64,000 nt of DNA from Candidatus Onthoplasma sp. (lineage in GTDB: Bacteria; Bacillota; Clostridia; Christensenellales; UBA1242), in contig CBFGBH010000003.1 in the NCBI GenBank assembly GCA_965646995.1, forward strand, positions 3,533 through 67,532, in the 5' to 3' direction. The notes under the pieces were generated by a model. It saw only the letters and a list, made by a program, of their open reading frames with translations, ran no database searches and was not told where the DNA came from. The position numbers and the translations under genes are program-made. Positions 1 to 64,000 of this stretch are shown piece after piece (position 1 is the first letter of the stretch; the number at the start of each line of letters is the position of its first letter).

Positions 1-3000
1 TGTTGATATATACTACTAAGATTTGGTAAGTATTATCATCATTTAATGTACTGATAGTCTTTCCTTCTATTTTGAGAATATAATCTTTTCTCACCCATTC
101 TACTATCTCGCCATTCTCTGTAATCTCAATAATCTTATAGATTACATTATTATTTGCGTCCTCTGCATTCTTGAATACATTGACTTTTGCAATCTCGCCA
201 CCTATCAAACCAGTAGCCTTGATAGTAACTTGCTTACCGAATGTAGGAGTTAAGCTAATTTCTAATTCATTAGTATCTTCGGCAAGGCTGATTGTAGTAG
301 TGCTAGCTTTATTATTTTCGATAGACAAATCTTCACTACTAGCTGTCCAGATTATGAAATCTCCGCCAGTCAAAGTGTTAGCTGTGATTTCTACATTAGT
401 TTCGCCAGCTATCATTATATAACTTGTCTCTTCGGCAATCGTAGCATCTATACCTGACTCTATTACTATTGATACATTAGAAGCATGTAGACTTGTTGAT
501 ATATCGGATGCTTCACTATTATTGCAGTTCGATAGACTTCCGCTCTTCGCTGTAACTGTGAATGCATAGTCTCCAGCTCCATGCGTACGTATGTATGGAA
601 CTAAATTTAGTTTGAGCGAAGTGGTAGTTAATGTCTCCACTAATTCATTATTTTTATATAATTTCACTTCATATGTCACTACTATACCACTCACTGACGA
701 CTCAGTCCAACTAGCAGTAGCAAGTTCTTCATTAGACCATTCACATGTGACTGATAATAATGTATTCTTAGTTACATTAAAACTAGTCGTAGGTGTAGTA
801 GCTGAATTATAGTTCGTAGACTGAGAAACTATCGCATAAATATAATATCTACCCACTGGAAGTATATTGGTAACATTAGTAAATGGAATTCCTTCGGTAT
901 TAGTATCTGTAGTATTATAATAATAAGTCACTGTCGCATTACCTAAATTGCCATTCACTGATGGTAATAATTGTGTATTGACATTTGAACCATATGTAAA
1001 ATCTGACATTGTGACTGTAGGAATAATATCTGCTCTATTAATCACAAAACTAGTCGTATCAGATGTAGATAAGCTGTAATTAGTAGTTTCCCCTACCACT
1101 GCGTACATATAATATGTACCTGCATTTAGTGAAGTAGCGTCTAATACATTAGACCATGCAGTGCCATTCAATGAGCTATTATTAGTGTTAAAATAATAAG
1201 TCACTGCTCCATTTTCTTTATTACCCGTAATAGTAGGCTCGCTCTTAGTATCAGCATAAGTATAGTCTAACATACTTACTTCAAGAGTACGAGTACCCTT
1301 AGTGATATTAAATGATTTGACTGAAGTAATAGCGGAATTATAGTTAGTAGTCTCTGCTATCGTAGCATAAATATAATAAGTACCCACATTCATACTAGTA
1401 GGAGTTATTTCACTAATAGGTGTACCGCCTGAATTAGAATTGGTAGTGTTAATATAATATTCCACACTTCCGTTACCATTATTACCAGATACACTTGGAG
1501 TAGATACTGCTGAATCATATGCATAATCTTCAAAATTCACTAATGGAGAGAGATCTGCTTTATTGATAGTTAATGACACACTGCCTGTCACATCATTATA
1601 TCCAGGACAAGTCACTCTATAATAAACTGTCTTGCTTCCTGCGTCAGTTAGACTGCCTATTTCGTATCTCGTATTAGCCTCTCCATTAGATGTCGCTGTG
1701 ATACCATAGGCTGTAGTAGCACCATATTCAACTTTGAACCCTACTATAGAAGTCCTAACATATAGTTTTTTAGCCGTGCCGTCAAATGTATATACTCCTG
1801 AGCCATCCGGTATTACATTAAATGAACCTTTAGATACATTGACAGTGATATCTGAAGTTGCGCTAGTATAATAAGTGGTCTCAGCAGAAGTTAGTCTAAT
1901 AATTCCACTACCAGCACTTGGTTTTGATGTAATAGCCACTGTACCACTTCTACCTCCTGTGCCCGATTCTACATTTGCTGTAGCACTGGCAATATTAGAA
2001 TTAAGTGATTGAGCAGAAACACTTCCACCATGCCCGTCCCAAGACACTATCGTACTATTAGGATATGTCAGGCTAACATTGGTCTTAGACGGATTAATAT
2101 AGCCTGTAGCTTTATAGACTGTGAATTGCTTTTCTATGCTAGTAAGTTTATCATTATAACCATTTGTAGTAAGCCCTGCAATAATATAATATGTACCAGG
2201 GGTTAAATATGTAGAGCTAGTTACATTTGACCAATAATATGTGGTCGAAGATGATGAACTTCTATATTTCCAACTAACTGTTGAACTCCACCATGTAGAA
2301 GATAAATCAGATATAGTAGGCTCACTCATAGTGCCTAAATAAGTATAATCACTCATATTGATAGTAGGTAGTTTTGCCCACACCGCATACAAATAATATG
2401 TGCCAACTGAACTGGTTACTGGCATACTATAAGAATATCTTATTCCATCAGTAGCAGAACTACTCGAAGCCCAACCATTAAAGAAATAGCCAGTTCTATA
2501 TACATCGGTAGGTGTGGATATATTTACAGATACATAATTACCCCACGTACCATAAGAGACTGTAGTTCTCTGAGCACCATTCATACTAGTATATGTGGTT
2601 TCAGTGTTTGTTCTGGTTCTAGTTCTAGTAATTGGACTAGAGATTGTCGTAGATGAAGAGCTATTGAATTTACCACCATTAGCATTAAAGGTAACTGTCT
2701 GACTAGCCGTGCCGGTCTCTGTCTTGGCCACACCCCCATTTGTCCAGACTGGATAGTACCATTGACCATCAGTGTCGCTAATATATACAGATTCGCCTTT
2801 ATTATGATTATGATAAGTAGACGATTGGTTTTGATTGAAACCATGGAGTGTACCATAAGAACTTCCATATGAACCTTCTGAAGATGGTAATTTGACTCTA
2901 TCCATCCATAATCTATACTCAATCTGTGCGCCAGAAGTTGACGACCACCACTGAATACCAAACTGAATAGAAGGGTAATAGATATTATGACTATTAGCAG

Positions 3001-5329
3001 ACCACGCATATCCGTCGCCATTTATAGTATTATCATGAAGATGACTTACGTAAGCTGTAGCACAACTAAATGAACCTTTATTATCTAGATAGTTAAATGT
3101 ATCATTCCCAGAACTAGAAGTCGCTGAAGTGGCAGTTTCATCATAGATATACATAATTCCACCGCCATATGATGTAGCTTTATTATGTTGTACTGTGCCA
3201 TTAGAGCCAATTTCAATACCTTGAGTACCTGCGTGACCAGCTACACATATTCCTCCTCCATATTTTGCGGTATTATGGAGAACATTACCATAAGATAAAG
3301 TAACTTTTCCTCTACAGAATACTCCACCACCTGAATAGTTTGCAGTACAATAACTTATATGAGCATTAGATGTTATGCTAATATAAACTCTATCTGCACT
3401 ACCAGTATCATTATCGGTAGCTGCTAAGCCACCGCCAAAGTCTGCACTACAACTACTAATTGTTCCTGCGCCATATGTGAGAGTAGCATTGCCATACCAT
3501 GTATGTAGACAGCACCCTCCGCCATAAGATTTATTCTTGTCAGGGTTCCACACCTTAGTGACGCCTGAGCAATTACTATAATTTGAACTTGTACTAAAAC
3601 TATTTTTACTATCTTTACCACTTAGAGGTCTAACTGTTGACTTGAGTCCATGACGAGTAGCGAGCTCTCTAGCTAGTGTAACATCTACCATATCTTGAGC
3701 TAAATCGTCTGAGAAATATGAGCCTGAACCTGAACAATAAGAAATCTCTAGATTATTTACCTCGGCATTGGTTCTAACTATCGATGTACCGCCACCATAT
3801 TGAGCGTGACAATTAATGATAGTACCTCCGTGAAGAACGACAGTCTTGTCTTCCTCTGCCCCGGTCTCTACATCTAATAAGAATACTCCGCCTCCGTAAT
3901 GGGTGCCATTATTATTCACATTGTTCTGTAGGGTGACATTGCTATACATGGTAAAGTCTTTACCTACGCTATATACCAATGAACCTGTCAACTTGCCCTG
4001 ATACTCTACTCGCTCTTTCTCTCCGTCTAGGATTAATTTCGGTGTATTAGATGCCGGAGTGATTAGATTGCCTTCTTTATCATACTCAGCTGGAGTACTT
4101 GTACTATCTCCTAGTGTCAGAGTAGAGCCTGCTTCGCCTACCACCATATTAGCTGGAGTATTATTACCACGAACGATAGTAGTCTCTACTGCGGTATTGA
4201 GTGTAATATTCGAACCACTAACTGCTGTAGCCTCTTCTTCTAAATAAATTTTCTCTACTATAATATTAATCTCTGCGGTCTCTAGGTTACCTACTTCGGC
4301 GAATGCGCCTGATATCGAGATATTATTAGTCGGAGTAGAAACTCCATCTTTAACTATCACAGACTCATAACCTGAACCTGTCATGAAAACTTTATTGAAC
4401 AAACTTAGTACCGGAAGAGAAAAGTCGAGTCTAGTACTGCCATCTCTATATGTATAATCGTTCCATGTATGAGTTAGATCATAGTCTTTTGTATAGTCCC
4501 ATAAAGTGAATTGATTTTTATTCGGGTTTGATAGTACACTTGTTAAATCAATTATATTATTATCTACTGCTCTCTTCGCTCCTGTGTAATAACAATTGTC
4601 TAGAGTTAGGCTATCGTCAGCATTACCTACTAGTCCTGATACACTAGTACCACTCAATGTAAGAGAAGCAAATGAATTGGTAATGTGGGTGTTAGTTATG
4701 CTCTTACCTATTAGTCCGCCTACAATGTCTCCATTTAATTCGCCTAGTCTAGCGTAGGTATTAGAGAGCAAAGTATTCTCTGCTGTACCTACTAAAGCAC
4801 CTAGGTATTGAGACTCTGTAGTAATATTCACATTATACAAGCCTAGATTCTTAATCTCGGCATTTTTAGTATTCGCGAATAGTCCTGTACCGCGGATTTT
4901 CGCATTGAATATTGTATAATATGAGCCGTCAAAAGTTCCTTCAAAATTCTGTATAGCATCTATCTCCTGTCCATTTAAGTCAATGTTAGAATTAAGATAT
5001 ACAATAGTATTTTTAAAGTTATTTCTTTTTGCTAGTTCTGTTTCGTTATTCGTGAGATTAATGAAGTTGACAAATTCTTCTGCACTATTGATAGTAAATG
5101 TACCTGTGCCACGCTTAGCAAAGGTAGATGATGTCTGCCAAGCATTAGAGTCACTCTCTCCATCCCACTTGTCTATAGACCATGATAGGTTATCTATAAA
5201 AGACTTAGGTGGAGTACGCTTACCACCTAATACGCTACCTATTATGGTTATCACAAGCATCAGCACTAATAGTACACTTGCGCTGATATTTAGTGCCATT
5301 TTTGTGCTTTTCTTCGTTATTTTCTTCAT
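1..5329 (-). CDS. Giant cell-surface protein, N-terminal 1776 aa only (gene runs off the left window edge). Contains a signal-anchor, a GLUG-type module, a GGG-rich beta-helix region, a Listeria-Bacteroides-type repeat and at least 5 MBG-like ~85-aa repeats.
   Basis: Absent from the ORF track because there is no stop inside the window. My own reverse-strand translation starts at ATG 5329-5327, with an AGGGGGA SD 8 nt upstream. It reads MKKITKKSTKMALNISASVLLVLMLVITIIGSVLGGKRTPPKSF... and I saw no stop down to nt 2. Several stretches were checked codon by codon, the rest by eye. No same-frame ORF fragments are listed in the track, which fits one open frame. Motifs seen: FEGTFDGSYYTIFN...GLFANTKNAEIKNLG...GALVG/GGLIG/SGLVG; YGGGTSI/YGGGCCL/FGGGLAA/YSGGGVF/YGGGICV/YGGGIMY; TVTFNANGGKF...RTGYFFNGW...YLYAVWA; and repeated DYTY...GTYYIYA...ETTNYNS...SFNITK units. 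Confidence 0.8.
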   Translation of the reverse strand, partial: MKKITKKSTKMALNISASVLLVLMLVITIIGSVLGGKRTPPKSFIDNLSWSIDKWDGESDSNAWQTSSTFAKRGTGTFTINSAEEFVNFINLTNNETELAKRNNFKNTIVYLNSNIDLNGQEIDAIQNFEGTFDGSYYTIFNAKIRGTGLFANTKNAEIKNLGLYNVNITTESQYLGALVGTAENTLLSNTYARLGELNGDIVGGLIGKSITNTHITNSFASLTLSGTSVSGLVGNADDSLTLDNCYYTGAKRAVDNNIIDLTSVLSNPNKNQFTLWDYTKDYDLTHTWNDYTYRDGSTRLDFSLPVLSLFNKVFMTGSGYESVIVKDGVSTPTNNISISGAFAEVGNLETAEINIIVEKIYLEEEATAVSGSNITLNTAVETTIVRGNNTPANMVVGEAGSTLTLGDSTSTPAEYDKEGNLITPASNTPKLILDGEKERVEYQGKLTGSLVYSVGKDFTMYSNVTLQNNVNNNGTHYGGGVFLLDVETGAEEDKTVVLHGGTIINCHAQYGGGTSIVRTNAEVNNLEISYCSGSGSYFSDDLAQDMVDVTLARELATRHGLKSTVRPLSGKDSKNSFSTSSNYSNCSGVTKVWNPDKNKSYGGGCCLHTWYGNATLTYGAGTISSCSADFGGGLAATDNDTGSADRVYISITSNAHISYCTANYSGGGVFCRGKVTLSYGNVLHNTAKYGGGICVAGHAGTQGIEIGSNGTVQHNKATSYGGGIMYIYDETATSATSSSGNDTFNYLDNKGSFSCATAYVSHLHDNTINGDGYAWSANSHNIYYPSIQFGIQWWSSTSGAQIEYRLWMDRVKLPSSEGSYGSSYGTLHGFNQNQSSTYHNHNKGESVYISDTDGQWYYPVWTNGGVAKTETGTASQTVTFNANGGKFNSSSSTTISSPITRTRTRTNTETTYTSMNGAQRTTVSYGTWGNYVSVNISTPTDVYRTGYFFNGWASSSSATDGIRYSYSMPVTSSVGTYYLYAVWAKLPTINMSDYTYLGTMSEPTISDLSSTWWSSTVSWKYRSSSSSTTYYWSNVTSSTYLTPGTYYIIAGLTTNGYNDKLTSIEKQFTVYKATGYINPSKTNVSLTYPNSTIVSWDGHGGSVSAQSLNSNIASATANVESGTGGRSGTVAITSKPSAGSGIIRLTSAETTYYTSATSDITVNVSKGSFNVIPDGSGVYTFDGTAKKLYVRTSIVGFKVEYGATTAYGITATSNGEANTRYEIGSLTDAGSKTVYYRVTCPGYNDVTGSVSLTINKADLSPLVNFEDYAYDSAVSTPSVSGNNGNGSVEYYINTTNSNSGGTPISEITPTSMNVGTYYIYATIAETTNYNSAITSVKSFNITKGTRTLEVSMLDYTYADTKSEPTITGNKENGAVTYYFNTNNSSLNGTAWSNVLDATSLNAGTYYMYAVVGETTNYSLSTSDTTSFVINRADIIPTVTMSDFTYGSNVNTQLLPSVNGNLGNATVTYYYNTTDTNTEGIPFTNVTNILPVGRYYIYAIVSQSTNYNSATTPTTSFNVTKNTLLSVTCEWSNEELATASWTESSVSGIVVTYEVKLYKNNELVETLTTTSLKLNLVPYIRTHGAGDYAFTVTAKSGSLSNCNNSEASDISTSLHASNVSIVIESGIDATIAEETSYIMIAGETNVEITANTLTGGDFIIWTASSEDLSIENNKASTTTISLAEDTNELEISLTPTFGKQVTIKATGLIGGEIAKVNVFKNAEDANNNVIYKIIEITENGEIVEWVRKDYILKIEGKTISTLNDDNTYQILVVYIN

Positions 5330-5510
5330 TCAATTTATCCCCCTAAAATGAATAATCGTCTAGTGAATGTTGTATTAAAGTTTAAACTTTATTAATTTAA
5401 TAAATTTTAATGCTAGGATTTAAAAATTTATATAATATAGTTTACTCTTTTTCGACAAAAAAACAAAACAATTCATAATAATATTTGCAACAATTTGTCA
5501 TTTTTACCCC

Positions 5511-5539
5511 TTGACAAGTGACTATTTCTGTGATAGAAT
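5511..5539 (+). promoter_or_regulatory. Sigma-70-type promoter for the 5570 lipoprotein gene
   Basis: TTGACA (5511-5516), 17-nt spacer, TAGAAT (5534-5539) with TG at -15/-14. AGGAGA SD lies before ATG 5570. Confidence 0.55.
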
Positions 5540-5569
5540 GTTTAGACTTTTATTAATTAGGAGAAAATT

Positions 5570-6553
5570 ATGGAAAAAAATAAACCTAATCTATTAGTGA
5601 GATTATTCAATAAAATTAAAAATGCATGGAAAAATAACAAAATCGTGAAGCGTGTGGCTACTCTCGTCATCGCAGGAGCTCTCAGCACTACACTTATGTT
5701 CGGTTGTTCACCTAAGTCTACTCCGGGTCCCGGTCCTGGCCCTGGACCAAATCCATCTAGTAAGTACAGCACCATCCTCGAGAATGTATTGAAAGATGAG
5801 TACTATAATGGGCTGATTGATGCAGCGAAAGAAGACGATGAATTATATCGTTCTGCAAAATTTGACCCACATCCATATGCTTTCTTGAAAAGTAAGGGGC
5901 ATAATGTGGATAAAATCAAATCTGGCGATTTGAAATGTAGAACAGTATCTTATGTAAAAGAAGATGAACCTAATAATCTATATATGATGACTTATGTAGA
6001 GAATGAAGCTAGCGACCCATACTACACTGAATATATGTTAAAATACACCTTGACTGAACAAGAAATGAAAGACTATGCTTTCCTTCATAAAGATGGCTCT
6101 AACTATTATATACAGGCAGTGTTTATGAATGATGAAATCTCAGAGAGCAAAAAGGCTACAATTCTCGGCGAAACCAAGATGAATGTAGAGGCTCATGATG
6201 AGATGATGGGAAGTATGCAAACTACTGGAAAAATAAAAGACCATTATAAATCCACAAGAGTTGATTTAATATTAAAAAACTTTAATGAGAAAAAGCAAGA
6301 ATTTCAGGTCGTTGTTTTTCCAAAAATTTCTAACAATACTGAAATGATAAAAAATGAAATACTATTTGAATTTTCATTAACTGCAGGCTTATCAGAATTA
6401 AAAATTAAAAACAATATATTTTATGGACCAAATTTAAATCGTCAATATCTTATCAATCATGATTTAGATGCTAATACTAATGTAAAATTTTATCATTCAC
6501 AAGACACTATACTAGGCAATATTTATACGCAAGATTTTGAAATGAGTTTATAA
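5570..6553 (+). CDS. Hypothetical lipoprotein (327 aa) with a (Pro-Gly) linker after the lipobox
   Basis: ORF track. AGGAGAAAATT precedes the ATG. The N-terminus KRVATLVIAGALSTTLMFGC has a signal h-region plus Cys, followed by SPKSTPGPGPGPGPNPSS. Confidence 0.75.
   Translation: MEKNKPNLLVRLFNKIKNAWKNNKIVKRVATLVIAGALSTTLMFGCSPKSTPGPGPGPGPNPSSKYSTILENVLKDEYYNGLIDAAKEDDELYRSAKFDPHPYAFLKSKGHNVDKIKSGDLKCRTVSYVKEDEPNNLYMMTYVENEASDPYYTEYMLKYTLTEQEMKDYAFLHKDGSNYYIQAVFMNDEISESKKATILGETKMNVEAHDEMMGSMQTTGKIKDHYKSTRVDLILKNFNEKKQEFQVVVFPKISNNTEMIKNEILFEFSLTAGLSELKIKNNIFYGPNLNRQYLINHDLDANTNVKFYHSQDTILGNIYTQDFEMSL
5723..5749 (+). repeat. GC-rich (CCN GGN)4-CCN microsatellite-like tract encoding PGPGPGPGP
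   Basis: ccgggtcccggtcctggccctggacca read directly. It stands out against AT-rich surroundings. Confidence 0.8.
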
Positions 6554-6632
6554 TCATATTTCCTGCAATTTTATCTCATTTCATAAAAAAACAAAATTCT
6601 AATAAATATATATTTTATTATTATATTCAATT

Positions 6633-6662
6633 AAAAAAATCATGCGTTTGCATGATTTTTTC
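6633..6662. terminator. Bidirectional intrinsic terminator between convergent genes
   Basis: A-tract, ATCATGC (6639-6645), loop GTTT, GCATGAT (6650-6656), then T-tract. It sits between the stop of the 5570-6553 gene and the stop of the 6819-aa gene (6663). Confidence 0.8.
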
Positions 6663-9600
6663 TTAATCTATCTTAATAATTCCTGGTTTGATGCTACCGG
6701 CCGTTCCTGTACTTCCTGCAAGGTGTTTCAATATATTACCACCACTGAGAGTGACTTGTACACGCTCAACAAAGTAAGTAGGTTTACCATTATTAATAGA
6801 TGTTTTACCAGATTCCGGTAATAAACTATTGCTATCCCAGACACCATCAACATCGGTAAAATCTAAATTTGTAGGATTGCCATTGAAAATATATTTATAA
6901 CGTGAATATAAATCAAAAGTAGAATTTATTAAGTATTTGTTATAATTATAAGATTTAATTTGAGCGGTTTGATTTGAACCATAACTCATAGTCATATAGT
7001 ATAGTAAGCCGTCGCTTTTCTCTGTACCACTATTTTCACCACCGACTACATAAGAAGTGTTGAGTTTATATAGAATTGTTCCATTTTCCTTACCATTTTC
7101 TGTGCGATAATCTGTCTCTAGTTTTGCACCGCTTAAGTAATACCCTTTTAAATCTACATAGTGTTCAGCTATGCTCGTATATTTAAATGCTTTTATAGTA
7201 GTGTTTTCATCTATTGTGACGTCTTCTATTCCTGGAGCGTTAGTAATAGCTGCACCATTTTCATCTGTCAAACGAACATAGTCATTTTTGTTAACTCTGA
7301 TAAATACTTCATCAATATAATTATCTTTATCATTTTCATCAATTAATCTATCCACATAATATCCACCTTCAAATAGGTAATATGTCACATTATGAGGTAC
7401 ACCCGATTCTGAAGAATATATATAATAGTTATTATCTTGGCTATTAGGAATTTCAGACTTATAAGGATTTATAAATGATGTAGGATAAATGATAATCTTG
7501 ATTTTTTCCTTATCGGTGTAACCAACAAACGAAGAATTCTTATTAAATATCATATCTTCAGTATAATCTGCATATGACCACCCGGTAATGACTTCTTCTC
7601 CAATCTTTTCTATCTCAAAATAAACATCTTCATATGTAATTACCGTTTTATCATCTATTACCTGTTTAATCTCTTCCTTTAGCCTTAAATAATTTGAACC
7701 TCGATATTTATCAAAGTCTTCGGGTTTTGAGTCTAGTCTTCTATATGTAGCGTAATTTTTTAGATTTCCATCTTCGAATTTTATACCATTAGCAGTATAA
7801 TATGCTCCGTACATATATTCATAGCCTTCCATGAAATTCTCTTTGTTGTCATTATTAATAGTATTTGAATATGTAAAAGTTCTGAGCTGAACATTCTCTA
7901 CTTTCTTTGCATCTAGTGTGGCATTATTGATAGTATATTTTTCACCTGATTTCTTCACTAGATTGCCTGGGAAGCCGTCAACATTATATTCACCATTAAA
8001 GAAACTACCATATACATATATATTATTATTCCCATCGCTATCTATATCTGAGAAATAATATTTTATACCTTTATACGCATCACCATCTTCATCTTCGGGT
8101 GGTTCAAAGAATGCTGTAGTACGCTGGTATGATACGCTTCCTGAGAGATTATTTATCCAATACATTCCGTCTTTATACAAATAATTGTCATATAGTATAA
8201 AGATGCCATCTAAGCCTGTAAATTGACACAATGTCACATTTACTTCATCTCCATCTGATATCCATTTTACTGAAGCATAGCCTGTAATATCGTTAAGCGA
8301 TTTTGGATATGTTGATGCACCTAGATCTAAATCAATATCCTCTTCTTCTAATGTTACAACTGTAGAAGTTTTATTTTCGGTGAAAGCAATCTTTTTCAGA
8401 CCTTCTTCAGTAAGCTCTACTTTAACGCCAAGATATCTATGAGTGACATAATCTGCTGGTCTATTATATGAGTAGAATGTCATCTCTTGACCATCATCTG
8501 TTGTGAATGAATCATCGAGTTGAGCAATATTATACACTTTATCATTGGTACTATTCTTATTATAGTATATTTCTCTAGAATAGACACTAGACAGATAACC
8601 GAAATTTCTATCTGGTTCTTTAAAATACTGTGACTCACTCGTGCCAGCTGAGTATATTTTAGTAGCGCTATATAGAGCTATACATGTGAATAAAGCTATA
8701 AATTTGTTGGCATTCTTAGCTATGAATTTTCCAGTTGCCTTTGCTGCTTTTGCTAATAGCTTTTTCGCTCCTTGTTTTGCCATTGCTTTTCCTGTCTCTT
8801 TAGCAACACCTTTTGCAAGTTGTTTAGCTCCTTCTTTCATTAATGAAGTGGCAGCAGTACCTGTTCCTGCTGTAGCCACCGCTATAGTAATATCTATAAC
8901 TAAAGCTCCTACAAAAGTACCTACTGCAAACCAATCAATGGCGCCAGCATTTTCTCTCGTAATTTGTGCATTTTTACTAATATATCCAGTGACTTCAAAT
9001 AACAATCCTGACTGTGGTAATTCATGATCTGTAATACCGCCTAGACTACCAGAAACTTTATCATTTCCTGTTTTACCATTATCATAGGTCAATCCATTAG
9101 CCGATTCATTCTCAAATACAGTTTGGAATACAAAGTATGCTCCTTTGCTACTTGAATACTTTGCATCACCTTCATTAGATTCATCTCCAGCCAAGTAACC
9201 TTTTACAAAATACGATATGTAAGTCGAATTATTCTTTTTACCATCTTGATTATTTACGAATGTTCTATGGTTATTTCCATTACTTAAAGTTGCATACTTC
9301 GTCCATTCACCTTTTGATCCCCATTCGAAATAGGTTAACCCATTAAGATTTTTTCCATTATTACTATGATTTGCATCAATATAATAATCTTCTAATGGAC
9401 TCTCGTTAATAAATGCACCCCATAACCATTCACCTACATTTGCTTTACTATCCGTCAGAGTCTCGTATAATGGTGTCTCTTCTTTCAATATATCATTTCC
9501 TTCTGAGTCCTTTTTATAATCATCCTTAGTTACTTGATGATATCTAGGAGTAGCGATACCAATTGGACTGTAAAGTTTCGGACTTCCTGGTTCCTCTTCA

Positions 9601-12600
9601 TAAATAGTAAAACATATATAATCATTCTCACAATCAACAAAATCAGAAGACTCTTCTAATCCATTAGCTGTATTTTTAGATGTGTATTTTTTGCGTTGTA
9701 TACCTTTACCTTGTAATCCAAGGTTTTCTATAGTTCCCACATGAGTAATATTCGCAGCATCGTATATTGTAGCAACAGAATCCCATGTGTTAGCCTGTGG
9801 AATACATCTCTGTACAATTCTAAAACCTGTGTATTTCTTATGCCAACCTTGAGCATATTTATTTAATGGATTTGTTGTAATAGTATTATTGAACTTAGTA
9901 TTAGATGAGGGAGAAATATTAAAATTATCTTGATTTATATAGTATGCTTGTGCATATAAATATACTTTTCCTTCGTCTGTCACTTCTTCATGGAATATGG
10001 ATTCTGCATCGTAATAATTAGAATTTTCAATTGTATTAATAGTAAATGCAAACTTGTGTATACCTTTTACTGTAGCACCCGGAGCACCACTATCATTTGT
10101 TTGACCGGATACTACTTTCAACAAGCCGACTAGACCGCCGAAGTTTTCTGGTTTATTTGAATCAAATACTCCATCATAAACATTTGCTCCAGTCATATTG
10201 CCTTCTAAACGTCCGATTAGACCACCCATATAATAAGAGACAGCATTATTAGAGATAATGATCTCTTTATGCAGTTCAATACCATTCAAATTAACCATAC
10301 CAGTTGTTTTAGCTACTTTACCAAAGAGTCCGCCGACATACATTCCATTACCATTTTCTTGCAAAGTAATTGCCTTACCGAATGATGTCGCACCATCTTT
10401 AATTTTATAATTTGAAATAGCACCATTTAAGTATCCTACTACTCCGCCTATATTGTATGCACCACTAGTAGATGAATCTGCTATTAATTTAGGTGTATTT
10501 AGGGTAGTATTCGTGTCATTTCCTTTTAAATATCCGTAGAATGTACCGACATTGATACCTAACTGAGCGGATACATTGACATGTATCGAATTTGAAGTAA
10601 TGGCATCGCCATTTCTAATCATATTTTCATTAGTCGTGCCTATGAAGCCACCGAAGCCGGAAGATAACGAATTGAATTTCGTCGCCTTCTCGCCATCTGG
10701 GTCAGTGCCTAATAGTTCTTTATAATCATCTACTTTATCTGGTTTGATATTTTCTGAACCTTCTCCTATAGCTATATTAGCCATTAAGTTACCAATAGTA
10801 GAAATGACTGAAGATGTCTGTTTATTAGCACCGCTAGCTATTGTTGCTCCTTCATTCGAACTCGTAACATTGATAGATACGATGTTGTTGTTTTTTAATA
10901 CATAATTAGTCTCGCTAGAGTCAGCAGTACCTATGAAACCGCCGACACTAGTAGGTAGATATACTATTGTTTGTGTATCATTAAAATTATTATTAGTTTT
11001 GATATTTAAACCATAGAATATGCCTTTTATCTCAGTAGTAGCGTTAGCCTTTGTCTCGTTAGCATCATTTGAATATGCTATATGTCCTACTAATGAATTG
11101 TATACAGAAGAATTCCTTAACCTACCTATTAAACCGCCTACACTAGTATTACCATATATATTCGACGATGACAAAATGGAGTCAATGATACTATCTCCAA
11201 CATAACCTATAGCTCCACCAACATTTATCACACCTGAGACTTCTGCACTCGAAGTAAATAATGGATTGTCTAAAGAGTCTAATTTTCTTACTTTATATAA
11301 ATTATCTAAGTCAGAAGGAGACTCTACTCTAATATAGTCATAAGTCTTCTTATCCCCGACTATATTCTCAGTACGAGTGAAGTACAATTCATTATCTGAT
11401 GGTGTTTCATTATTATTAAATGAAGCCTTTTCATAAAGTGACTCATTTATCAAACTAATCTTTTTCGCATAACCGATTAATCCACCCACATTCTGATAAC
11501 CAGTCACAGGCGAAGAATTTCTGATATTGGTAATACTATAATTTGCTTCTTTAGTATTGTCGATTAAACCTATCACACCGCCGACATTAATTGTGTATAA
11601 GGTCGACTTATTCGTCATAGAGTTCAATATATATTTATCGGAATTAAAGCCCAAACCACTATTTTTATAATAAGTGATGAACTTATCTCCCGCTTCATTA
11701 CTTAGATTCTTAGCACTACCTTCTAGACATCCTACTACTCCACCTAGACCGATTAGATTAGGATTGTCTGTGAGCTGAGCATCATATATAATAAATCTAT
11801 TTCTATTAGTAATGACAGGTACTGCTACTGGCTGGTCATTTTCACGTGTAGTTGTAGTATTATCAGTGCCAGTATTTTTCTTATAAGTAAGTTCTCCTAC
11901 AAACTTTCCAAACAGACCGCCCCAATTCGATAACGACTTTGAAGTGATACCATTATTACCAATCGTTGCATAGCCTTCTTTCGACTGCAAGAAATTCCAA
12001 AGTTTATCTATTTGCTCTCCGCTAGTCCCTTCATTTATAGACGCATCTACTGAATATTTCTGCATCATTGTATCAATATTGCCGTTAAAGTATCCAAACG
12101 CACCGCCGACATTGTGTGTGCCATTCAGAATAATCGTATCGCTACCAGACGTCCCTAAATCAGTATGAAGTGTAATATTAGGAACATTGGTTCCTGCATT
12201 ATATCTTCCGACTAAACCTCCTAGATTATAACCATTATCTACAGTGAAATTGTTGATTTTAATAGTACTATTCTTTTCTATGAAACTACCCGCGGTCATC
12301 AATCCTAAATAAGTACCGAAACCTTGTTTGCTTTCATCTGATGTACTTGCTGACGCATCAGCTTTAGATGAGTCTGCATTAGCGTTTGAAACTGTAGCTT
12401 TTATATTAATATTTTCTGCTGAAAAGTTATTTAAGCACAGCGCGCCACCAATCTGTTTAGCGACTGCTAGACCTAAATAATTATATCCAGCATTCATATA
12501 AACGACGATATTTGAGTTTACTCCAGTTACGATAGAGTCAATACCGAAAGAGCATCCCTCAATGCTAGCATTACCACTCTTAATCTCTCCAACGATACCG

Positions 12601-15600
12601 CCGAAAGACTGTGCCTTCAATTTATATTCAGCTACAACCGAGTTATTAGTTACAGGTACTAATACTTTAACATTACTAATTGTTATCGTATTTTTATCCG
12701 ATGAACTAGAATTTTCTGCTACTCTACCTACTACACCTGCCAATATATCTACACCATGATTTGCTTCATATCCAGTTAATATCTTAACTTCTGCATTATT
12801 GCCATTGATACTACCAGCTGACATTTCTCCGACTATGCCACCAGCGTAAGTAAAGGCATCTGCTTTATCTCCAATATCTAAGTACTCGAAAGCAATAGTA
12901 AGAGCCTTATCCCCTACATGACTAGAGTCTATATCAATCTTACCGCCTGATAATTTACCGGCTATGAGACCTGTCACTAGACCTGAAACTTCGGTATCTT
13001 TGATCTTAGTGATAGTAGCACGAGAATTTTTATTAACGGTGGCGTCGTCAGCTCTAGATGTTGCATTAACCTTAGTGATTAGATTATTAATTTCAACATC
13101 TCCAGATTTTATCTCGCCAAATAAGCCACCTACATATTTGCTATTTTCAATTGCTTGAACTTTAGCTTCCGAAAGATTAATTGTATTGACCTTAACTGTC
13201 GCTTCTTTTTGATCATTTTCATCGACAATGGACTTAACAAGTTTGCCTAGTATTCCTCCATCCTTGATATCCATAGTGCCGAACTTGATACATTCGAAAG
13301 TTGCTCTATTGATATTGCCGAATAATCCACTACCTGAAATATTCTCTATAGTACAAGCATTTTCATCATTAATGTCATTTATAGCATAATTTTTATTAGA
13401 AATAACTTTACCATTGAACTCAGCATCAGAGCCTGAATATAGATATTGTCTAGTGCTTGCTGCATCTGTGCCGATTACACCTTGACCGACAGTATAGTCT
13501 GTCCAATCTATGCCTTTTCCGTCTATATCGTATATTATAGCGTAGTTCAAATATGTATTATCTAAAACTATCTCACTATTATCTCCTAATCTCCATGTAT
13601 TCGCCATACCATGTATCATACTGAGTACACCTAAATTAGATATCTTAATATAGTCTGTAACAGAATCTGAGCTCTGTCCTCTACCAGTGTATAATTGGTA
13701 GTTCATTTCATTATCTTTGTGGAAATTATAGACCGGATATCCATAATTGTAACCAAATGAAGTAGCATTCAAATCAATGAAATCATGATATGTAGCGGTA
13801 ATACCTACTATCGTGCTAGACCTACTTCCTATAATAGTATGCCAATTACCTTTTAGTTTAGGGATAGTTATCGAAGTATGCTCTTCTTTATGAGTATTCA
13901 TTAGGTCATAAGTAGATATTGTTTTGATAGCGTTATTATTCTCAATCTCCTCAATATTCGCAAAACTATCAATAAAGTTATTTGAGCCTATAAGAGTGTT
14001 ACCACTAAAGCTTGTATATCTCTCACTAATAACTTCGATAATACCTGCCATATATGTATTATAGACATAAGAATTATCTTCACTCGTTTTTACAATACCG
14101 GTTGCCATAGCGGTGTTATCGTTATTTATATAACCCGTGAAATAGCATGTTAAAATTTTACCGCCATTATAGTTATTCAAAACTATTCCTGAAATATCAT
14201 TATTACATGTTGTAAACTCTGCACCTGAATATGAATAAGATACCAAACCTGTATTAGTATGAGATAATAAACCTATTTCGCCTGATACAGTGAGACCTGT
14301 ACCCTGTACTGAGCAGTTGAATATCACGCCATTATTGTAGGCAGAAATTATACCACCATTATGTGAAATACTATCAGATAATTCCACATGAAGATTGGAT
14401 ACCGCACCATGTCTATTAATCATTGGTACGATAGCCTTTTCGTTCGTCTCTTTTCCTTCGTTATCTATAGCTACATTGTAAGCTATATTGGTCTCATTAG
14501 ACTTATATATCTTCTCATTTGCTATCATCACACCAGATAGACTACCTATAAAATCAAGTGATGAACTACCAGATAATAGATAGAAATCATATACTTTATC
14601 ACTTAGATTATAAGTAGATGTCTCATTTATAATTGCCGGATTTCTAGCCGAACCTACTGGATAAGTAAAGGCTCCTGTTGTGTCATTACGGAATATAGCA
14701 TAATTCTCTAACGCAAGCTCCAAACTTCTTGGATATGGAGCGTATTTTCTATCGCTTGCTCCCTCTTTTGCGCTCCAAATAGAAGTATTTGTAAACTTAC
14801 TCCAATCGTTTGAGAATGCCATAGTGTAGGCTGAGATATTCTTGCCATAACCTGAATCTTCTGGGAAGAGTGCATAGTCACTAGAATAGTATAGACTATC
14901 TTCGCTAATCTGCACTGCCCCCACACTACCGAATAGTGCATTGACATGTAAGTTTTGAATCGTATCTGCACCTAATCCGTCTGCAATAATACTAACCATA
15001 TCATATACATACATGATATTAACATTTGGTGCTTGACCTATTAATCCACCGACATAGATTTTAGTGATATCTTCATTATATATAGCACTAATCGGTATTA
15101 TCTTACCATCTACAGATGAATTTTTTATATTGAGTGTAATATTGGTAGAATTTTGAGTCTCGTCAGTCGAATCGTTAACAGTATTAAGTGCATTAACAAC
15201 TTGACCTACTAGTCCACCTGAATAAATTTTATTAGTAGCATTAGAGCCTATATTAATATTACCTGTAGCCATGACTTCATTTTGGTCAATCACTATATTG
15301 TCTTGAGCGGTTGCTGATAAGCACAAACCTAATACATATGAAGCCCATATGTTATTAATAGTAGCTGTACCCTCTGTATTGATATTTCCTGTGAATAAAC
15401 ACTGTGCTATATCTAGGTAACCATGTGATAGAGCCACACCGAATGCTGTCATGAGATTATCAATATATCCTGCTCTAGTCATATCAATATTACAATATAC
15501 ATTTGACTGAGTGATATTGATATTCGATGTTCCACTTACTGTAGAATTTGCGACTAATCCTGCCACACTAGTGAACGGAGTAACTGTCTGATCTCCCTTA

Positions 15601-18600
15601 TTGTCATCATTCGATCCTGTTAAAACGATATTTGTACGCGCATCTATACCTGTTAGTATGGTATTCGTCGCACTACCTACTACACCTGCTAGATAGATGT
15701 CTTTCTTAACTGAATTCATATTTACGTTGATAGTTGCGTTTGGATTTTTCTCATACGCATAATTACCAACTTTTACTTTTGATATAATTGTACCATTAGT
15801 AGCATTACCTACTGCACCACCAATATTGAAATCTGTGGTATTACCTGCTAAAGTCAGTTTGAATTCTTGTGGATATTCGTCTACTCCGACCTGTGAATCA
15901 ATGATTGCCATACTATTCTGGACTAAAGCATTATCATCATCCTGTCTCATCGAGTAACCTACCAATCCACCGAAATTGACAATATTATTAGTATAGCCAA
16001 TACCCTTTAATTGAGCATCTATTTGTCCAGCGAAGATACAACCTTGTACATTCGAATTAGTAGCAAAACCTACTATTCCACCAAAACCTGCTATAGAGTT
16101 ATTTCCATTAGTTCTTAAGAAAGCGTTTTGGTTTCCATCTTGAGCAGAATTATCAGTCGCAACTATCACATTAAGAGAAGCAAACAATGAATTGGTATCA
16201 CTCGCTGATACACCACCGACATACGCAATTTCATGATTAACTGTAATAGCAGGATTCTTGCTCTCTGCCTGCCACTCAAAATTGATATTTCTAATCGTTG
16301 CTCTATTAGTGGTTCTAAATAGACCTGCATTACCAGTAGTTATTGTCCTTTTATGTAAACCACTTATGGTAGGCGTAGTACCATCTTCTTTGCCACCGAT
16401 TAATATACCCGTGAAATCTATATTGAATATGAAGTTGCTATCATTATGAGTCTCAATCCAGTCAAATAGATTAATGTCATTAACTATCTTGAATGCACCG
16501 CTTGGATTGCTGATAAGTTTATCAAAATCTGATGAATTTTCTATTAAGGTATAGTTGTCAGCCTTTTTACTAAGTAGTAATGGATAGAACTTGCTATCAT
16601 CGAATGACCAGAACTCTTCGTCCCAGCTAGAGAAAATCTCTTTAAATAGAACTTCTTGTTTACTGATAGCAACATCATCTGTCCTATTTAATAATTCGGA
16701 TAACTGTGCATGCGAAATCTTATTTTCTAATTGATTTCTAACAGTATTTACATCTGTATAATTAACCTCGCCTGAATAGATATATGACATCAGACCATTT
16801 AGACTAGTTCCTGTTGTACCTTGTCCAAAATCTGCACATATATAGTCTATTACGAAATCAGAGTTACTCTCAAACGAAGCATCGTCTAACAATACAGTCG
16901 AGAATAAACTATTGAGAGAATGTGAAGTATTGTGAATTACCATATTATTGAGAATAGATATGTATTCACTAGCTTGACCATCTCTATCTATGGTATCGAA
17001 AGTTTGACCAAATAGTCCGCCTACGCGTCTAGTATTCGCATCCAAATGGATGAATGGCACTGCGTATGAATAGTTGACAGTAGATGCAATACTAATACCT
17101 ATAAGACCACCAATAGTTACGCCACTTTTGAAGCTAGCCTTACTATAACATGATTTGATAGTATTATTGATACCGATACCTACTAGTCCGCCTGCATACT
17201 GATACGACTCTAGTAGTGTCCTATTGCCATAATCCCCTTCTAATACCGATTCTTCTCCTTTAGATAATTTGATAACATATTCGCCATAAGCTTTATCATA
17301 ATTGAACTGAGTCTCTTCTATAGCAGTGACTTGTGAAGCAGTGATACTACCCATATTCACGCCGAATAGTCCACCAACTGCATGCCATCCGCGAATTCTA
17401 TTATTAACTCCTACATTATACTTCAACTTTAGACTCTTGGTATTTAATCCAGCATAACCTGCGATAGAGCCTGCGAAGTCTGCCTTAATATTTCCATCTC
17501 CCTCGACTGGAGTCATCATACCATTACCGTCTATAGTGATGTAAGATAAATTGTATTCGTCTCTTCCTCTAACATCTAAGTCAATAACACCTGCTATTCC
17601 ACCAGCATATGATAAATGTTTCAAATACTCGTCATAGTTCCAACCATTCTTCATTACATAGTCGTTAGACCTATAATACATATTGCTCGTATTCTCTGTG
17701 TTCGCCAATGCGTTGACATTAGAAGTGACGCTATATATTAATCCCTTACCTGTAATGATACCTGCCAATCCTCCAGCAAAGTTATTACCATTGATGACAG
17801 TATTAGCCCCATTCAAGTTGACATTCATAATGACACTATTATTAATTTTACCTGATAATCCGCCCGAATACTGAACATTAGCCGAACTGAATTTTGCATC
17901 TGCAAATTCGAGATTCAAATTCTTAATATAAGCGTATTCTATCTCAGAGAAAAGACCAATAGATTCTTCCACATCCTGACCTACATCTAGGAATATTCCG
18001 CTAATTGTCATTCCATTACCATCTAGGCTAGTCACATTTCTATTGCTCTTGTCTCCGAACGTGAAGCCGACACGAGTAGTAATAGCTTTGTTATTATCAT
18101 CAAAGTCTATATTGTTAATTAATCTGAAATAACCAGATATACTACTAATGCTAGAATTATGTGTCAGTACATCATTGTATTCTGCTACGTTTCGTATGAT
18201 ATATGGGTTGAATTCACTACCCTGACTGAAATGGGCTGAATTAGCGAAATTATTAAGTCCTTCATCGTTAAAGCCCGTGAAATACCTATATGAATAAGTA
18301 ACCTTATTCGTACTAGTAAGTTCTGGTAGAATAGTGAGTCTATCATCGCTATTATAGTATGACCATATACCTTGGCTACGCTCTTGCCTAGAATCACTAA
18401 GTACAAATACAAAGTTATTTAGTTTGTCTGCATTAGAGAAGTTCTCCCAGTTCAAAGCGTCTGCTTGGTCTTGATTATCTGGATATGGAATTTTCGATTT
18501 ATCTATGATCACATTCTGGTCTATCAAGAAATATGTGTTTATAAGTCTACCATGTGATAATAATTCGTTGTTTTCGTATCCCACAAATGGTTGTTCTGCT

Positions 18601-21600
18601 GTAGTATTCTCGCCGATATGTTTACCATTGAAAGTACATGCTGCATAGCTTTCTTTAATTGTACCTGAAGCATGATTATATACAAAACCTGCCATGAAGG
18701 TAGAGTCTGACCTTATTTCTGTATTGGCATAAGAATTGTCTATATCTCCACTATTAGTATGTACAAAGCCTGCTACCGTACCATTAGTAGTTGATTCGAT
18801 TTTAGCTCCTGTAGAATATGGATTTTCGCTAGTAATATTTCTCTCGAGCGCTTTCACATAACTATATGAAATTTTACCTGAGTTATCAGCTGCGAAACCT
18901 GCTGTCTTGCTAACGCCCGGTGCAGTAGAATAGTTGATTAAGCTGGTATTAGCTACATAAGCACTGGCTATAACAGCCTCGTTCTGACCTACAAATGCTC
19001 CTGCCTCCGCTATGAAGCCCTGTCCTGTAGTAGCGCCTGTCATATTGCCTATAACAAAACTGATTGGCTGCGGTCTAAGTATAGTCTTATCACTATTATC
19101 CATAGTAATGTAACCATAATCATTGACTGAATCCTGTGTCTCGCTTGCTGTTATACGTTTATATGACAAGTTGCCCACGCGTGAATTAGTGATAATTGCA
19201 TCTCCAGTATTCTTACCTACCAAGCCACCAAATACAATATTCACTTCGTTCGAACTATCCGGTAGTAGATTTACAATTTTTTCACTAGGAGCAAACGCCA
19301 TAACATCACTGTTATAAATTAAGCCACTATTATTATGTGCCACCAATCCACCGAAAGTGATGTTCGTAATATTATTATTAGTAAGTATTAATCCTTCGAA
19401 TTGACCATAGTCTACAATGACATTCTTCAGAATGGTCTGTTTCTCTTCGCCCTCTTCTGTCGTATATTTTCCGATAGTATCAAACAATCCATAATTGGTT
19501 CTATCGACATCAACTGCGAAACTCTTTATAGTAATTACTCTATTATTACCGTCTAGACTGGATATGTTGGTAGTAATAGGAGTGAAATTTTCCAGCACTA
19601 TGTCATTAGCTAGAATATAATCTTCGTTCGCATTCATGGCAAGGAAATCTTCCGCTGTCTTAATCTGAGTAGCATGCTCCTCAGTCGTACTTGGATAGAT
19701 ATTTAGTCTAAACGAGAAATCCATGGTATATGGATATTGGTTATCTGAAGCTGACGCAAATTTCAACTCATACTTTCCATCTTCCCCTATTTCATAATTG
19801 TAATGAACATCAAAGTTAATATCTAGTTGAATTGCTCGCGTAGCGTCGATTCTAAGTTTATTATTAATAAATCTAACTATAAACTCTTCTTGAGAGTCCG
19901 CTAGAGTCTTTCTCGTGCCGTTAGCGTCAATATAGTAGAATAATTCTAAAAACTTATTCAAATTATTTTCATTTATTTTGACATGATCTTCACTATCAGT
20001 AATTTCGCCCATTATACTTCTCAACAATATATAATATAACTCATCTGATAAATCGGCGTTGGCATCAGTATCAAATATAAACTCTAAATACCTAGAATGT
20101 CCCTCCGCAATACTAAATAAGCCATTGTCTAGACCTTTGATAGTAGCGGAATTGTTCTTTACTACATAATCTACTGGATGGAATACCAAAGTGTTACTAT
20201 CTTCACTCGTAATCTGACCATCTTCTGTAATAAGTGTCATATTTGCACTCATCGTAAATGTCTTAGGGATATTCTTCGCTACATTGAGATATACATCAAT
20301 ATAGTATGAACCATCTGCATTAGATACTATATCTCCGAGATGATAAGATACATAGTCTAATATCTTTGCAGTCTCTTCTTTATCATTCCATACAAAGTTA
20401 ATGATTGGCTTCGCACTAAATTGATAGCCGTATACCTTTAATTTAACTACATTACCTGTAGTACCTTTTTGCACTATATACTCTCTAGTATCGTCACTTA
20501 GGTCTCCTACCTCAATTCCATCATAAGTCAAACCAGCTCCCGGTATATATTGAGTAAGAAGTGGTTTAGTAATAGACTTCACTATACCATTGTTGGTCTC
20601 TACATCTAGAGATATCGTGATTGAGCCCTCTAGACCACTGAATTTCTCTAAAATAGTGTGGACATAGATGACTCCTGTGTATTCATATCCGTTCTCACCT
20701 TTGACAGATGCCTTCTCTAGCATTATACCGCCATCTATCTCTTGGTTCCTTGGATATATAGTTTCATAGTTATTATTCTTTTCGTTATAAACTACTTGCT
20801 CAAAACGAATGCGAACGTTCTTATTCAAATCTGGAACGAATAGCTCGCTACTCGTCAAGGCCGCAGAAACAAGATTAGAGTAACTATGCTCTAAGTAAAT
20901 CATCAATACTCCACCATATCCACCAGGAGAGATAATTGCCGTCTCTGTAGAATTGGCACTGATGATATTTATATAAGAACCAGCAGCCGACATACTAGTC
21001 GCTGTGTAATTATCCATACGAATAGTAGATAATGGTGTTGGCTTTAATTGAACATTAAAAGTGGCATATTTGTCATTATTGCTCTTTGCACTTACGCGAA
21101 CAATCAAATCAATATTATTCTCAATGAAACGATAATTGTGTTCATCTTTTAGAGACATATTGATATTGTAATTATAGCCTAGATTATTTTTTAATAGAGT
21201 GTATCCGAATGAGAAATCAAATAACTCTACTATATTCGATACTTTAGCTCGACTGAGTAGTTTATTTAATTCGGTTTCACTTTCTTCTCTACATGTTATT
21301 GATAGCTCAATACTATCTTTGCCATCTTCTAATAAAACGACTTTATCCCCAACTATGCTGTATTTTACGAATGGTTTATTCGCTGTGTCAGTCGACATAT
21401 AACCTGTGTATAATTCAGCATCGAATGTGATATTTGCATTGGTAGGAACGGATGGCTCACTACCCACAACCACTACTTCATTAGCCGATTTCATAGCCAC
21501 TACTCTAAGAGTAGTCTGTGCAATGTCTATTATATCACTACTACCTTGGTAATTATCTCCAAAATATTCTTTTGCATTTAGCTCCAAAACTGCAGTGATA

Positions 21601-24600
21601 GTTTCGACTTCTCTATTGTCAGTAAATATAGCATTGTCTTTCACTTTTAGAGTAAACTCTGTCTTTGAGTTGGTTGTATCTTTTATATCTAATATACTAT
21701 TAGTAGCCGTCTCTAATCTAATTGACAGATATTCATCAATATTGGCGTCTAATATAGTATTGAAACTTATACCATCATAAACATTATTCGCACCGATATT
21801 GAATGTAATAGGATTTGCCCCTGTGAATGTCATAAGTTCAAATATCGCATCTTCATCATTTATTCTATTGACATTTGAGGATTCTATGATAAGTTCACTC
21901 ACACCATATTCAGTATATAATACTATAAATTCTTCAAGGTCTTCATTAAATGATGAATAACATCTTATCACTATACGATTATTACCGAGTGTAACACCTG
22001 TGAATACTAGTTTTTTGACGCCATTGACATCTGTAATATAAGCATATTGCGAGCCTTCTATTACCATGAAATTCACTCCGCCCTGTGCATCGGTAGGTAC
22101 TACTCTCAAACTTATTATATCAAGTAAATTATAAGTATTGTGAGATATATTGTTGAGCGGATTCGCTGGGTCATTGTGATAATTGATAATTACAGTATCT
22201 GTAATCTTGCTCTCATTCACAATAATATCCATGTCGCCAACTATAATTGAATTAATCTTATTGATATATTCACTATTGACACCTACTGTGATGCTAGTAG
22301 GCTTCTTTATCATGAGAATATCATTATCATATATTAGATATGGTAAACTATATTCTTGACTATTAAATAGTATAGCATTGTAATTTGAACTATTGCTCCA
22401 ATTACTATTAAGTATCAAACCACTAATAAAGTCATTAATTTTATTTGCATTTTCTTCATCTGGAGTAATATTTTCTATCGTATTACTACTCATTGCATAT
22501 ATTTTTTCATCATTATAGAATATTGCGTAAGTAGCGTTAGAAGAAATATCTGCTTCTAAATTATTGAGTCTGCCTACATAGTAAGTGTCTTCTTCTGTAA
22601 CTTTAGAAGTAAGTATTACCCTGCCATTAGTCTGGATATTAGCATTGACGAAAGATAAACTTATCTCTGTACTGCTTGCATTTGCAACTAAACCTGCTGT
22701 AGTGTTGCCACCATTTAATGTGTAGAAAGTAACTATGTTATTCTTTTCATCTCTGGTTTTTGAGATAAATGACTCTACTGTAGCACGAGTAATAGTGACT
22801 CCGCTAGCCTTGGCTACAATACCTGCTACTAAATCTGAGCCTGTGATTCTACCCAAAGCAGTAATACTGCCAGAGAACTCAGCTGAAATATATCTGACAT
22901 CTATAATGTTTGCCGAACTAGCTAGTGCGACTATACCAGCTACATTGAAATCACGATTTGAAGTCAGGTCAAGACCGATTGCATAGCATGTCTCAACATT
23001 ACCTTCTAAAAAGCCTACAATTCCTGCCAGATTTGATTTCTCGCTTGATGATAAATTGCATTTATTCTTTAATTCTAATCTACCGCCAACTAGTATATTA
23101 GAAACCTTACTGCGAGCAGCACTTTTACCAATAACTGCGGCGAGATTAATATTGCCATTTGGAGTATTGGTATTGATATAATTAAACGTAGTATTAGCTA
23201 TGATTGTATATGATGGGCTGTTTAGTCCATCTTTTCCACTAAAACCACCTACGACCTCATTATAGTTTATACCTACTACTAGACCGATATTATGATAAGT
23301 AGTAGAACTAGAAGTAATGTCTGAATTGAAATTAATATTAGATAATGATAAATCTAACTTACCATTATTGATACCTACTACACCACCAAAATTAATAGTA
23401 CATTCGGTGTTTGCCTGCTGGAATAAAATATTGCTACTATTTAGAATAGATACATTTACGCCTACAATCGTACCATTATTAACACCAGCTACCGCACCAA
23501 TATTTAGATTATTATTAGATGTCAACTTGAATGCGCTGGTATCAAATTTAATATCTAAATCAAGACCTCTAATTTCTGCACCTTCGCCTAAAATAGCAAA
23601 TAAGCCAGAATAAACATCTCCATTACCATCCGTAATTGTAGAATTAATATTTAGAGTTAGCTTGTATTTTGAAGTAGAGATAACTTGGTTGTTGCTATCT
23701 AAATTCTCTGCTGTACCATGCAGCTTACCAGTAAATGCTTGTACTGTATTGTCATTCTTCAAACCGATTGGTCTGAAATTATCTATAGCAATATCACTCC
23801 TTAACTGATAATTAGCGCCTAGATTATTGACTATGTTATATAAGTCATCTTCATTATTAATAATATATTTATTCTTCTCACTACCATCACTGATTGATAA
23901 TATTAGCGAGAAAGTCGTAGCATAAGTATGTTTATCATCATTATACGAATCTTTGGCAACAAGTACTAATCTAAATAATCCCCCACCATCATTTTTGTCT
24001 GCTCTAATAATTACTTCGTTATTCGCAAAACTGATATCCAAACGACTCTTATCAATATCTGTCTCTATAGCCACGCCATCGTTCGTCAGAATTGAGCCGT
24101 CTTCATCTTGTAAAATTTGATACAATTCGTAATCTAGTTCATCATAATGTTTATTCGCATTGTTACTAGCATAATATGGATTAGCATTGAATTTGACTAC
24201 GTCATATCTATCAGAATCTGGCACATCTATAAATGACATATAGATATAATGACTATCATCTCCATAAGAAGTAATAGCGTCACCCGAAACTCTAATGCTA
24301 TCCATTGACTCATAGTCAACTACATTGATTGAAATACTATTAGAATACACTGATACTTCGCCGAAACGCAAAGCAATAAATGTCAGTGTAATATTTCTAA
24401 ATGTATGAACATTATAGTTCAAGCGAACTATTATGCTACCACGTAATAGATTGACATCATCTACATTTAGAACACCATTGCCAAATTCATCTAATGGTAT
24501 CTCTCTGTCTTCAGTCTTTAAATACACTGAAACTGCATTTGTATCATTTGTCTCAGATAATTTTAGCTGAATTTGAGTAGCGTTTTTATATTCTGCCTGC

Positions 24601-27122
24601 TCTACGCCTGTGAAAACTACTTCACTAGTAGGCGTAGCATTATTTGATGCAAAAGCAGAGAAATTAATCTCTGTGCTAGCCGCATCTAAATATTTAGAAT
24701 TAATATACACGACATCGCGAGAGTCAGTATTTAGGTCTATATTAGTAATAGGATCGTATACAGCTATCTCTATAGTTACTACTTTCTCAGACTCTACCAC
24801 AGTGTTGCCTACAAAAGTATAGAAAGTAATCCTAAGATTGAGAACTTGCGTAACAGAGCCCTTAATACCCATAATATTGAAAATATTTTTAGATATTTTT
24901 GTCGCTCTTACAGCATATAAATCAAAACCATTACTATTGTGACCAGTATCGGTAATAATAGTTATATCTTTAATCACTAAATCACTAAGCGTATCATTTA
25001 ATTTGCCTAGGACTTCAAAATCAATTGATTTACCCTTGACTACCGCATATTTTAATGTAAATTTATCTACATCAAACTTAGTAACATCTCTATTATCAGT
25101 CTTTACTACTATGCTGTCGCCTGTCGTCACATATACACTTGATAGGCGCACTTTGGCATCCGGTATTCTAACCGCTCCGTCTGCTACGATAAAATCAATA
25201 TTAGCTATCGTCTCGATACCATTAGCTCGAACACCGATAGAATAAATATCATATCTACTAGCACCATCTATATCTGATTTAATAAGATTGACTGATGGGT
25301 CATTTAAGGAAATAATATTGCTATTATTCGCAAATTTTACTTCTTCATTATCACTAGACAATTTTATACTCGACCTATTAAGTGTACCAGTGTAAAATAC
25401 TTTGGCGAGGATATTAGTTTGAGACTCTGCATTAATATAAATAATTTTGTTATTCTGGATTTCGCCATCTTCTCTATCGAATATTTCTATTTTGTCAGCA
25501 GTCACACTGCTAATAATATTGTATTTAAGTGTAAAATATCTTTGGTCAACTGGGTCAAGAGTGCTAGGTGTAGTCAAAACTCGGAACTGTATCTGCTGAT
25601 TAGTTTTAATACCTTCCTTAAGTCTAATAACAATCTTTTCTCCGCTCTTTACTTTGTATGTATTGCCCGATATATTTTCAACATTTGAAGAAAATATAAT
25701 ATTCTCGTTGGCATCAATAAATATTTCATAATCGCTAACAGCATCATCTGGGTCTACTCCCAATTCTAACTCTAGACCTTTATAATTACCGACACTGGTA
25801 CTATATATTGTGCCGGATGTTTCATTGTTATTGCCTGTGAAAGTCTCATTATTGATAGTGATTCCTTCTGCGAGCATTCTCCTACCTATAACTATCTCGG
25901 TAGAATGATTAGGCATGCTAGATGAAGAGAAATATAGCCCTTCTATCTCTAACGCGAATCGCACCTTATTCTCTGTTTGGGAGAATTTAGTAGTCAGGAT
26001 TTCAAAATCCATACCACCATTAGTGGCATCTTTTGGAGTAATTAATAATCCATTCAATGGCTCTTGTCTAGAGAAATCATATTTTTCATCATCTACATAC
26101 ACTGCCATGCCATACTTTACTATGCCTTTGTGAGTATATAAGCCTCGATTGTACGCACTGGAATATGAATTGGTATCCACATTTAATGTTTCTCTAGCAT
26201 ATTTGCTATTATTTGTTTCATTGGTATACAAATCGAATGTGTCTACTATAACATCGTTTATTTTGATAGTAGGTTTGTATATGCTACCTTCAGCTCCAGT
26301 CTTTATGGCTCTATCTACAATATACACATCAAAGAAAGTGGCAATTTCATCATCTTCTTCATTGTGGTATTTCGATGTAGCCTTGATGCTGACTACATAA
26401 TTACTAGTGTTCAGGTTGGTAAAGTTTGATTTGACTGAAAGTATACCGCCATTAGAGATGGACACATACTGATTAATCTTCTCGGGATCTAAAATATTAG
26501 GCATGTATCTACCATCTAGAGTGTAATAGCCTAATGAATCTATCGAGTAGTCTACACCTTTCTCTAAAGTACCTTGAGGGAGATACTCTAGATTATTTAA
26601 TGTGAGGAGTGCAAGATTACCGCCAACCATTACTGCTGGACATTTATCCAAGTTGGCATGTATCTCGGTCAATGCCTTTGATACATTCAAACGCACATCC
26701 GTACTATTACGAGAATTGGTTTCATAAATTCCTAGCACTGTCTGTATAGTGCTATTCTCATAGATATTAATTGGGAATATTTGATTTTGTTTCACAGTGA
26801 TAGAATTAAAGCCAAACGAGCTCTGTGAACTCGAGACAATAATGTCGTCGATATATTTTGCCTTAACATTCTCTATCGAAATTCTAAAGTATAATTTAGC
26901 AACTCCTGATTCAAAGACTAATCTATCTTCAGTCTCCGACTCCTTATTAGAATGAAAAATTGAGATGCCATCTGTACCATCGTACCAGTTGGTAGCATTT
27001 TCACTATACGCATATTCGATTTTAAATTTCATATTATCATATCTATCTTTACATGCCGAGAACACTCCACATGTAATTGATAAGAATACAATCATTAAAA
27101 TACTTAAAATACTTTTCTTCAT
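6663..27122 (-). CDS. Giant surface lipoprotein (6819 aa). Beta-sandwich-like N-terminal ~1050 aa, then at least 6 reiterated entry-module plus GLUG-repeat blocks, an internal TM hairpin and a ~660-aa C-terminal domain.
   Basis: Single uninterrupted ORF in the track. N-terminus MKKSILSILMIVFLSITCGVFSAC has a signal peptide plus lipobox-like FSAC. GAGGGA lies just upstream of the ATG. There are dozens of GGLVG/GGLIG/AGIVA/GGIVG/AGLVA motifs at about 25-30-aa spacing, followed by N.G.I..SY-like turns (GLUG motif pattern). Module starts include DDLYNIVNNLGANYQLRSDIAIDNFRPIG...FTGKLHG, AEDFLAMNANEDYILANDIVLENFTPI...LDGNNRVITI, and FNPYIIRNVAEYNDVL...LINNIDFDD...LDGNGMTISG. Confidence 0.9.
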   Translation of the reverse strand: MKKSILSILMIVFLSITCGVFSACKDRYDNMKFKIEYAYSENATNWYDGTDGISIFHSNKESETEDRLVFESGVAKLYFRISIENVKAKYIDDIIVSSSQSSFGFNSITVKQNQIFPINIYENSTIQTVLGIYETNSRNSTDVRLNVSKALTEIHANLDKCPAVMVGGNLALLTLNNLEYLPQGTLEKGVDYSIDSLGYYTLDGRYMPNILDPEKINQYVSISNGGILSVKSNFTNLNTSNYVVSIKATSKYHNEEDDEIATFFDVYIVDRAIKTGAEGSIYKPTIKINDVIVDTFDLYTNETNNSKYARETLNVDTNSYSSAYNRGLYTHKGIVKYGMAVYVDDEKYDFSRQEPLNGLLITPKDATNGGMDFEILTTKFSQTENKVRFALEIEGLYFSSSSMPNHSTEIVIGRRMLAEGITINNETFTGNNNETSGTIYSTSVGNYKGLELELGVDPDDAVSDYEIFIDANENIIFSSNVENISGNTYKVKSGEKIVIRLKEGIKTNQQIQFRVLTTPSTLDPVDQRYFTLKYNIISSVTADKIEIFDREDGEIQNNKIIYINAESQTNILAKVFYTGTLNRSSIKLSSDNEEVKFANNSNIISLNDPSVNLIKSDIDGASRYDIYSIGVRANGIETIANIDFIVADGAVRIPDAKVRLSSVYVTTGDSIVVKTDNRDVTKFDVDKFTLKYAVVKGKSIDFEVLGKLNDTLSDLVIKDITIITDTGHNSNGFDLYAVRATKISKNIFNIMGIKGSVTQVLNLRITFYTFVGNTVVESEKVVTIEIAVYDPITNIDLNTDSRDVVYINSKYLDAASTEINFSAFASNNATPTSEVVFTGVEQAEYKNATQIQLKLSETNDTNAVSVYLKTEDREIPLDEFGNGVLNVDDVNLLRGSIIVRLNYNVHTFRNITLTFIALRFGEVSVYSNSISINVVDYESMDSIRVSGDAITSYGDDSHYIYMSFIDVPDSDRYDVVKFNANPYYASNNANKHYDELDYELYQILQDEDGSILTNDGVAIETDIDKSRLDISFANNEVIIRADKNDGGGLFRLVLVAKDSYNDDKHTYATTFSLILSISDGSEKNKYIINNEDDLYNIVNNLGANYQLRSDIAIDNFRPIGLKNDNTVQAFTGKLHGTAENLDSNNQVISTSKYKLTLNINSTITDGNGDVYSGLFAILGEGAEIRGLDLDIKFDTSAFKLTSNNNLNIGAVAGVNNGTIVGVNVSILNSSNILFQQANTECTINFGGVVGINNGKLDLSLSNINFNSDITSSSTTYHNIGLVVGINYNEVVGGFSGKDGLNSPSYTIIANTTFNYINTNTPNGNINLAAVIGKSAARSKVSNILVGGRLELKNKCNLSSSEKSNLAGIVGFLEGNVETCYAIGLDLTSNRDFNVAGIVALASSANIIDVRYISAEFSGSITALGRITGSDLVAGIVAKASGVTITRATVESFISKTRDEKNNIVTFYTLNGGNTTAGLVANASSTEISLSFVNANIQTNGRVILTSKVTEEDTYYVGRLNNLEADISSNATYAIFYNDEKIYAMSSNTIENITPDEENANKINDFISGLILNSNWSNSSNYNAILFNSQEYSLPYLIYDNDILMIKKPTSITVGVNSEYINKINSIIVGDMDIIVNESKITDTVIINYHNDPANPLNNISHNTYNLLDIISLRVVPTDAQGGVNFMVIEGSQYAYITDVNGVKKLVFTGVTLGNNRIVIRCYSSFNEDLEEFIVLYTEYGVSELIIESSNVNRINDEDAIFELMTFTGANPITFNIGANNVYDGISFNTILDANIDEYLSIRLETATNSILDIKDTTNSKTEFTLKVKDNAIFTDNREVETITAVLELNAKEYFGDNYQGSSDIIDIAQTTLRVVAMKSANEVVVVGSEPSVPTNANITFDAELYTGYMSTDTANKPFVKYSIVGDKVVLLEDGKDSIELSITCREESETELNKLLSRAKVSNIVELFDFSFGYTLLKNNLGYNYNINMSLKDEHNYRFIENNIDLIVRVSAKSNNDKYATFNVQLKPTPLSTIRMDNYTATSMSAAGSYINIISANSTETAIISPGGYGGVLMIYLEHSYSNLVSAALTSSELFVPDLNKNVRIRFEQVVYNEKNNNYETIYPRNQEIDGGIMLEKASVKGENGYEYTGVIYVHTILEKFSGLEGSITISLDVETNNGIVKSITKPLLTQYIPGAGLTYDGIEVGDLSDDTREYIVQKGTTGNVVKLKVYGYQFSAKPIINFVWNDKEETAKILDYVSYHLGDIVSNADGSYYIDVYLNVAKNIPKTFTMSANMTLITEDGQITSEDSNTLVFHPVDYVVKNNSATIKGLDNGLFSIAEGHSRYLEFIFDTDANADLSDELYYILLRSIMGEITDSEDHVKINENNLNKFLELFYYIDANGTRKTLADSQEEFIVRFINNKLRIDATRAIQLDINFDVHYNYEIGEDGKYELKFASASDNQYPYTMDFSFRLNIYPSTTEEHATQIKTAEDFLAMNANEDYILANDIVLENFTPITTNISSLDGNNRVITIKSFAVDVDRTNYGLFDTIGKYTTEEGEEKQTILKNVIVDYGQFEGLILTNNNITNITFGGLVAHNNSGLIYNSDVMAFAPSEKIVNLLPDSSNEVNIVFGGLVGKNTGDAIITNSRVGNLSYKRITASETQDSVNDYGYITMDNSDKTILRPQPISFVIGNMTGATTGQGFIAEAGAFVGQNEAVIASAYVANTSLINYSTAPGVSKTAGFAADNSGKISYSYVKALERNITSENPYSTGAKIESTTNGTVAGFVHTNSGDIDNSYANTEIRSDSTFMAGFVYNHASGTIKESYAACTFNGKHIGENTTAEQPFVGYENNELLSHGRLINTYFLIDQNVIIDKSKIPYPDNQDQADALNWENFSNADKLNNFVFVLSDSRQERSQGIWSYYNSDDRLTILPELTSTNKVTYSYRYFTGFNDEGLNNFANSAHFSQGSEFNPYIIRNVAEYNDVLTHNSSISSISGYFRLINNIDFDDNNKAITTRVGFTFGDKSNRNVTSLDGNGMTISGIFLDVGQDVEESIGLFSEIEYAYIKNLNLEFADAKFSSANVQYSGGLSGKINNSVIMNVNLNGANTVINGNNFAGGLAGIITGKGLIYSVTSNVNALANTENTSNMYYRSNDYVMKNGWNYDEYLKHLSYAGGIAGVIDLDVRGRDEYNLSYITIDGNGMMTPVEGDGNIKADFAGSIAGYAGLNTKSLKLKYNVGVNNRIRGWHAVGGLFGVNMGSITASQVTAIEETQFNYDKAYGEYVIKLSKGEESVLEGDYGNRTLLESYQYAGGLVGIGINNTIKSCYSKASFKSGVTIGGLIGISIASTVNYSYAVPFIHLDANTRRVGGLFGQTFDTIDRDGQASEYISILNNMVIHNTSHSLNSLFSTVLLDDASFESNSDFVIDYICADFGQGTTGTSLNGLMSYIYSGEVNYTDVNTVRNQLENKISHAQLSELLNRTDDVAISKQEVLFKEIFSSWDEEFWSFDDSKFYPLLLSKKADNYTLIENSSDFDKLISNPSGAFKIVNDINLFDWIETHNDSNFIFNIDFTGILIGGKEDGTTPTISGLHKRTITTGNAGLFRTTNRATIRNINFEWQAESKNPAITVNHEIAYVGGVSASDTNSLFASLNVIVATDNSAQDGNQNAFLRTNGNNSIAGFGGIVGFATNSNVQGCIFAGQIDAQLKGIGYTNNIVNFGGLVGYSMRQDDDNALVQNSMAIIDSQVGVDEYPQEFKLTLAGNTTDFNIGGAVGNATNGTIISKVKVGNYAYEKNPNATINVNMNSVKKDIYLAGVVGSATNTILTGIDARTNIVLTGSNDDNKGDQTVTPFTSVAGLVANSTVSGTSNINITQSNVYCNIDMTRAGYIDNLMTAFGVALSHGYLDIAQCLFTGNINTEGTATINNIWASYVLGLCLSATAQDNIVIDQNEVMATGNINIGSNATNKIYSGGLVGQVVNALNTVNDSTDETQNSTNITLNIKNSSVDGKIIPISAIYNEDITKIYVGGLIGQAPNVNIMYVYDMVSIIADGLGADTIQNLHVNALFGSVGAVQISEDSLYYSSDYALFPEDSGYGKNISAYTMAFSNDWSKFTNTSIWSAKEGASDRKYAPYPRSLELALENYAIFRNDTTGAFTYPVGSARNPAIINETSTYNLSDKVYDFYLLSGSSSLDFIGSLSGVMIANEKIYKSNETNIAYNVAIDNEGKETNEKAIVPMINRHGAVSNLHVELSDSISHNGGIISAYNNGVIFNCSVQGTGLTVSGEIGLLSHTNTGLVSYSYSGAEFTTCNNDISGIVLNNYNGGKILTCYFTGYINNDNTAMATGIVKTSEDNSYVYNTYMAGIIEVISERYTSFSGNTLIGSNNFIDSFANIEEIENNNAIKTISTYDLMNTHKEEHTSITIPKLKGNWHTIIGSRSSTIVGITATYHDFIDLNATSFGYNYGYPVYNFHKDNEMNYQLYTGRGQSSDSVTDYIKISNLGVLSMIHGMANTWRLGDNSEIVLDNTYLNYAIIYDIDGKGIDWTDYTVGQGVIGTDAASTRQYLYSGSDAEFNGKVISNKNYAINDINDENACTIENISGSGLFGNINRATFECIKFGTMDIKDGGILGKLVKSIVDENDQKEATVKVNTINLSEAKVQAIENSKYVGGLFGEIKSGDVEINNLITKVNATSRADDATVNKNSRATITKIKDTEVSGLVTGLIAGKLSGGKIDIDSSHVGDKALTIAFEYLDIGDKADAFTYAGGIVGEMSAGSINGNNAEVKILTGYEANHGVDILAGVVGRVAENSSSSDKNTITISNVKVLVPVTNNSVVAEYKLKAQSFGGIVGEIKSGNASIEGCSFGIDSIVTGVNSNIVVYMNAGYNYLGLAVAKQIGGALCLNNFSAENINIKATVSNANADSSKADASASTSDESKQGFGTYLGLMTAGSFIEKNSTIKINNFTVDNGYNLGGLVGRYNAGTNVPNITLHTDLGTSGSDTIILNGTHNVGGAFGYFNGNIDTMMQKYSVDASINEGTSGEQIDKLWNFLQSKEGYATIGNNGITSKSLSNWGGLFGKFVGELTYKKNTGTDNTTTTRENDQPVAVPVITNRNRFIIYDAQLTDNPNLIGLGGVVGCLEGSAKNLSNEAGDKFITYYKNSGLGFNSDKYILNSMTNKSTLYTINVGGVIGLIDNTKEANYSITNIRNSSPVTGYQNVGGLIGYAKKISLINESLYEKASFNNNETPSDNELYFTRTENIVGDKKTYDYIRVESPSDLDNLYKVRKLDSLDNPLFTSSAEVSGVINVGGAIGYVGDSIIDSILSSSNIYGNTSVGGLIGRLRNSSVYNSLVGHIAYSNDANETKANATTEIKGIFYGLNIKTNNNFNDTQTIVYLPTSVGGFIGTADSSETNYVLKNNNIVSINVTSSNEGATIASGANKQTSSVISTIGNLMANIAIGEGSENIKPDKVDDYKELLGTDPDGEKATKFNSLSSGFGGFIGTTNENMIRNGDAITSNSIHVNVSAQLGINVGTFYGYLKGNDTNTTLNTPKLIADSSTSGAYNIGGVVGYLNGAISNYKIKDGATSFGKAITLQENGNGMYVGGLFGKVAKTTGMVNLNGIELHKEIIISNNAVSYYMGGLIGRLEGNMTGANVYDGVFDSNKPENFGGLVGLLKVVSGQTNDSGAPGATVKGIHKFAFTINTIENSNYYDAESIFHEEVTDEGKVYLYAQAYYINQDNFNISPSSNTKFNNTITTNPLNKYAQGWHKKYTGFRIVQRCIPQANTWDSVATIYDAANITHVGTIENLGLQGKGIQRKKYTSKNTANGLEESSDFVDCENDYICFTIYEEEPGSPKLYSPIGIATPRYHQVTKDDYKKDSEGNDILKEETPLYETLTDSKANVGEWLWGAFINESPLEDYYIDANHSNNGKNLNGLTYFEWGSKGEWTKYATLSNGNNHRTFVNNQDGKKNNSTYISYFVKGYLAGDESNEGDAKYSSSKGAYFVFQTVFENESANGLTYDNGKTGNDKVSGSLGGITDHELPQSGLLFEVTGYISKNAQITRENAGAIDWFAVGTFVGALVIDITIAVATAGTGTAATSLMKEGAKQLAKGVAKETGKAMAKQGAKKLLAKAAKATGKFIAKNANKFIALFTCIALYSATKIYSAGTSESQYFKEPDRNFGYLSSVYSREIYYNKNSTNDKVYNIAQLDDSFTTDDGQEMTFYSYNRPADYVTHRYLGVKVELTEEGLKKIAFTENKTSTVVTLEEEDIDLDLGASTYPKSLNDITGYASVKWISDGDEVNVTLCQFTGLDGIFILYDNYLYKDGMYWINNLSGSVSYQRTTAFFEPPEDEDGDAYKGIKYYFSDIDSDGNNNIYVYGSFFNGEYNVDGFPGNLVKKSGEKYTINNATLDAKKVENVQLRTFTYSNTINNDNKENFMEGYEYMYGAYYTANGIKFEDGNLKNYATYRRLDSKPEDFDKYRGSNYLRLKEEIKQVIDDKTVITYEDVYFEIEKIGEEVITGWSYADYTEDMIFNKNSSFVGYTDKEKIKIIIYPTSFINPYKSEIPNSQDNNYYIYSSESGVPHNVTYYLFEGGYYVDRLIDENDKDNYIDEVFIRVNKNDYVRLTDENGAAITNAPGIEDVTIDENTTIKAFKYTSIAEHYVDLKGYYLSGAKLETDYRTENGKENGTILYKLNTSYVVGGENSGTEKSDGLLYYMTMSYGSNQTAQIKSYNYNKYLINSTFDLYSRYKYIFNGNPTNLDFTDVDGVWDSNSLLPESGKTSINNGKPTYFVERVQVTLSGGNILKHLAGSTGTAGSIKPGIIKID
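8650..8935 (-). other. Internal transmembrane hairpin with Ala/Lys-rich loop inside the 6819-aa protein (about aa 6064-6158)
   Basis: The translation reads WFAVGTFVGALVIDITIAVATAGTG, then TAATSLMKEGAKQLAKGVAKETGKAMAKQGAKKLLAKAAKATGKFIAKNANK, then FIALFTCIALYSATKIY. That is two hydrophobic spans flanking a ~50-aa strongly basic AK-repeat loop. Confidence 0.65.
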
Positions 27123-27207
27123 ATTCCCTCACTTTAATTTGCTCTAATTATTCGATTTTTATTAACATAAAATTAATAAATTTCGCGCGAGTATAATTAT
27201 TAATTTT

Positions 27208-27236
27208 ATTATATAAAATAATAGTCATAGAGTCAA
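27208..27236 (-). promoter_or_regulatory. Consensus sigma-70-type promoter for the 6819-aa gene
   Basis: On the minus strand: TTGACT (27236-27231), 17 nt, TATAAT (27213-27208). It lies about 86 nt upstream of ATG 27122. Confidence 0.6.
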
Positions 27237-27541
27237 ATTAAATGGCGAAAATTGTATGGTTTTTGTAATATTTTGTAGTTTAAAGAAATATCTATAATAT
27301 AGGAATTTTAACGAATTTTTTTAATATTTTTATAAAACAAATTATTAATTTACGAGAAAAATACGAAAATTTTTTATTTTTTATAAGAAAACTGTTATTT
27401 TTACAAGTTTTTTTATTTATTTTTACTGATTTTAAAAAATTTTTTATTTTTTATTTCAGCAAAATTTAGTACAAAATTTTTATTTACTATTTTTTGACAT
27501 ATTTCGCAACGACCATGAGTAGACTTATGTAAGGAGTAAAT

Positions 27542-27841
27542 ATGACAAATTTCGACTATGACAATCGCGCTATTGATTTAGCTAACTACATTTTAGATAA
27601 CCATACTACCATACGAGCTACCGCAAAAGAATTTAACATTCCTAAAAGCACAGTTCATTATGAGCTAAGTGTTAGATTAAAATATTTAAACTACAAACTA
27701 TATCTAGAAGTAAAAAAACTAATGGAAGAAAATTTCAGCATCAAACATTTGCATGGCGGAGAATCTACAAAACTAAAATATGAATCCTTAAAAAAAGAAA
27801 TAAATAAAAATGATGAATTTGATAATTCGTTCAATTTATAA
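27542..27841 (+). CDS. spoIIID: SpoIIID-family HTH transcriptional regulator (99 aa)
   Basis: AAGGAGTAAAT precedes the ATG. IRATAKEFNIPKSTVHYELSVRL...EVKKLMEENFSIKHLHGGESTKLKY matches the Bacillus SpoIIID pattern as I recall it (VIAKEFGVSKSTVHKDL...HLRGGEATKLKY). Confidence 0.8.
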   Translation: MTNFDYDNRAIDLANYILDNHTTIRATAKEFNIPKSTVHYELSVRLKYLNYKLYLEVKKLMEENFSIKHLHGGESTKLKYESLKKEINKNDEFDNSFNL

Positions 27842-27967
27842 AACTATTAGCCAAATACACAACAGCTATGTAACTTGATATAAAAACCATTTTCTACTTT
27901 TCTTAGTAAACTGGTTAGCATACAAAGAGCTTATTTTTAAGAGCTAAACTTTGAAAAACAAAAAAAA

Positions 27968-27997
27968 GAACTTAAACCTTTTTATTGGTTTAAGTTC
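27968..27997. terminator. Bidirectional intrinsic terminator
   Basis: A-tract, GAACTTAAACC (27968-27978), 8-nt loop, GGTTTAAGTTC (27987-27997), then a T-rich tract. It lies between convergent spoIIID and the 28051 gene. Confidence 0.75.
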
Positions 27998-28050
27998 TCT
28001 TGTTTTTATTAGTATTATACTTTCATGATTAATGAGTGAATTGATTTATT

Positions 28051-28452
28051 CTAAAAAAATACATCCATAGGGTCATAATCAGCATCATCTTCATGTAGCT
28101 CCCTATAAGCTTTTCGTGCTTGAGTATGCAGAGCGTCTATTTTCTTTTTGAATGGTGCAAAGAATTCAACTGCTTCGTCATAGGTATTACCTGTAAAAAC
28201 TTCAGGTGGCTCGACCGCTCCTTTAATCTTTAATTCCTTTCTGCTTTTATCTAGTGCTAAATCTGTTGAAGTATATTTGCTGAAATTGAAATTCAAAGTA
28301 ATGGTAATGATATTTCTCCCAGCATAACTACGCTTTAACTCATTTAATATCTCGTTAAAATAGCATATTTGTTCTGCCTCGTATGCGATAGAGATATTAA
28401 CTGGATTCACCCAATCAGCTTTAGCACAAATGTCACATCTAATATATTCCAT
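28051..28452 (-). CDS. Hypothetical protein (133 aa)
   Basis: The ORF-track frame is trimmed to ATG 28452 (MEYIRCDICAKADW...), because AGGAGGG lies 3-4 nt upstream of that ATG. No family recognised. Confidence 0.6.
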   Translation of the reverse strand: MEYIRCDICAKADWVNPVNISIAYEAEQICYFNEILNELKRSYAGRNIITITLNFNFSKYTSTDLALDKSRKELKIKGAVEPPEVFTGNTYDEAVEFFAPFKKKIDALHTQARKAYRELHEDDADYDPMDVFF

Positions 28453-28600
28453 AATCCCTCCTATATTCATTATAATAACATAACTAATCAATTTTGTAAA
28501 TAGAGTTATTGAAATAATTTATTTAAAATATTAAGCGAGGATACAACTAAAACAATTCTTAGAGATTTTATTATGTTTAACTAATTCTATTTTTTGTATT

Positions 28601-29986
28601 CTAGCCCAATATGCTTCCAACAGTTCTCGGGAAGAGCTCAACATCACGAATATTGCTTACCCCTGTTAGATACATTACTAATCTCTCAAAGCCCACGCCA
28701 TATCCAGAGTGAACATTAGTGCCGTATCTACGAGTATCAAGATACCAAGAATAGTCTTCTTCTTTTAGCCCTAATTCGTGAATACGATTCATGAGTTTAT
28801 CCAGTCTCTCTTCACGCTGACTACCGCCGATTAATTCACCAATACCTGGTACTAATAGGTCTGCTGCTGCGACTGTCTTGCCATCATCGTTCTGGCGCAT
28901 ATAGAATGCCTTGATATCTTTCGGATAGTTTGTTAAGAATACTGGCTTTCCATATACTTCTTCTGTGATATAACGCTCGTGCTCGCTCTGTAAATCTACT
29001 CCCCACTCTACTGGGAAACTAAATCTATCTTTCACTTTCTCAAGCATCTTGATAGCTTCAGTATAATCAAGACGGACAAAATCACTCTCTACAATATTTT
29101 TCAGTCTGGCAATTAGACCTGTATCTACGAATTTATTTAAAAATTCTAGTTCATCTCTGCACTCTTGCATTACATAGTTGATGACATATTTGATGAGTTC
29201 TTCTTCATTGTCCATCATCTCGTTTAAATCACAAAAACAAATCTCAGGCTCCATCATCCAAAATTCTGCCGCATGACGAGTAGTATTCGAATTCTCTGCT
29301 CTAAATGTTGGCCCAAAAGTATAGGTCTTACCGAAAGCATGGGTTATAGTCTCTTCTTGCAACTGCCCAGACACTGTCAATGCAACTTTTTTACCAAAGA
29401 AATCCTTCTCATAATCTACTTTGCCCGATTTAGCCACTTTGTTTAAATCTAGTGTGGTCACTTGGAACATTTCACCTGCACCCTCACAATCACTAGCTGT
29501 AATAATTGGAGTGTTAAGATAAACGAAATTTCTATCATTGAAGAATTTATGAATAGCAAATGCTGATACAGAGCGAATTCTGAATACTGCATTGAAGAGA
29601 TTACCGCGCGTACGAATGTGTGGAATAGTGCGAAGAAATTCTACTGTATGGCGTTTCTTCTGCAATGGATAGTCACTAGCACTCTCACCTAGCACCTCAA
29701 CCTCATCTGCATTAATCTCGAATGGTTGTTGTGCATTCGGAGTGACAATCAGTTTCCCTTTTACCATGAAAGATGCACCGACATTCTGTCGTACTATCTC
29801 ATCATAATTCTTTAATTTATCTTTCTCTACGACAATCTGCACACTCTTAAAAGCACCATCATTTAGTTCGATAAACGCGATATTCTTACTATCTCTGACC
29901 GTTCTAGCCCAACCACATAGTGTGACAGATTTGCCATCGTATTTCTCGTAAGTCTTCAATAAGTCTCTAATTTCTACTCTTTTCAT
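28601..29986 (-). CDS. asnS: Asparagine--tRNA ligase
   Basis: 461 aa. Class IIb signatures: [20 protein letters not shown] (OB fold), [48 protein letters not shown]. It starts 34 nt after aspS, so it is probably co-transcribed. Confidence 0.9.
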
Positions 29987-30020
29987 AAATTTCTCCTTAT
30001 ATTTTAAAATTTTTTATTAA

Positions 30021-31382
30021 CTATGGTGTCAATCTATCCACACCACGATAGATATAAGTCACTTCTCTAACATTGGAATATCCTAACAATATCATTAAGA
30101 TTCGCGTGAGTCCCAGCGCAAATCCGCCGTGTGGTGGCATACCGTAATTAAATGTTTCGAGATATGCTTTCATACCCACTGGCAATTTCTCTTCTAGAAT
30201 ATTACCCTGCTTATCTATCACATTTTTCGGAATAGCTCCTTTTTCCACTCCTTGACGAACTAATATTTCATACCTATGCTCGCGTTGTGCACCTGTAGTG
30301 ATCTCCAGTCCGCCCCACAATAAGTCGTATGAACAAGTTTTACTTTTGTCATCGACCTTATACATGTGATAGAACGGACGAATTGAGGTCGGAAATTCTG
30401 TGATAAATACAAACTGACTACCATAAGTATTAAGAGCATATTCGCCTATCATTTTCTCAGCAGTTGGGTCTAAATCTCCCTTCGTCTCTGGTGGTATAGT
30501 ATACCCCATACTCTCGACTATCTTTCTCGCCTCTGCCATTGGAATGCGTGGAAATGGAAGTGTTGGAACTATTACTTCTTGCCCTAAGATATTCTTTATC
30601 TCTTCGCCATGTTTCTCTTTTACTTTCTTTAGTGTGTATTGCAAAATTTCTTCTTCGAATTTCATTACATCTTCGTACGAATTAATCCATGCGAGCTCGA
30701 AGTCAATAGATGTGAATTCTGTATCATGTCTAGAAGTGTGCGATTTATTCGCTCTAAATACTGGTCCTATCTCGAATACTTTCTCAAAGCCAGACGCAAT
30801 AGCCATCTGTTTATATAATTGTGGGCTCTGCGCTAAATACGCTTTGCCACCGAAATAGTCTAGTGAGAACAACTCTGCACCCGACTCACTCGGACTACCA
30901 ACTAATTTCGGAGAATGAATTTCTATAAACTCGTGGGTAGTCAAATATTCACGCATAGCCATCTCTAAAGTAGTCTGAACACGGAATATAAGTTGATGTT
31001 CTTTGCTCCTAAGGTCTAGAAATCTCCAGTCGAGACGCAAATCTCTATTCGACTCACTAAAATCTGTCATATCTATAGGCAATGGACTATTAGCCAAGTT
31101 CGCTATCTCTATCTCTGTAGGCAGTATCTCTACGCCATTGAGTTTCACAAAATCACTGACATTGACTTCACCCTTGATTTTCACTGATGACTCAGGTGTC
31201 AAAGTAGAGACAATTTCATTTAATTTTGCATGAGCTTCATCTTTGAATATCGTCACTTGTATACTCTCAGTAATATCATATATTACTAAAAATTGCATTT
31301 TCTTTAAATCTCTAATTTGTTTCACAAATCCGCGAATCTCTACAATCTCGCCATGATGTTTTTTTACTTCATTAATTTTCAT
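30021..31382 (-). CDS. aspS: Aspartate--tRNA ligase, short archaeal/eukaryal-like (type 2) form
   Basis: 453 aa. Signatures: LAQSPQLYKQM, IGPVFRANKSHTSRHDTEFTSIDFE, GGFALGLTRILMILLG. AAGGAGA SD present. The upstream T-box has an Asp specifier. Confidence 0.8.
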   Translation of the reverse strand: MKINEVKKHHGEIVEIRGFVKQIRDLKKMQFLVIYDITESIQVTIFKDEAHAKLNEIVSTLTPESSVKIKGEVNVSDFVKLNGVEILPTEIEIANLANSPLPIDMTDFSESNRDLRLDWRFLDLRSKEHQLIFRVQTTLEMAMREYLTTHEFIEIHSPKLVGSPSESGAELFSLDYFGGKAYLAQSPQLYKQMAIASGFEKVFEIGPVFRANKSHTSRHDTEFTSIDFELAWINSYEDVMKFEEEILQYTLKKVKEKHGEEIKNILGQEVIVPTLPFPRIPMAEARKIVESMGYTIPPETKGDLDPTAEKMIGEYALNTYGSQFVFITEFPTSIRPFYHMYKVDDKSKTCSYDLLWGGLEITTGAQREHRYEILVRQGVEKGAIPKNVIDKQGNILEEKLPVGMKAYLETFNYGMPPHGGFALGLTRILMILLGYSNVREVTYIYRGVDRLTP

Positions 31383-31544
31383 TTTTTTCTCCTTAATTTT
31401 TATAATTCATTTAGACCAAAAGGTGTTTTTTATTAATCATGTAGCAACCAAATCTAATAGCATCTCGACCATACCATTATCGTTCAATGTCAAATTTACT
31501 TATACTTCTATGCGATATTTGGTTTTTAAATACTCATCTACCTT

Positions 31545-31900
31545 AAAAAACAAAAAACTCCTAATGCAATATCGCATTAGGACGAATAACTTATATCCGC
31601 GGTGCCACCTAATTTGCCGAGCATCTCGCCCTATTACTGATTTGCTCATGAATTCGCAAATACTAGTCTTTTGGGCGGATGCTCGGCTCAACCCTACTTC
31701 GACCTTCGTCTCGCAGGGAACCCTTTAACTTTTCTCGCCCTATTACTGATTTGCACTAGTAATAGATATCACTCAGCCACTCTTTACTTCTCAGACTCCA
31801 AAGTGTCCTTCGTCATAACTCTTCACAGCGAACTCTCACCTACATCGCCTCTCTCATGAGCCTCTATTATGATTACTCTCTTTTTCATCGTCTGATTTCT
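31545..31900 (-). promoter_or_regulatory. T-box riboswitch leader (tRNA-Asp specifier GAC) with intrinsic terminator, controlling aspS-asnS
   Basis: Read on the minus strand:
- T-box sequence AAATTAGGTGGCACCGCGG (31615-31597).
- Terminator TCCTAATGC / GCATTAGGA plus GTTTTTTGTTTTTT (31582-31545).
- Stem I base CAGAC/GTCTG with a GATGA...GGA K-turn.
- AGAGA bulge.
- GGTGAGA distal loop closed by GGCGA/TCGCT.
- Specifier loop ...GAAG-GAC-A followed directly by the CTTT helix (GAC = 31807-31805).
- Stem III of about 15 bp, GCCGAGCATCCGCCC / GGGCGAGATGCTCGGC (31689-31616). Confidence 0.88.
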
Positions 31901-31906
31901 AATTAA

Positions 31907-31935
31907 ATCATACATCTTATAATATTTTTTGTCAA
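31907..31935 (-). promoter_or_regulatory. Promoter of the T-box/aspS-asnS transcript
   Basis: Minus strand: TTGACA (31935-31930), 17 nt, TATGAT (31912-31907). Confidence 0.6.
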
Positions 31936-31950
31936 GAATAAATTAAATAT

Positions 31951-32865
31951 TTATTTTAAAAATCCTTGAATTATTCTATCTTCGGCTTCTTTTTCACTCA
32001 ATCCTAATGTCATGAGTTTCGTTATCTGCTCGCTTGCTATTTTACCAATAGCAGCCTCATGTGATAGACTTGCCAAATTCGACTCAGCACACACCTTGGG
32101 TATAGAGATAATCTTTGCTCTATCTAGTAGAATACCATCACATTCCACATGTCCGAAACACTCATTTTTGCCTATTAGATTTGATTTGAAACTCTGCTCA
32201 CTCTCTCCTCGAGCTACACTGCGAGATATAATATTACACTTGCTATTTCTGCCTAGCATTGTGACTTTGAAATCAGTCTTAGCAATATTGAATCTATCGG
32301 TCAAAATCTTCTCATTAATATTAAGTACTGCGTCTTCTTCTAATTTGGCTGTCGTCTTTCTATTTGAATAATCTACTCCACCTAATTGTGTAGTATTCAT
32401 AGTCATAATACTACTTTCACCTAATTGGACTATTGTAGTCGGATTAAGTGTCTTATGCTCACCTTTACCTAAAGCTATATGATTCTCTATATAAGTCACT
32501 TGCGCATTCTTGCCTATATGGAAAGTATGAATGCCTTCATGCCCACTATCGCCTGTAGAATGCACTCCACAACCTGCCACAATAGTAACAATAGCATTGT
32601 CTTCTATATAAAAATCATTATAAACTAAGTCATGCAAACCATTTTCGCTCACTATGACGGGTATATGGCAGGATTCATTCTGACAGGATGAATGGATATA
32701 AATATTAATTCCTGATTTGTCTTGCTTTTTCTTAATCTCGATATGAGCGGTGGAACGGACTATCTCTCCCTTACCATTTCTCCTAAACGAAACTGCACCA
32801 TCTGGAATCTCATGAAGTGAAGCTATTTGCATAAGCAAATCTTGACTAAGTTTATCTAGTTTCAT
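31951..32865 (-). CDS. SufB/SufD-family Fe-S cluster assembly protein (304 aa)
   Basis: The C-terminus GHVECDGILLD...SIPKVCAESNLASLSHEAAIGKIASEQITKLMTLGLSEKEAEDRIIQGFL matches the SufBD signature. I chose ATG 32865 (GGAGGTGGAA-ATG) rather than the track's GTG at 32871. It overlaps sufC by 14 nt. Confidence 0.75.
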   Translation of the reverse strand: MKLDKLSQDLLMQIASLHEIPDGAVSFRRNGKGEIVRSTAHIEIKKKQDKSGINIYIHSSCQNESCHIPVIVSENGLHDLVYNDFYIEDNAIVTIVAGCGVHSTGDSGHEGIHTFHIGKNAQVTYIENHIALGKGEHKTLNPTTIVQLGESSIMTMNTTQLGGVDYSNRKTTAKLEEDAVLNINEKILTDRFNIAKTDFKVTMLGRNSKCNIISRSVARGESEQSFKSNLIGKNECFGHVECDGILLDRAKIISIPKVCAESNLASLSHEAAIGKIASEQITKLMTLGLSEKEAEDRIIQGFLK

Positions 32866-33568
32866 TTCCACCTCCAGATACGCGTGTGCACGACAGGTTA
32901 TTTATCTTTTTGAGTACAGATTTCGCTCGACCATACTCTTTCACACGACCTTTCTCTAGAATTAAAAGCTGGTCGGCACGCTCGAGTAGTCTCTGCTGAT
33001 GACTGACTACAATATATGATTTGTCCGTGTCAAAAAGATTATTTAATCGCTCAAAACTCCACAGGTCTATTCCAGCCTCTGGTTCATCGAAAATAATAGT
33101 ATTGCCCTTTTTCGCAATAGCGAGTGCCAGTTCAATTCGTTTCTGCTCTCCACCTGATAAGGTCTTATCATACTCTCGATTGATATAATCTTTAGCGCAA
33201 ATACCTACCTTAGACAGATATTCACACGCTTTCGGTACGGAATTACTATCATTCGATGCTATATCTATGAGCTCTTTCACTGTGATTCCCTTGAAAGTAA
33301 CTGGCTGTTGAAAGGCATAATTGATACCTAATTTTGCCCGTTCATCGATACCTAAATCAGTAATATCTACCCCATTAAAAATAACCTTGCCAGAAGTAGG
33401 TTTGATTATACCCATGATAATTTTAGTAAGAGTAGACTTCCCGCTACCATTATGTCCCGTGATAGCTGTCACTTGGTTGTCTAAAAAAGTATAGGTCACA
33501 TTATCTAACACGACCTTATCTAGTTCTCTGTCTTTAACAATGTATGTAATGTTTTTTAACTCTAACAT
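32852..33568 (-). CDS. sufC: Fe-S cluster assembly ATPase SufC
   Basis: 238 aa. Walker A GHNGSGKST, ERAKLGINYAFQQP, signature LSGGEQKRIELA, Walker B IIFDEPEAGID, H-loop VSHQQRLL. It is adjacent to the SufBD-family gene. Confidence 0.85.
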   Translation of the reverse strand: MLELKNITYIVKDRELDKVVLDNVTYTFLDNQVTAITGHNGSGKSTLTKIIMGIIKPTSGKVIFNGVDITDLGIDERAKLGINYAFQQPVTFKGITVKELIDIASNDSNSVPKACEYLSKVGICAKDYINREYDKTLSGGEQKRIELALAIAKKGNTIIFDEPEAGIDLWSFERLNNLFDTDKSYIVVSHQQRLLERADQLLILEKGRVKEYGRAKSVLKKINNLSCTRVSGGGNETR

Positions 33569-33649
33569 ACTATCTCCGTAATAATATTATCACTTAATTA
33601 AAAAAAAATCAATCCACAATGTATTATTAACTAGAATTTATCTATCAAA

Positions 33650-33682
33650 TATAAAAAAAGTACAGAGTAATCTATACTTTCT
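33650..33682 (-). terminator. Candidate intrinsic terminator ending the SipW operon
   Basis: Minus strand: AAAGTA, 12-nt loop, TACTTT, then TTTTT. It overlaps the stop of the 231-aa gene. Confidence 0.4.
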
Positions 33683-34367
33683 CAAAATATGCATGAACTT
33701 CCATTCTGAAATTATTTATATTCAATGTGTTCTGATATTCATAATCAATATATACGCCGAGTATAACATCTATTCTCTGCCCGCCTGAAATACATTCTTT
33801 TGAATACAAATAACCATCATGACCGTCATAAAAGAGTGACTTATTCGGTTCGTGATAAACCAGATTTTTTATCTTTTCTTCACCTTGGAATACATTTACT
33901 ACAAATCTAATATTATAATCTCCCGAAGTCTGAATATCTAAGTCTACATCAAAATCAAAGCGTACATTGCCACGAATATCCGTTGGTGTTCTAAACCTTT
34001 TGACCTGCATGCCATCTACGAAAAAGCTAGCACCAACATCGCCATGTGTATATAAAAATACGTTGTTTTGTCTATAAATACTCGCAGCTACTAGACAGAC
34101 TGTTATGATTGAAATTATTAAGAAAATTGCGAGTATCACTATTAACACTCTATTTCTGACCGACCTACTTCGATAGTTTTTGATATTCTGTTCGTTAATT
34201 GAGGTTAAATCTTCTAATGCTTTGGTACTGGTCTTTATTCTACTCTTAGGAGAATCGTCGATTTTATTTTCTGAATTAACGTCTGAAAGATTTGACTTGC
34301 TACCATATCTATTCAGCAAATCTTTGAATTGTTCGTTATAGAAATTTTTTGAATTTCTATCCGCCAT
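33672..34367 (-). CDS. Single-pass membrane protein (231 aa), last gene of the SipW operon
   Basis: Start set at ATG 34367 (MADRNSK..., AGGAGAGAAA-ATG). About 85 aa of polar N-terminus, then TM RVLIVILAIFLIISIITVCLVAASIY, then a ~125-aa beta-rich C-terminal domain. Confidence 0.65.
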   Translation of the reverse strand: MADRNSKNFYNEQFKDLLNRYGSKSNLSDVNSENKIDDSPKSRIKTSTKALEDLTSINEQNIKNYRSRSVRNRVLIVILAIFLIISIITVCLVAASIYRQNNVFLYTHGDVGASFFVDGMQVKRFRTPTDIRGNVRFDFDVDLDIQTSGDYNIRFVVNVFQGEEKIKNLVYHEPNKSLFYDGHDGYLYSKECISGGQRIDVILGVYIDYEYQNTLNINNFRMEVHAYFEKV

Positions 34368-34377
34368 TTTCTCTCCT

Positions 34378-34992
34378 TTAATATACTTTGATATCAACTA
34401 CCATCTTAATGTTTTCACAATTTAGATTGGCAAAAGTCTCATTATAATTAATCTTAAAACTCGTCATTATGTTTGAATTACTCGTCTTATCATAAGCAGT
34501 TACATTGCCTAAATTGTCTCTATAATAATAGTAACCATCTGTAGAATCTAAAACAAAGCCACCTTTTGTACTACTAGGGGATGAAAACCCCATGATATCG
34601 CTATCTAATAATTTATCTTCATTCGTATCACTAGCATATAAAGTCACTTTAAAACGGACTTTAAATTCTTCTGAGCCATTATCTTCATTTTTTAATACTA
34701 ACTTCAACGAATAATCCGTATCCGGTAAAATTTCACGCGAACCCTCACTATCGTTTATATCAATAAAAGTGGCATTGTCCTCTAATAGATTTATTAATGT
34801 CTCATTATTTGATTTGTCCACTTGATATAGATTAAAATTCAAATTATCCACCGTAACTACCAGTTGAATCTTCCGATTACTGCCTGAAGTAAACCATGCG
34901 CTAGAATAACCTAAAAGAGCGAGAGAAAAACATAGCAGTACTAATAATACTGAAATAATTGTAATAGGCAATACATTTGCTCTTCTCTTCAT
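34378..34992 (-). CDS. Small secreted protein with SipW-type (TasA/camelysin-like) signal peptide (204 aa)
   Basis: Start set at ATG 34992, which overlaps the upstream stop (ATAATG). The N-terminus is MKRRANVLPITIISVLLVLLCFSLALLGYSSAWFTSGS, that is, an h-region followed by the A-W-F-T-S motif typical of SipW-dependent signal peptides. Confidence 0.65.
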   Translation of the reverse strand: MKRRANVLPITIISVLLVLLCFSLALLGYSSAWFTSGSNRKIQLVVTVDNLNFNLYQVDKSNNETLINLLEDNATFIDINDSEGSREILPDTDYSLKLVLKNEDNGSEEFKVRFKVTLYASDTNEDKLLDSDIMGFSSPSSTKGGFVLDSTDGYYYYRDNLGNVTAYDKTSNSNIMTSFKINYNETFANLNCENIKMVVDIKVY

Positions 34993-35642
34993 TATCTCCA
35001 ACTCTCTAAATATCCCCATTCGTCATTAAACTCGCTCTTGTATGCTTCGTTCGCTGACTGAACTGCCTTATAAGTAATCACGACTCTAAACTCTGAATTT
35101 AACATTTCTACAGGGGCATTCGCAAGCAGTGTCATGCCTGTTGCGAAACTATAATTTAGCCCTGCACTTATAGCATCATTCATATAATATATCACATTAG
35201 TTTCAGTCTCGCCAACAATAGTTTTTTTACTCACAAAACTAGAGTTCACACTTAACTCAAAATATCTACCATAATTAGTAGTATTATCATCAGTCTTGAA
35301 AGCGTCTACCTTAAAGCGAATATAACAATCGCACGAGTCTCTTGAAGTATTAAAATTTAAGCTCGATATAGTCTGTCCATCTGTAGTCAAAAAACCAAAT
35401 TTTACTCCTCGTCTGATACTTGAACTAGGTATTACTTCATACTCTTCAGTATCAATAACTATAGGAGAATTAGCCCCAACCGTGTATGAGAATTTGACAT
35501 CGAGATTAGCAAAAGTCAAATCTCCTTTTTTAGTAGCAGTGGATGTGAAATACGAATATGTGATATTGAAAGCACACAAAACAATCAGCGTCAGTATGAC
35601 GATGTAAGTTATAATATTGGTATTCTTACTCGTATGTTTCAT
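34992..35642 (-). CDS. Small secreted protein with SipW-type (TasA/camelysin-like) signal peptide (216 aa)
   Basis: MKHTSKNTNIITYIVILTLIVLCAFNITYSYFTSTATKKGDLTF. The C-terminal VVITYKAVQSANEAY resembles the conserved ...A.QA.N end of TasA/CalY-like proteins. Confidence 0.65.
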   Translation of the reverse strand: MKHTSKNTNIITYIVILTLIVLCAFNITYSYFTSTATKKGDLTFANLDVKFSYTVGANSPIVIDTEEYEVIPSSSIRRGVKFGFLTTDGQTISSLNFNTSRDSCDCYIRFKVDAFKTDDNTTNYGRYFELSVNSSFVSKKTIVGETETNVIYYMNDAISAGLNYSFATGMTLLANAPVEMLNSEFRVVITYKAVQSANEAYKSEFNDEWGYLESWR

Positions 35643-35647
35643 CTTTT

Positions 35648-38062
35648 TTATTTAAAATATTTTTCTAAAATATCTAGTATTTCGTTCGGCCAATCTGGTA
35701 AATCCGTTCTATTAAATGTGTCCGTCGCAACCACACTCTCGAATCTAAAATCGGTTTTAGCGTTCATTGATATTTTTACAACCTGACCTGAGCGAATAAT
35801 ACCTATATAGTAATTGTACTCACCTAGAGACTTGATATTATTCATACCATCCACTAATGTTCCATTGAATCTAACATAATAGTCGTCATTCGAATTGTTG
35901 ACAATGTATGCACCCTTGCTACCTGCATTTACGACTACAATACTATCAGGTGTAGATGCTTGACTAGCACTGACAGTATTGTTTGCGCTCCTGAATCTGA
36001 TATTATTAGTAGAGCGACCATCTATAACATTCGTCCCACCAATATTGGTCCTAAATGACAATATGTCCTTTCTTTCGTTTGGTTGCAGTGCAATACTAGA
36101 TGAGAATTGTCTACTATCGTCAGGATTAACTGTAAAACCATTATATAATGTATACGAACTCAAAGTAACAGATGCCCAAGTATAAGTAAGTGAATAATAG
36201 TAATTTTCTTCACTATTATAATTAGGGTTGAGATTTCTGACAAATCCGCCATTAGACTCACGATAATAATATTTCCAGTATGTACCGCTCCACTCCGCAC
36301 TATCTATTGTAGTAGCAATATTGGATAGAACCGGTGTATACATCTCTATCGCTAAATTAGCTGTAATGCCTGTAAATACTTTATTTTGATTATTTTTCAC
36401 ACTGAATGTAATGATTGCTTGGTTATTGCTATTTGTAATTGAGGTCTCTATAGACAGCCCAGAATCGTCACTCTCCACTACACTGGTAGTAATCTCTACT
36501 ACCAACTCCACCCAACTATCATACTTACCTATTATGGTACTGAAATTGGAACCCACCCGATATTCTTCTATGATATTTTTAGTCGTATAAGCTGGAATAA
36601 TTGTACTTGTACTATTAATGGATATATAACTATCATCTAATATTCCTGTCTCTCTATACCAATACACTCCGTCAAAGGTATAATCGGATAGATCACTTCC
36701 AGTATATTGAGTACTCTGACCATTACTACGATAGTACTTTAATTTGAAATTAACATCTGTAATAACCAAAGTATCGCTAGTATTGTTGGTCACGCTAATA
36801 TTGGTGATATATGTCTGCTCCGGAGCATTCCCACGCTCGCTATTATATAAATCTGCACGATATTTAGTATAATTAATAATGGTATAATCTGGTCTGGTAT
36901 ATTGTTTATTAGCTACATGCGATGAACTATTAATATTGCCTATTGCAATTCCTTCATCAAAACTCGAGAAAACAGTATCGTTGATATTAATATTAGACAC
37001 GACCAAAGAATAAGACGAATAGTCGGTCTGCTCTAATGTGTGACGCAAAGTGACTTCAATGCTGTCAACAAGATTAATGTAGGCTGTAGTATTTGCTGGT
37101 ATAGTGTAATCATAATTAAATACTCCATAATCAGCATCCACACCTGTAGAAGCTCTGACCCAATCGGAAGAATAATTCATCTTGATATTATTATCAAAAA
37201 CGACATTATCTCCACCAGATAAAGAATCTCCAGCAGAATTTCTCCATGTACCTACGACTTTGGCAGTAAGTGTATACGCTGAATTGCCCGTAACTATATA
37301 CAAACCTATCCCCGCGTATCGCGTATTGCCATATAATTTGAACATATTGGTTATATTATTGTCCGCATCTAATACTTTGCCATACGCTGTAATCGCACCC
37401 GGATGCAAGATACCATGGCTAATGTCATAGCGCGAATTATATACCATGACATATGCTTTATCTAATGAACTAGCATTTTTAGCTTTTAGCCACATATCTC
37501 TACTCGGAGAATTGATACCGCTACATAATGGATGTGATTCATCATATGCTTTGGTTTTAGCTTTATAAATCTTCACATCAATTATATTAATCTGTAAACT
37601 CTCTCCATAATAGGTATTATCCAGCGCATCTTCAAAATCGACACCTGTAATTAAATTGATAGTATGTTTACCTAAAGGCACACTATTCACTAAATAAATA
37701 TATTGATTGTCTACTATTAAATTATCACGATTCGCAAAGTTTAATATGACATTATTAGTAGATAAACCATTAGACCATTCAAGAGAATATTTAACTCTAA
37801 TATCAATGTCGTAACTATACGATAACTCCAAACCTACTGAATAGTTGTGTGCACCTACGCTAAAAGGTATAGGATTGTCTATCGTGTCATTGATGATAGC
37901 ATAACCTTGTCTCGCCGTATAAGTGGTAGTGGACGCTGGATTGCTACCATAAGACAAACCTACACTAAAAGCGGAATAAACTTGACCCACTGAAAATGCA
38001 AAAATTCCGCCTAATATGGCGGCTAAAATATATAATATTCTAGTTTTAATTTTTGCTCTCAC
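35648..38062 (-). CDS. Large secreted protein (about 804 aa) with SipW-type signal peptide
   Basis: I prefer GTG 38062, one nt after the sipW TAG stop and with GAGGAGA 10 nt upstream. That gives MRAKIKTRILYILAAILGGIFAFSVGQVYSAFSVG. The track's ATG 38092 would overlap sipW by 29 nt. The rest is Asn/Ser/Thr/Tyr-rich and beta-like, with no recognised domain. Confidence 0.65.
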   Translation of the reverse strand: MRAKIKTRILYILAAILGGIFAFSVGQVYSAFSVGLSYGSNPASTTTYTARQGYAIINDTIDNPIPFSVGAHNYSVGLELSYSYDIDIRVKYSLEWSNGLSTNNVILNFANRDNLIVDNQYIYLVNSVPLGKHTINLITGVDFEDALDNTYYGESLQINIIDVKIYKAKTKAYDESHPLCSGINSPSRDMWLKAKNASSLDKAYVMVYNSRYDISHGILHPGAITAYGKVLDADNNITNMFKLYGNTRYAGIGLYIVTGNSAYTLTAKVVGTWRNSAGDSLSGGDNVVFDNNIKMNYSSDWVRASTGVDADYGVFNYDYTIPANTTAYINLVDSIEVTLRHTLEQTDYSSYSLVVSNININDTVFSSFDEGIAIGNINSSSHVANKQYTRPDYTIINYTKYRADLYNSERGNAPEQTYITNISVTNNTSDTLVITDVNFKLKYYRSNGQSTQYTGSDLSDYTFDGVYWYRETGILDDSYISINSTSTIIPAYTTKNIIEEYRVGSNFSTIIGKYDSWVELVVEITTSVVESDDSGLSIETSITNSNNQAIITFSVKNNQNKVFTGITANLAIEMYTPVLSNIATTIDSAEWSGTYWKYYYRESNGGFVRNLNPNYNSEENYYYSLTYTWASVTLSSYTLYNGFTVNPDDSRQFSSSIALQPNERKDILSFRTNIGGTNVIDGRSTNNIRFRSANNTVSASQASTPDSIVVVNAGSKGAYIVNNSNDDYYVRFNGTLVDGMNNIKSLGEYNYYIGIIRSGQVVKISMNAKTDFRFESVVATDTFNRTDLPDWPNEILDILEKYFK

Positions 38063-38063
38063 T

Positions 38064-38696
38064 CTATAACAATCTCCTCGCTTTGCGCACATCTAATTCA
38101 TTCTGTATTGAACTAGTCACACACCATAAGGCTATTACCATAGCTATAAATAGAAGTTTATGCTCACTGATAAATGTCAGTTTTGCACCCCATTGTTTTA
38201 GTGACGTGATTACTCTTCCCTCTATCTCAGATGAACGAACGAACTGAACATTGACCACCTTGCTAGTAGCCTCTTTATATGTCATATTTGACATATCTAT
38301 ATTCTTGATTATATCTGCCTGTTCCTGCCATGTGTACTTTGTAGAATCCGAGCCATCTACCGCTTGAACAGCATCGCCATGACAAAGATAATATGTATTA
38401 CCTTCAATTTTTTTAATAGCTAATAATCTATGTACAGTAGGCAGATTCGCACTCTGTGAAAATTTAAGTACATCGCCAACTTTATATTCTTTCTCTGCTT
38501 TCACTACTACTAAATCGCCCACACAATATACTGGAGTCATACTGCCTGTCAGAATGTTGTATGGTCTAAAGCGGAAACCATAGACCATAAGCAGACACCC
38601 TGCCAATACTATACATATAGAGAGAACTATATAATACAATAATTGCTTAAATATATCAAAAGCTTTGTTCTCTAAAATCGAATCGTTATACTTCAT
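38064..38696 (-). CDS. sipW: Signal peptidase I, ER/archaeal (SipW) type
   Basis: 210 aa. N-terminal TM; catalytic-Ser box ILTGSMTPVY; GDLVVVK...GDVLKF; His box PTVHRLLAI, indicating a Ser/His rather than Ser/Lys architecture. C-terminal TM LLFIAMVIALWCVTSSI. GAGGGAGT-ATG lies directly after the upstream stop. Confidence 0.8.
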   Translation of the reverse strand: MKYNDSILENKAFDIFKQLLYYIVLSICIVLAGCLLMVYGFRFRPYNILTGSMTPVYCVGDLVVVKAEKEYKVGDVLKFSQSANLPTVHRLLAIKKIEGNTYYLCHGDAVQAVDGSDSTKYTWQEQADIIKNIDMSNMTYKEATSKVVNVQFVRSSEIEGRVITSLKQWGAKLTFISEHKLLFIAMVIALWCVTSSIQNELDVRKARRLL

Positions 38697-38703
38697 ACTC
38701 CCT

Positions 38704-49194: not shown

Positions 49195-49404
49195 TAATGG
49201 TTTAATCAACCCATATTCAGTAAGTGTATCAAACGATTCGTCATACCACTTCTCACGGTATTCTTGGGCGTAGACATGATAATAATAGTCTCCAGCCTTT
49301 TTGCCGTAAATTCTATGATAATCTTCTCTTTCTTTTAAATTGTCTTTAATAGTTGAATTATATTACATATAGGTATCATCAAATGTAATATGTTTATATT
49401 GCAT
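49192..49404 (-). pseudogene. Small ORF (70 codons) interrupted by one in-frame TAA
   Basis: My own translation: MQYKHITFDDTYM-stop(49365-49363)-YNSTIKDNLKEREDYHRIYGKKAGDYYYHVYAQEYREKWYDESFDTLTEYGLIKPL-stop. It is too short for the ORF track. No family recognised. Confidence 0.4.
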
Positions 49405-49562
49405 ACTAACCTCAAACTAATTATAACTCTTATCTATTTATTTGCCAATGCTACTAATAATCTCCACTTACTCCTGTAACTATTTGTAATGTTAAATAAT
49501 ATTAGAAGCTTTCAGTGGTGCTTTTTTATTCTAAAAAGAGTAGTTCGGACATACATTAAAGT

Positions 49563-50027
49563 ATGAATTATAATGACTTCCCTATACTTGATGATGATAC
49601 ATATAGAATGATGATGAATGAGTACAATAATACTCTTCCTTTTGATAGAAATACGACTATCAATAAGCTTTTTTTAGAACTCGATGAATGCAAAAATTTC
49701 TGTCTAGGGCTAACTAAGCATGTAAATAAAAAAATCCAATTAGCAGTAGAGAAAGCAAAAATAGAAATAGAGAAAATACTCGAGAATTTTCACGCTACCT
49801 TTACTATCAATGTCAAATCGCAAAAAGAGATAAAAGATTTCAATCTATTCACATTTATAAAAAAATTAATTAATAGCATATCGTCTATGAACATTTGGGC
49901 TAATAATGAGCAAAAAACTTATTATAAAAATCTAGCAAGCATGAATATAGTCACATTGATTAAGATACTAGTTGAAATAATCGAAGCTCTTGAGAATAGT
50001 AACCTTCATCTATTCAAATTCATGTAA
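49563..50027 (+). CDS. Hypothetical protein (154 aa), predicted helical
   Basis: ORF track only. No SD and no recognised family. Followed by the terminator at 50136-50159. Confidence 0.5.
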   Translation: MNYNDFPILDDDTYRMMMNEYNNTLPFDRNTTINKLFLELDECKNFCLGLTKHVNKKIQLAVEKAKIEIEKILENFHATFTINVKSQKEIKDFNLFTFIKKLINSISSMNIWANNEQKTYYKNLASMNIVTLIKILVEIIEALENSNLHLFKFM

Positions 50028-50135
50028 ATGATACTATATCCGTTTCTAAGTCACTCTAGACACACGATATGACACCACTCACACCTATATAAAAGGCGGA
50101 ATTTATATTTGTCGTTGCGAGTGAAAGCGTAGCAA

Positions 50136-50159
50136 TCTCACTATTGAGTGAGATTTTTT
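50136..50159 (+). terminator. Intrinsic terminator
   Basis: TCTCACT (50136-50142), ATTG loop, AGTGAGA (50147-50153), then TTTTTT. Confidence 0.7.
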
Positions 50160-50193
50160 GAACTAATAAGTAGGCTCAATCATACACTGAAGT

Positions 50194-51276
50194 ATGAGTA
50201 AAATATGTGTATATGCAATTGCAAAAAACGAAAGAAAATTTGTCGACCGCTGGTACGAATCAGTAAAAGAGGCAGATTATGTGTGCGTGCTAGATACCGG
50301 CAGCACGGATGGAACATACGAGCGACTAAAAGAATTAGGTATCATCACAGAGCGAAAAGTTTATGACAAATTTCGCTTCGATATAGCACGAAACGATAGT
50401 ATGTCACTAATTCCTACAGATACCGACATATGTGTATGCGTAGACCTAGACGAGATATTCGTTGGCGGTTGGACGAAAATATTGAAAGACCACTGGAGCG
50501 AAAATGTATCACGCGCTAGATACCGATACACTTGGAATTTCAATCCAGACGGCAGCGAAGGTATAGTCTTTTTCGCTGACAAGATTCATAAATACGGCGA
50601 ATTTGTCTGGAAACACCCAGTACACGAAATATTAGCTCCAAAATATAGCGAAAACTACACCACCATTACCCTACCTAACATTCAGCTCAATCATCATGCA
50701 GACAATACCAAATCTCGCTCAAACTATCTACCACTACTAGAGATGAGTGTCAAAGAAGACCCAGAAGACGACAGGAATATGCACTATCTCGGTCGTGAAT
50801 ATATGTTCTATGGAAAGTACGAGCTAGCCATTAAGACTCTAAAAAGACATCTCGCTCTCAAATCAGCGACTTGGGACATTGAGCGAGGTGCAAGTCTAAG
50901 GTATATCGCCAATTCATACAAAATGCTCAGCAAACCTACAAAGCAAATCGAATACTTGCATCGTGCCATACTCGAGGCTGACAATGTTCGTGAGCCATAT
51001 TACGAATTAGCGCTCGCCTACTATGAAAGAAAAGATTATCTCAAATCAGCATTCTATATGAGTGAAATGCTAAAAATCACCAACCGAGAACTCAACTACA
51101 TGTCAGCACCTATCTGCTGGAGTTATCTACCATACGACTATCTATCTATGTGTTTCTATTATCTGAAAGACTATAAAAAAGCGGTCATAATGGTAGACAA
51201 AGCTCTGGCTCTGCACTCAGATGATAGACTAAAAAACAATAGAGAAATCTTCGTCAACGAATTAAATAAGAAATGA
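50194..51276 (+). CDS. Glycosyltransferase family 2-like domain fused to TPR repeats (360 aa)
   Basis: N-terminus: ICVYAIAKNERKFVDRWYESVKEADYVCVLDTGSTDGTYERLKELG (GT2-like D-x-GS-x-DGT). C-terminal half: TPR-like YLGREYMFYGKYELAIKTLKRHLAL...YYELALAYYERKDYLKSAFY. Ends with TGA. Confidence 0.6.
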   Translation: MSKICVYAIAKNERKFVDRWYESVKEADYVCVLDTGSTDGTYERLKELGIITERKVYDKFRFDIARNDSMSLIPTDTDICVCVDLDEIFVGGWTKILKDHWSENVSRARYRYTWNFNPDGSEGIVFFADKIHKYGEFVWKHPVHEILAPKYSENYTTITLPNIQLNHHADNTKSRSNYLPLLEMSVKEDPEDDRNMHYLGREYMFYGKYELAIKTLKRHLALKSATWDIERGASLRYIANSYKMLSKPTKQIEYLHRAILEADNVREPYYELALAYYERKDYLKSAFYMSEMLKITNRELNYMSAPICWSYLPYDYLSMCFYYLKDYKKAVIMVDKALALHSDDRLKNNREIFVNELNKK

Positions 51277-51549
51277 CTATTTCGAGAGTTTGTTGTTCAC
51301 ATCTTTCAATTTCTTCATCAACTGTTCAGCTATAGAGCTAAACGAACATAGAGAATAACAAATATCTATCACTGGATGTGGCTCACACACATTCTCTCCG
51401 GGCTCAAATTTCTCACAATCATCTTTCTTACACATAGTCCTACGAACCATACAATTCCCACAAGCTGTCAGTCCCATTATAAATTTATTACGAAAAGTAT
51501 AATGTGGGCAAAAATGTTTACACACTCTACATTTGTCACTAATCTTCAT
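51277..51549 (-). CDS. Small Cys-rich (CxxC...CGxC zinc-ribbon-like) protein, paralog of 61790-62068
   Basis: AAAGGAGATAAAA-ATG. MKISDKCRVCKHFCPHYTFRNKFIMGLTACGNC aligns with MKIPEKCLSCKYFHAHFILYNKFLLSEINCGHC of the second copy. Divergent from an XRE gene. Confidence 0.7.
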   Translation of the reverse strand: MKISDKCRVCKHFCPHYTFRNKFIMGLTACGNCMVRRTMCKKDDCEKFEPGENVCEPHPVIDICYSLCSFSSIAEQLMKKLKDVNNKLSK

Positions 51550-51573
51550 TTTTATCTCCTTTTAAATATAAGT

Positions 51574-51617
51574 TTTACTTATATTAATAGTATTATAATA
51601 TAGACTTTACTTATATT
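51574..51617. promoter_or_regulatory. Two 12-nt direct repeats (TTTACTTATATT) in the divergent promoter region; candidate operators
   Basis: Copies at 51574-51585 and 51606-51617, start to start 32 nt. They lie between the divergent Cys-rich and XRE genes. TATAAT at 51666-51671. Confidence 0.4.
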
Positions 51618-51687
51618 TGTCGATTTATTTTATAAAGTTTTCTGATATTTTTCATTAAAATTGTATTATAATATAAAGGAATGTTAT

Positions 51688-51990
51688 ATGAACAATTTAA
51701 AAAATTATCGTTTAAAAAAGAATTTAACCCAGTTGCAAGTTGCTAAATATTTGAATATTAAGCAAGCAACTTATAGTGGATATGAACTATCTAAATATGA
51801 ACCTCCTATAGAAACTTTAAAAAAACTATCTACTTTATTTAACACCAGTATTGACAACTTAGTTGATAACCAGCAAGGTAATACTGCCAGCCCCATACAA
51901 TCAGAACTAATAGATGAAATATTACATAGTAGTGATAAGACTTGCTATGTGATAAAATCTTTTATTGAAGCATTGAAAAAAAATAACTAA
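51688..51990 (+). CDS. XRE-family HTH regulator (100 aa)
   Basis: Start trimmed to ATG 51688 (AAGGAATGTTAT-ATG). LKNYRLKKNLTQLQVAKYLNIKQATYSGYELSKYEPPIETLKKLSTLFNTSIDNLV is a classic Cro/C1-type HTH. Confidence 0.8.
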   Translation: MNNLKNYRLKKNLTQLQVAKYLNIKQATYSGYELSKYEPPIETLKKLSTLFNTSIDNLVDNQQGNTASPIQSELIDEILHSSDKTCYVIKSFIEALKKNN

Positions 51991-52030
51991 TGCATATATA
52001 CGATATATAAATTAACACTAAGGATTTTAA

Positions 52031-52327
52031 ATGAAAATTAGAGAACTAAGAAAAAAGAATAACTTTACTCAACAAAATGTAGCTAATATCTTAAATATTA
52101 CACATCAATAATATAATAATTATGAAAATGGTAAATTTGAGCCAAATATTGAGACATTAAAAAAATTATCTAAGCTGTTCAATACCAGCATAGATAATCT
52201 CGTCGACAATAATCCAAATATTTCGCTAAGCCCCATTCAAAATGAATTGATTGATGAGATAGTGCATATTAGTGACGAGAACTGCATGAAACTTAAAGCC
52301 TATCTCGACGGACTGAGAAATAAATAA
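52031..52327 (+). pseudogene. Tandem paralog of the XRE regulator, interrupted by an in-frame TAA at codon 27
   Basis: My own translation: MKIRELRKKNNFTQQNVANILNITHQ-stop(52109-52111)-YNNYENGKFEPNIETLKKLSKLFNTSIDNLVDNNPNISLSPIQNELIDEIVHISDENCMKLKAYLDGLRNK. It is collinear with both intact XRE copies. Confidence 0.7.
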
Positions 52328-52350
52328 TATCTACCAAGCACAATAAAAAA

Positions 52351-52375
52351 TCACCTGCATAGCGGGTGGTTTTTC
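52351..52375 (+). terminator. Intrinsic terminator after the XRE tandem
   Basis: CACCTGC, ATA loop, GCGGGTG (one mismatch), then GTTTTT, preceded by A6. Confidence 0.6.
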
Positions 52376-52665
52376 ATATTACGGGTAAACCCCAATGCTA
52401 TTAGCAGCACGCTTGCGTGCTGTGTTTTTACGAGCGTTAGCGTGGCACGGGGTCCCCATAAAACATTTGTGACAGTGGAGTATAGTTTCGCGGAAGCGTA
52501 CCATGTCATTCTGAGCCTGTCGAAGAATCTTTAGATAAAATCCACAATGCTTGCCTCCACTTCCAAGGGGAGCCAAGATCCAATAACTTATCTTATATTT
52601 TTCGTTCAAAGGTACAACCTAAACCGATCCACCAGACTATTTGTGGGTTTTCTATATACAATAAG
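52376..52665. ncRNA. Candidate structured non-coding RNA or relic element; class and strand unknown
   Basis: By eye, GC content is clearly above the flanks. Bracketed by terminator hairpins at 52351-52375 and 52666-52692. Internal hairpins: CAGCACGC-TT-GCGTGCTG (about 52406-52423); CGC-GGAA-GCG with a GNRA loop; ATTCT...AGAAT (52508-52528); and long-range AGTGGAG / CTCCACT (about 52483-52489 with 52554-52560). The only ORF here (52379-52609, minus) has no SD and looks spurious. Confidence 0.35.
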
Positions 52666-52692
52666 AAAAAAGACTTCGCTAGAAGTCTTTTT
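52666..52692. terminator. Bidirectional intrinsic terminator; probable end of the ABC exporter operon
   Basis: A5, AGACTTC (52671-52677), GCTA loop, GAAGTCT (52682-52688), then TTTT. Confidence 0.7.
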
Positions 52693-52862
52693 GGTGTTGT
52701 GCTCTTTATGGATATAAGACACATTAGAGATTGAATTCTAGCTCGGAAAGTTACAACCTAGAATTCACAGATATAGTCTCTATTGGGCAGTCAATGAAAT
52801 TCTCCCAACGGAGATAACATATCGTAAACAAAAGTCTATTTTTTTATAATTAACTCTAATAG

Positions 52863-54605
52863 TTAATTTCCGAATTGAGAATTAAATAATTCGTAATAAA
52901 AACCTTTCTTTTCCAAAAGTTCTTTATGATTTCCCTGCTCCACTATATGCCCCTTATTCATGACTAGAATGGTGTCTGCATTCTCGATAGTAGATAGTCT
53001 ATGTGCCACTATGAAGCAGGTGCGTCCTTCCATCATAATGTCTAACGCTTGCTGTATCTTCATCTCAGTTCGTGTATCTATATTACTAGTAGCTTCGTCT
53101 AATATCATCATCGGTGGGCGGAGTAACATTATCCTGGCGATACATAGTAATTGTTTCTGACCTGCACTGATATTGTCTCCACGCTCGGTAATGATTGTGT
53201 CGTATCCGTTAGGTAATTTCTCTATAAAGGCATGTGCATTGGCGAGCTTGCATGCATCTATAATCTCGTCCATACTTGCGTCCGGCTTGCCATATGCAAC
53301 ATTATCTCGCACGCTCGCATTATACAGCCAACTCTCCTGTAAAACCATTCCATAAAACTGACGGAATGAGTTTCTTTTCACTTTCTTAATATCTTTATTA
53401 CTTACCTTAATACTTCCACTATTCACATCATAGAATCGCATGAGCAAGTTGATTATCGTACTCTTGCCACAACCTGTAGGCCCAACTATAGCCACTCGTT
53501 GACCTTGAGCCACTTCCAGATTGAGATTCTCAATAAGTTTGAATGATGGAGAGTAGCTAAAGTCGACATTTTTAATACTTACCTTACCATTGCAACTCTT
53601 TAATTCTGGCAATTCACTGTCATCTATCTCATCATTCTCCGCCAACAGCTTAAACACCCTATTCGCACTAGCTATCGCAACATTTAAGTCTGCGAAAATA
53701 TTAGCAATATCGTTAAAAGGTTTAGTAAAATTGTCGGATAAGTTCAAAAATGTTGAAATTTTTCCTATCCTTACCTGCCCATTGACTGCCATTATTGCTC
53801 CAACTACCGCCACCAAACCATACAATGACCCATTGACTAATCTGGATGTAGGATATGCAAGCGAAGCGTAGAAAGAAGATTTTTCACTTGAAGTATATAG
53901 TACATCATTGATTTCTTTAAATTTATTGTTGGTTTTTTCTTCGCTATTGAAAGCTTTGATAACTTTCATATTAGATATCATCTCTTCTGCATAACCACTG
54001 AGAGCTCCTTGTGTCTCGACACGTTGCCGATACATCTTCTTGCTATTCTTGGTAATCTTGATAGCTAATAGTAGCGAGAATGGTGCAACTAATATTACTA
54101 CCAATGCCAGCTCCCATTTCATGATGAACATCATTATCATGACCACAATTACTTGGAATATACCACATACGATAGACTTGAACCCCTCTAGGAATCCATC
54201 TGTCACATTCTCTACATCCGCCACCATAGTATTCATAATATCACCATGTGCTGTGTCGTCTATATATTTGATAGGCACGGTATTTAATTTCTTATATAAC
54301 GCATCTCGAATAGTATTAGCTGTCTTATATGTCAATATATTCATATAGTAGCTTCCCAACCAATCAAATAATGAACTCGCAATAGTCAACACCAATATAA
54401 CTATACAATAGTCTAAAAGCAAAACAAAATTGACATCATTAATTCCCACGATACAATCAATCGCATATCCCGAAAATAAAGGTATCAACATATTAAATAT
54501 AATAGCCAGTAAATCGAATATTACGGATACGAAAAATACAGTCTTATGAGGTTTTACATAAGGCATTAAGTTAGATAACAATTTACTAAATTTTTTCTTA
54601 TCCAT
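52863..54605 (-). CDS. ABC exporter permease/ATPase subunit (580 aa), carrying the consensus-site NBD
   Basis: Six-TM N-terminal half. Walker A GPTGCGKST, signature ISAGQKQ (deviant), Walker B MMILDEATSNID, H-loop VAHRLSTI. AGAGGG SD lies directly after the upstream stop. Confidence 0.9.
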   Translation of the reverse strand: MDKKKFSKLLSNLMPYVKPHKTVFFVSVIFDLLAIIFNMLIPLFSGYAIDCIVGINDVNFVLLLDYCIVILVLTIASSLFDWLGSYYMNILTYKTANTIRDALYKKLNTVPIKYIDDTAHGDIMNTMVADVENVTDGFLEGFKSIVCGIFQVIVVMIMMFIMKWELALVVILVAPFSLLLAIKITKNSKKMYRQRVETQGALSGYAEEMISNMKVIKAFNSEEKTNNKFKEINDVLYTSSEKSSFYASLAYPTSRLVNGSLYGLVAVVGAIMAVNGQVRIGKISTFLNLSDNFTKPFNDIANIFADLNVAIASANRVFKLLAENDEIDDSELPELKSCNGKVSIKNVDFSYSPSFKLIENLNLEVAQGQRVAIVGPTGCGKSTIINLLMRFYDVNSGSIKVSNKDIKKVKRNSFRQFYGMVLQESWLYNASVRDNVAYGKPDASMDEIIDACKLANAHAFIEKLPNGYDTIITERGDNISAGQKQLLCIARIMLLRPPMMILDEATSNIDTRTEMKIQQALDIMMEGRTCFIVAHRLSTIENADTILVMNKGHIVEQGNHKELLEKKGFYYELFNSQFGN

Positions 54606-54614
54606 TCGCCCTCT

Positions 54615-56333
54615 TTATTTCGCCTGAGACTCATATATCTCGCGATATATGTCACAATTTTTCATAAGTTCGGCATGTTTACCCATACCTACCACATCTC
54701 CATTGTCTAATACAATGATCAAGTCTGCCGACTTGATAGAAGTTGCACGCTGTGAGATGAGTACTAGCGTGGAATTTAATTTCTTGAGTTCTTTCCTTAA
54801 TTTTGAGTCGGTCAAGAAATCTAGAGCACTGCTACTGTCATCTAGTATTATCATCTCTGGATTTCCTATGATTGCTCGAGCTATAGTCAGTCTCTGCATC
54901 TGACCACCACTCACATTCTTTCCCCCTGCCATGATTTGATAGTCAAGTCCGTTGCTCCATTCACTGACGAACGACCATGCTTGACTGATTTTTAATGCCT
55001 CAATTATCTCTTCATCAGTCGCATTTGGCTTCCTAATCTGCATATTTTCTCTTAAACTTCCGCTAAATAAAGTACTTCGCTGCTGTACTATGCTAATATC
55101 ATTTCTAAGCGACTCGACTGTATAATCTTTCAGATTTTTTCCTTTATATAATACTTCGCCGGATGTGACATCGTAAAACCGCACCATTAAGTTTGCGATA
55201 GTAGACTTTCCGCTACCTGTACCGCCTATGATACCTATCGTCTGACGTGGATATATTGAGAATGATAAGTCTTTAATGAACGACTTGGTCTTATTGTCTA
55301 ATGTGTAATTGAAAGACACATTCTTAAATTCCATCAATGCGCCTGTGGCAAATTTCTTAACAGTGAGAGCATTCTCTCTATCTAAAATCTTAGGCTCAGT
55401 GTTCATCACTTCATCTATTCGGTGCAAACTCGCTGAAGTACGCACGAACATCATAATTATCTGCGATATGATGAGCAATGAAATAGTGATAATAGACACA
55501 TAATTAATCAGCGCGATGATGTCTCCTTGTGACAAATTGCCGATACTTACCTGCCAGCCACCTACATACAATATGGCGATAATCGCAAAGTCAACTATTA
55601 GAAATATCATCGGCTCTAATAAAGACGAAATCTTTGATACTTTAATGCTAGTATTTGTATAATCTCCGCTAATAGCCTCAAAGCGCTTAACTTCGCTGTC
55701 CTGTTTATTAAACGCACGAATAACTCGTGTACCCGACAGATTCTCTTTAGTCACTTTGCTAACATTGTCTAGCTTGGTACGGATTTTCTTAAAATACGGA
55801 GAAGTCTTTTTGGTATAGATTGCTAGTATAATTGAAACTATAGGAATTAAAATCAAGAATACTATAGACATTTTGATATTAATCATTAGGCTCATTACGA
55901 AAGCACCTATGAGTAAAAATGGCACACGAAGTAATAATCTCATAAAGACTGATACTGAATTCTCCACTTGATTGATATCGTTAGTCATACGATTGATGAG
56001 AGACGCTGTGCCGAACTCGTCCAATTCCGGATGTGATAAAGTGGTAACTTTTTTAAACAGATCTCCACGCATGTCAGTCGCGACACCTACACTCGCCTTT
56101 GACGAGCATTTATGACTGATGATACTGAATATAAGACACAATACATTGACTCCTAATATTATGAGTCCATATTTAATGATATAATTTATATCCTTATTCG
56201 ATACACCTACATCTACTATTTTTGCTACTAAAATAGGATTCAAAAGCTCTAAAAAAGCGTCGAGCAATTTAAAAAACGGCCCAAATATCACATACCATTT
56301 ATATTTCTTTAAATACCCCATTAAACGCTTCAT
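54615..56333 (-). CDS. ABC exporter permease/ATPase subunit (572 aa), carrying the degenerate-site NBD
   Basis: Walker A GGTGSGKST and signature VSGGQMQ are canonical. Walker B is IILDDSSSALD (Asp in place of the catalytic Glu). The H-loop is ISQRATSI (Gln in place of His). Confidence 0.9.
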   Translation of the reverse strand: MKRLMGYLKKYKWYVIFGPFFKLLDAFLELLNPILVAKIVDVGVSNKDINYIIKYGLIILGVNVLCLIFSIISHKCSSKASVGVATDMRGDLFKKVTTLSHPELDEFGTASLINRMTNDINQVENSVSVFMRLLLRVPFLLIGAFVMSLMINIKMSIVFLILIPIVSIILAIYTKKTSPYFKKIRTKLDNVSKVTKENLSGTRVIRAFNKQDSEVKRFEAISGDYTNTSIKVSKISSLLEPMIFLIVDFAIIAILYVGGWQVSIGNLSQGDIIALINYVSIITISLLIISQIIMMFVRTSASLHRIDEVMNTEPKILDRENALTVKKFATGALMEFKNVSFNYTLDNKTKSFIKDLSFSIYPRQTIGIIGGTGSGKSTIANLMVRFYDVTSGEVLYKGKNLKDYTVESLRNDISIVQQRSTLFSGSLRENMQIRKPNATDEEIIEALKISQAWSFVSEWSNGLDYQIMAGGKNVSGGQMQRLTIARAIIGNPEMIILDDSSSALDFLTDSKLRKELKKLNSTLVLISQRATSIKSADLIIVLDNGDVVGMGKHAELMKNCDIYREIYESQAK

Positions 56334-56387
56334 TTATATAAGTATAGACTAATTCAATATTTTTTACAAATAATTTAAAGTTCAATA

Positions 56388-56416
56388 TTGACAAACTATT
56401 AAATGTATTATATAAT
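56388..56416 (+). promoter_or_regulatory. Consensus sigma-70-type promoter for the 56434 gene
   Basis: TTGACA (56388-56393), 17 nt, TATAAT (56411-56416). GGAGA SD lies before ATG 56434. Confidence 0.65.
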
Positions 56417-56433
56417 ATCAGCGGAGAAAAATT

Positions 56434-56967
56434 ATGAAACCACACAAAGTTAAATTATTTAATACCGAGGAATCGGACGAATATGTACAGACAGTACGAG
56501 ATTTATTAGTGACCGGCGGGACTCCAGGAGAGAGAATTGAAAATGGTCAAAAGATTAAATACATTAATGTTTTCCTTGACGCTTTCAAACAGATGTATCC
56601 CGCAGTCGAGAATGCCGTTAAATTCTTGAATATAGAGGCGAATGCTACTCTAGACGCATTATGCATATATGCTAGACAAGCAAACTATATAGACATGAAT
56701 AACATCACTAAAATTACTAATGATTTATTAGAGAGCTGGAGAGCCGGTAGTACCGCCCACCGAGACGATTTCATTAGTTTAATGCAAAAAATTGAAAAAG
56801 AAAGCATGCATGAGAATTTTAATTATAACGACGTATTTATCTATTTTCACAGATATATTAAAGTACCATCATGCTCTACTAAATACTATGGCCACAGATA
56901 CAATTACACACATAGCGCAGATAGGACAGAGAATTTATTCCTACAAGACAATAATGACACATATTAA
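56434..56967 (+). CDS. Hypothetical protein (177 aa)
   Basis: ORF track, with a consensus promoter and SD. No family recognised. Confidence 0.6.
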   Translation: MKPHKVKLFNTEESDEYVQTVRDLLVTGGTPGERIENGQKIKYINVFLDAFKQMYPAVENAVKFLNIEANATLDALCIYARQANYIDMNNITKITNDLLESWRAGSTAHRDDFISLMQKIEKESMHENFNYNDVFIYFHRYIKVPSCSTKYYGHRYNYTHSADRTENLFLQDNNDTY

Positions 56968-57000
56968 TATTTAAAAAATTTCGCATTTTCGCGAAATTTT

Positions 57001-58476
57001 TTATCTAATTATTACCTTACCTTCGATCCAGCTAGAGAAGAATCCGTCTAGTTTCGTCTTGCTTTCTTTCTCAAAAGTTTTAATTAAATCATCCGGCGTA
57101 GCGTTTTTATACTTGAATGACTGCTGATATGCTTTTAGACACGAGACAAAACACTTCTCCCCAATCAGCTGATATAAACTCTCGTACATGAGTACACCTT
57201 TCACATACGTAATATAAGTGTATTCCGGCTCGGTCGAATACTCATTAACTGCTCGCATACTCGTGTCAATCTTCCCAAGTACATCTTCGTATACATGAAT
57301 AAATAAAGTATAATTCGCCTTAGAGATATCCACCATTTCATTATGCGTGAGTGTATAGCCATCGTTGTGGTCATAGAATAACATGGTCGAAAATTCGGTT
57401 AGTGCTTCATCTAGCCATGGATAGCGATATTCGTCGTTACCCACCATTCCATACCACCATTGGTGTGCTGTCTCATGGACGATGACATTCATATAGTCGT
57501 CTATATTATCCACCGCATCGCTAATCATCACTAGGTTAGGATACTCCATTCCGCCATACACAAAATCCGTTTTTACCACCCTAAAAGTAGCATAAGGAAA
57601 TGCCCCAAATAGTTTAGAGAATGTATTAATAGCATCCACTCCTGCCTGTAGTGATTTCGCACTATCTATATCATCATAACCATAATATTCTACTTTTACT
57701 TTGCCCGCATTCGCAGTATGTATCTCAAAACCATCACTGAACACACATGCAAAATCGCGAACAAGGCGTGCATTATACTTTAACGTCTTTTTCTCTTTAG
57801 TCTTGGTCTCACTGGACAAATCTCCTGTGGCTGCTACCTTAAGTTTATCATCCAGAGTAAGTGTCACATCATAATTCGCCATATCGCTATAGAATGGGTC
57901 TCCATTCGCATTATATGGCGATGTATTGAAATCTCCATTCTCATACACGCATGCTACCGGGTAAAAATTACCTAAATTGACAGTGTGCTCGCCATAGCCA
58001 AATCTATGTTCACAATTCGGTATTGTAAATGAGAAATCTATCATAATCTCTACACGCTCGTTAGGCATGAGACTACTATCAAGATTGACGACCAAAATGC
58101 CGTCATGCTCTCCTTCGTACACTACATTTATGTCTCTTTTATTGACCTGAACACGCTTGACATCAAACACTGCATATGACATACCATTCGGATATGCTTC
58201 ATTCATCTTTGTGCTAGAGACTATCATGTCTGTAGCTCCCTCTTCAAAATATTGTGGATAGAGATGAAATTTCACTTTCTTTAATATGTTATCAGTCGAA
58301 TTGACATAATCCACTTTCGAACTCGCCACTACTGATTTATTATCATCATTATATTCTAGAGTAATATTATAATTAGTTAGATTTTTTGATAATTGCGCTA
58401 TATCATCAGGTTTACTGCATGCCGTGCATGTAAATACCATTAGAACAGCAAATAATGTTACAAAAACTTTCTTCAT
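57001..58476 (-). CDS. M1-family (gluzincin) zinc metallopeptidase, lipoprotein (about 491 aa)
   Basis: HETAHQWWYGMVGNDEYRYPWLDEALTEF is HExxH-X18-E. The N-terminus from ATG 58476, MKKVFVTLFAVLMVFTCTAC, has a signal peptide plus lipobox-like Cys. The start is uncertain because there is no clear SD. Confidence 0.75.
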   Translation of the reverse strand: MKKVFVTLFAVLMVFTCTACSKPDDIAQLSKNLTNYNITLEYNDDNKSVVASSKVDYVNSTDNILKKVKFHLYPQYFEEGATDMIVSSTKMNEAYPNGMSYAVFDVKRVQVNKRDINVVYEGEHDGILVVNLDSSLMPNERVEIMIDFSFTIPNCEHRFGYGEHTVNLGNFYPVACVYENGDFNTSPYNANGDPFYSDMANYDVTLTLDDKLKVAATGDLSSETKTKEKKTLKYNARLVRDFACVFSDGFEIHTANAGKVKVEYYGYDDIDSAKSLQAGVDAINTFSKLFGAFPYATFRVVKTDFVYGGMEYPNLVMISDAVDNIDDYMNVIVHETAHQWWYGMVGNDEYRYPWLDEALTEFSTMLFYDHNDGYTLTHNEMVDISKANYTLFIHVYEDVLGKIDTSMRAVNEYSTEPEYTYITYVKGVLMYESLYQLIGEKCFVSCLKAYQQSFKYKNATPDDLIKTFEKESKTKLDGFFSSWIEGKVIIR

Positions 58477-58589
58477 ATTTGATTGTATGAATTTGGACAA
58501 ATATATAGAACTTTGAATTTGTCTTAATTTGGCAAGCGAATTTTATATTAACAATAGACAAAACACAAAATATGTGCTAATATCTTGAT

Positions 58590-60026
58590 ATGTCATTCTG
58601 TAAATTCAGTCCAAATTTCAATTCGAGCAATAAAACCGCGATAGATAATGTATTTATCGAAGAGTTTTTGCCTAAAGCGCCTGACCTGTGCGTCAAGGTA
58701 TACATCATGGGGTTAAACAAATGCTCTAACGCGGACGAATCTACTAATACTATTAAGTATTTTGCGGAAAAACTCAAAATCAGTGAAGAAGAGGTTGTAT
58801 CTATCTTTTACTATTGGCAGGAAGAGGGTTTAGTCCAAGTCCTATCTACCGACCCTGTCGAAGTGAGATACCTACCTGTCACTAGTTTTAATAAGAAAGT
58901 GAAAAAATATGATGTCTATAAATATACCGATTTCACTATTCAGCTACAAGAATTATTCCAAAATCATATGCTAACTCAGAACGAACTCAACGAGTATATT
59001 GCCCTACTTGAGAATAAAAACATAGAGCAATCCGCTCTTCTCGAGATAGTGAAATATTGTATTAATTATAAAGGTTTCAATCTAAGCCCTAACTACTGTT
59101 TGACTGTAGCTAGAGACTGGATAAAAAACGGCATACTCACTAAAGATGCCGTACGAAATAAAATCGAAGAGTTCGGCATAATTGATGACAAAATGGGACT
59201 TATACTGTCCGCCATGGGTAGCAAAAGAAAAGTCCAAATAGAAGATAAAGAACTTTTAAATAAATGGCTCAATTCGTTCGGCTTCGAACTGAATGTAATA
59301 ATTTTTGTAGTAAAATATCTCAAGAGTAAAAAGCGTCACCTTGACATTAATGTCCTAGACGAGTATCTCACTAAATATTTTGAAATGAAACTCATGTCTA
59401 TTTCTGAGATTGAGAACTACGAGAATGAGAAAGAAAACTTGTATTTTGTAGCCACTGCGGTCAATAAAGAATTAGGTATATACTATGAAGATTTGACTAA
59501 AGAGATAGATACATATGTAGTGACTTGGCTCAATATGGGATTTGAAATCGAACTGCTAAAAATGGTAGCTGACAATTGTTTCAAATCATCCATTCGTACA
59601 TTGGAAGGCTATAATAATATAATAATCAAATTATTTAAGCTAGGTATCACGACTACTAACGCATACATGCAATATTTAGATCATAATCTCGCTATTGATA
59701 CCAAGATTCAGCAAGTACTCTCTACTCTCAACCTTAAACGCAATGTCAATAATATGGATAGAAACTTCTATGCCACATGGACAGCTGATTGGCTATTCCC
59801 ACACGATGTAATAATGTATGGAGCGGAGCTAGGTAGAGACAAAGTGAACGCTATGCAATATTTGAACAAAGTACTTGCGAACTGGAATTCACAAGGTCTA
59901 CGCACTATAGATAAAGTGCGTGACTTAAAACTAGAGACCGAACCTAAGACCGAATTCTTACATAATAATTACACCAAAGAACAAATTGCTAGCGTCATCT
60001 CTAATCTAGATGAGGTGGAGGTGTAA
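58590..60026 (+). CDS. Replication initiation/membrane attachment protein (Bacillus DnaB / DnaD-domain family, not the helicase)
   Basis: 478 aa, a size and gene order (followed by dnaI) like B. subtilis dnaB-dnaI. N-terminus NVFIEEFLPKAPDLCVKVYIMGL is typical of DnaD-like domains. Confidence 0.6.
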   Translation: MSFCKFSPNFNSSNKTAIDNVFIEEFLPKAPDLCVKVYIMGLNKCSNADESTNTIKYFAEKLKISEEEVVSIFYYWQEEGLVQVLSTDPVEVRYLPVTSFNKKVKKYDVYKYTDFTIQLQELFQNHMLTQNELNEYIALLENKNIEQSALLEIVKYCINYKGFNLSPNYCLTVARDWIKNGILTKDAVRNKIEEFGIIDDKMGLILSAMGSKRKVQIEDKELLNKWLNSFGFELNVIIFVVKYLKSKKRHLDINVLDEYLTKYFEMKLMSISEIENYENEKENLYFVATAVNKELGIYYEDLTKEIDTYVVTWLNMGFEIELLKMVADNCFKSSIRTLEGYNNIIIKLFKLGITTTNAYMQYLDHNLAIDTKIQQVLSTLNLKRNVNNMDRNFYATWTADWLFPHDVIMYGAELGRDKVNAMQYLNKVLANWNSQGLRTIDKVRDLKLETEPKTEFLHNNYTKEQIASVISNLDEVEV

Positions 60027-60027
60027 T

Positions 60028-60942
60028 ATGGATAGAAAAAGATTAATTTCAGAGATTAAGCAGAATTTCATGTTAAAACGCATACACGCACAGGAAGAAT
60101 GCGATAATTTTATCGAAAATTTGCGAAAAAATGCAGAATTTAACGATTTATATATAAAATATAGCGAAAAACAGATAGCCTTCTGGAAATCGAAATACGA
60201 AGAGGACAATATCGAACTTCAGCACGATTTTGAAGACATCAGAACTAAAGTCGAACAATATCTCACGAAACTCGGCTACGACAAATCGAATCTAAATCCG
60301 AAATACGACTGTCCTATTTGTAATGATACAGGTGTCGTGGGTGGAAGAATATGTAATTGCTTGCTCAGCGAACTCAATCAAAAAATCTCGAGACTATGTA
60401 GCTCGCAGACTCAATTCGTGAGTTTCGCTGACTGCGATGAGAACATCATGAACGATACTGATAGGAAAGCTAAACGCATTCTCGAGAACTGGTGCGACAA
60501 ATACCCAAATGTCAGCAAAAATACTATCACTCTCATAGGTAATGCTGGCTCAGGCAAGACCTATCTACTCGAGTGCGTAGCAAGTGAGATGATGAAGAAA
60601 AATAATATCGTCTGTTTCAAGACCGCATTTGAATTAAACGAACTGGCTAGACTATATCATATCGGTAAATCGTACGACTTCGCCGATTGTATCAATGCGG
60701 AAGTGTTGATAATTGACGACCTAGCTACCGAGCCAATCTTAAAGAATGTGACTAAAGAATATATCTACAATCTCATCAACACTCGTCAGAGCAAAAATCT
60801 ACCTACCCTAATCTCGACCAACCTAGACCCTAATCAGATACTAGATAGATATGATGAGCGAATATTCAGCAGACTGAGCAATAAAAATATTTCACTCATA
60901 ATGCAACTCGATTCACAAGATAAAAGGATTACCAAAAAGTAA
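60028..60942 (+). CDS. dnaI: Helicase loader DnaI (DnaC/DnaI AAA+ family)
   Basis: Start at ATG 60028 (GGAGG, then 6 nt). N-terminal zinc module CPICNDTGVVGGRICNC. Walker A GNAGSGKTY, Walker B LIIDDL. 304 aa. Confidence 0.75.
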   Translation: MDRKRLISEIKQNFMLKRIHAQEECDNFIENLRKNAEFNDLYIKYSEKQIAFWKSKYEEDNIELQHDFEDIRTKVEQYLTKLGYDKSNLNPKYDCPICNDTGVVGGRICNCLLSELNQKISRLCSSQTQFVSFADCDENIMNDTDRKAKRILENWCDKYPNVSKNTITLIGNAGSGKTYLLECVASEMMKKNNIVCFKTAFELNELARLYHIGKSYDFADCINAEVLIIDDLATEPILKNVTKEYIYNLINTRQSKNLPTLISTNLDPNQILDRYDERIFSRLSNKNISLIMQLDSQDKRITKK

Positions 60943-61000
60943 TTCTTTTTTCATCATTATTCACTATAATTCTACAATATTTGTTTTAATCAAAGGTTTT

Positions 61001-61343
61001 TTGACTTTTGCTTTCTTTATTTGACAATATTATCTTTATTTAGACATATTCATTTTTAATTATACTATTTCATTCTATATTAGACAATATCATTATAATT
61101 TAGACAAATTTATTTCAAATTAAACAAATACATATTATATTTGACATAATCATTTTAATTTAAACAAAATCATTCAAATTCAGTCATTTAAAATTAGACA
61201 ATTTCTTTTTTATTCTGACATAACATTTTCGAATTTGACAATTTCATAGCGATTTAGACATAATCATATTAATTCGTACAATATTATTACAAATAGGACA
61301 CAATAATATATTGATAGACATTTTTATTTTTAATTAGACAAAA
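61001..61343. repeat. Array of 18 tandem units with an exact 20-bp period, core T(T/A)GACA(A/T)A(A/T)TCAT
   Basis: Hexamer starts at 61001, 61021, 61041, 61061, 61081, 61101, 61121, 61141, 61161 and 61181. One 14-bp unit follows, then starts at 61195, 61215, 61235, 61255, 61275, 61295, 61315 and 61335. GACA sits at the fixed phase in 12 of 18 units and NACA in 15 of 18. The array fills the gap between the dnaI stop and the XRE gene stop. Confidence 0.9.
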
Positions 61344-61655
61344 TTATTTATTTTTCATACCATCTAGATAGGATTCTAACTTGGCACAGTCTAGGTCGCT
61401 AATGTCCTTAATCTTATTAATCAGCTTCGTCTGTGCGTCAGTCAAAAAAGACATATCTAGATACCTATCTGTCTCATGCCCTAATAATGTATCTACTGTG
61501 ACATGAAAATAATCAGCCAATTTTATTAATGTATCAAGGTCTGGAGTCCTTTTTCCTAATTCATAATTTTGATATGCATTTGTTGTAATTTTCAAAAATT
61601 TTGCCATGTCAGCCTGTGTTCTATTATATTTATTTCTATATTTCTTTAGTTCCAT
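61344..61655 (-). CDS. XRE-family HTH regulator (103 aa), paralog of 51688-51990
   Basis: MELKKYRNKYNRTQADMAKFLKITTNAYQNYELGKRTPDLDTLIKLADYFHVTVDTLL. The C-terminal CAKLESYLDGMKNK matches CMKLKAYLDGLRNK of the interrupted copy. There is no SD, and TATAAT lies 8 nt upstream of the ATG, so the mRNA may be leaderless. Confidence 0.8.
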   Translation of the reverse strand: MELKKYRNKYNRTQADMAKFLKITTNAYQNYELGKRTPDLDTLIKLADYFHVTVDTLLGHETDRYLDMSFLTDAQTKLINKIKDISDLDCAKLESYLDGMKNK

Positions 61656-61678
61656 ATATTATAATTATATACAGCACA

Positions 61679-61765
61679 TACAAATTGTAGGTAAAAATTT
61701 TGATAATTTGTTGACTTATATACATATTGTATGTATAATTAAATAAACAACGCATACAATTTGTT
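61679..61765. promoter_or_regulatory. Three 11-bp palindromic operator-like sites (TACAW-W-TTGTW) in the divergent promoter region
   Basis: TACAAATTGTA at 61679-61689, TACATATTGTA at 61721-61731, TACAATTTGTT at 61755-61765. The middle site lies in the spacer of the plus-strand promoter. Confidence 0.55.
61711..61739 (+). promoter_or_regulatory. Near-consensus promoter for the Cys-rich gene
   Basis: TTGACT (61711-61716), 17 nt, TATAAT (61734-61739). AAAGGAGA SD lies before ATG 61790. Confidence 0.6.
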
Positions 61766-61789
61766 TGCCACATAACAAAAGGAGAAACT

Positions 61790-62068
61790 ATGAAGATACC
61801 AGAGAAATGTTTGAGTTGTAAATACTTTCACGCACATTTTATTCTTTATAATAAATTTTTGCTGTCCGAAATTAATTGTGGACATTGCACTAAAAATTTT
61901 TCACGCATGCCTAAAGCTAACTGCATTGATTATAAATATGATAAAAAGGTTGATTTAGACAATCAAAGAATGTTATTTCTAACTAGAATGCTCCAAGATA
62001 TACGACAATATATGACAGAGTTTAACAAAAAATTCGATTTTATATATCATGATTTATACAAAGACTAG
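61790..62068 (+). CDS. Small Cys-rich (CxxC...CGxC zinc-ribbon-like) protein, paralog of 51277-51549
   Basis: MKIPEKCLSCKYFHAHFILYNKFLLSEINCGHC... It has the same divergent arrangement with an XRE gene as the first cassette. Confidence 0.7.
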   Translation: MKIPEKCLSCKYFHAHFILYNKFLLSEINCGHCTKNFSRMPKANCIDYKYDKKVDLDNQRMLFLTRMLQDIRQYMTEFNKKFDFIYHDLYKD

Positions 62069-62137
62069 CATGAATATTTGTATTTTTTGTCCATTTATGA
62101 TATAATTTATATAATATTGTAAGATTAAGGAGAAAAT

Positions 62138-62605
62138 ATGAGAAGATTTGAATTAGTTAGACCTGAGTTTATAAAATACGGCGTCGACCCAAAGACTCTG
62201 AAGAAGCCATATCGTGCGACCAAGTATGCGGTGTGCTATGACTGTTTCACTCCTATTGATGTGACCGTCGCACCCGAGTCGACCGAACTAGTATTCACGA
62301 ATTTCAAAGCATACTGCAATCGTGACGAGGGCTACATGCTCGCATCTACCAGTGGCTTGGGCAAAAAAGGTATCATTCTCGCTAACGGAGTTGGCATCAT
62401 CGAGAGCGACTATGCCGACAACGAGAGCAATGACGGCAATATAGGTTTTCTACTCCGCAACTTAAATAAAACTCCGTACTCTTTCAAGGCAGGAGACAAA
62501 ATCGGTCAGATTTTCTTCTTTAAATTCTTAGTGACGGACGATGACGCCGAGACCAATGCTGGTATAGTTAGAAAAGGTGGCTTCGGCTCTACTGATAAGA
62601 AATAA
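62138..62605 (+). CDS. dut: dUTP diphosphatase (trimeric dUTPase superfamily)
   Basis: 155 aa. ANGVGIIESDYADNE... (motif 3-like), GDKIGQIFF (motif 4-like), RKGGFGSTDKK (motif 5). AAGGAGAAAAT-ATG. Confidence 0.75.
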   Translation: MRRFELVRPEFIKYGVDPKTLKKPYRATKYAVCYDCFTPIDVTVAPESTELVFTNFKAYCNRDEGYMLASTSGLGKKGIILANGVGIIESDYADNESNDGNIGFLLRNLNKTPYSFKAGDKIGQIFFFKFLVTDDDAETNAGIVRKGGFGSTDKK

Positions 62606-62637
62606 CTTGATTTTTAATAGAATTTGTCGAAAATACA

Positions 62638-62666
62638 ATAAAAAACTCGCATTTAGCGAGTTTTTT
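62638..62666. terminator. Bidirectional intrinsic terminator
   Basis: A-tract, CTCGC (62646-62650), ATTTA loop, GCGAG (62656-62660), then T6. It lies between convergent dut and the 62665 gene. Confidence 0.7.
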
Positions 62667-63090
62667 ACACTGTCAAACTATTATCTAAATGAATATAACC
62701 ATTCTCATCTATTTGATTAGGGAAAATGATAATATCTCGAGTATGGTCGAAATCCTCAAGTCTAGCATGTCTACCACGATTCGTAAGTACAGCATGCTCT
62801 ACTTCCTTAGTAATAGGGTCAGTAACTCTAGATTCTACTCGTCCGATGCAGATGTTCTTGGCATCTACTTTCTCTTGAGAGACCATACGGACTAGCTGTC
62901 CGTTGTACTCTGAATAATATACTAAACGAGCATATACTCTAGCTATGACACAATTATCTGGAAGTTTCAATTCCTCAATACTATCTGATGATAATTTGGC
63001 AGTATCTGTATCGAAGAAAAATTGTCCATTGTCACAAGTGAAATCTACATAATACTCTTTAACTAATTTCTCTGAACTTTTCTTTGCCAT
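62665..63090 (-). CDS. Hypothetical protein (141 aa)
   Basis: ORF track. AAGGAGTAAATT-ATG. No family recognised. Confidence 0.6.
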   Translation of the reverse strand: MAKKSSEKLVKEYYVDFTCDNGQFFFDTDTAKLSSDSIEELKLPDNCVIARVYARLVYYSEYNGQLVRMVSQEKVDAKNICIGRVESRVTDPITKEVEHAVLTNRGRHARLEDFDHTRDIIIFPNQIDENGYIHLDNSLTV

Positions 63091-63160
63091 AATTTACTCC
63101 TTATATTATGATGATATCACTATTTTCACAATTTGTCAATGATTAATTTTTGATTTGATA

Positions 63161-63189
63161 TTGACAACTATTCATTTGTGATATATAAT
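63161..63189 (+). promoter_or_regulatory. Consensus sigma-70-type promoter
   Basis: TTGACA (63161-63166), 17 nt, TATAAT (63184-63189). Confidence 0.6.
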
Positions 63190-63210
63190 GATGCCATAAG
63201 GAAAATTATT

Positions 63211-63591
63211 ATGGATAAAACCAAAAAAATCTGTGAAAAAGCTAAAAATATTTACGCCATAGAAGGCATAAGCGAGAGATTCATAAAATTAGAAAATAAA
63301 GTCATAACTTCTAAAAATGCTAAACTTATTTATACATTCGCTTGCGAAGTAGAAGGAGCAGATATTGACAGATTAACCGATGCTATAGTAGCCACCAATA
63401 ATGCTAAATATATTTATTGGTTTGCTAGAGATGTTAAGGGTGCGAATATTGAGAAATTGACTTATGGTATCATCGCTACTGGTATTATTGACTATATAAT
63501 TTTATTTGCTCGCTATATTCCTGGTGCTAACATGGATAAATTATCAATGGCTATACAAAAATTTGGAGATAATCTCCCTTTTACTGTTTAA
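63211..63591 (+). CDS. Hypothetical protein (126 aa) built from three ~33-aa repeats
   Basis: Start trimmed to ATG 63211 (AAGGAAAATTATT-ATG). Repeats: NAKLIYTFACEVEGADIDRLTDAIVAT / NAKYIYWFARDVKGANIEKLTYGIIAT / IIDYIILFARYIPGANMDKLSMAI. Confidence 0.6.
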   Translation: MDKTKKICEKAKNIYAIEGISERFIKLENKVITSKNAKLIYTFACEVEGADIDRLTDAIVATNNAKYIYWFARDVKGANIEKLTYGIIATGIIDYIILFARYIPGANMDKLSMAIQKFGDNLPFTV

Positions 63592-63632
63592 TTAAGAATA
63601 GCTTTTGATTGAAGCCTTAAAAATATCAATCA

Positions 63633-63660
63633 TAAAAAAGCCGAACTTTAATGTCCGACT
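63633..63660 (-). terminator. Intrinsic terminator of rplA
   Basis: Minus-strand RNA: AGUCGGAC, AUUAAA loop, GUUCGGCU (two G-U pairs), then U6. It lies 19 nt after the rplA stop. Confidence 0.6.
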
Positions 63661-63678
63661 TTTTTAAATTCTAAATTT

Positions 63679-64000
63679 TTATTTAGCATCGCTATATGAA
63701 ATCTTGATACTTGGTCCCATAGTAGTAGCTACATATACTGACTTCAAGTAAGTACCTTTAGCAGCTGAAGGTTTAGCCTTGATAACTGCGTTCATAACAG
63801 TTGATAAGTTAGTGTACAATCTATCTGCACCGAAACTAACTTTACCAATACGAACATGGACGATGTTCTGCTTATCTAGACGATATTCAACTTTACCAGC
63901 TTTGACATCTTTGATAGCCTTAGTCACATCCATAGTAACTGTACCACTCTTAGGGTTAGGCATCAAACCTTTTGGTCCTAAGATTCTAGCACAACGACCG
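63679..64000 (-). CDS. rplA: 50S ribosomal protein L1, C-terminal part (5' end beyond the right window edge)
   Basis: ...[55 protein letters not shown]... The frame stays open to nt 64000. Confidence 0.9.

Follow-up and report, generated by a model that had tools for sequence, protein, structure and literature searches.

A single uninterrupted gene within the window (the whole 64-kb stretch of DNA that was analysed) encodes a giant protein of 6,819 amino acids (aa), which founds a rare, undescribed family and is one more case of a class that is already known, the giant surface proteins of bacteria. The gene is real and conserved and not an assembly artefact. Its product is probably an adhesin-like surface fibre of an uncultured gut member of the Christensenellales (Clostridia), which would be exported via Sec and Lgt and held by an N-terminal lipid together with a C-proximal hairpin.

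Gene, expression signals and lipoprotein N-terminus

The open reading frame (ORF; 6663..27122, minus strand) begins with an ATG and contains one stop codon, at its end (20,460 nt), in agreement with the original prediction of a single 20.5-kb ORF that takes up a third of the window (its share is 32%). The mass of the encoded protein is estimated at roughly 0.75 MDa. Two orthologues, P0013 (6,834 aa) and P0014 (7,045 aa), can be aligned with it over the entire length with 33% identity, and this collinearity from residue 1 to the end bears out the claim of one real giant-lipoprotein gene. The following signals border the gene:

27208..27236, minus strand: sigma-70-like promoter candidate, TTGACT-17-TATAAT, 11/12 matches, 86 nt upstream of the ATG
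27126..27130, minus strand: Shine-Dalgarno-like GAGGG, read from the sequence, just upstream of the ATG (27120-27122)
27051..27122, minus strand: lipoprotein signal peptide, aa 1-23, and lipobox Cys24 (VFSA followed by C), from hydropathy and orthologue conservation
about 6631..6662, minus strand: intrinsic-terminator-like hairpin, AAAAAATCATGC-AAAC-GCATGATTTTTT, with a U-run, directly 3' of the TAA stop

The promoter had been proposed at exactly this site and the site is indeed present, but such sites are no commoner in the surrounding region of 18-30% GC (10 observed) than in shuffled sequences (11.7), and therefore the candidate is weak evidence and suggestive only. The terminator that had been said to abut the stop was recovered by folding (-23 kcal/mol, z = -3.8; 0/200 shuffles fold as well); a pattern scanner for terminators did not pick up the hairpin.

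The N-terminus, MKKSILSILMIVFLSITCGVFSAC, combines a basic n-region with two lysines (MKK), an uncharged hydrophobic core of 18-20 residues and a lipobox ending in Cys24. The segment aa 5-23 is the strongest hydrophobic segment of the protein and one of only two strongly hydrophobic ones. Cys24 and the adjacent [GK]D[RK]Y are invariant in the giant protein, P0013 and P0014, and the lipobox counterparts in the two orthologues are FASAC and FAGAC at the same position; a Phe at -3 is compatible with the relaxed Gram-positive lipobox pattern. The lipoprotein signal (...VFSAC) that had been read by eye thus stands, with a computed hydrophobic core and a cysteine shared by all three full-length proteins. 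Export would proceed via Sec, and Cys24 would be diacylglyceryl-modified by Lgt/LspA; genes for Lgt and LspA were both absent from the 64-kb window. Lipobox-like signals are also present on three other ORFs of the window.

Divergent GLUG-type modules

By profile-level homology, the giant protein carries GLUG-type modules of a divergent kind. A GLUG-like motif ([AG]G[ILVFMA]x[GA]) occurs 43 times, always within aa 1246-5662 and at irregular distances of 27-97 aa, compared with 2.2 +/- 1.5 occurrences expected in shuffles (n = 500, maximum 7); the counts in the orthologues are 43 (P0013) and 38 (P0014). A phmmer search led to proteins bearing the Pfam family PF07581 (Glug), and an hhalign comparison of the profile of module C orthologues (see below) with an alignment of the bona fide PF07581 proteins P0007, P0008 and P0009 gave 98.7% probability (E = 1.7e-16) over 302 columns that include the entry module. 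The Pfam model itself gave no hit with the whole protein or with the partial orthologues P0015 and P0018, and on 750-aa tiles its scores (19.3, 15.5, 15.1, 8.0 and 7.8 bits) all stayed below the gathering score of 20.5 bits; the best of them falls in module B, at about aa 2632-2649. The GLUG assignment of the original prediction is hence upheld by profile homology and by the 43 motifs, but fails the curated Pfam threshold, on which it had been proposed to check it.

An iterated hidden Markov model (HMM) of the entry module detected five such modules, beginning at aa 1084, 2485, 2972, 3523 and, weakly, 4522, and the same five are found at orthologous positions in both full-length orthologues. 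At least six units had been claimed; the one near aa 4160 was not detected. The repeat part of the protein is organised as follows:

22563..23873, minus strand: GLUG module A, entry aa 1084-1191 (HMM E = 4e-15), turns to about aa 1520, motifs at aa 1246-1476
18210..19670, minus strand: GLUG module B, entry aa 2485-2554 and turns (HMM E = 8e-13)
16557..18209, minus strand: GLUG module C, entry aa 2972-3073 and turns (HMM E = 3e-24)
14823..16556, minus strand: GLUG module D, entry aa 3523-3618 and turns (HMM E = 8e-21)
13560..14822, minus strand: degenerate repeat region, aa 4101-4521, no entry module detectable with the entry HMM (the claimed extra unit)
10056..13559, minus strand: GLUG module E, weak entry aa 4522-4614 (HMM E = 3e-4), longest run of turns, to about aa 5690

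Module B is among the best-conserved stretches of the protein, and module C has homologues in metagenome-assembled genomes (MAGs) of Clostridia at 42-45% identity. In the degenerate region, aa 4241-4342 weakly match aa 2778-2845 and 3066-3113. The weak entry of module E recurs at the corresponding position of P0013 and P0014 (E = 7e-6 and 2.5e-6), and the motifs of this module span aa 4622-5662. Each module would consist of an entry segment (NPY.I...DIDL...F.G.LDGNG..I..L) and a series of irregular GG-hydrophobic-x-G turns, which presumably form a beta-solenoid. No GLUG profile matched a PDB chain by sequence.

C-terminal part and membrane attachment

The C-terminal part and the gene that faces it comprise the following features:

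9498..10055, minus strand: conserved membrane-proximal domain, aa 5690-5875, from the alignment of relatives
8937..9497, minus strand: variable linker, aa 5876-6062, with LPQSG at aa 6035 and a conserved SGS.FEV.G at its end
8643..8936, minus strand: putative transmembrane (TM) hairpin, aa 6063-6160, in which 50 aa rich in Lys and Ala form a loop between TM1 (aa ~6063-6090) and a second hydrophobic segment (aa ~6141-6160)
6666..8642, minus strand: C-terminal domain, aa 6161-6819 (~660 aa), with YGYLSS.Y.R.I.Y after TM2 and TYFVESV.V.LSG at its end
5570..6553, plus strand: gene of a 327-aa lipoprotein, convergent to the giant gene, a possible partner

It had been noted that neither the giant protein nor the second largest ORF ends in LPxTG and that S-layer-homology and choline-binding motifs are missing from all three large ORFs of the window, and the sequence end and domain searches agree. 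The giant protein ends in ...GSIKPGIIKID, without a C-terminal LPxTG signal, and Pfam and NCBIfam searches for SLH and CW_binding were negative for this protein, for the neighbouring 2,963-aa ORF and for the ORF fragment at positions 1-5329 of the window. The partly conserved LPQSG at aa 6035, which has Ser for Thr, lies 27 residues before TM1 and 785 from the end. A sortase substrate was rejected, as the combination of LPxTG, hydrophobic segment and basic tail is missing from the C-terminus. The description of the anchoring in the original prediction was right about these absences and overlooked the hairpin, the conserved domain at aa 5690-5875 and the 660-aa C-terminal domain.

With about 40% mean identity in nine relatives, aa 5690-5875 is the best-conserved stretch of the C-terminal half (modules B-C are about equal); it contains the motifs FTINTIEN.NY, AQAYYINQD, GW.K.YTGF..QRCIP, WDS..YDA.NI.HVGT and Y.C.TIYE..PG..LYS.IG, and matched nothing in Pfam or PDB. 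The C-terminal domain, in which 25-42% identity is kept in eight relatives, likewise had no match in PDB or Pfam. AlphaFold2 yielded mean pLDDT values of 28 for aa 5700-6819 (shallow alignment of three sequences) and 32 for aa 5290-6062 (shallow alignment of five), so the folds of the solenoid, the hairpin and the dark domains are without model support.

Besides the signal peptide, aa 6065-6083 is the only strongly hydrophobic segment of the giant protein, which thus apparently is tied to the membrane at both ends, by the N-terminal lipid and by the C-proximal hairpin, as far as hydropathy and conservation indicate. About 6,000 residues would lie outside the membrane, with two regions of no known family alternating with the five divergent GLUG-type modules. 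The conserved membrane-proximal domain would lead into the hairpin (TM1, a Lys-rich cytoplasmic loop and TM2), which would bring the chain back outside, so that the 660-aa C-terminal domain would be external. A chain that is tethered at both ends would stand on the surface as a long fibre, with a length roughly estimated at 100 nm, or as a loop. By analogy with the GLUG proteins of a gut archaeon and with other giant surface proteins, it would most likely mediate adhesion to surfaces of host, dietary or microbial origin, or act as a surface coat.

A more far-reaching reading, for which we have only tentative sympathy, is that the giant protein and its approximately 25 relatives are an undescribed envelope system restricted to this lineage of gut Christensenellales, pinned at both ends, in which the aa 5690-5875 domain and the convergent lipoprotein serve the assembly, processing or release of the fibre, and which includes three dark domains of no known fold. 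In that case, the juxtamembrane modules of eukaryotic mucins and adhesion receptors would be a parallel for aa 5690-5875. The gene of the possible partner follows the giant gene, as a convergent gene for 327-340 aa, also at the loci L001, L006 and L008; the 327-aa protein had no hit in Pfam or NCBIfam, and an exact look-up found nothing.

The topology could also be simpler, and we consider it unlikely, though worth weighing, that only aa ~6063-6090 spans the membrane and that both the Lys-rich segment and the 660-aa C-terminal domain lie in the cytoplasm, for instance as a link to an intracellular partner. The second hydrophobic segment, FIALFTCIALYSA, has only ~13 residues and is short and moderate in the giant protein (below 1.5 in a 19-residue Kyte-Doolittle window), under the hydropathy cut-off used. 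The Lys-rich stretch that follows TM1, in which the three full-length proteins have 13-16 K/R and 0-2 D/E between neutral or acidic flanks, fits the positive-inside rule in both models. However, the second segment is found at the same place in every relative and scores 1.67-1.77 in P0013 and P0014, and relatives without the loop (L006, L008 and L011) have TM1, a short turn and then TM2, as is typical of a hairpin. In addition, the residues beyond the second segment are not basic, and Tyr, Asn and Gly are abundant in the C-terminal domain, as they are in the ectodomain. The hairpin is preferred.

Regions without known family and the possibility of an enzyme

Searches of the whole giant protein against Pfam and NCBIfam gave zero hits, and Pfam found nothing in the partial orthologues or in N-terminal segments of P0013. 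PDB sequence and profile searches were also empty for both protein halves and for the module C, canonical GLUG, conserved-domain and C-terminal-domain queries. About half of the protein (roughly 3,000 aa) is dark to the Pfam and PDB sequence searches that were run, including two long regions outside the modules:

23874..27050, minus strand: N-terminal region, aa 25-1083, no recognisable family (no hits in Pfam, NCBIfam or PDB)
19671..22562, minus strand: spacer, aa 1521-2484, no recognisable family and no GLUG motifs (Pfam, motif scan, hhalign)

The first 600 aa are 32-38% identical to the full-length orthologues, and aa 25-1083, originally described as beta-sandwich-like, show weak similarity to the middle of the neighbouring 2,963-aa protein. 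Tiling of aa 1-2500 in hhalign detected no internal repeats, and thus an Ig-like periodicity could not be shown.

As no known family accounts for about half of the giant protein, this half could conceal an activity, enzymatic or other. The giant protein could be a carrier that tethers a polysaccharide lyase, a glycosidase or a protease to the surface, with the catalytic domain in a dark region, comparable to the M26 IgA1 metallopeptidases, in which an N-terminal region with GLUG motifs is joined to a metalloprotease. The N-terminal region of these proteases (PF05342, Peptidase_M26_N) weakly matches the entry modules of module D (aa ~3534-3616, 21.7 bits) and of the 1-5329 fragment (19.7 bits), both below the gathering score of 27.7, and the membrane-proximal domain is unusually conserved. 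Nevertheless, an enzyme carrier is improbable. The M26 proteases have a catalytic domain with HExxH and the giant protein has neither; HExxH is absent from P0013 and P0014 as well, and no Peptidase_M26_C or other catalytic family was hit in Pfam or NCBIfam. The profiles of the conserved domain and of the C-terminal domain had no sequence hit in PDB, and the two Cys of aa 5690-5875 are not invariant among the relatives. An M26 protease in particular was discarded on the lack of HExxH and Peptidase_M26_C and on M26_N scores below threshold. M26 proteases are, moreover, LPxTG- or N-terminally anchored, unlike the giant protein.

Genomic neighbourhood

A gene of the SpoIIID family (PF12116, E = 1e-24) is located 419 bp upstream of the giant gene on the other strand. 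It is conceivable on this account that the giant protein is a sporulation-associated envelope component (of the spore surface or the intermembrane space) under a divergent SpoIIID-like regulator, but this is very unlikely: adjacency is the whole basis, a GGACAA-type SpoIIID box was not found in the upstream intergenic region, and the only promoter candidate seen is sigma-70-like and not of the sigma-E/K type. Scans of the window for Rfam families and tRNAs gave no hits.

The downstream side of the gene bears on a polymorphic or contact-dependent toxin delivery system (Rhs, LXG or CdiA-like) with a C-terminal effector, which the very large size, the filamentous repeat body and the distinct C-terminal domain might suggest. 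It is highly improbable, and as a candidate it was largely ruled out, given that the relatives share a conserved and collinear C-terminal domain, including TYFVESV.V.LSG, which is not polymorphic, that Rhs, LXG and toxin Pfam hits are absent, and that the downstream gene encodes a conserved lipoprotein in convergent orientation and is not a co-oriented immunity gene.

Relatives and integrity of the gene

In addition to the two full-length orthologues, about ten partial ones were found in gut MAGs of Christensenellaceae, Candidatus Onthoplasma and other Clostridia. Eight MAG loci of GTDB representatives and one ENA scaffold contain open frames that are collinear with the giant gene and reach at least 1,043-4,518 aa; the identity to the giant protein is 27-45% at eight of these nine loci and 24% at L011. 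The family is rare: a set of 1.84 billion representative proteins contains just 23 relatives of aa 5700-6819, and the N-terminus retrieved no relatives in a metagenome scan. The family is practically invisible in protein databases; short-read MAGs fragment the genes and no Pfam model catches them. A mobile-element origin was dropped because the C-terminal 1,140 aa had no match in phage and plasmid collections.

Giant repeat-rich genes are frequently mis-assembled, most database relatives are fragments on contigs of 1-2.5 kb, and the long-read contig L003 bears a homologue riddled with frameshifts, all of which might point to an assembly chimera or to a decaying pseudogene in a frame that is open by chance. 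This is hardly credible: the frame is free of stops over 20,460 nt in a genome of 34% GC, collinear orthologues of near-equal length exist in two independent assemblies, and the frameshifts of L003 also break rpoB and rpoC and are thus sequencing noise. Direct or tandem DNA repeats were not found in the giant gene, leaving an assembly collapse without a repeat cause. The GC content matches that of the flanking housekeeping genes (AsnRS/AspRS, SufBD/SufC, CysRS and DnaB_2/DnaI). An identical CysRS is present in the data set SRR35209588. Collinear orthologues, open frame and repeat-free DNA rule out an artefact for practical purposes.

Comparison with known surface proteins

Almost no literature specific to GLUG was found; GLUG membrane proteins of the gut archaeon Methanimicrococcus blatticola have been proposed to be adhesins (PMC9723798). 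The PF07581 proteins (the Bacteroidota T9SS cargo proteins P0008 and P0009 as well as those of M. blatticola) share with the giant protein an entry segment (in their case NPY.I...DIDL...F.G.F[DN]GN...I..L), the subsequent GG-hydrophobic-x-G turns and a presumed surface location. However, canonical members have 500-900 aa and regular turns of ~27 aa and score above the Pfam threshold, whereas the turns of the giant protein are irregular and sub-threshold, its five modules are part of a chain of 6,819 aa that also includes large regions unrelated to them, and a lipobox and a TM hairpin replace the T9SS tail.

With respect to size, Apilactobacillus species harbour clusters of surface proteins of 3,000-8,000 aa with beta-solenoid domains (PMC12863079). 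Like the genes in the window, those of Giant1-5 of Apilactobacillus kunkeei are neighbouring genes for giant extracellular proteins in a host-associated member of the Bacillota (PMC12863079). The A. kunkeei giants have no TM domain and are thought to attach by C-terminal SH3b-like domains, in contrast to the lipobox and TM hairpin observed here, and no sequence relationship of Giant1-5 to the giant protein was found.

Fibrous Gram-positive surface proteins of megadalton scale also include Ebh/Embp of staphylococci and a 7,651-aa Ig-repeat adhesin of Mobiluncus, which are described as adhesive (PMC9302970, PMC10619420). These contain many near-identical helical or Ig repeats, whereas the giant protein has GLUG modules and no detectable recent repeats. 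It further differs from them by the N-terminal lipid anchor and by the hairpin, after which additional ectodomain would follow. In Ebh, a membrane-spanning segment at the C-terminus serves as the anchor in place of attachment by sortase.

The giant protein is therefore another adhesin-like protein, of unusual anchoring design, and it opens no long-standing question. Nevertheless, the lipid anchor, the TM hairpin, the putatively external C-terminal domain and three sizeable domains without any known relative are concrete targets for structure prediction and for studies of adhesion or localisation, and the family is an example of how counts of giant surface proteins fall short.

The Christensenellales belong to the gut bacteria that are heritable and associated with health. 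Most of them have not been cultured, and their cell surface is practically unexplored. That the protein is a "dominant surface structure", as originally stated, is an assumption. Three genes for giant surface proteins fill ~35 of the 64 kb of the window, and with about one third of it devoted to a single gene and more than half to the three, strong selection on surface interactions would be indicated.

Integrity of the giant gene

The gene for the 6,819-aa protein is real, and the original prediction of a single uninterrupted 20.5-kb gene is upheld by the intact ORF, the lack in it of any notable direct or tandem DNA repeats, and the existence of collinear full-length relatives. An artefact was considered among the alternatives; because the ORF is free of DNA repeats and the internal protein repeats are ancient (phmmer searches of tiles against the protein itself gave E-values of only 1e-2 to 1e-5), collapse or chimerism of repeats is of no concern. 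The GC content of the ORF (0.33-0.36) is like that of the surrounding DNA, and the genes around it are those of an ordinary Bacillota chromosome, encoding two class-IIb aminoacyl-tRNA synthetases, SufBD/SufC, CysRS, ABC exporters, an M1 peptidase, DnaB_2/DnaI and dUTPase.

6663..27122, minus strand: giant ORF, ATG start, 6,819 codons, uninterrupted
27236-27208, minus strand: promoter-like TTGACT-17-TATAAT, a consensus-site match

The consensus promoter claimed for the gene is thus present as a site, but such sites are no commoner here than in shuffles. GAGGG lies just 5' of the ATG. The proposed terminator abutting the stop was confirmed by folding, which places a 13-bp hairpin and then a U-run directly 3' of the TAA codon (-23 kcal/mol, z = -3.8); a pattern scanner for terminators did not flag this hairpin.

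Diverged GLUG modules and dark regions

The description of the product as a modular GLUG-type lipoprotein was right in outline, but it put the module count too high, its Pfam test fails, and it lacked the hairpin and conserved C-terminal block described below. The protein contains 43 GLUG-like motifs ([AG]G-hydrophobic-x-[GA]), all within aa 1246-5662 and spaced by 27-97 residues, versus 2.2 expected. An iterated entry-module HMM, seeded with modules from the window and canonical GLUG proteins, found five entry modules (aa 1084, 2485, 2972, 3523 and, weakly, 4522), the same five in each of the two full-length orthologues, and one match each in the 2,963-aa neighbour and the fragment encoded at 1-5329. 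Instead of the predicted "at least six" units there are therefore five, the HMM having detected no unit near aa 4160, where the stretch has only degenerate turns.

The whole protein has no match to Pfam Glug (PF07581), and the best tile, at 19.3 bits, formally falls short of the 20.5-bit cut-off. The modules are nevertheless, as judged by sequence homology, highly diverged GLUG domains, because phmmer with module C recovers PF07581-bearing proteins, and the module C orthologue profile matches three aligned bona fide PF07581 proteins over 302 columns (98.7% probability, E = 1.7e-16), in an alignment that starts at the NPY.I entry segment and continues across successive GGL.G turns. The entry segment itself also resembles Peptidase_M26_N, with scores below the threshold. 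Going by their repeat pattern and by general knowledge, the modules would form beta-solenoids; comparison of the GLUG profiles with solved structures gave no sequence match.

The predicted lipoprotein-type signal (aa 1-23, ending in VFSA before the Cys), recognized by hydrophobicity and orthologue comparison, is corroborated by the invariance of Cys24 and the following [GK]D[RK]Y across the three full-length proteins. Two regions, aa 25-1083 and 1521-2484, have no match in Pfam, NCBIfam or PDB and no detectable internal periodicity. In the N-terminal dark region, aa 479-557 (nt ~25452-25688) are weakly and reciprocally similar (E ~ 4e-3 to 8e-3) to aa 6379-6456 (~7755-7988) of the C-terminal domain, which hints at a possible common domain type.

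A rare family

The protein is the founder of a rare, unnamed family restricted to Christensenellales, with an unusual, predicted two-point anchoring design; nonetheless, it is one of the giant bacterial surface proteins, a familiar class, and across life there are tens of thousands of proteins of > 5,000 aa (PMC11573180). When 1.84 billion representative proteins were searched exhaustively by phmmer with aa 5700-6819, only 23 reached E <= 1e-3, including the window protein itself (NCBI, 115-kb contig) and full-length relatives of 6,834 and 7,045 aa, both of which align from the first residue to the last at 33% identity. The majority of relatives in databases are unnamed pieces on contigs of 1-2.5 kb, because short-read assembly breaks up such genes.

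A scan of GTDB species representatives yielded eight loci, in uncultured Christensenellaceae, two Candidatus Onthoplasma sp. and Clostridiales/Clostridia gut MAGs (from human (Hadza), rabbit and other samples), with collinear open frames of at least 1,043-4,518 aa that extend beyond the fetched DNA; identity is 27-45% in seven loci and 24% in L011. In the ENA scaffold L001 the homologue is interrupted solely by N gaps, and a metagenome collection added three more loci. In L003 (1-11734; ENA ERZ1645045, ctg429) the homologue, upstream of rpoB/rpoC, is split by frameshifts into many small ORFs; as frameshifts also disrupt rpoB and rpoC, sequencing noise is likelier than decay. In public sequencing data, a 4-kb contig (L012, Logan SRR35209588) carries a CysRS identical to that of the window (47783-49174), so the same organism was sampled elsewhere too.

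Anchoring and role

The best-conserved stretch of the C-terminal half is aa 5690-5875 (~40% mean identity across relatives, about as well conserved as modules B and C), with the motifs FTINTIEN.NY, AQAYYINQD, GW.K.YTGF..QRCIP, WDS..YDA.NI.HVGT and Y.C.TIYE..PG..LYS.IG. A variable linker leads to aa 6065-6083, the sole strongly hydrophobic segment besides the signal peptide. It is followed by a 50-residue Lys/Ala-rich stretch (in all three full-length proteins 13-16 K/R and 0-2 D/E) and a second, shorter hydrophobic segment of conserved position; relatives lacking the basic stretch have just a short turn between the two segments. These sequences are most simply read as a helical hairpin whose basic loop lies in the cytoplasm; the last 660 residues would then return to the outside. 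This C-terminal domain (25-42% identity among relatives) ends in ...TYFVESV.V.LSG; neither it nor the aa 5690-5875 domain has a match in Pfam, PDB, phage or plasmid records.

As predicted, no wall-sorting signal was found, be it an LPxTG, SLH or choline-binding anchor. LPQSG at aa 6035-6039 (window ~9006-9020), 27 residues before the first hydrophobic segment and its Lys-rich stretch, was rejected as a sortase signal: the likeness is superficial, the motif being internal, with Ser for Thr, and poorly conserved. Only about half of the relatives have the LP.SG form; the adjoining SGS.FEV.G is conserved.

The protein would thus be exported by Sec and lipidated at Cys24, an ectodomain of ~6,000 residues would alternate dark regions with GLUG solenoids, and the hairpin would provide a second membrane attachment, with the C-terminal domain outside. 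Given the proposal that GLUG proteins act as adhesins in the gut (PMC9723798), and the example of other giant surface proteins (PMC12863079, PMC9302970, PMC10619420), a role in adhesion or as a surface coat is, by analogy, most likely. A single-pass topology, a hidden enzyme and toxin delivery were also considered; no catalytic signature, and no HExxH, was found in the protein.

Neighbouring genes

Three large surface-protein genes fill ~35 kb of the 64-kb window.

1-5329, minus strand: third large GLUG protein, N-terminal 1,776 aa, beyond the 327-aa lipoprotein gene; entry module at aa 78-164
5570-6553, plus strand: predicted lipoprotein of 327 aa, with …LMFGC and after it a Pro/Gly-rich linker; gene convergent to the giant one
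27542-27841, plus strand: SpoIIID-family regulator (PF12116, E = 1e-24), divergent from the giant gene
28051-28491, minus strand: 146-aa ORF, no family match
28601-31382, minus strand: two tandem class-IIb aminoacyl-tRNA synthetases, 461 and 453 aa (tRNA-synt_2 and OB anticodon domain)
33672-47595, minus strand: 2,963/2,924-aa lipoprotein (Big_2 close to its N-terminus, a single C-terminal GLUG module) and apparent operon
38064-38696, minus strand: archaeal/SipW-type signal peptidase I (TIGR02228), downstream of the 2,963/2,924-aa lipoprotein gene

A link to sporulation was weighed in view of the SpoIIID-family gene; the intergenic region between it and the giant gene (27123-27541, 419 bp, 18% GC) contains no GGACAA-type SpoIIID box. 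The 327-aa lipoprotein, without Pfam or NCBIfam match, is kept in the same position in three related loci (L001, L006, L008). The fragment encoded at 1-5329 has an N-terminal membrane anchor without lipobox; in locus L004 an orthologue with 52% identity is encoded downstream of the giant gene, and in more distant relatives its place is taken by a GLUG protein of ~1,080 aa with a membrane anchor.

The 2,963/2,924-aa lipoprotein gene is first in its apparent operon, followed also by one ORF of 814 aa and three of 213-241 aa that match no family, an arrangement reminiscent of SipW-dependent fibre operons. The tandem synthetases are presumably AsnRS and AspRS. The 146-aa ORF is followed, at 27964-28001, by a strong hairpin that resembles a terminator and was detected on both strands.

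Follow-up and report, generated by a model that had tools for sequence, protein, structure and literature searches.

A lineage-private array of 20-bp direct repeats between dnaI and a convergent XRE repressor gene, possibly an old and diverged minisatellite

A tandem array of about 18 TT(A/T)GACA…TCAT units with a strict 20-bp period was confirmed between dnaI and an XRE repressor gene in a stretch of 64,000 nucleotides from Candidatus Onthoplasma sp. (contig CBFGBH010000003.1), which is referred to below as the window. The best explanation, given about an even chance of being right, is that the array is a tandem repeat private to one lineage, in other words, an old and diverged minisatellite that most likely has no dedicated function. 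On this explanation, the array does not belong to the dnaB–dnaI replication machinery beside it. The locus was chromosomal with a ribosomal-protein cluster nearby, and the genes followed the order ABC transporter, M1 peptidase, dnaB, dnaI, XRE, 92-aa orphan, dut and the L1–L11–NusG–SecE cluster. The features of the locus are as follows.

58590 to 60026, + strand: dnaB-type (DnaB_2/DnaD-domain) replication protein, housekeeping (Pfam PF07261, 7.7e-24; TIGR01446 DnaD domain)
60028 to 60942, + strand: dnaI-type AAA+ helicase loader (IstB/DnaA-ATPase Pfam matches; NCBIfam PRK06835 and DnaI)
60926 to 60951, no strand assigned: putative weak terminator-like hairpin, GGATTAC / GTAATTC plus T6, read directly and overlapping the dnaI stop
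60943 to 61000, no strand assigned: non-repeated spacer leader, 58 bp
61001 to 61180, + strand: block A, nine units of 20 bp, of which the first is weak; arranged as a 60-bp higher-order unit present three times
61181 to 61194, + strand: truncated unit CAGTCATTTAAAAT, 14 bp; the 6-bp phase slip that separates blocks A and B
61195 to 61354, + strand: block B, eight 20-bp units, the last overlapping the XRE stop codon and final codons
61344 to 61655, − strand: XRE-family (HTH_3) repressor gene, convergent with dnaI (Pfam PF01381, 3.6e-15)
61530 to 61800, no strand assigned: swapped cassette with the HTH-coding part of XRE and the operator/promoter region, ~55% identity between two strains
61790 to 62068, + strand: orphan 92-aa zinc-motif protein (CxxC..H..CGHC..C), divergent from XRE

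The array spanned 61001–61354 and was composed of 18 units, 17 with the full 20 bp and one with 14 bp, arranged in two blocks with a 6-bp offset. All units were direct repeats on the + strand, and the 20-bp register was exact within each block. The unit positions in the preliminary description (61001 + 20n, a 14-bp unit at 61181–61194 and eight more units from 61195 + 20n) were upheld, and the 6-bp phase slip that it placed between the two blocks was seen at the 14-bp unit. A recount also agreed with its 12 of 18 units with GACA in phase and its three units with a perfect TTGACA, which were located at 61021, 61141 and 61235. The cores of the first unit (TTGACT...) and of the units at 61061, 61181 and 61275 were degenerate. 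TTAGACAA was present in four units and WWRRACAR fitted six, all on the + strand. As described earlier, the 401-bp spacer from the dnaI stop (60942) to the XRE stop (61344) was nearly filled by the array; its first 58 bp were unrepeated, and the final unit of block B overlapped the XRE stop codon (61344–61346).

The 20-bp period was borne out by the autocorrelation proposed with the first description. The identity values of the array at lags 20, 40 and 60 were 0.573, 0.581 and 0.597, respectively, whereas those at neighbouring lags were ~0.34. The lag-20 value for mononucleotide shuffles was 0.353 ± 0.025 (z = 8.9) with a maximum of 0.43, and the array region had the highest lag-20 excess among all 340-bp segments of the window. 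TRF gave a period of 20 at 61016–61174 and a period of 60 at 61018–61180 (2.7 copies, 77% matches). Within block A, the identity was 0.74 at lag 60 versus 0.66 at lag 20; the preliminary description did not mention this 60-bp higher-order repeat. Pairs of units agreed at 7–17 of 20 positions, typically 10–16, or ~65% overall, and the GC content was 18% for the array against 34.6% for the window. A second sample (SRR35209588) matched the array exactly over its left 48 bp and right 196 bp (61148–61343), whereas the middle ~100 bp (61049–61147) was supported by the assembly of the window alone because the SRR35209588 contigs break inside the array.

The array was non-coding, as had been stated before, and its longest ORF did not exceed 25 aa. 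An RNA element was considered and dropped, given that folding of the array yielded z-scores of 0.13 and −0.23, that is, no structure, and that the Rfam search returned no family but only a chance miRNA match outside the array. Insertion of a transposon or MITE was likewise dropped, as no terminal inverted repeats were found at the array; the inverted matches were only short, AT-rich and internal.

The nearest lineage with the same flanks was represented by two independent MAGs, L001 and L219, with DnaI proteins 84–87% identical. Their gene order (dnaI, convergent XRE and 92-aa gene) was that of the array locus, and their spacer of ~50 bp contained a single unit, GTGACATAATTATCTATTTTTCA, located at the XRE stop, compared with 18 units here. 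In a blastn comparison with L001, 372 extra bp (60953–61324) were present here against 8 bp in L001. These extra bases covered the spacer leader for the most part and most of the array. The single unit of L001 was the best match to the unit PWM in L001 and aligned with both the first well-formed and the last array unit. On this sequence comparison, the last unit of block B corresponds to the lone unit of L001 and L219, and the two are homologous. The M1-peptidase, dnaB and dnaI order was kept on the chromosomal contigs of relatives (up to 355 kb). In L003, the gap from the dnaI stop codon to the dut start codon was 2 nt, with no array, and the spacers at seven further dnaB–dnaI loci were 2–217 bp long with no periodicity. 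Conservation of the array in relatives with the same flanks, to which the preliminary description had looked, was therefore not found, with one unit in L001 and L219 and none at the other dnaB–dnaI loci.

According to the minisatellite reading, a sequence of ~20 bp abutting and overlapping the XRE stop codon would have been duplicated repeatedly, head-to-tail and in place, presumably via slippage or unequal recombination. The 20-bp units would have multiplied first and the 60-bp triplets later, and a single 6-bp deletion would have divided the array into two blocks. Any protein binding at the array, whether by RNA polymerase sigma-A or by a GACA-reading factor, would be a by-product of the TTGACA-like core, and the array itself most likely serves no dedicated purpose. 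The head-to-tail copies were non-coding, and their number differed between related genomes (18 vs 1), as in a minisatellite; however, the high identity between units expected of one was not observed. The identity of 7–17 of 20 positions points to an old or degenerate array rather than an active VNTR. Active neutral VNTRs usually have near-identical units, and a 350-bp array of ~65%-identical units that lasts in a compact genome is unusual. Moreover, the single unit of L001 could derive from a secondary collapse instead of representing the ancestral state.

The conservation of the unit was uneven, which speaks against the minisatellite reading. The parsimony changes for unit columns 1–20 were 8, 1, 3, 7, 4, 0, 0, 2, 7, 8, 7, 3, 7, 3, 0, 5, 6, 7, 9 and 5, with P = 0.011 for the variance and P = 0.004 for the most conserved run of four columns. 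C7 was present in 18 of 18 units, and G5, C7 and C13 together supplied 42 of the 62 G/C bases of the array. Under AT-biased mutation, G/C bases should be eroded first. The register also argues against neutrality, in that exactly 20 bp was maintained over 9 + 8 units at ~35–40% divergence in homopolymer-rich DNA with one indel.

Such observations bear on a second reading, which is considered a less likely but serious possibility, namely, that the array is a functional set of phased binding sites for a trans-acting protein encoded elsewhere and not by the adjacent XRE gene. The SpoIIID-like protein encoded at 27542 is a candidate binder, as would be some other factor that reads GACA. Each 20-bp unit would be occupied by one protein, which would touch two major grooves in succession (at GACA and at A14/T15, ~9–10 bp away) on one face of the helix, and blocks A and B would lie on roughly opposite faces. 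The complex would serve either as a local nucleoprotein barrier separating the convergent dnaI and XRE genes or as a titration sink, and the sites would have originated from a recent amplification of a single site. A6 and C7 were invariant and T2, A8 and T15 near-invariant; the changes at T2, A6, C7 and T15 numbered 0–1, in comparison with 7–9 at the variable columns. All sites were on one strand in an exact register inside each block, consistent with phased binding. WWRRACAR occurred six times in the array, compared with 0.8 ± 0.9 times in shuffles and with a density of 1.4 per kb elsewhere in the window. A SpoIIID-like HTH protein was encoded at 27542–27841, and spoIIE was present in relatives. 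Furthermore, the two conserved patches of the unit are spaced by about one helical turn, which is the pattern of 17–22-bp iterons read by two winged-helix domains (PMC4980987).

Several observations weaken the phased-site reading. The array was private to one lineage, and the core was not enriched elsewhere in the 64-kb window; hence, no regulon was visible there. The 6-bp slip is close to half a helical turn, a spacing reported to abolish iteron cooperativity (PMC4980987). The conservation statistics were modest (P ~0.01) for a region that had been chosen for looking conserved. The preliminary description had proposed a cooperative protein-binding array: its generic form, with phased and one-sided sites, survived weakly (P = 0.004–0.011), whereas the origin and centromere versions did not stand.

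Six units fitted the degenerate SpoIIID box suggested earlier (WWRRACAR), and the units were also compared with the published high-affinity site of B. subtilis, TAGGACAAGC (PMC11180830). The array units had only (R)GACA(A) in common with it and matched only ~6–7 of its 10 positions. The shared (R)GACA(A) was the best-kept part of the unit, and an asymmetric site bound by a monomer fits direct repeats. In contrast, the units lacked two parts of the B. subtilis site, its flanking G and its 3′ GC, and their second conserved patch (TCAT) fell outside the SpoIIID site. The 99-aa protein at 27542–27841 scored 77 bits against TIGR02844, below the equivalog cut-off of 111.5. Arrays of 18 sites are not known for SpoIIID. 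None of the other motifs compared, i.e., the Spo0A box (TTCGACA), PhoP, WalR, CtsR, LexA, Fur, CodY and the sigma-E/K/F/G promoter elements, fitted the conserved columns. A recently evolved chromosomal platform of ~17 phased sites on one face, in two out-of-phase blocks, for a cooperative factor with an asymmetric site (e.g., a SpoIIID-like protein) is considered rather unlikely.

In the origin and centromere versions, an integrated element would have the array as its iteron-type origin or its partition centromere, and this site would be served by the DnaD-domain and DnaI proteins or be an orphan of the parC or tubC type. This proposal is now thought extremely improbable. The unit length and direct-repeat phasing were within the iteron range of 17–22 bp (PMC4980987), the length also equalled that of the 20-bp repeats bound by pSK41 ParR as cited in PMC9426499, and the AT-rich array directly followed the DnaD-domain and loader gene pair. 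However, dnaB–dnaI were housekeeping genes in a chromosomal synteny conserved across the family without any array, and they were not the island-type initiator pair that had been supposed. No Rep, ParA, ParM, TubZ, adaptor or integrase gene was found within reach in the Pfam and NCBIfam annotation of the neighbours. DnaA boxes with at most one mismatch were absent from 60713–63209, and the window total was at chance level, with 27 against 22.6 expected. The GC skew, which had been named as a check of origin activity, showed no sign change at the array. With no Rep gene, DnaA-box cluster or GC-skew feature, the plasmid or phage iteron origin of the preliminary description was set aside. The partition centromere (parC/parS/tubC-like) shared its fate, with no ParA, ParM or TubZ gene nearby, a chromosomal setting and no plasmid or phage match. 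The array was also located between convergent gene ends rather than upstream of a par or rep operon, and it was missing in relatives with the same flanks. The curvature and A-tract phasing were unremarkable in a rough wedge-parameter model that is only approximate.

Comparison with known systems gave the same picture for origins and centromeres. Plasmid iterons (RK2, 17 bp; F and P1, 19 bp; R6K and pPS10, 22 bp; PMC4980987) resemble the array as direct repeats in one orientation over about two turns, and in both, conserved patches about one turn apart with variable spacers suit cooperative binding on one face. In contrast with the plasmid iterons, the array had no cognate Rep gene, DnaA boxes or replicon context; it contained 18 units instead of the 2–7 of the iteron plasmids listed in PMC4980987, was much more degenerate and lay between convergent chromosomal genes, with no equivalent in relatives. 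Among type II centromeres, the parC of R1 consists of 11-bp repeats in two groups of five, whereas the repeats of parC are 20 bp long in pSK41 and 17 bp long in C. perfringens (PMC9426499). These centromeres are likewise direct-repeat arrays; the unit length here equals that of pSK41, and the two blocks recall R1 parC. Nevertheless, parC is upstream of parM–parR on a plasmid, whereas the array was chromosomal, without a ParM, ParR, ParA or TubZ gene and without a plasmid or phage homologue.

The neighbouring XRE repressor was also evaluated as the binder, with the array as an auxiliary or looping operator set downstream of its gene. The array directly adjoined the XRE gene, the seed unit overlapped the XRE stop codon, and the best NCBIfam match of the protein was the RstR family, with a score below the cut-off of that family. 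RstR-type repressors use long cooperative operators. However, the XRE promoter region carried three ATACAAWTTGTAT-type palindromes instead, with no match to the array-unit PWM. These palindromes were part of the cassette at 61530–61800, together with a TTGACT-17-TATAAT promoter for the 92-aa gene, and the flanks of this cassette were 99–100% identical between the two strains compared with ~55% inside. The second strain had a different HTH and different operators, whereas the assembled parts of its array (48 + 196 bp) were identical; the strain comparison is only moderate evidence against XRE operators because the cassette swap is recent. In addition, L001 had the XRE module without the array. 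The XRE repressor is very unlikely to bind the array because its operators are different palindromes. A motif that seemed by eye to be tied to the XRE module in L001 (TTGACA(A)TAAGTC, GTCATTTTGAC) was dropped because the density of PWM matches in L001, six in 1.56 kb, did not clearly exceed that of the window, where the background was 1.3 per kb.

The TTGACA-like hexamer raised the question of promoters. In this alternative, which is judged improbable, the array is a tandem cluster of sigma-A-type promoter-like sites, each pairing the hexamer of one unit with the CAWWWT that lies 18 bp downstream in the following unit. All of them would point toward the 3′ end of XRE and cause antisense transcription or interference against XRE, or they would soak up RNA polymerase. 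Promoter-like sites numbered 24 in the region 60700–61900 and 10.6 ± 2.9 in shuffles, and the majority of the 24 were + strand sites within the array. TTGACA-18-CATAAT at 61235–61264 had 11 of 12 promoter matches, and TAGACA-17-TACCAT at 61335–61363 extended into XRE. The conservation profile of the array, however, did not agree with the sigma-A preferences known in general. In 11 of 18 units, the second −35 position was A rather than T. The invariant C7 took the place of the first T of the −10 hexamer, which is strongly conserved for sigma-A, and the best-kept positions A6, C7 and T15 were not critical promoter positions. Furthermore, the counterpart sequence in L001 had no −10 element.

Searches for comparable arrays were extended beyond the relatives. 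With the strict two-unit core pattern, only an unrelated repeat in the lysS leader of Oribacterium was found in 185,579 species genomes, and only this repeat and unrelated short repeats were found in the metagenome collection. Four WGACA motifs at 20-bp spacing gave nothing array-like among the matches listed, and three RACAWWWWNAT motifs gave 34 loci, of which only the Oribacterium one was array-like. A blastn search of the array against 72,556 plasmids and 50,697 phages yielded no match, and the viral scan (IMG/VR) returned only AT-rich satellites of giant viruses, with nothing like the array.

The 20-bp repeat between greA and lysS in Oribacterium, GTTAGACAT(A/T)TTCATCTAC (L154, L158 and metagenome contigs), was head-to-tail and non-coding, as is the array, and the copy number varied between relatives in both cases (3–6 in Oribacterium, 1 vs 18 here). 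The variation of 3–6 copies among Oribacterium genomes and contigs indicates that such 20-bp units expand by ordinary repeat dynamics. The Oribacterium unit shared the 14-mer TTAGACATATTCAT with the array unit at 61039; this sharing can be explained by the design of the search and is plausibly due to chance, with a rough estimate of 0.1–1 expected hit. The Oribacterium copies were near-identical, and thus young, and were located in a 5′ leader, whereas the array units were only ~65% identical to one another, kept their core and showed a higher-order 60-bp structure. In L119, a Pyrinomonadaceae MAG, a 20-bp array of (C)CGTAGACA with a variable T-rich tail was formed by 5 + 5 units with a 1-bp slip. 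Similar to the array here, it had an invariant core of ~8 bp with TAGACA, a variable T-rich remainder, an exact 20-bp period and two blocks with a phase slip; it came to light solely because the search pattern demanded WGACA at 20-bp spacing. Both arrays were chromosomal and intergenic, without a Rep or Par gene, but the phylum, flanks and core edges of the L119 array were unrelated to those of the array here.

The start of dnaI was probably the ATG at 60028 (304 aa) rather than 60010, judging from the database copy P0001, which has 304 aa. Exact-protein look-up gave no record for XRE or the 310-aa DnaI ORF and led to L002 with the corrected DnaI start. The hairpin at the dnaI stop was missed by the consensus terminator scan because it had too few G–C pairs; it may be homologous to the stronger two-way hairpin GGATTGC / GCAATCC of L001. 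The 92-aa protein had no family match in the Pfam and NCBIfam searches. An indexed search for its homologues returned only itself, an exhaustive search gave six representatives, and the pLDDT of its single-sequence AlphaFold model was 51. The family of this protein is highly divergent in sequence.

The significance of the array depends on the reading. If neutral, it is a clean example of how, in a lineage of gut Clostridia, a 20-bp site at a gene end becomes a higher-order array of 350 bp; it is also a practical warning, because short-read assemblies break at the array. If a protein binds it, the array would be a multi-site binding platform born from a single site within one lineage and would bear on the origin of decoy or titration arrays and iteron-like elements. 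Should the recently evolved platform be true, it would be a titration sink or a roadblock at the point where dnaI and XRE converge and, together with the L119 array, would represent a scattered and undescribed class of chromosomal 20-bp arrays with a TAGACA core. Either way, the tempting but unsupported annotation of an origin next to dnaB–dnaI is removed.

Between dnaI and a convergent XRE repressor gene, positions 61001-61354 consisted of an array of units repeated head to tail every 20 bp. The layout of this region is listed below.

Array and flanking genes, in window coordinates
58590-60026: DnaB_2/DnaD-domain protein, upstream of the array
60028-60942: DnaI-type loader, upstream of the array
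from 61001: block A, nine 20-bp units
61181-61194: truncated unit of 14 bp
from 61195: block B, eight 20-bp units, the last overlapping the stop codon of the convergent XRE gene
61344-61655, minus strand: XRE repressor, downstream of the array
61790-62068: orphan 92-aa zinc-motif protein, beyond XRE
past the 92-aa gene: dut, two unknown genes, and the L1-L11-NusG-SecE-L33 cluster

The self-identity of the array was 0.573, 0.581, and 0.597 at lags of 20, 40, and 60, respectively, whereas other lags gave approximately 0.34 and the shuffled control gave 0.353 ± 0.025 (z = 8.9). The lag-20 excess was the highest among all 340-bp stretches of the window. TRF returned for block A a period of 20 and a period of 60 (2.7 copies, 77% matches). 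Hence, block A comprised three copies of a triplet, the third unit of which already had a degenerate core. Any two units typically agreed at 10-16 of 20 positions (lowest 7, highest 17). The column counts for the 18 units were T2 17, T3 14, G5 14, A6 17, C7 18, A8 16, T12 14, C13 10, A14 15, and T15 17, and positions 9-11 were half A and half T. The 20-bp period reported in the preliminary description was thus confirmed by unit positions, lag identity, and TRF, and its counts were correct (GACA in 12 of 18 units, perfect TTGACA in three, and TTAGACAA in four). The contigs of a second sample, SRR35209588, ended at 61048, resumed at 61148, and matched the window exactly wherever they covered the array, which showed that the array was not an assembly artefact, the middle 100 bp being supported by one assembly only. 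The array is a real and statistically strong feature.

The position beside dnaB-dnaI had been likened to that of phage and island origins, which follow their initiator genes. However, the order M1 peptidase, dnaB, dnaI was conserved in relatives (DnaI 62-64% identical) on chromosomal contigs from metagenomes, up to 355 kb long, indicating that dnaB-dnaI are housekeeping genes and not the initiator pair of an island. The longest dnaI ORF began at 60010, overlapping the last bases of dnaB. Homologues and the database copy began at the ATG at 60028 (304 aa), which is probably the true start. The gene 3' of dnaI varied by lineage and was tilS-spoIIE, a VCA0040-like gene, YpsA, another convergent gene, or dut, the start of which lay 2 nt past the dnaI stop codon in the dnaI-dut relative L003. 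No periodicity was found in the post-dnaI spacers of the relatives (2-217 bp). Compared with L003 (3340-3350), the XRE and 92-aa gene pair (window 61344-62068), with or without the array, was an indel between dnaI and dut. The 92-aa protein carried the motif CxxC..H..CGHC..C, and its family was tiny (6 representatives among 1.84 billion proteins).

An iteron origin or partition centromere, as proposed initially, is most improbable. No Rep, Par, or Tub gene was located near the array, no DnaA box occurred within ~250 bp of it, and the window-wide number of such boxes was at chance level. Nothing resembling the array was found in plasmids, phages, or IMG/VR. The iteron plasmids listed in a review have 2-7 iterons of 17-22 bp beside DnaA boxes and a Rep gene (PMC4980987), and unit length was the sole match. 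The repeats of parC lie upstream of parM-parR (PMC9426499), and the array resembled them only in being repetitive and in having the unit length of pSK41. The GC skew stayed negative throughout the array area, merely flattening where genes change strand, without an origin-type shift. In a rough model, neither curvature nor A-tract phasing stood out at the array.

The curvature maximum of the window in this model was at 47625-47765, where short AT-rich tandem repeats with periods of 9-18, including AAATAAATAAGTTGACAT x2.5, formed a cluster. These repeats adjoined the low-GC 46-48 kb stretch (GC 0.303); the AT skew turned positive at 48-52 kb, and the GC skew was briefly positive at 48-50 kb. The minus strand carried one giant 6819-aa ORF at 6663-27122. 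Its N-terminus was lipoprotein-like (…SITCGVFSAC), it contained long repetitive stretches, and its presumed product is a giant surface protein.

Constraint on the unit was evaluated via parsimony on leave-one-column-out UPGMA trees. The 92 inferred changes were distributed very unevenly across the columns (variance test P = 0.011). The most conserved four-column run was columns 5-8 (GACA; P = 0.004), and the count of columns showing one change or none gave P = 0.009. The few G/C bases were mostly in columns 5, 7, and 13, and the 20-bp register was exact within block A and within block B. The uneven columns, G/C placement, and exact register modestly favour some selection on core and spacing, given that the region was picked for looking conserved; alternatives such as GC-biased conversion between units may be responsible instead of selection. 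A functional phased binding array for a putative factor is a serious but less probable alternative to the absence of a dedicated function. SpoIIID had been suggested as a binder. Six matches to the degenerate SpoIIID box were found in the units, versus 0.8 in shuffles. With the high-affinity B. subtilis site TAGGACAAGC (PMC11180830), the units had only the GACA core in common, and the SpoIIID-like protein at 27542-27841 (99 aa) scored 77 bits against an equivalog cut-off of 111.5. In relatives, spoIIE lay beside tilS just downstream of dnaI (L179 5544-6927; L182 5630-6909); together with the SpoIIID-like protein, this indicates that the group keeps at least some sporulation genes. Sigma-A-like sites were clustered at the array (24 versus 10.6 expected in the scanned region), but a promoter cluster is unlikely, as the best-conserved unit bases appear to differ from those generally most critical for sigma-A. 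An RNA element and a coding sequence were both excluded, the latter as described initially.

That the array, adjacent to the XRE gene, serves as operators of this repressor is very unlikely. In the XRE promoter region, a TTGACT-17-TATAAT promoter was surrounded by three palindromes of the ATACAAWTTGTAT type, and the weight matrix of the array unit had no match there. A second strain carried a ~270-bp replacement at ~55% identity (61530-61800; L178 383-690), and both sides were 99-100% identical. The replacement spanned the XRE recognition-helix/HTH-coding part and the XRE/92-aa operator-promoter region, whereas the 92-aa protein and the C-terminal half of XRE did not differ between the strains. 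The replacement is an immunity-type specificity swap; among known families, XRE matched an RstR-like one best, below its cut-off. The HTH and operators were replaced, yet the assembled parts of the array were unchanged; because the swap is recent, this is moderate, not decisive, evidence against XRE binding.

In pattern searches of genomes and metagenomes, the same core and period were found in Oribacterium only. A near-perfect 20-bp repeat, GTTAGACAT(A/T)TTCATCTAC, lay between greA and lysS in 3-6 copies across genomes and metagenomes (L154 6826-6943; L158 7432-7510; L159-L176 in part); on the coding strand, this spacer is the 5' leader of lysS. The Oribacterium case represents ordinary repeat dynamics in similar units, and the 14-mer common to both may be due to chance, given the search design. 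The same architecture as that of the window array occurred in a Pyrinomonadaceae MAG (DAITPE010000230, ~6149-6330), where ten (C)CGTAGACA units, each with a variable T-rich tail, recurred every 20 bp exactly and were split by a 1-bp slip into two five-unit blocks. This array was chromosomal and flanked by a cytochrome P450 gene and a small ORF of unknown function, and no Rep or Par gene lay in its vicinity.

Among lineages sharing these flanks with the window, the nearest was an uncultured Christensenellaceae bacterium, represented by two independent MAGs (L001 and L219; DnaI 84-87% identical). The array was absent there; dnaI was followed by a good two-way hairpin and then a single unit (GTGACATAATTATCTATTTTTCA) overlapping the XRE stop. 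In blastn, L001 aligned to the window up to 60952 and again from 61325, leaving 372 bp in the window versus 8 in L001. The L001 unit aligned to both the first well-formed array unit (61021) and the last (61335), and was the top weight-matrix match in L001, which is the signature of in-place tandem duplication. No terminal inverted repeats suggesting transposition were present at the array. The array was either gained in the window lineage or lost by collapse in the L001 lineage, and in both cases it is dispensable for the flanking genes. The chances that it is without a dedicated function are about even, and the description that fits best is an old tandem expansion, private to one lineage, of the sequence at the XRE stop codon.
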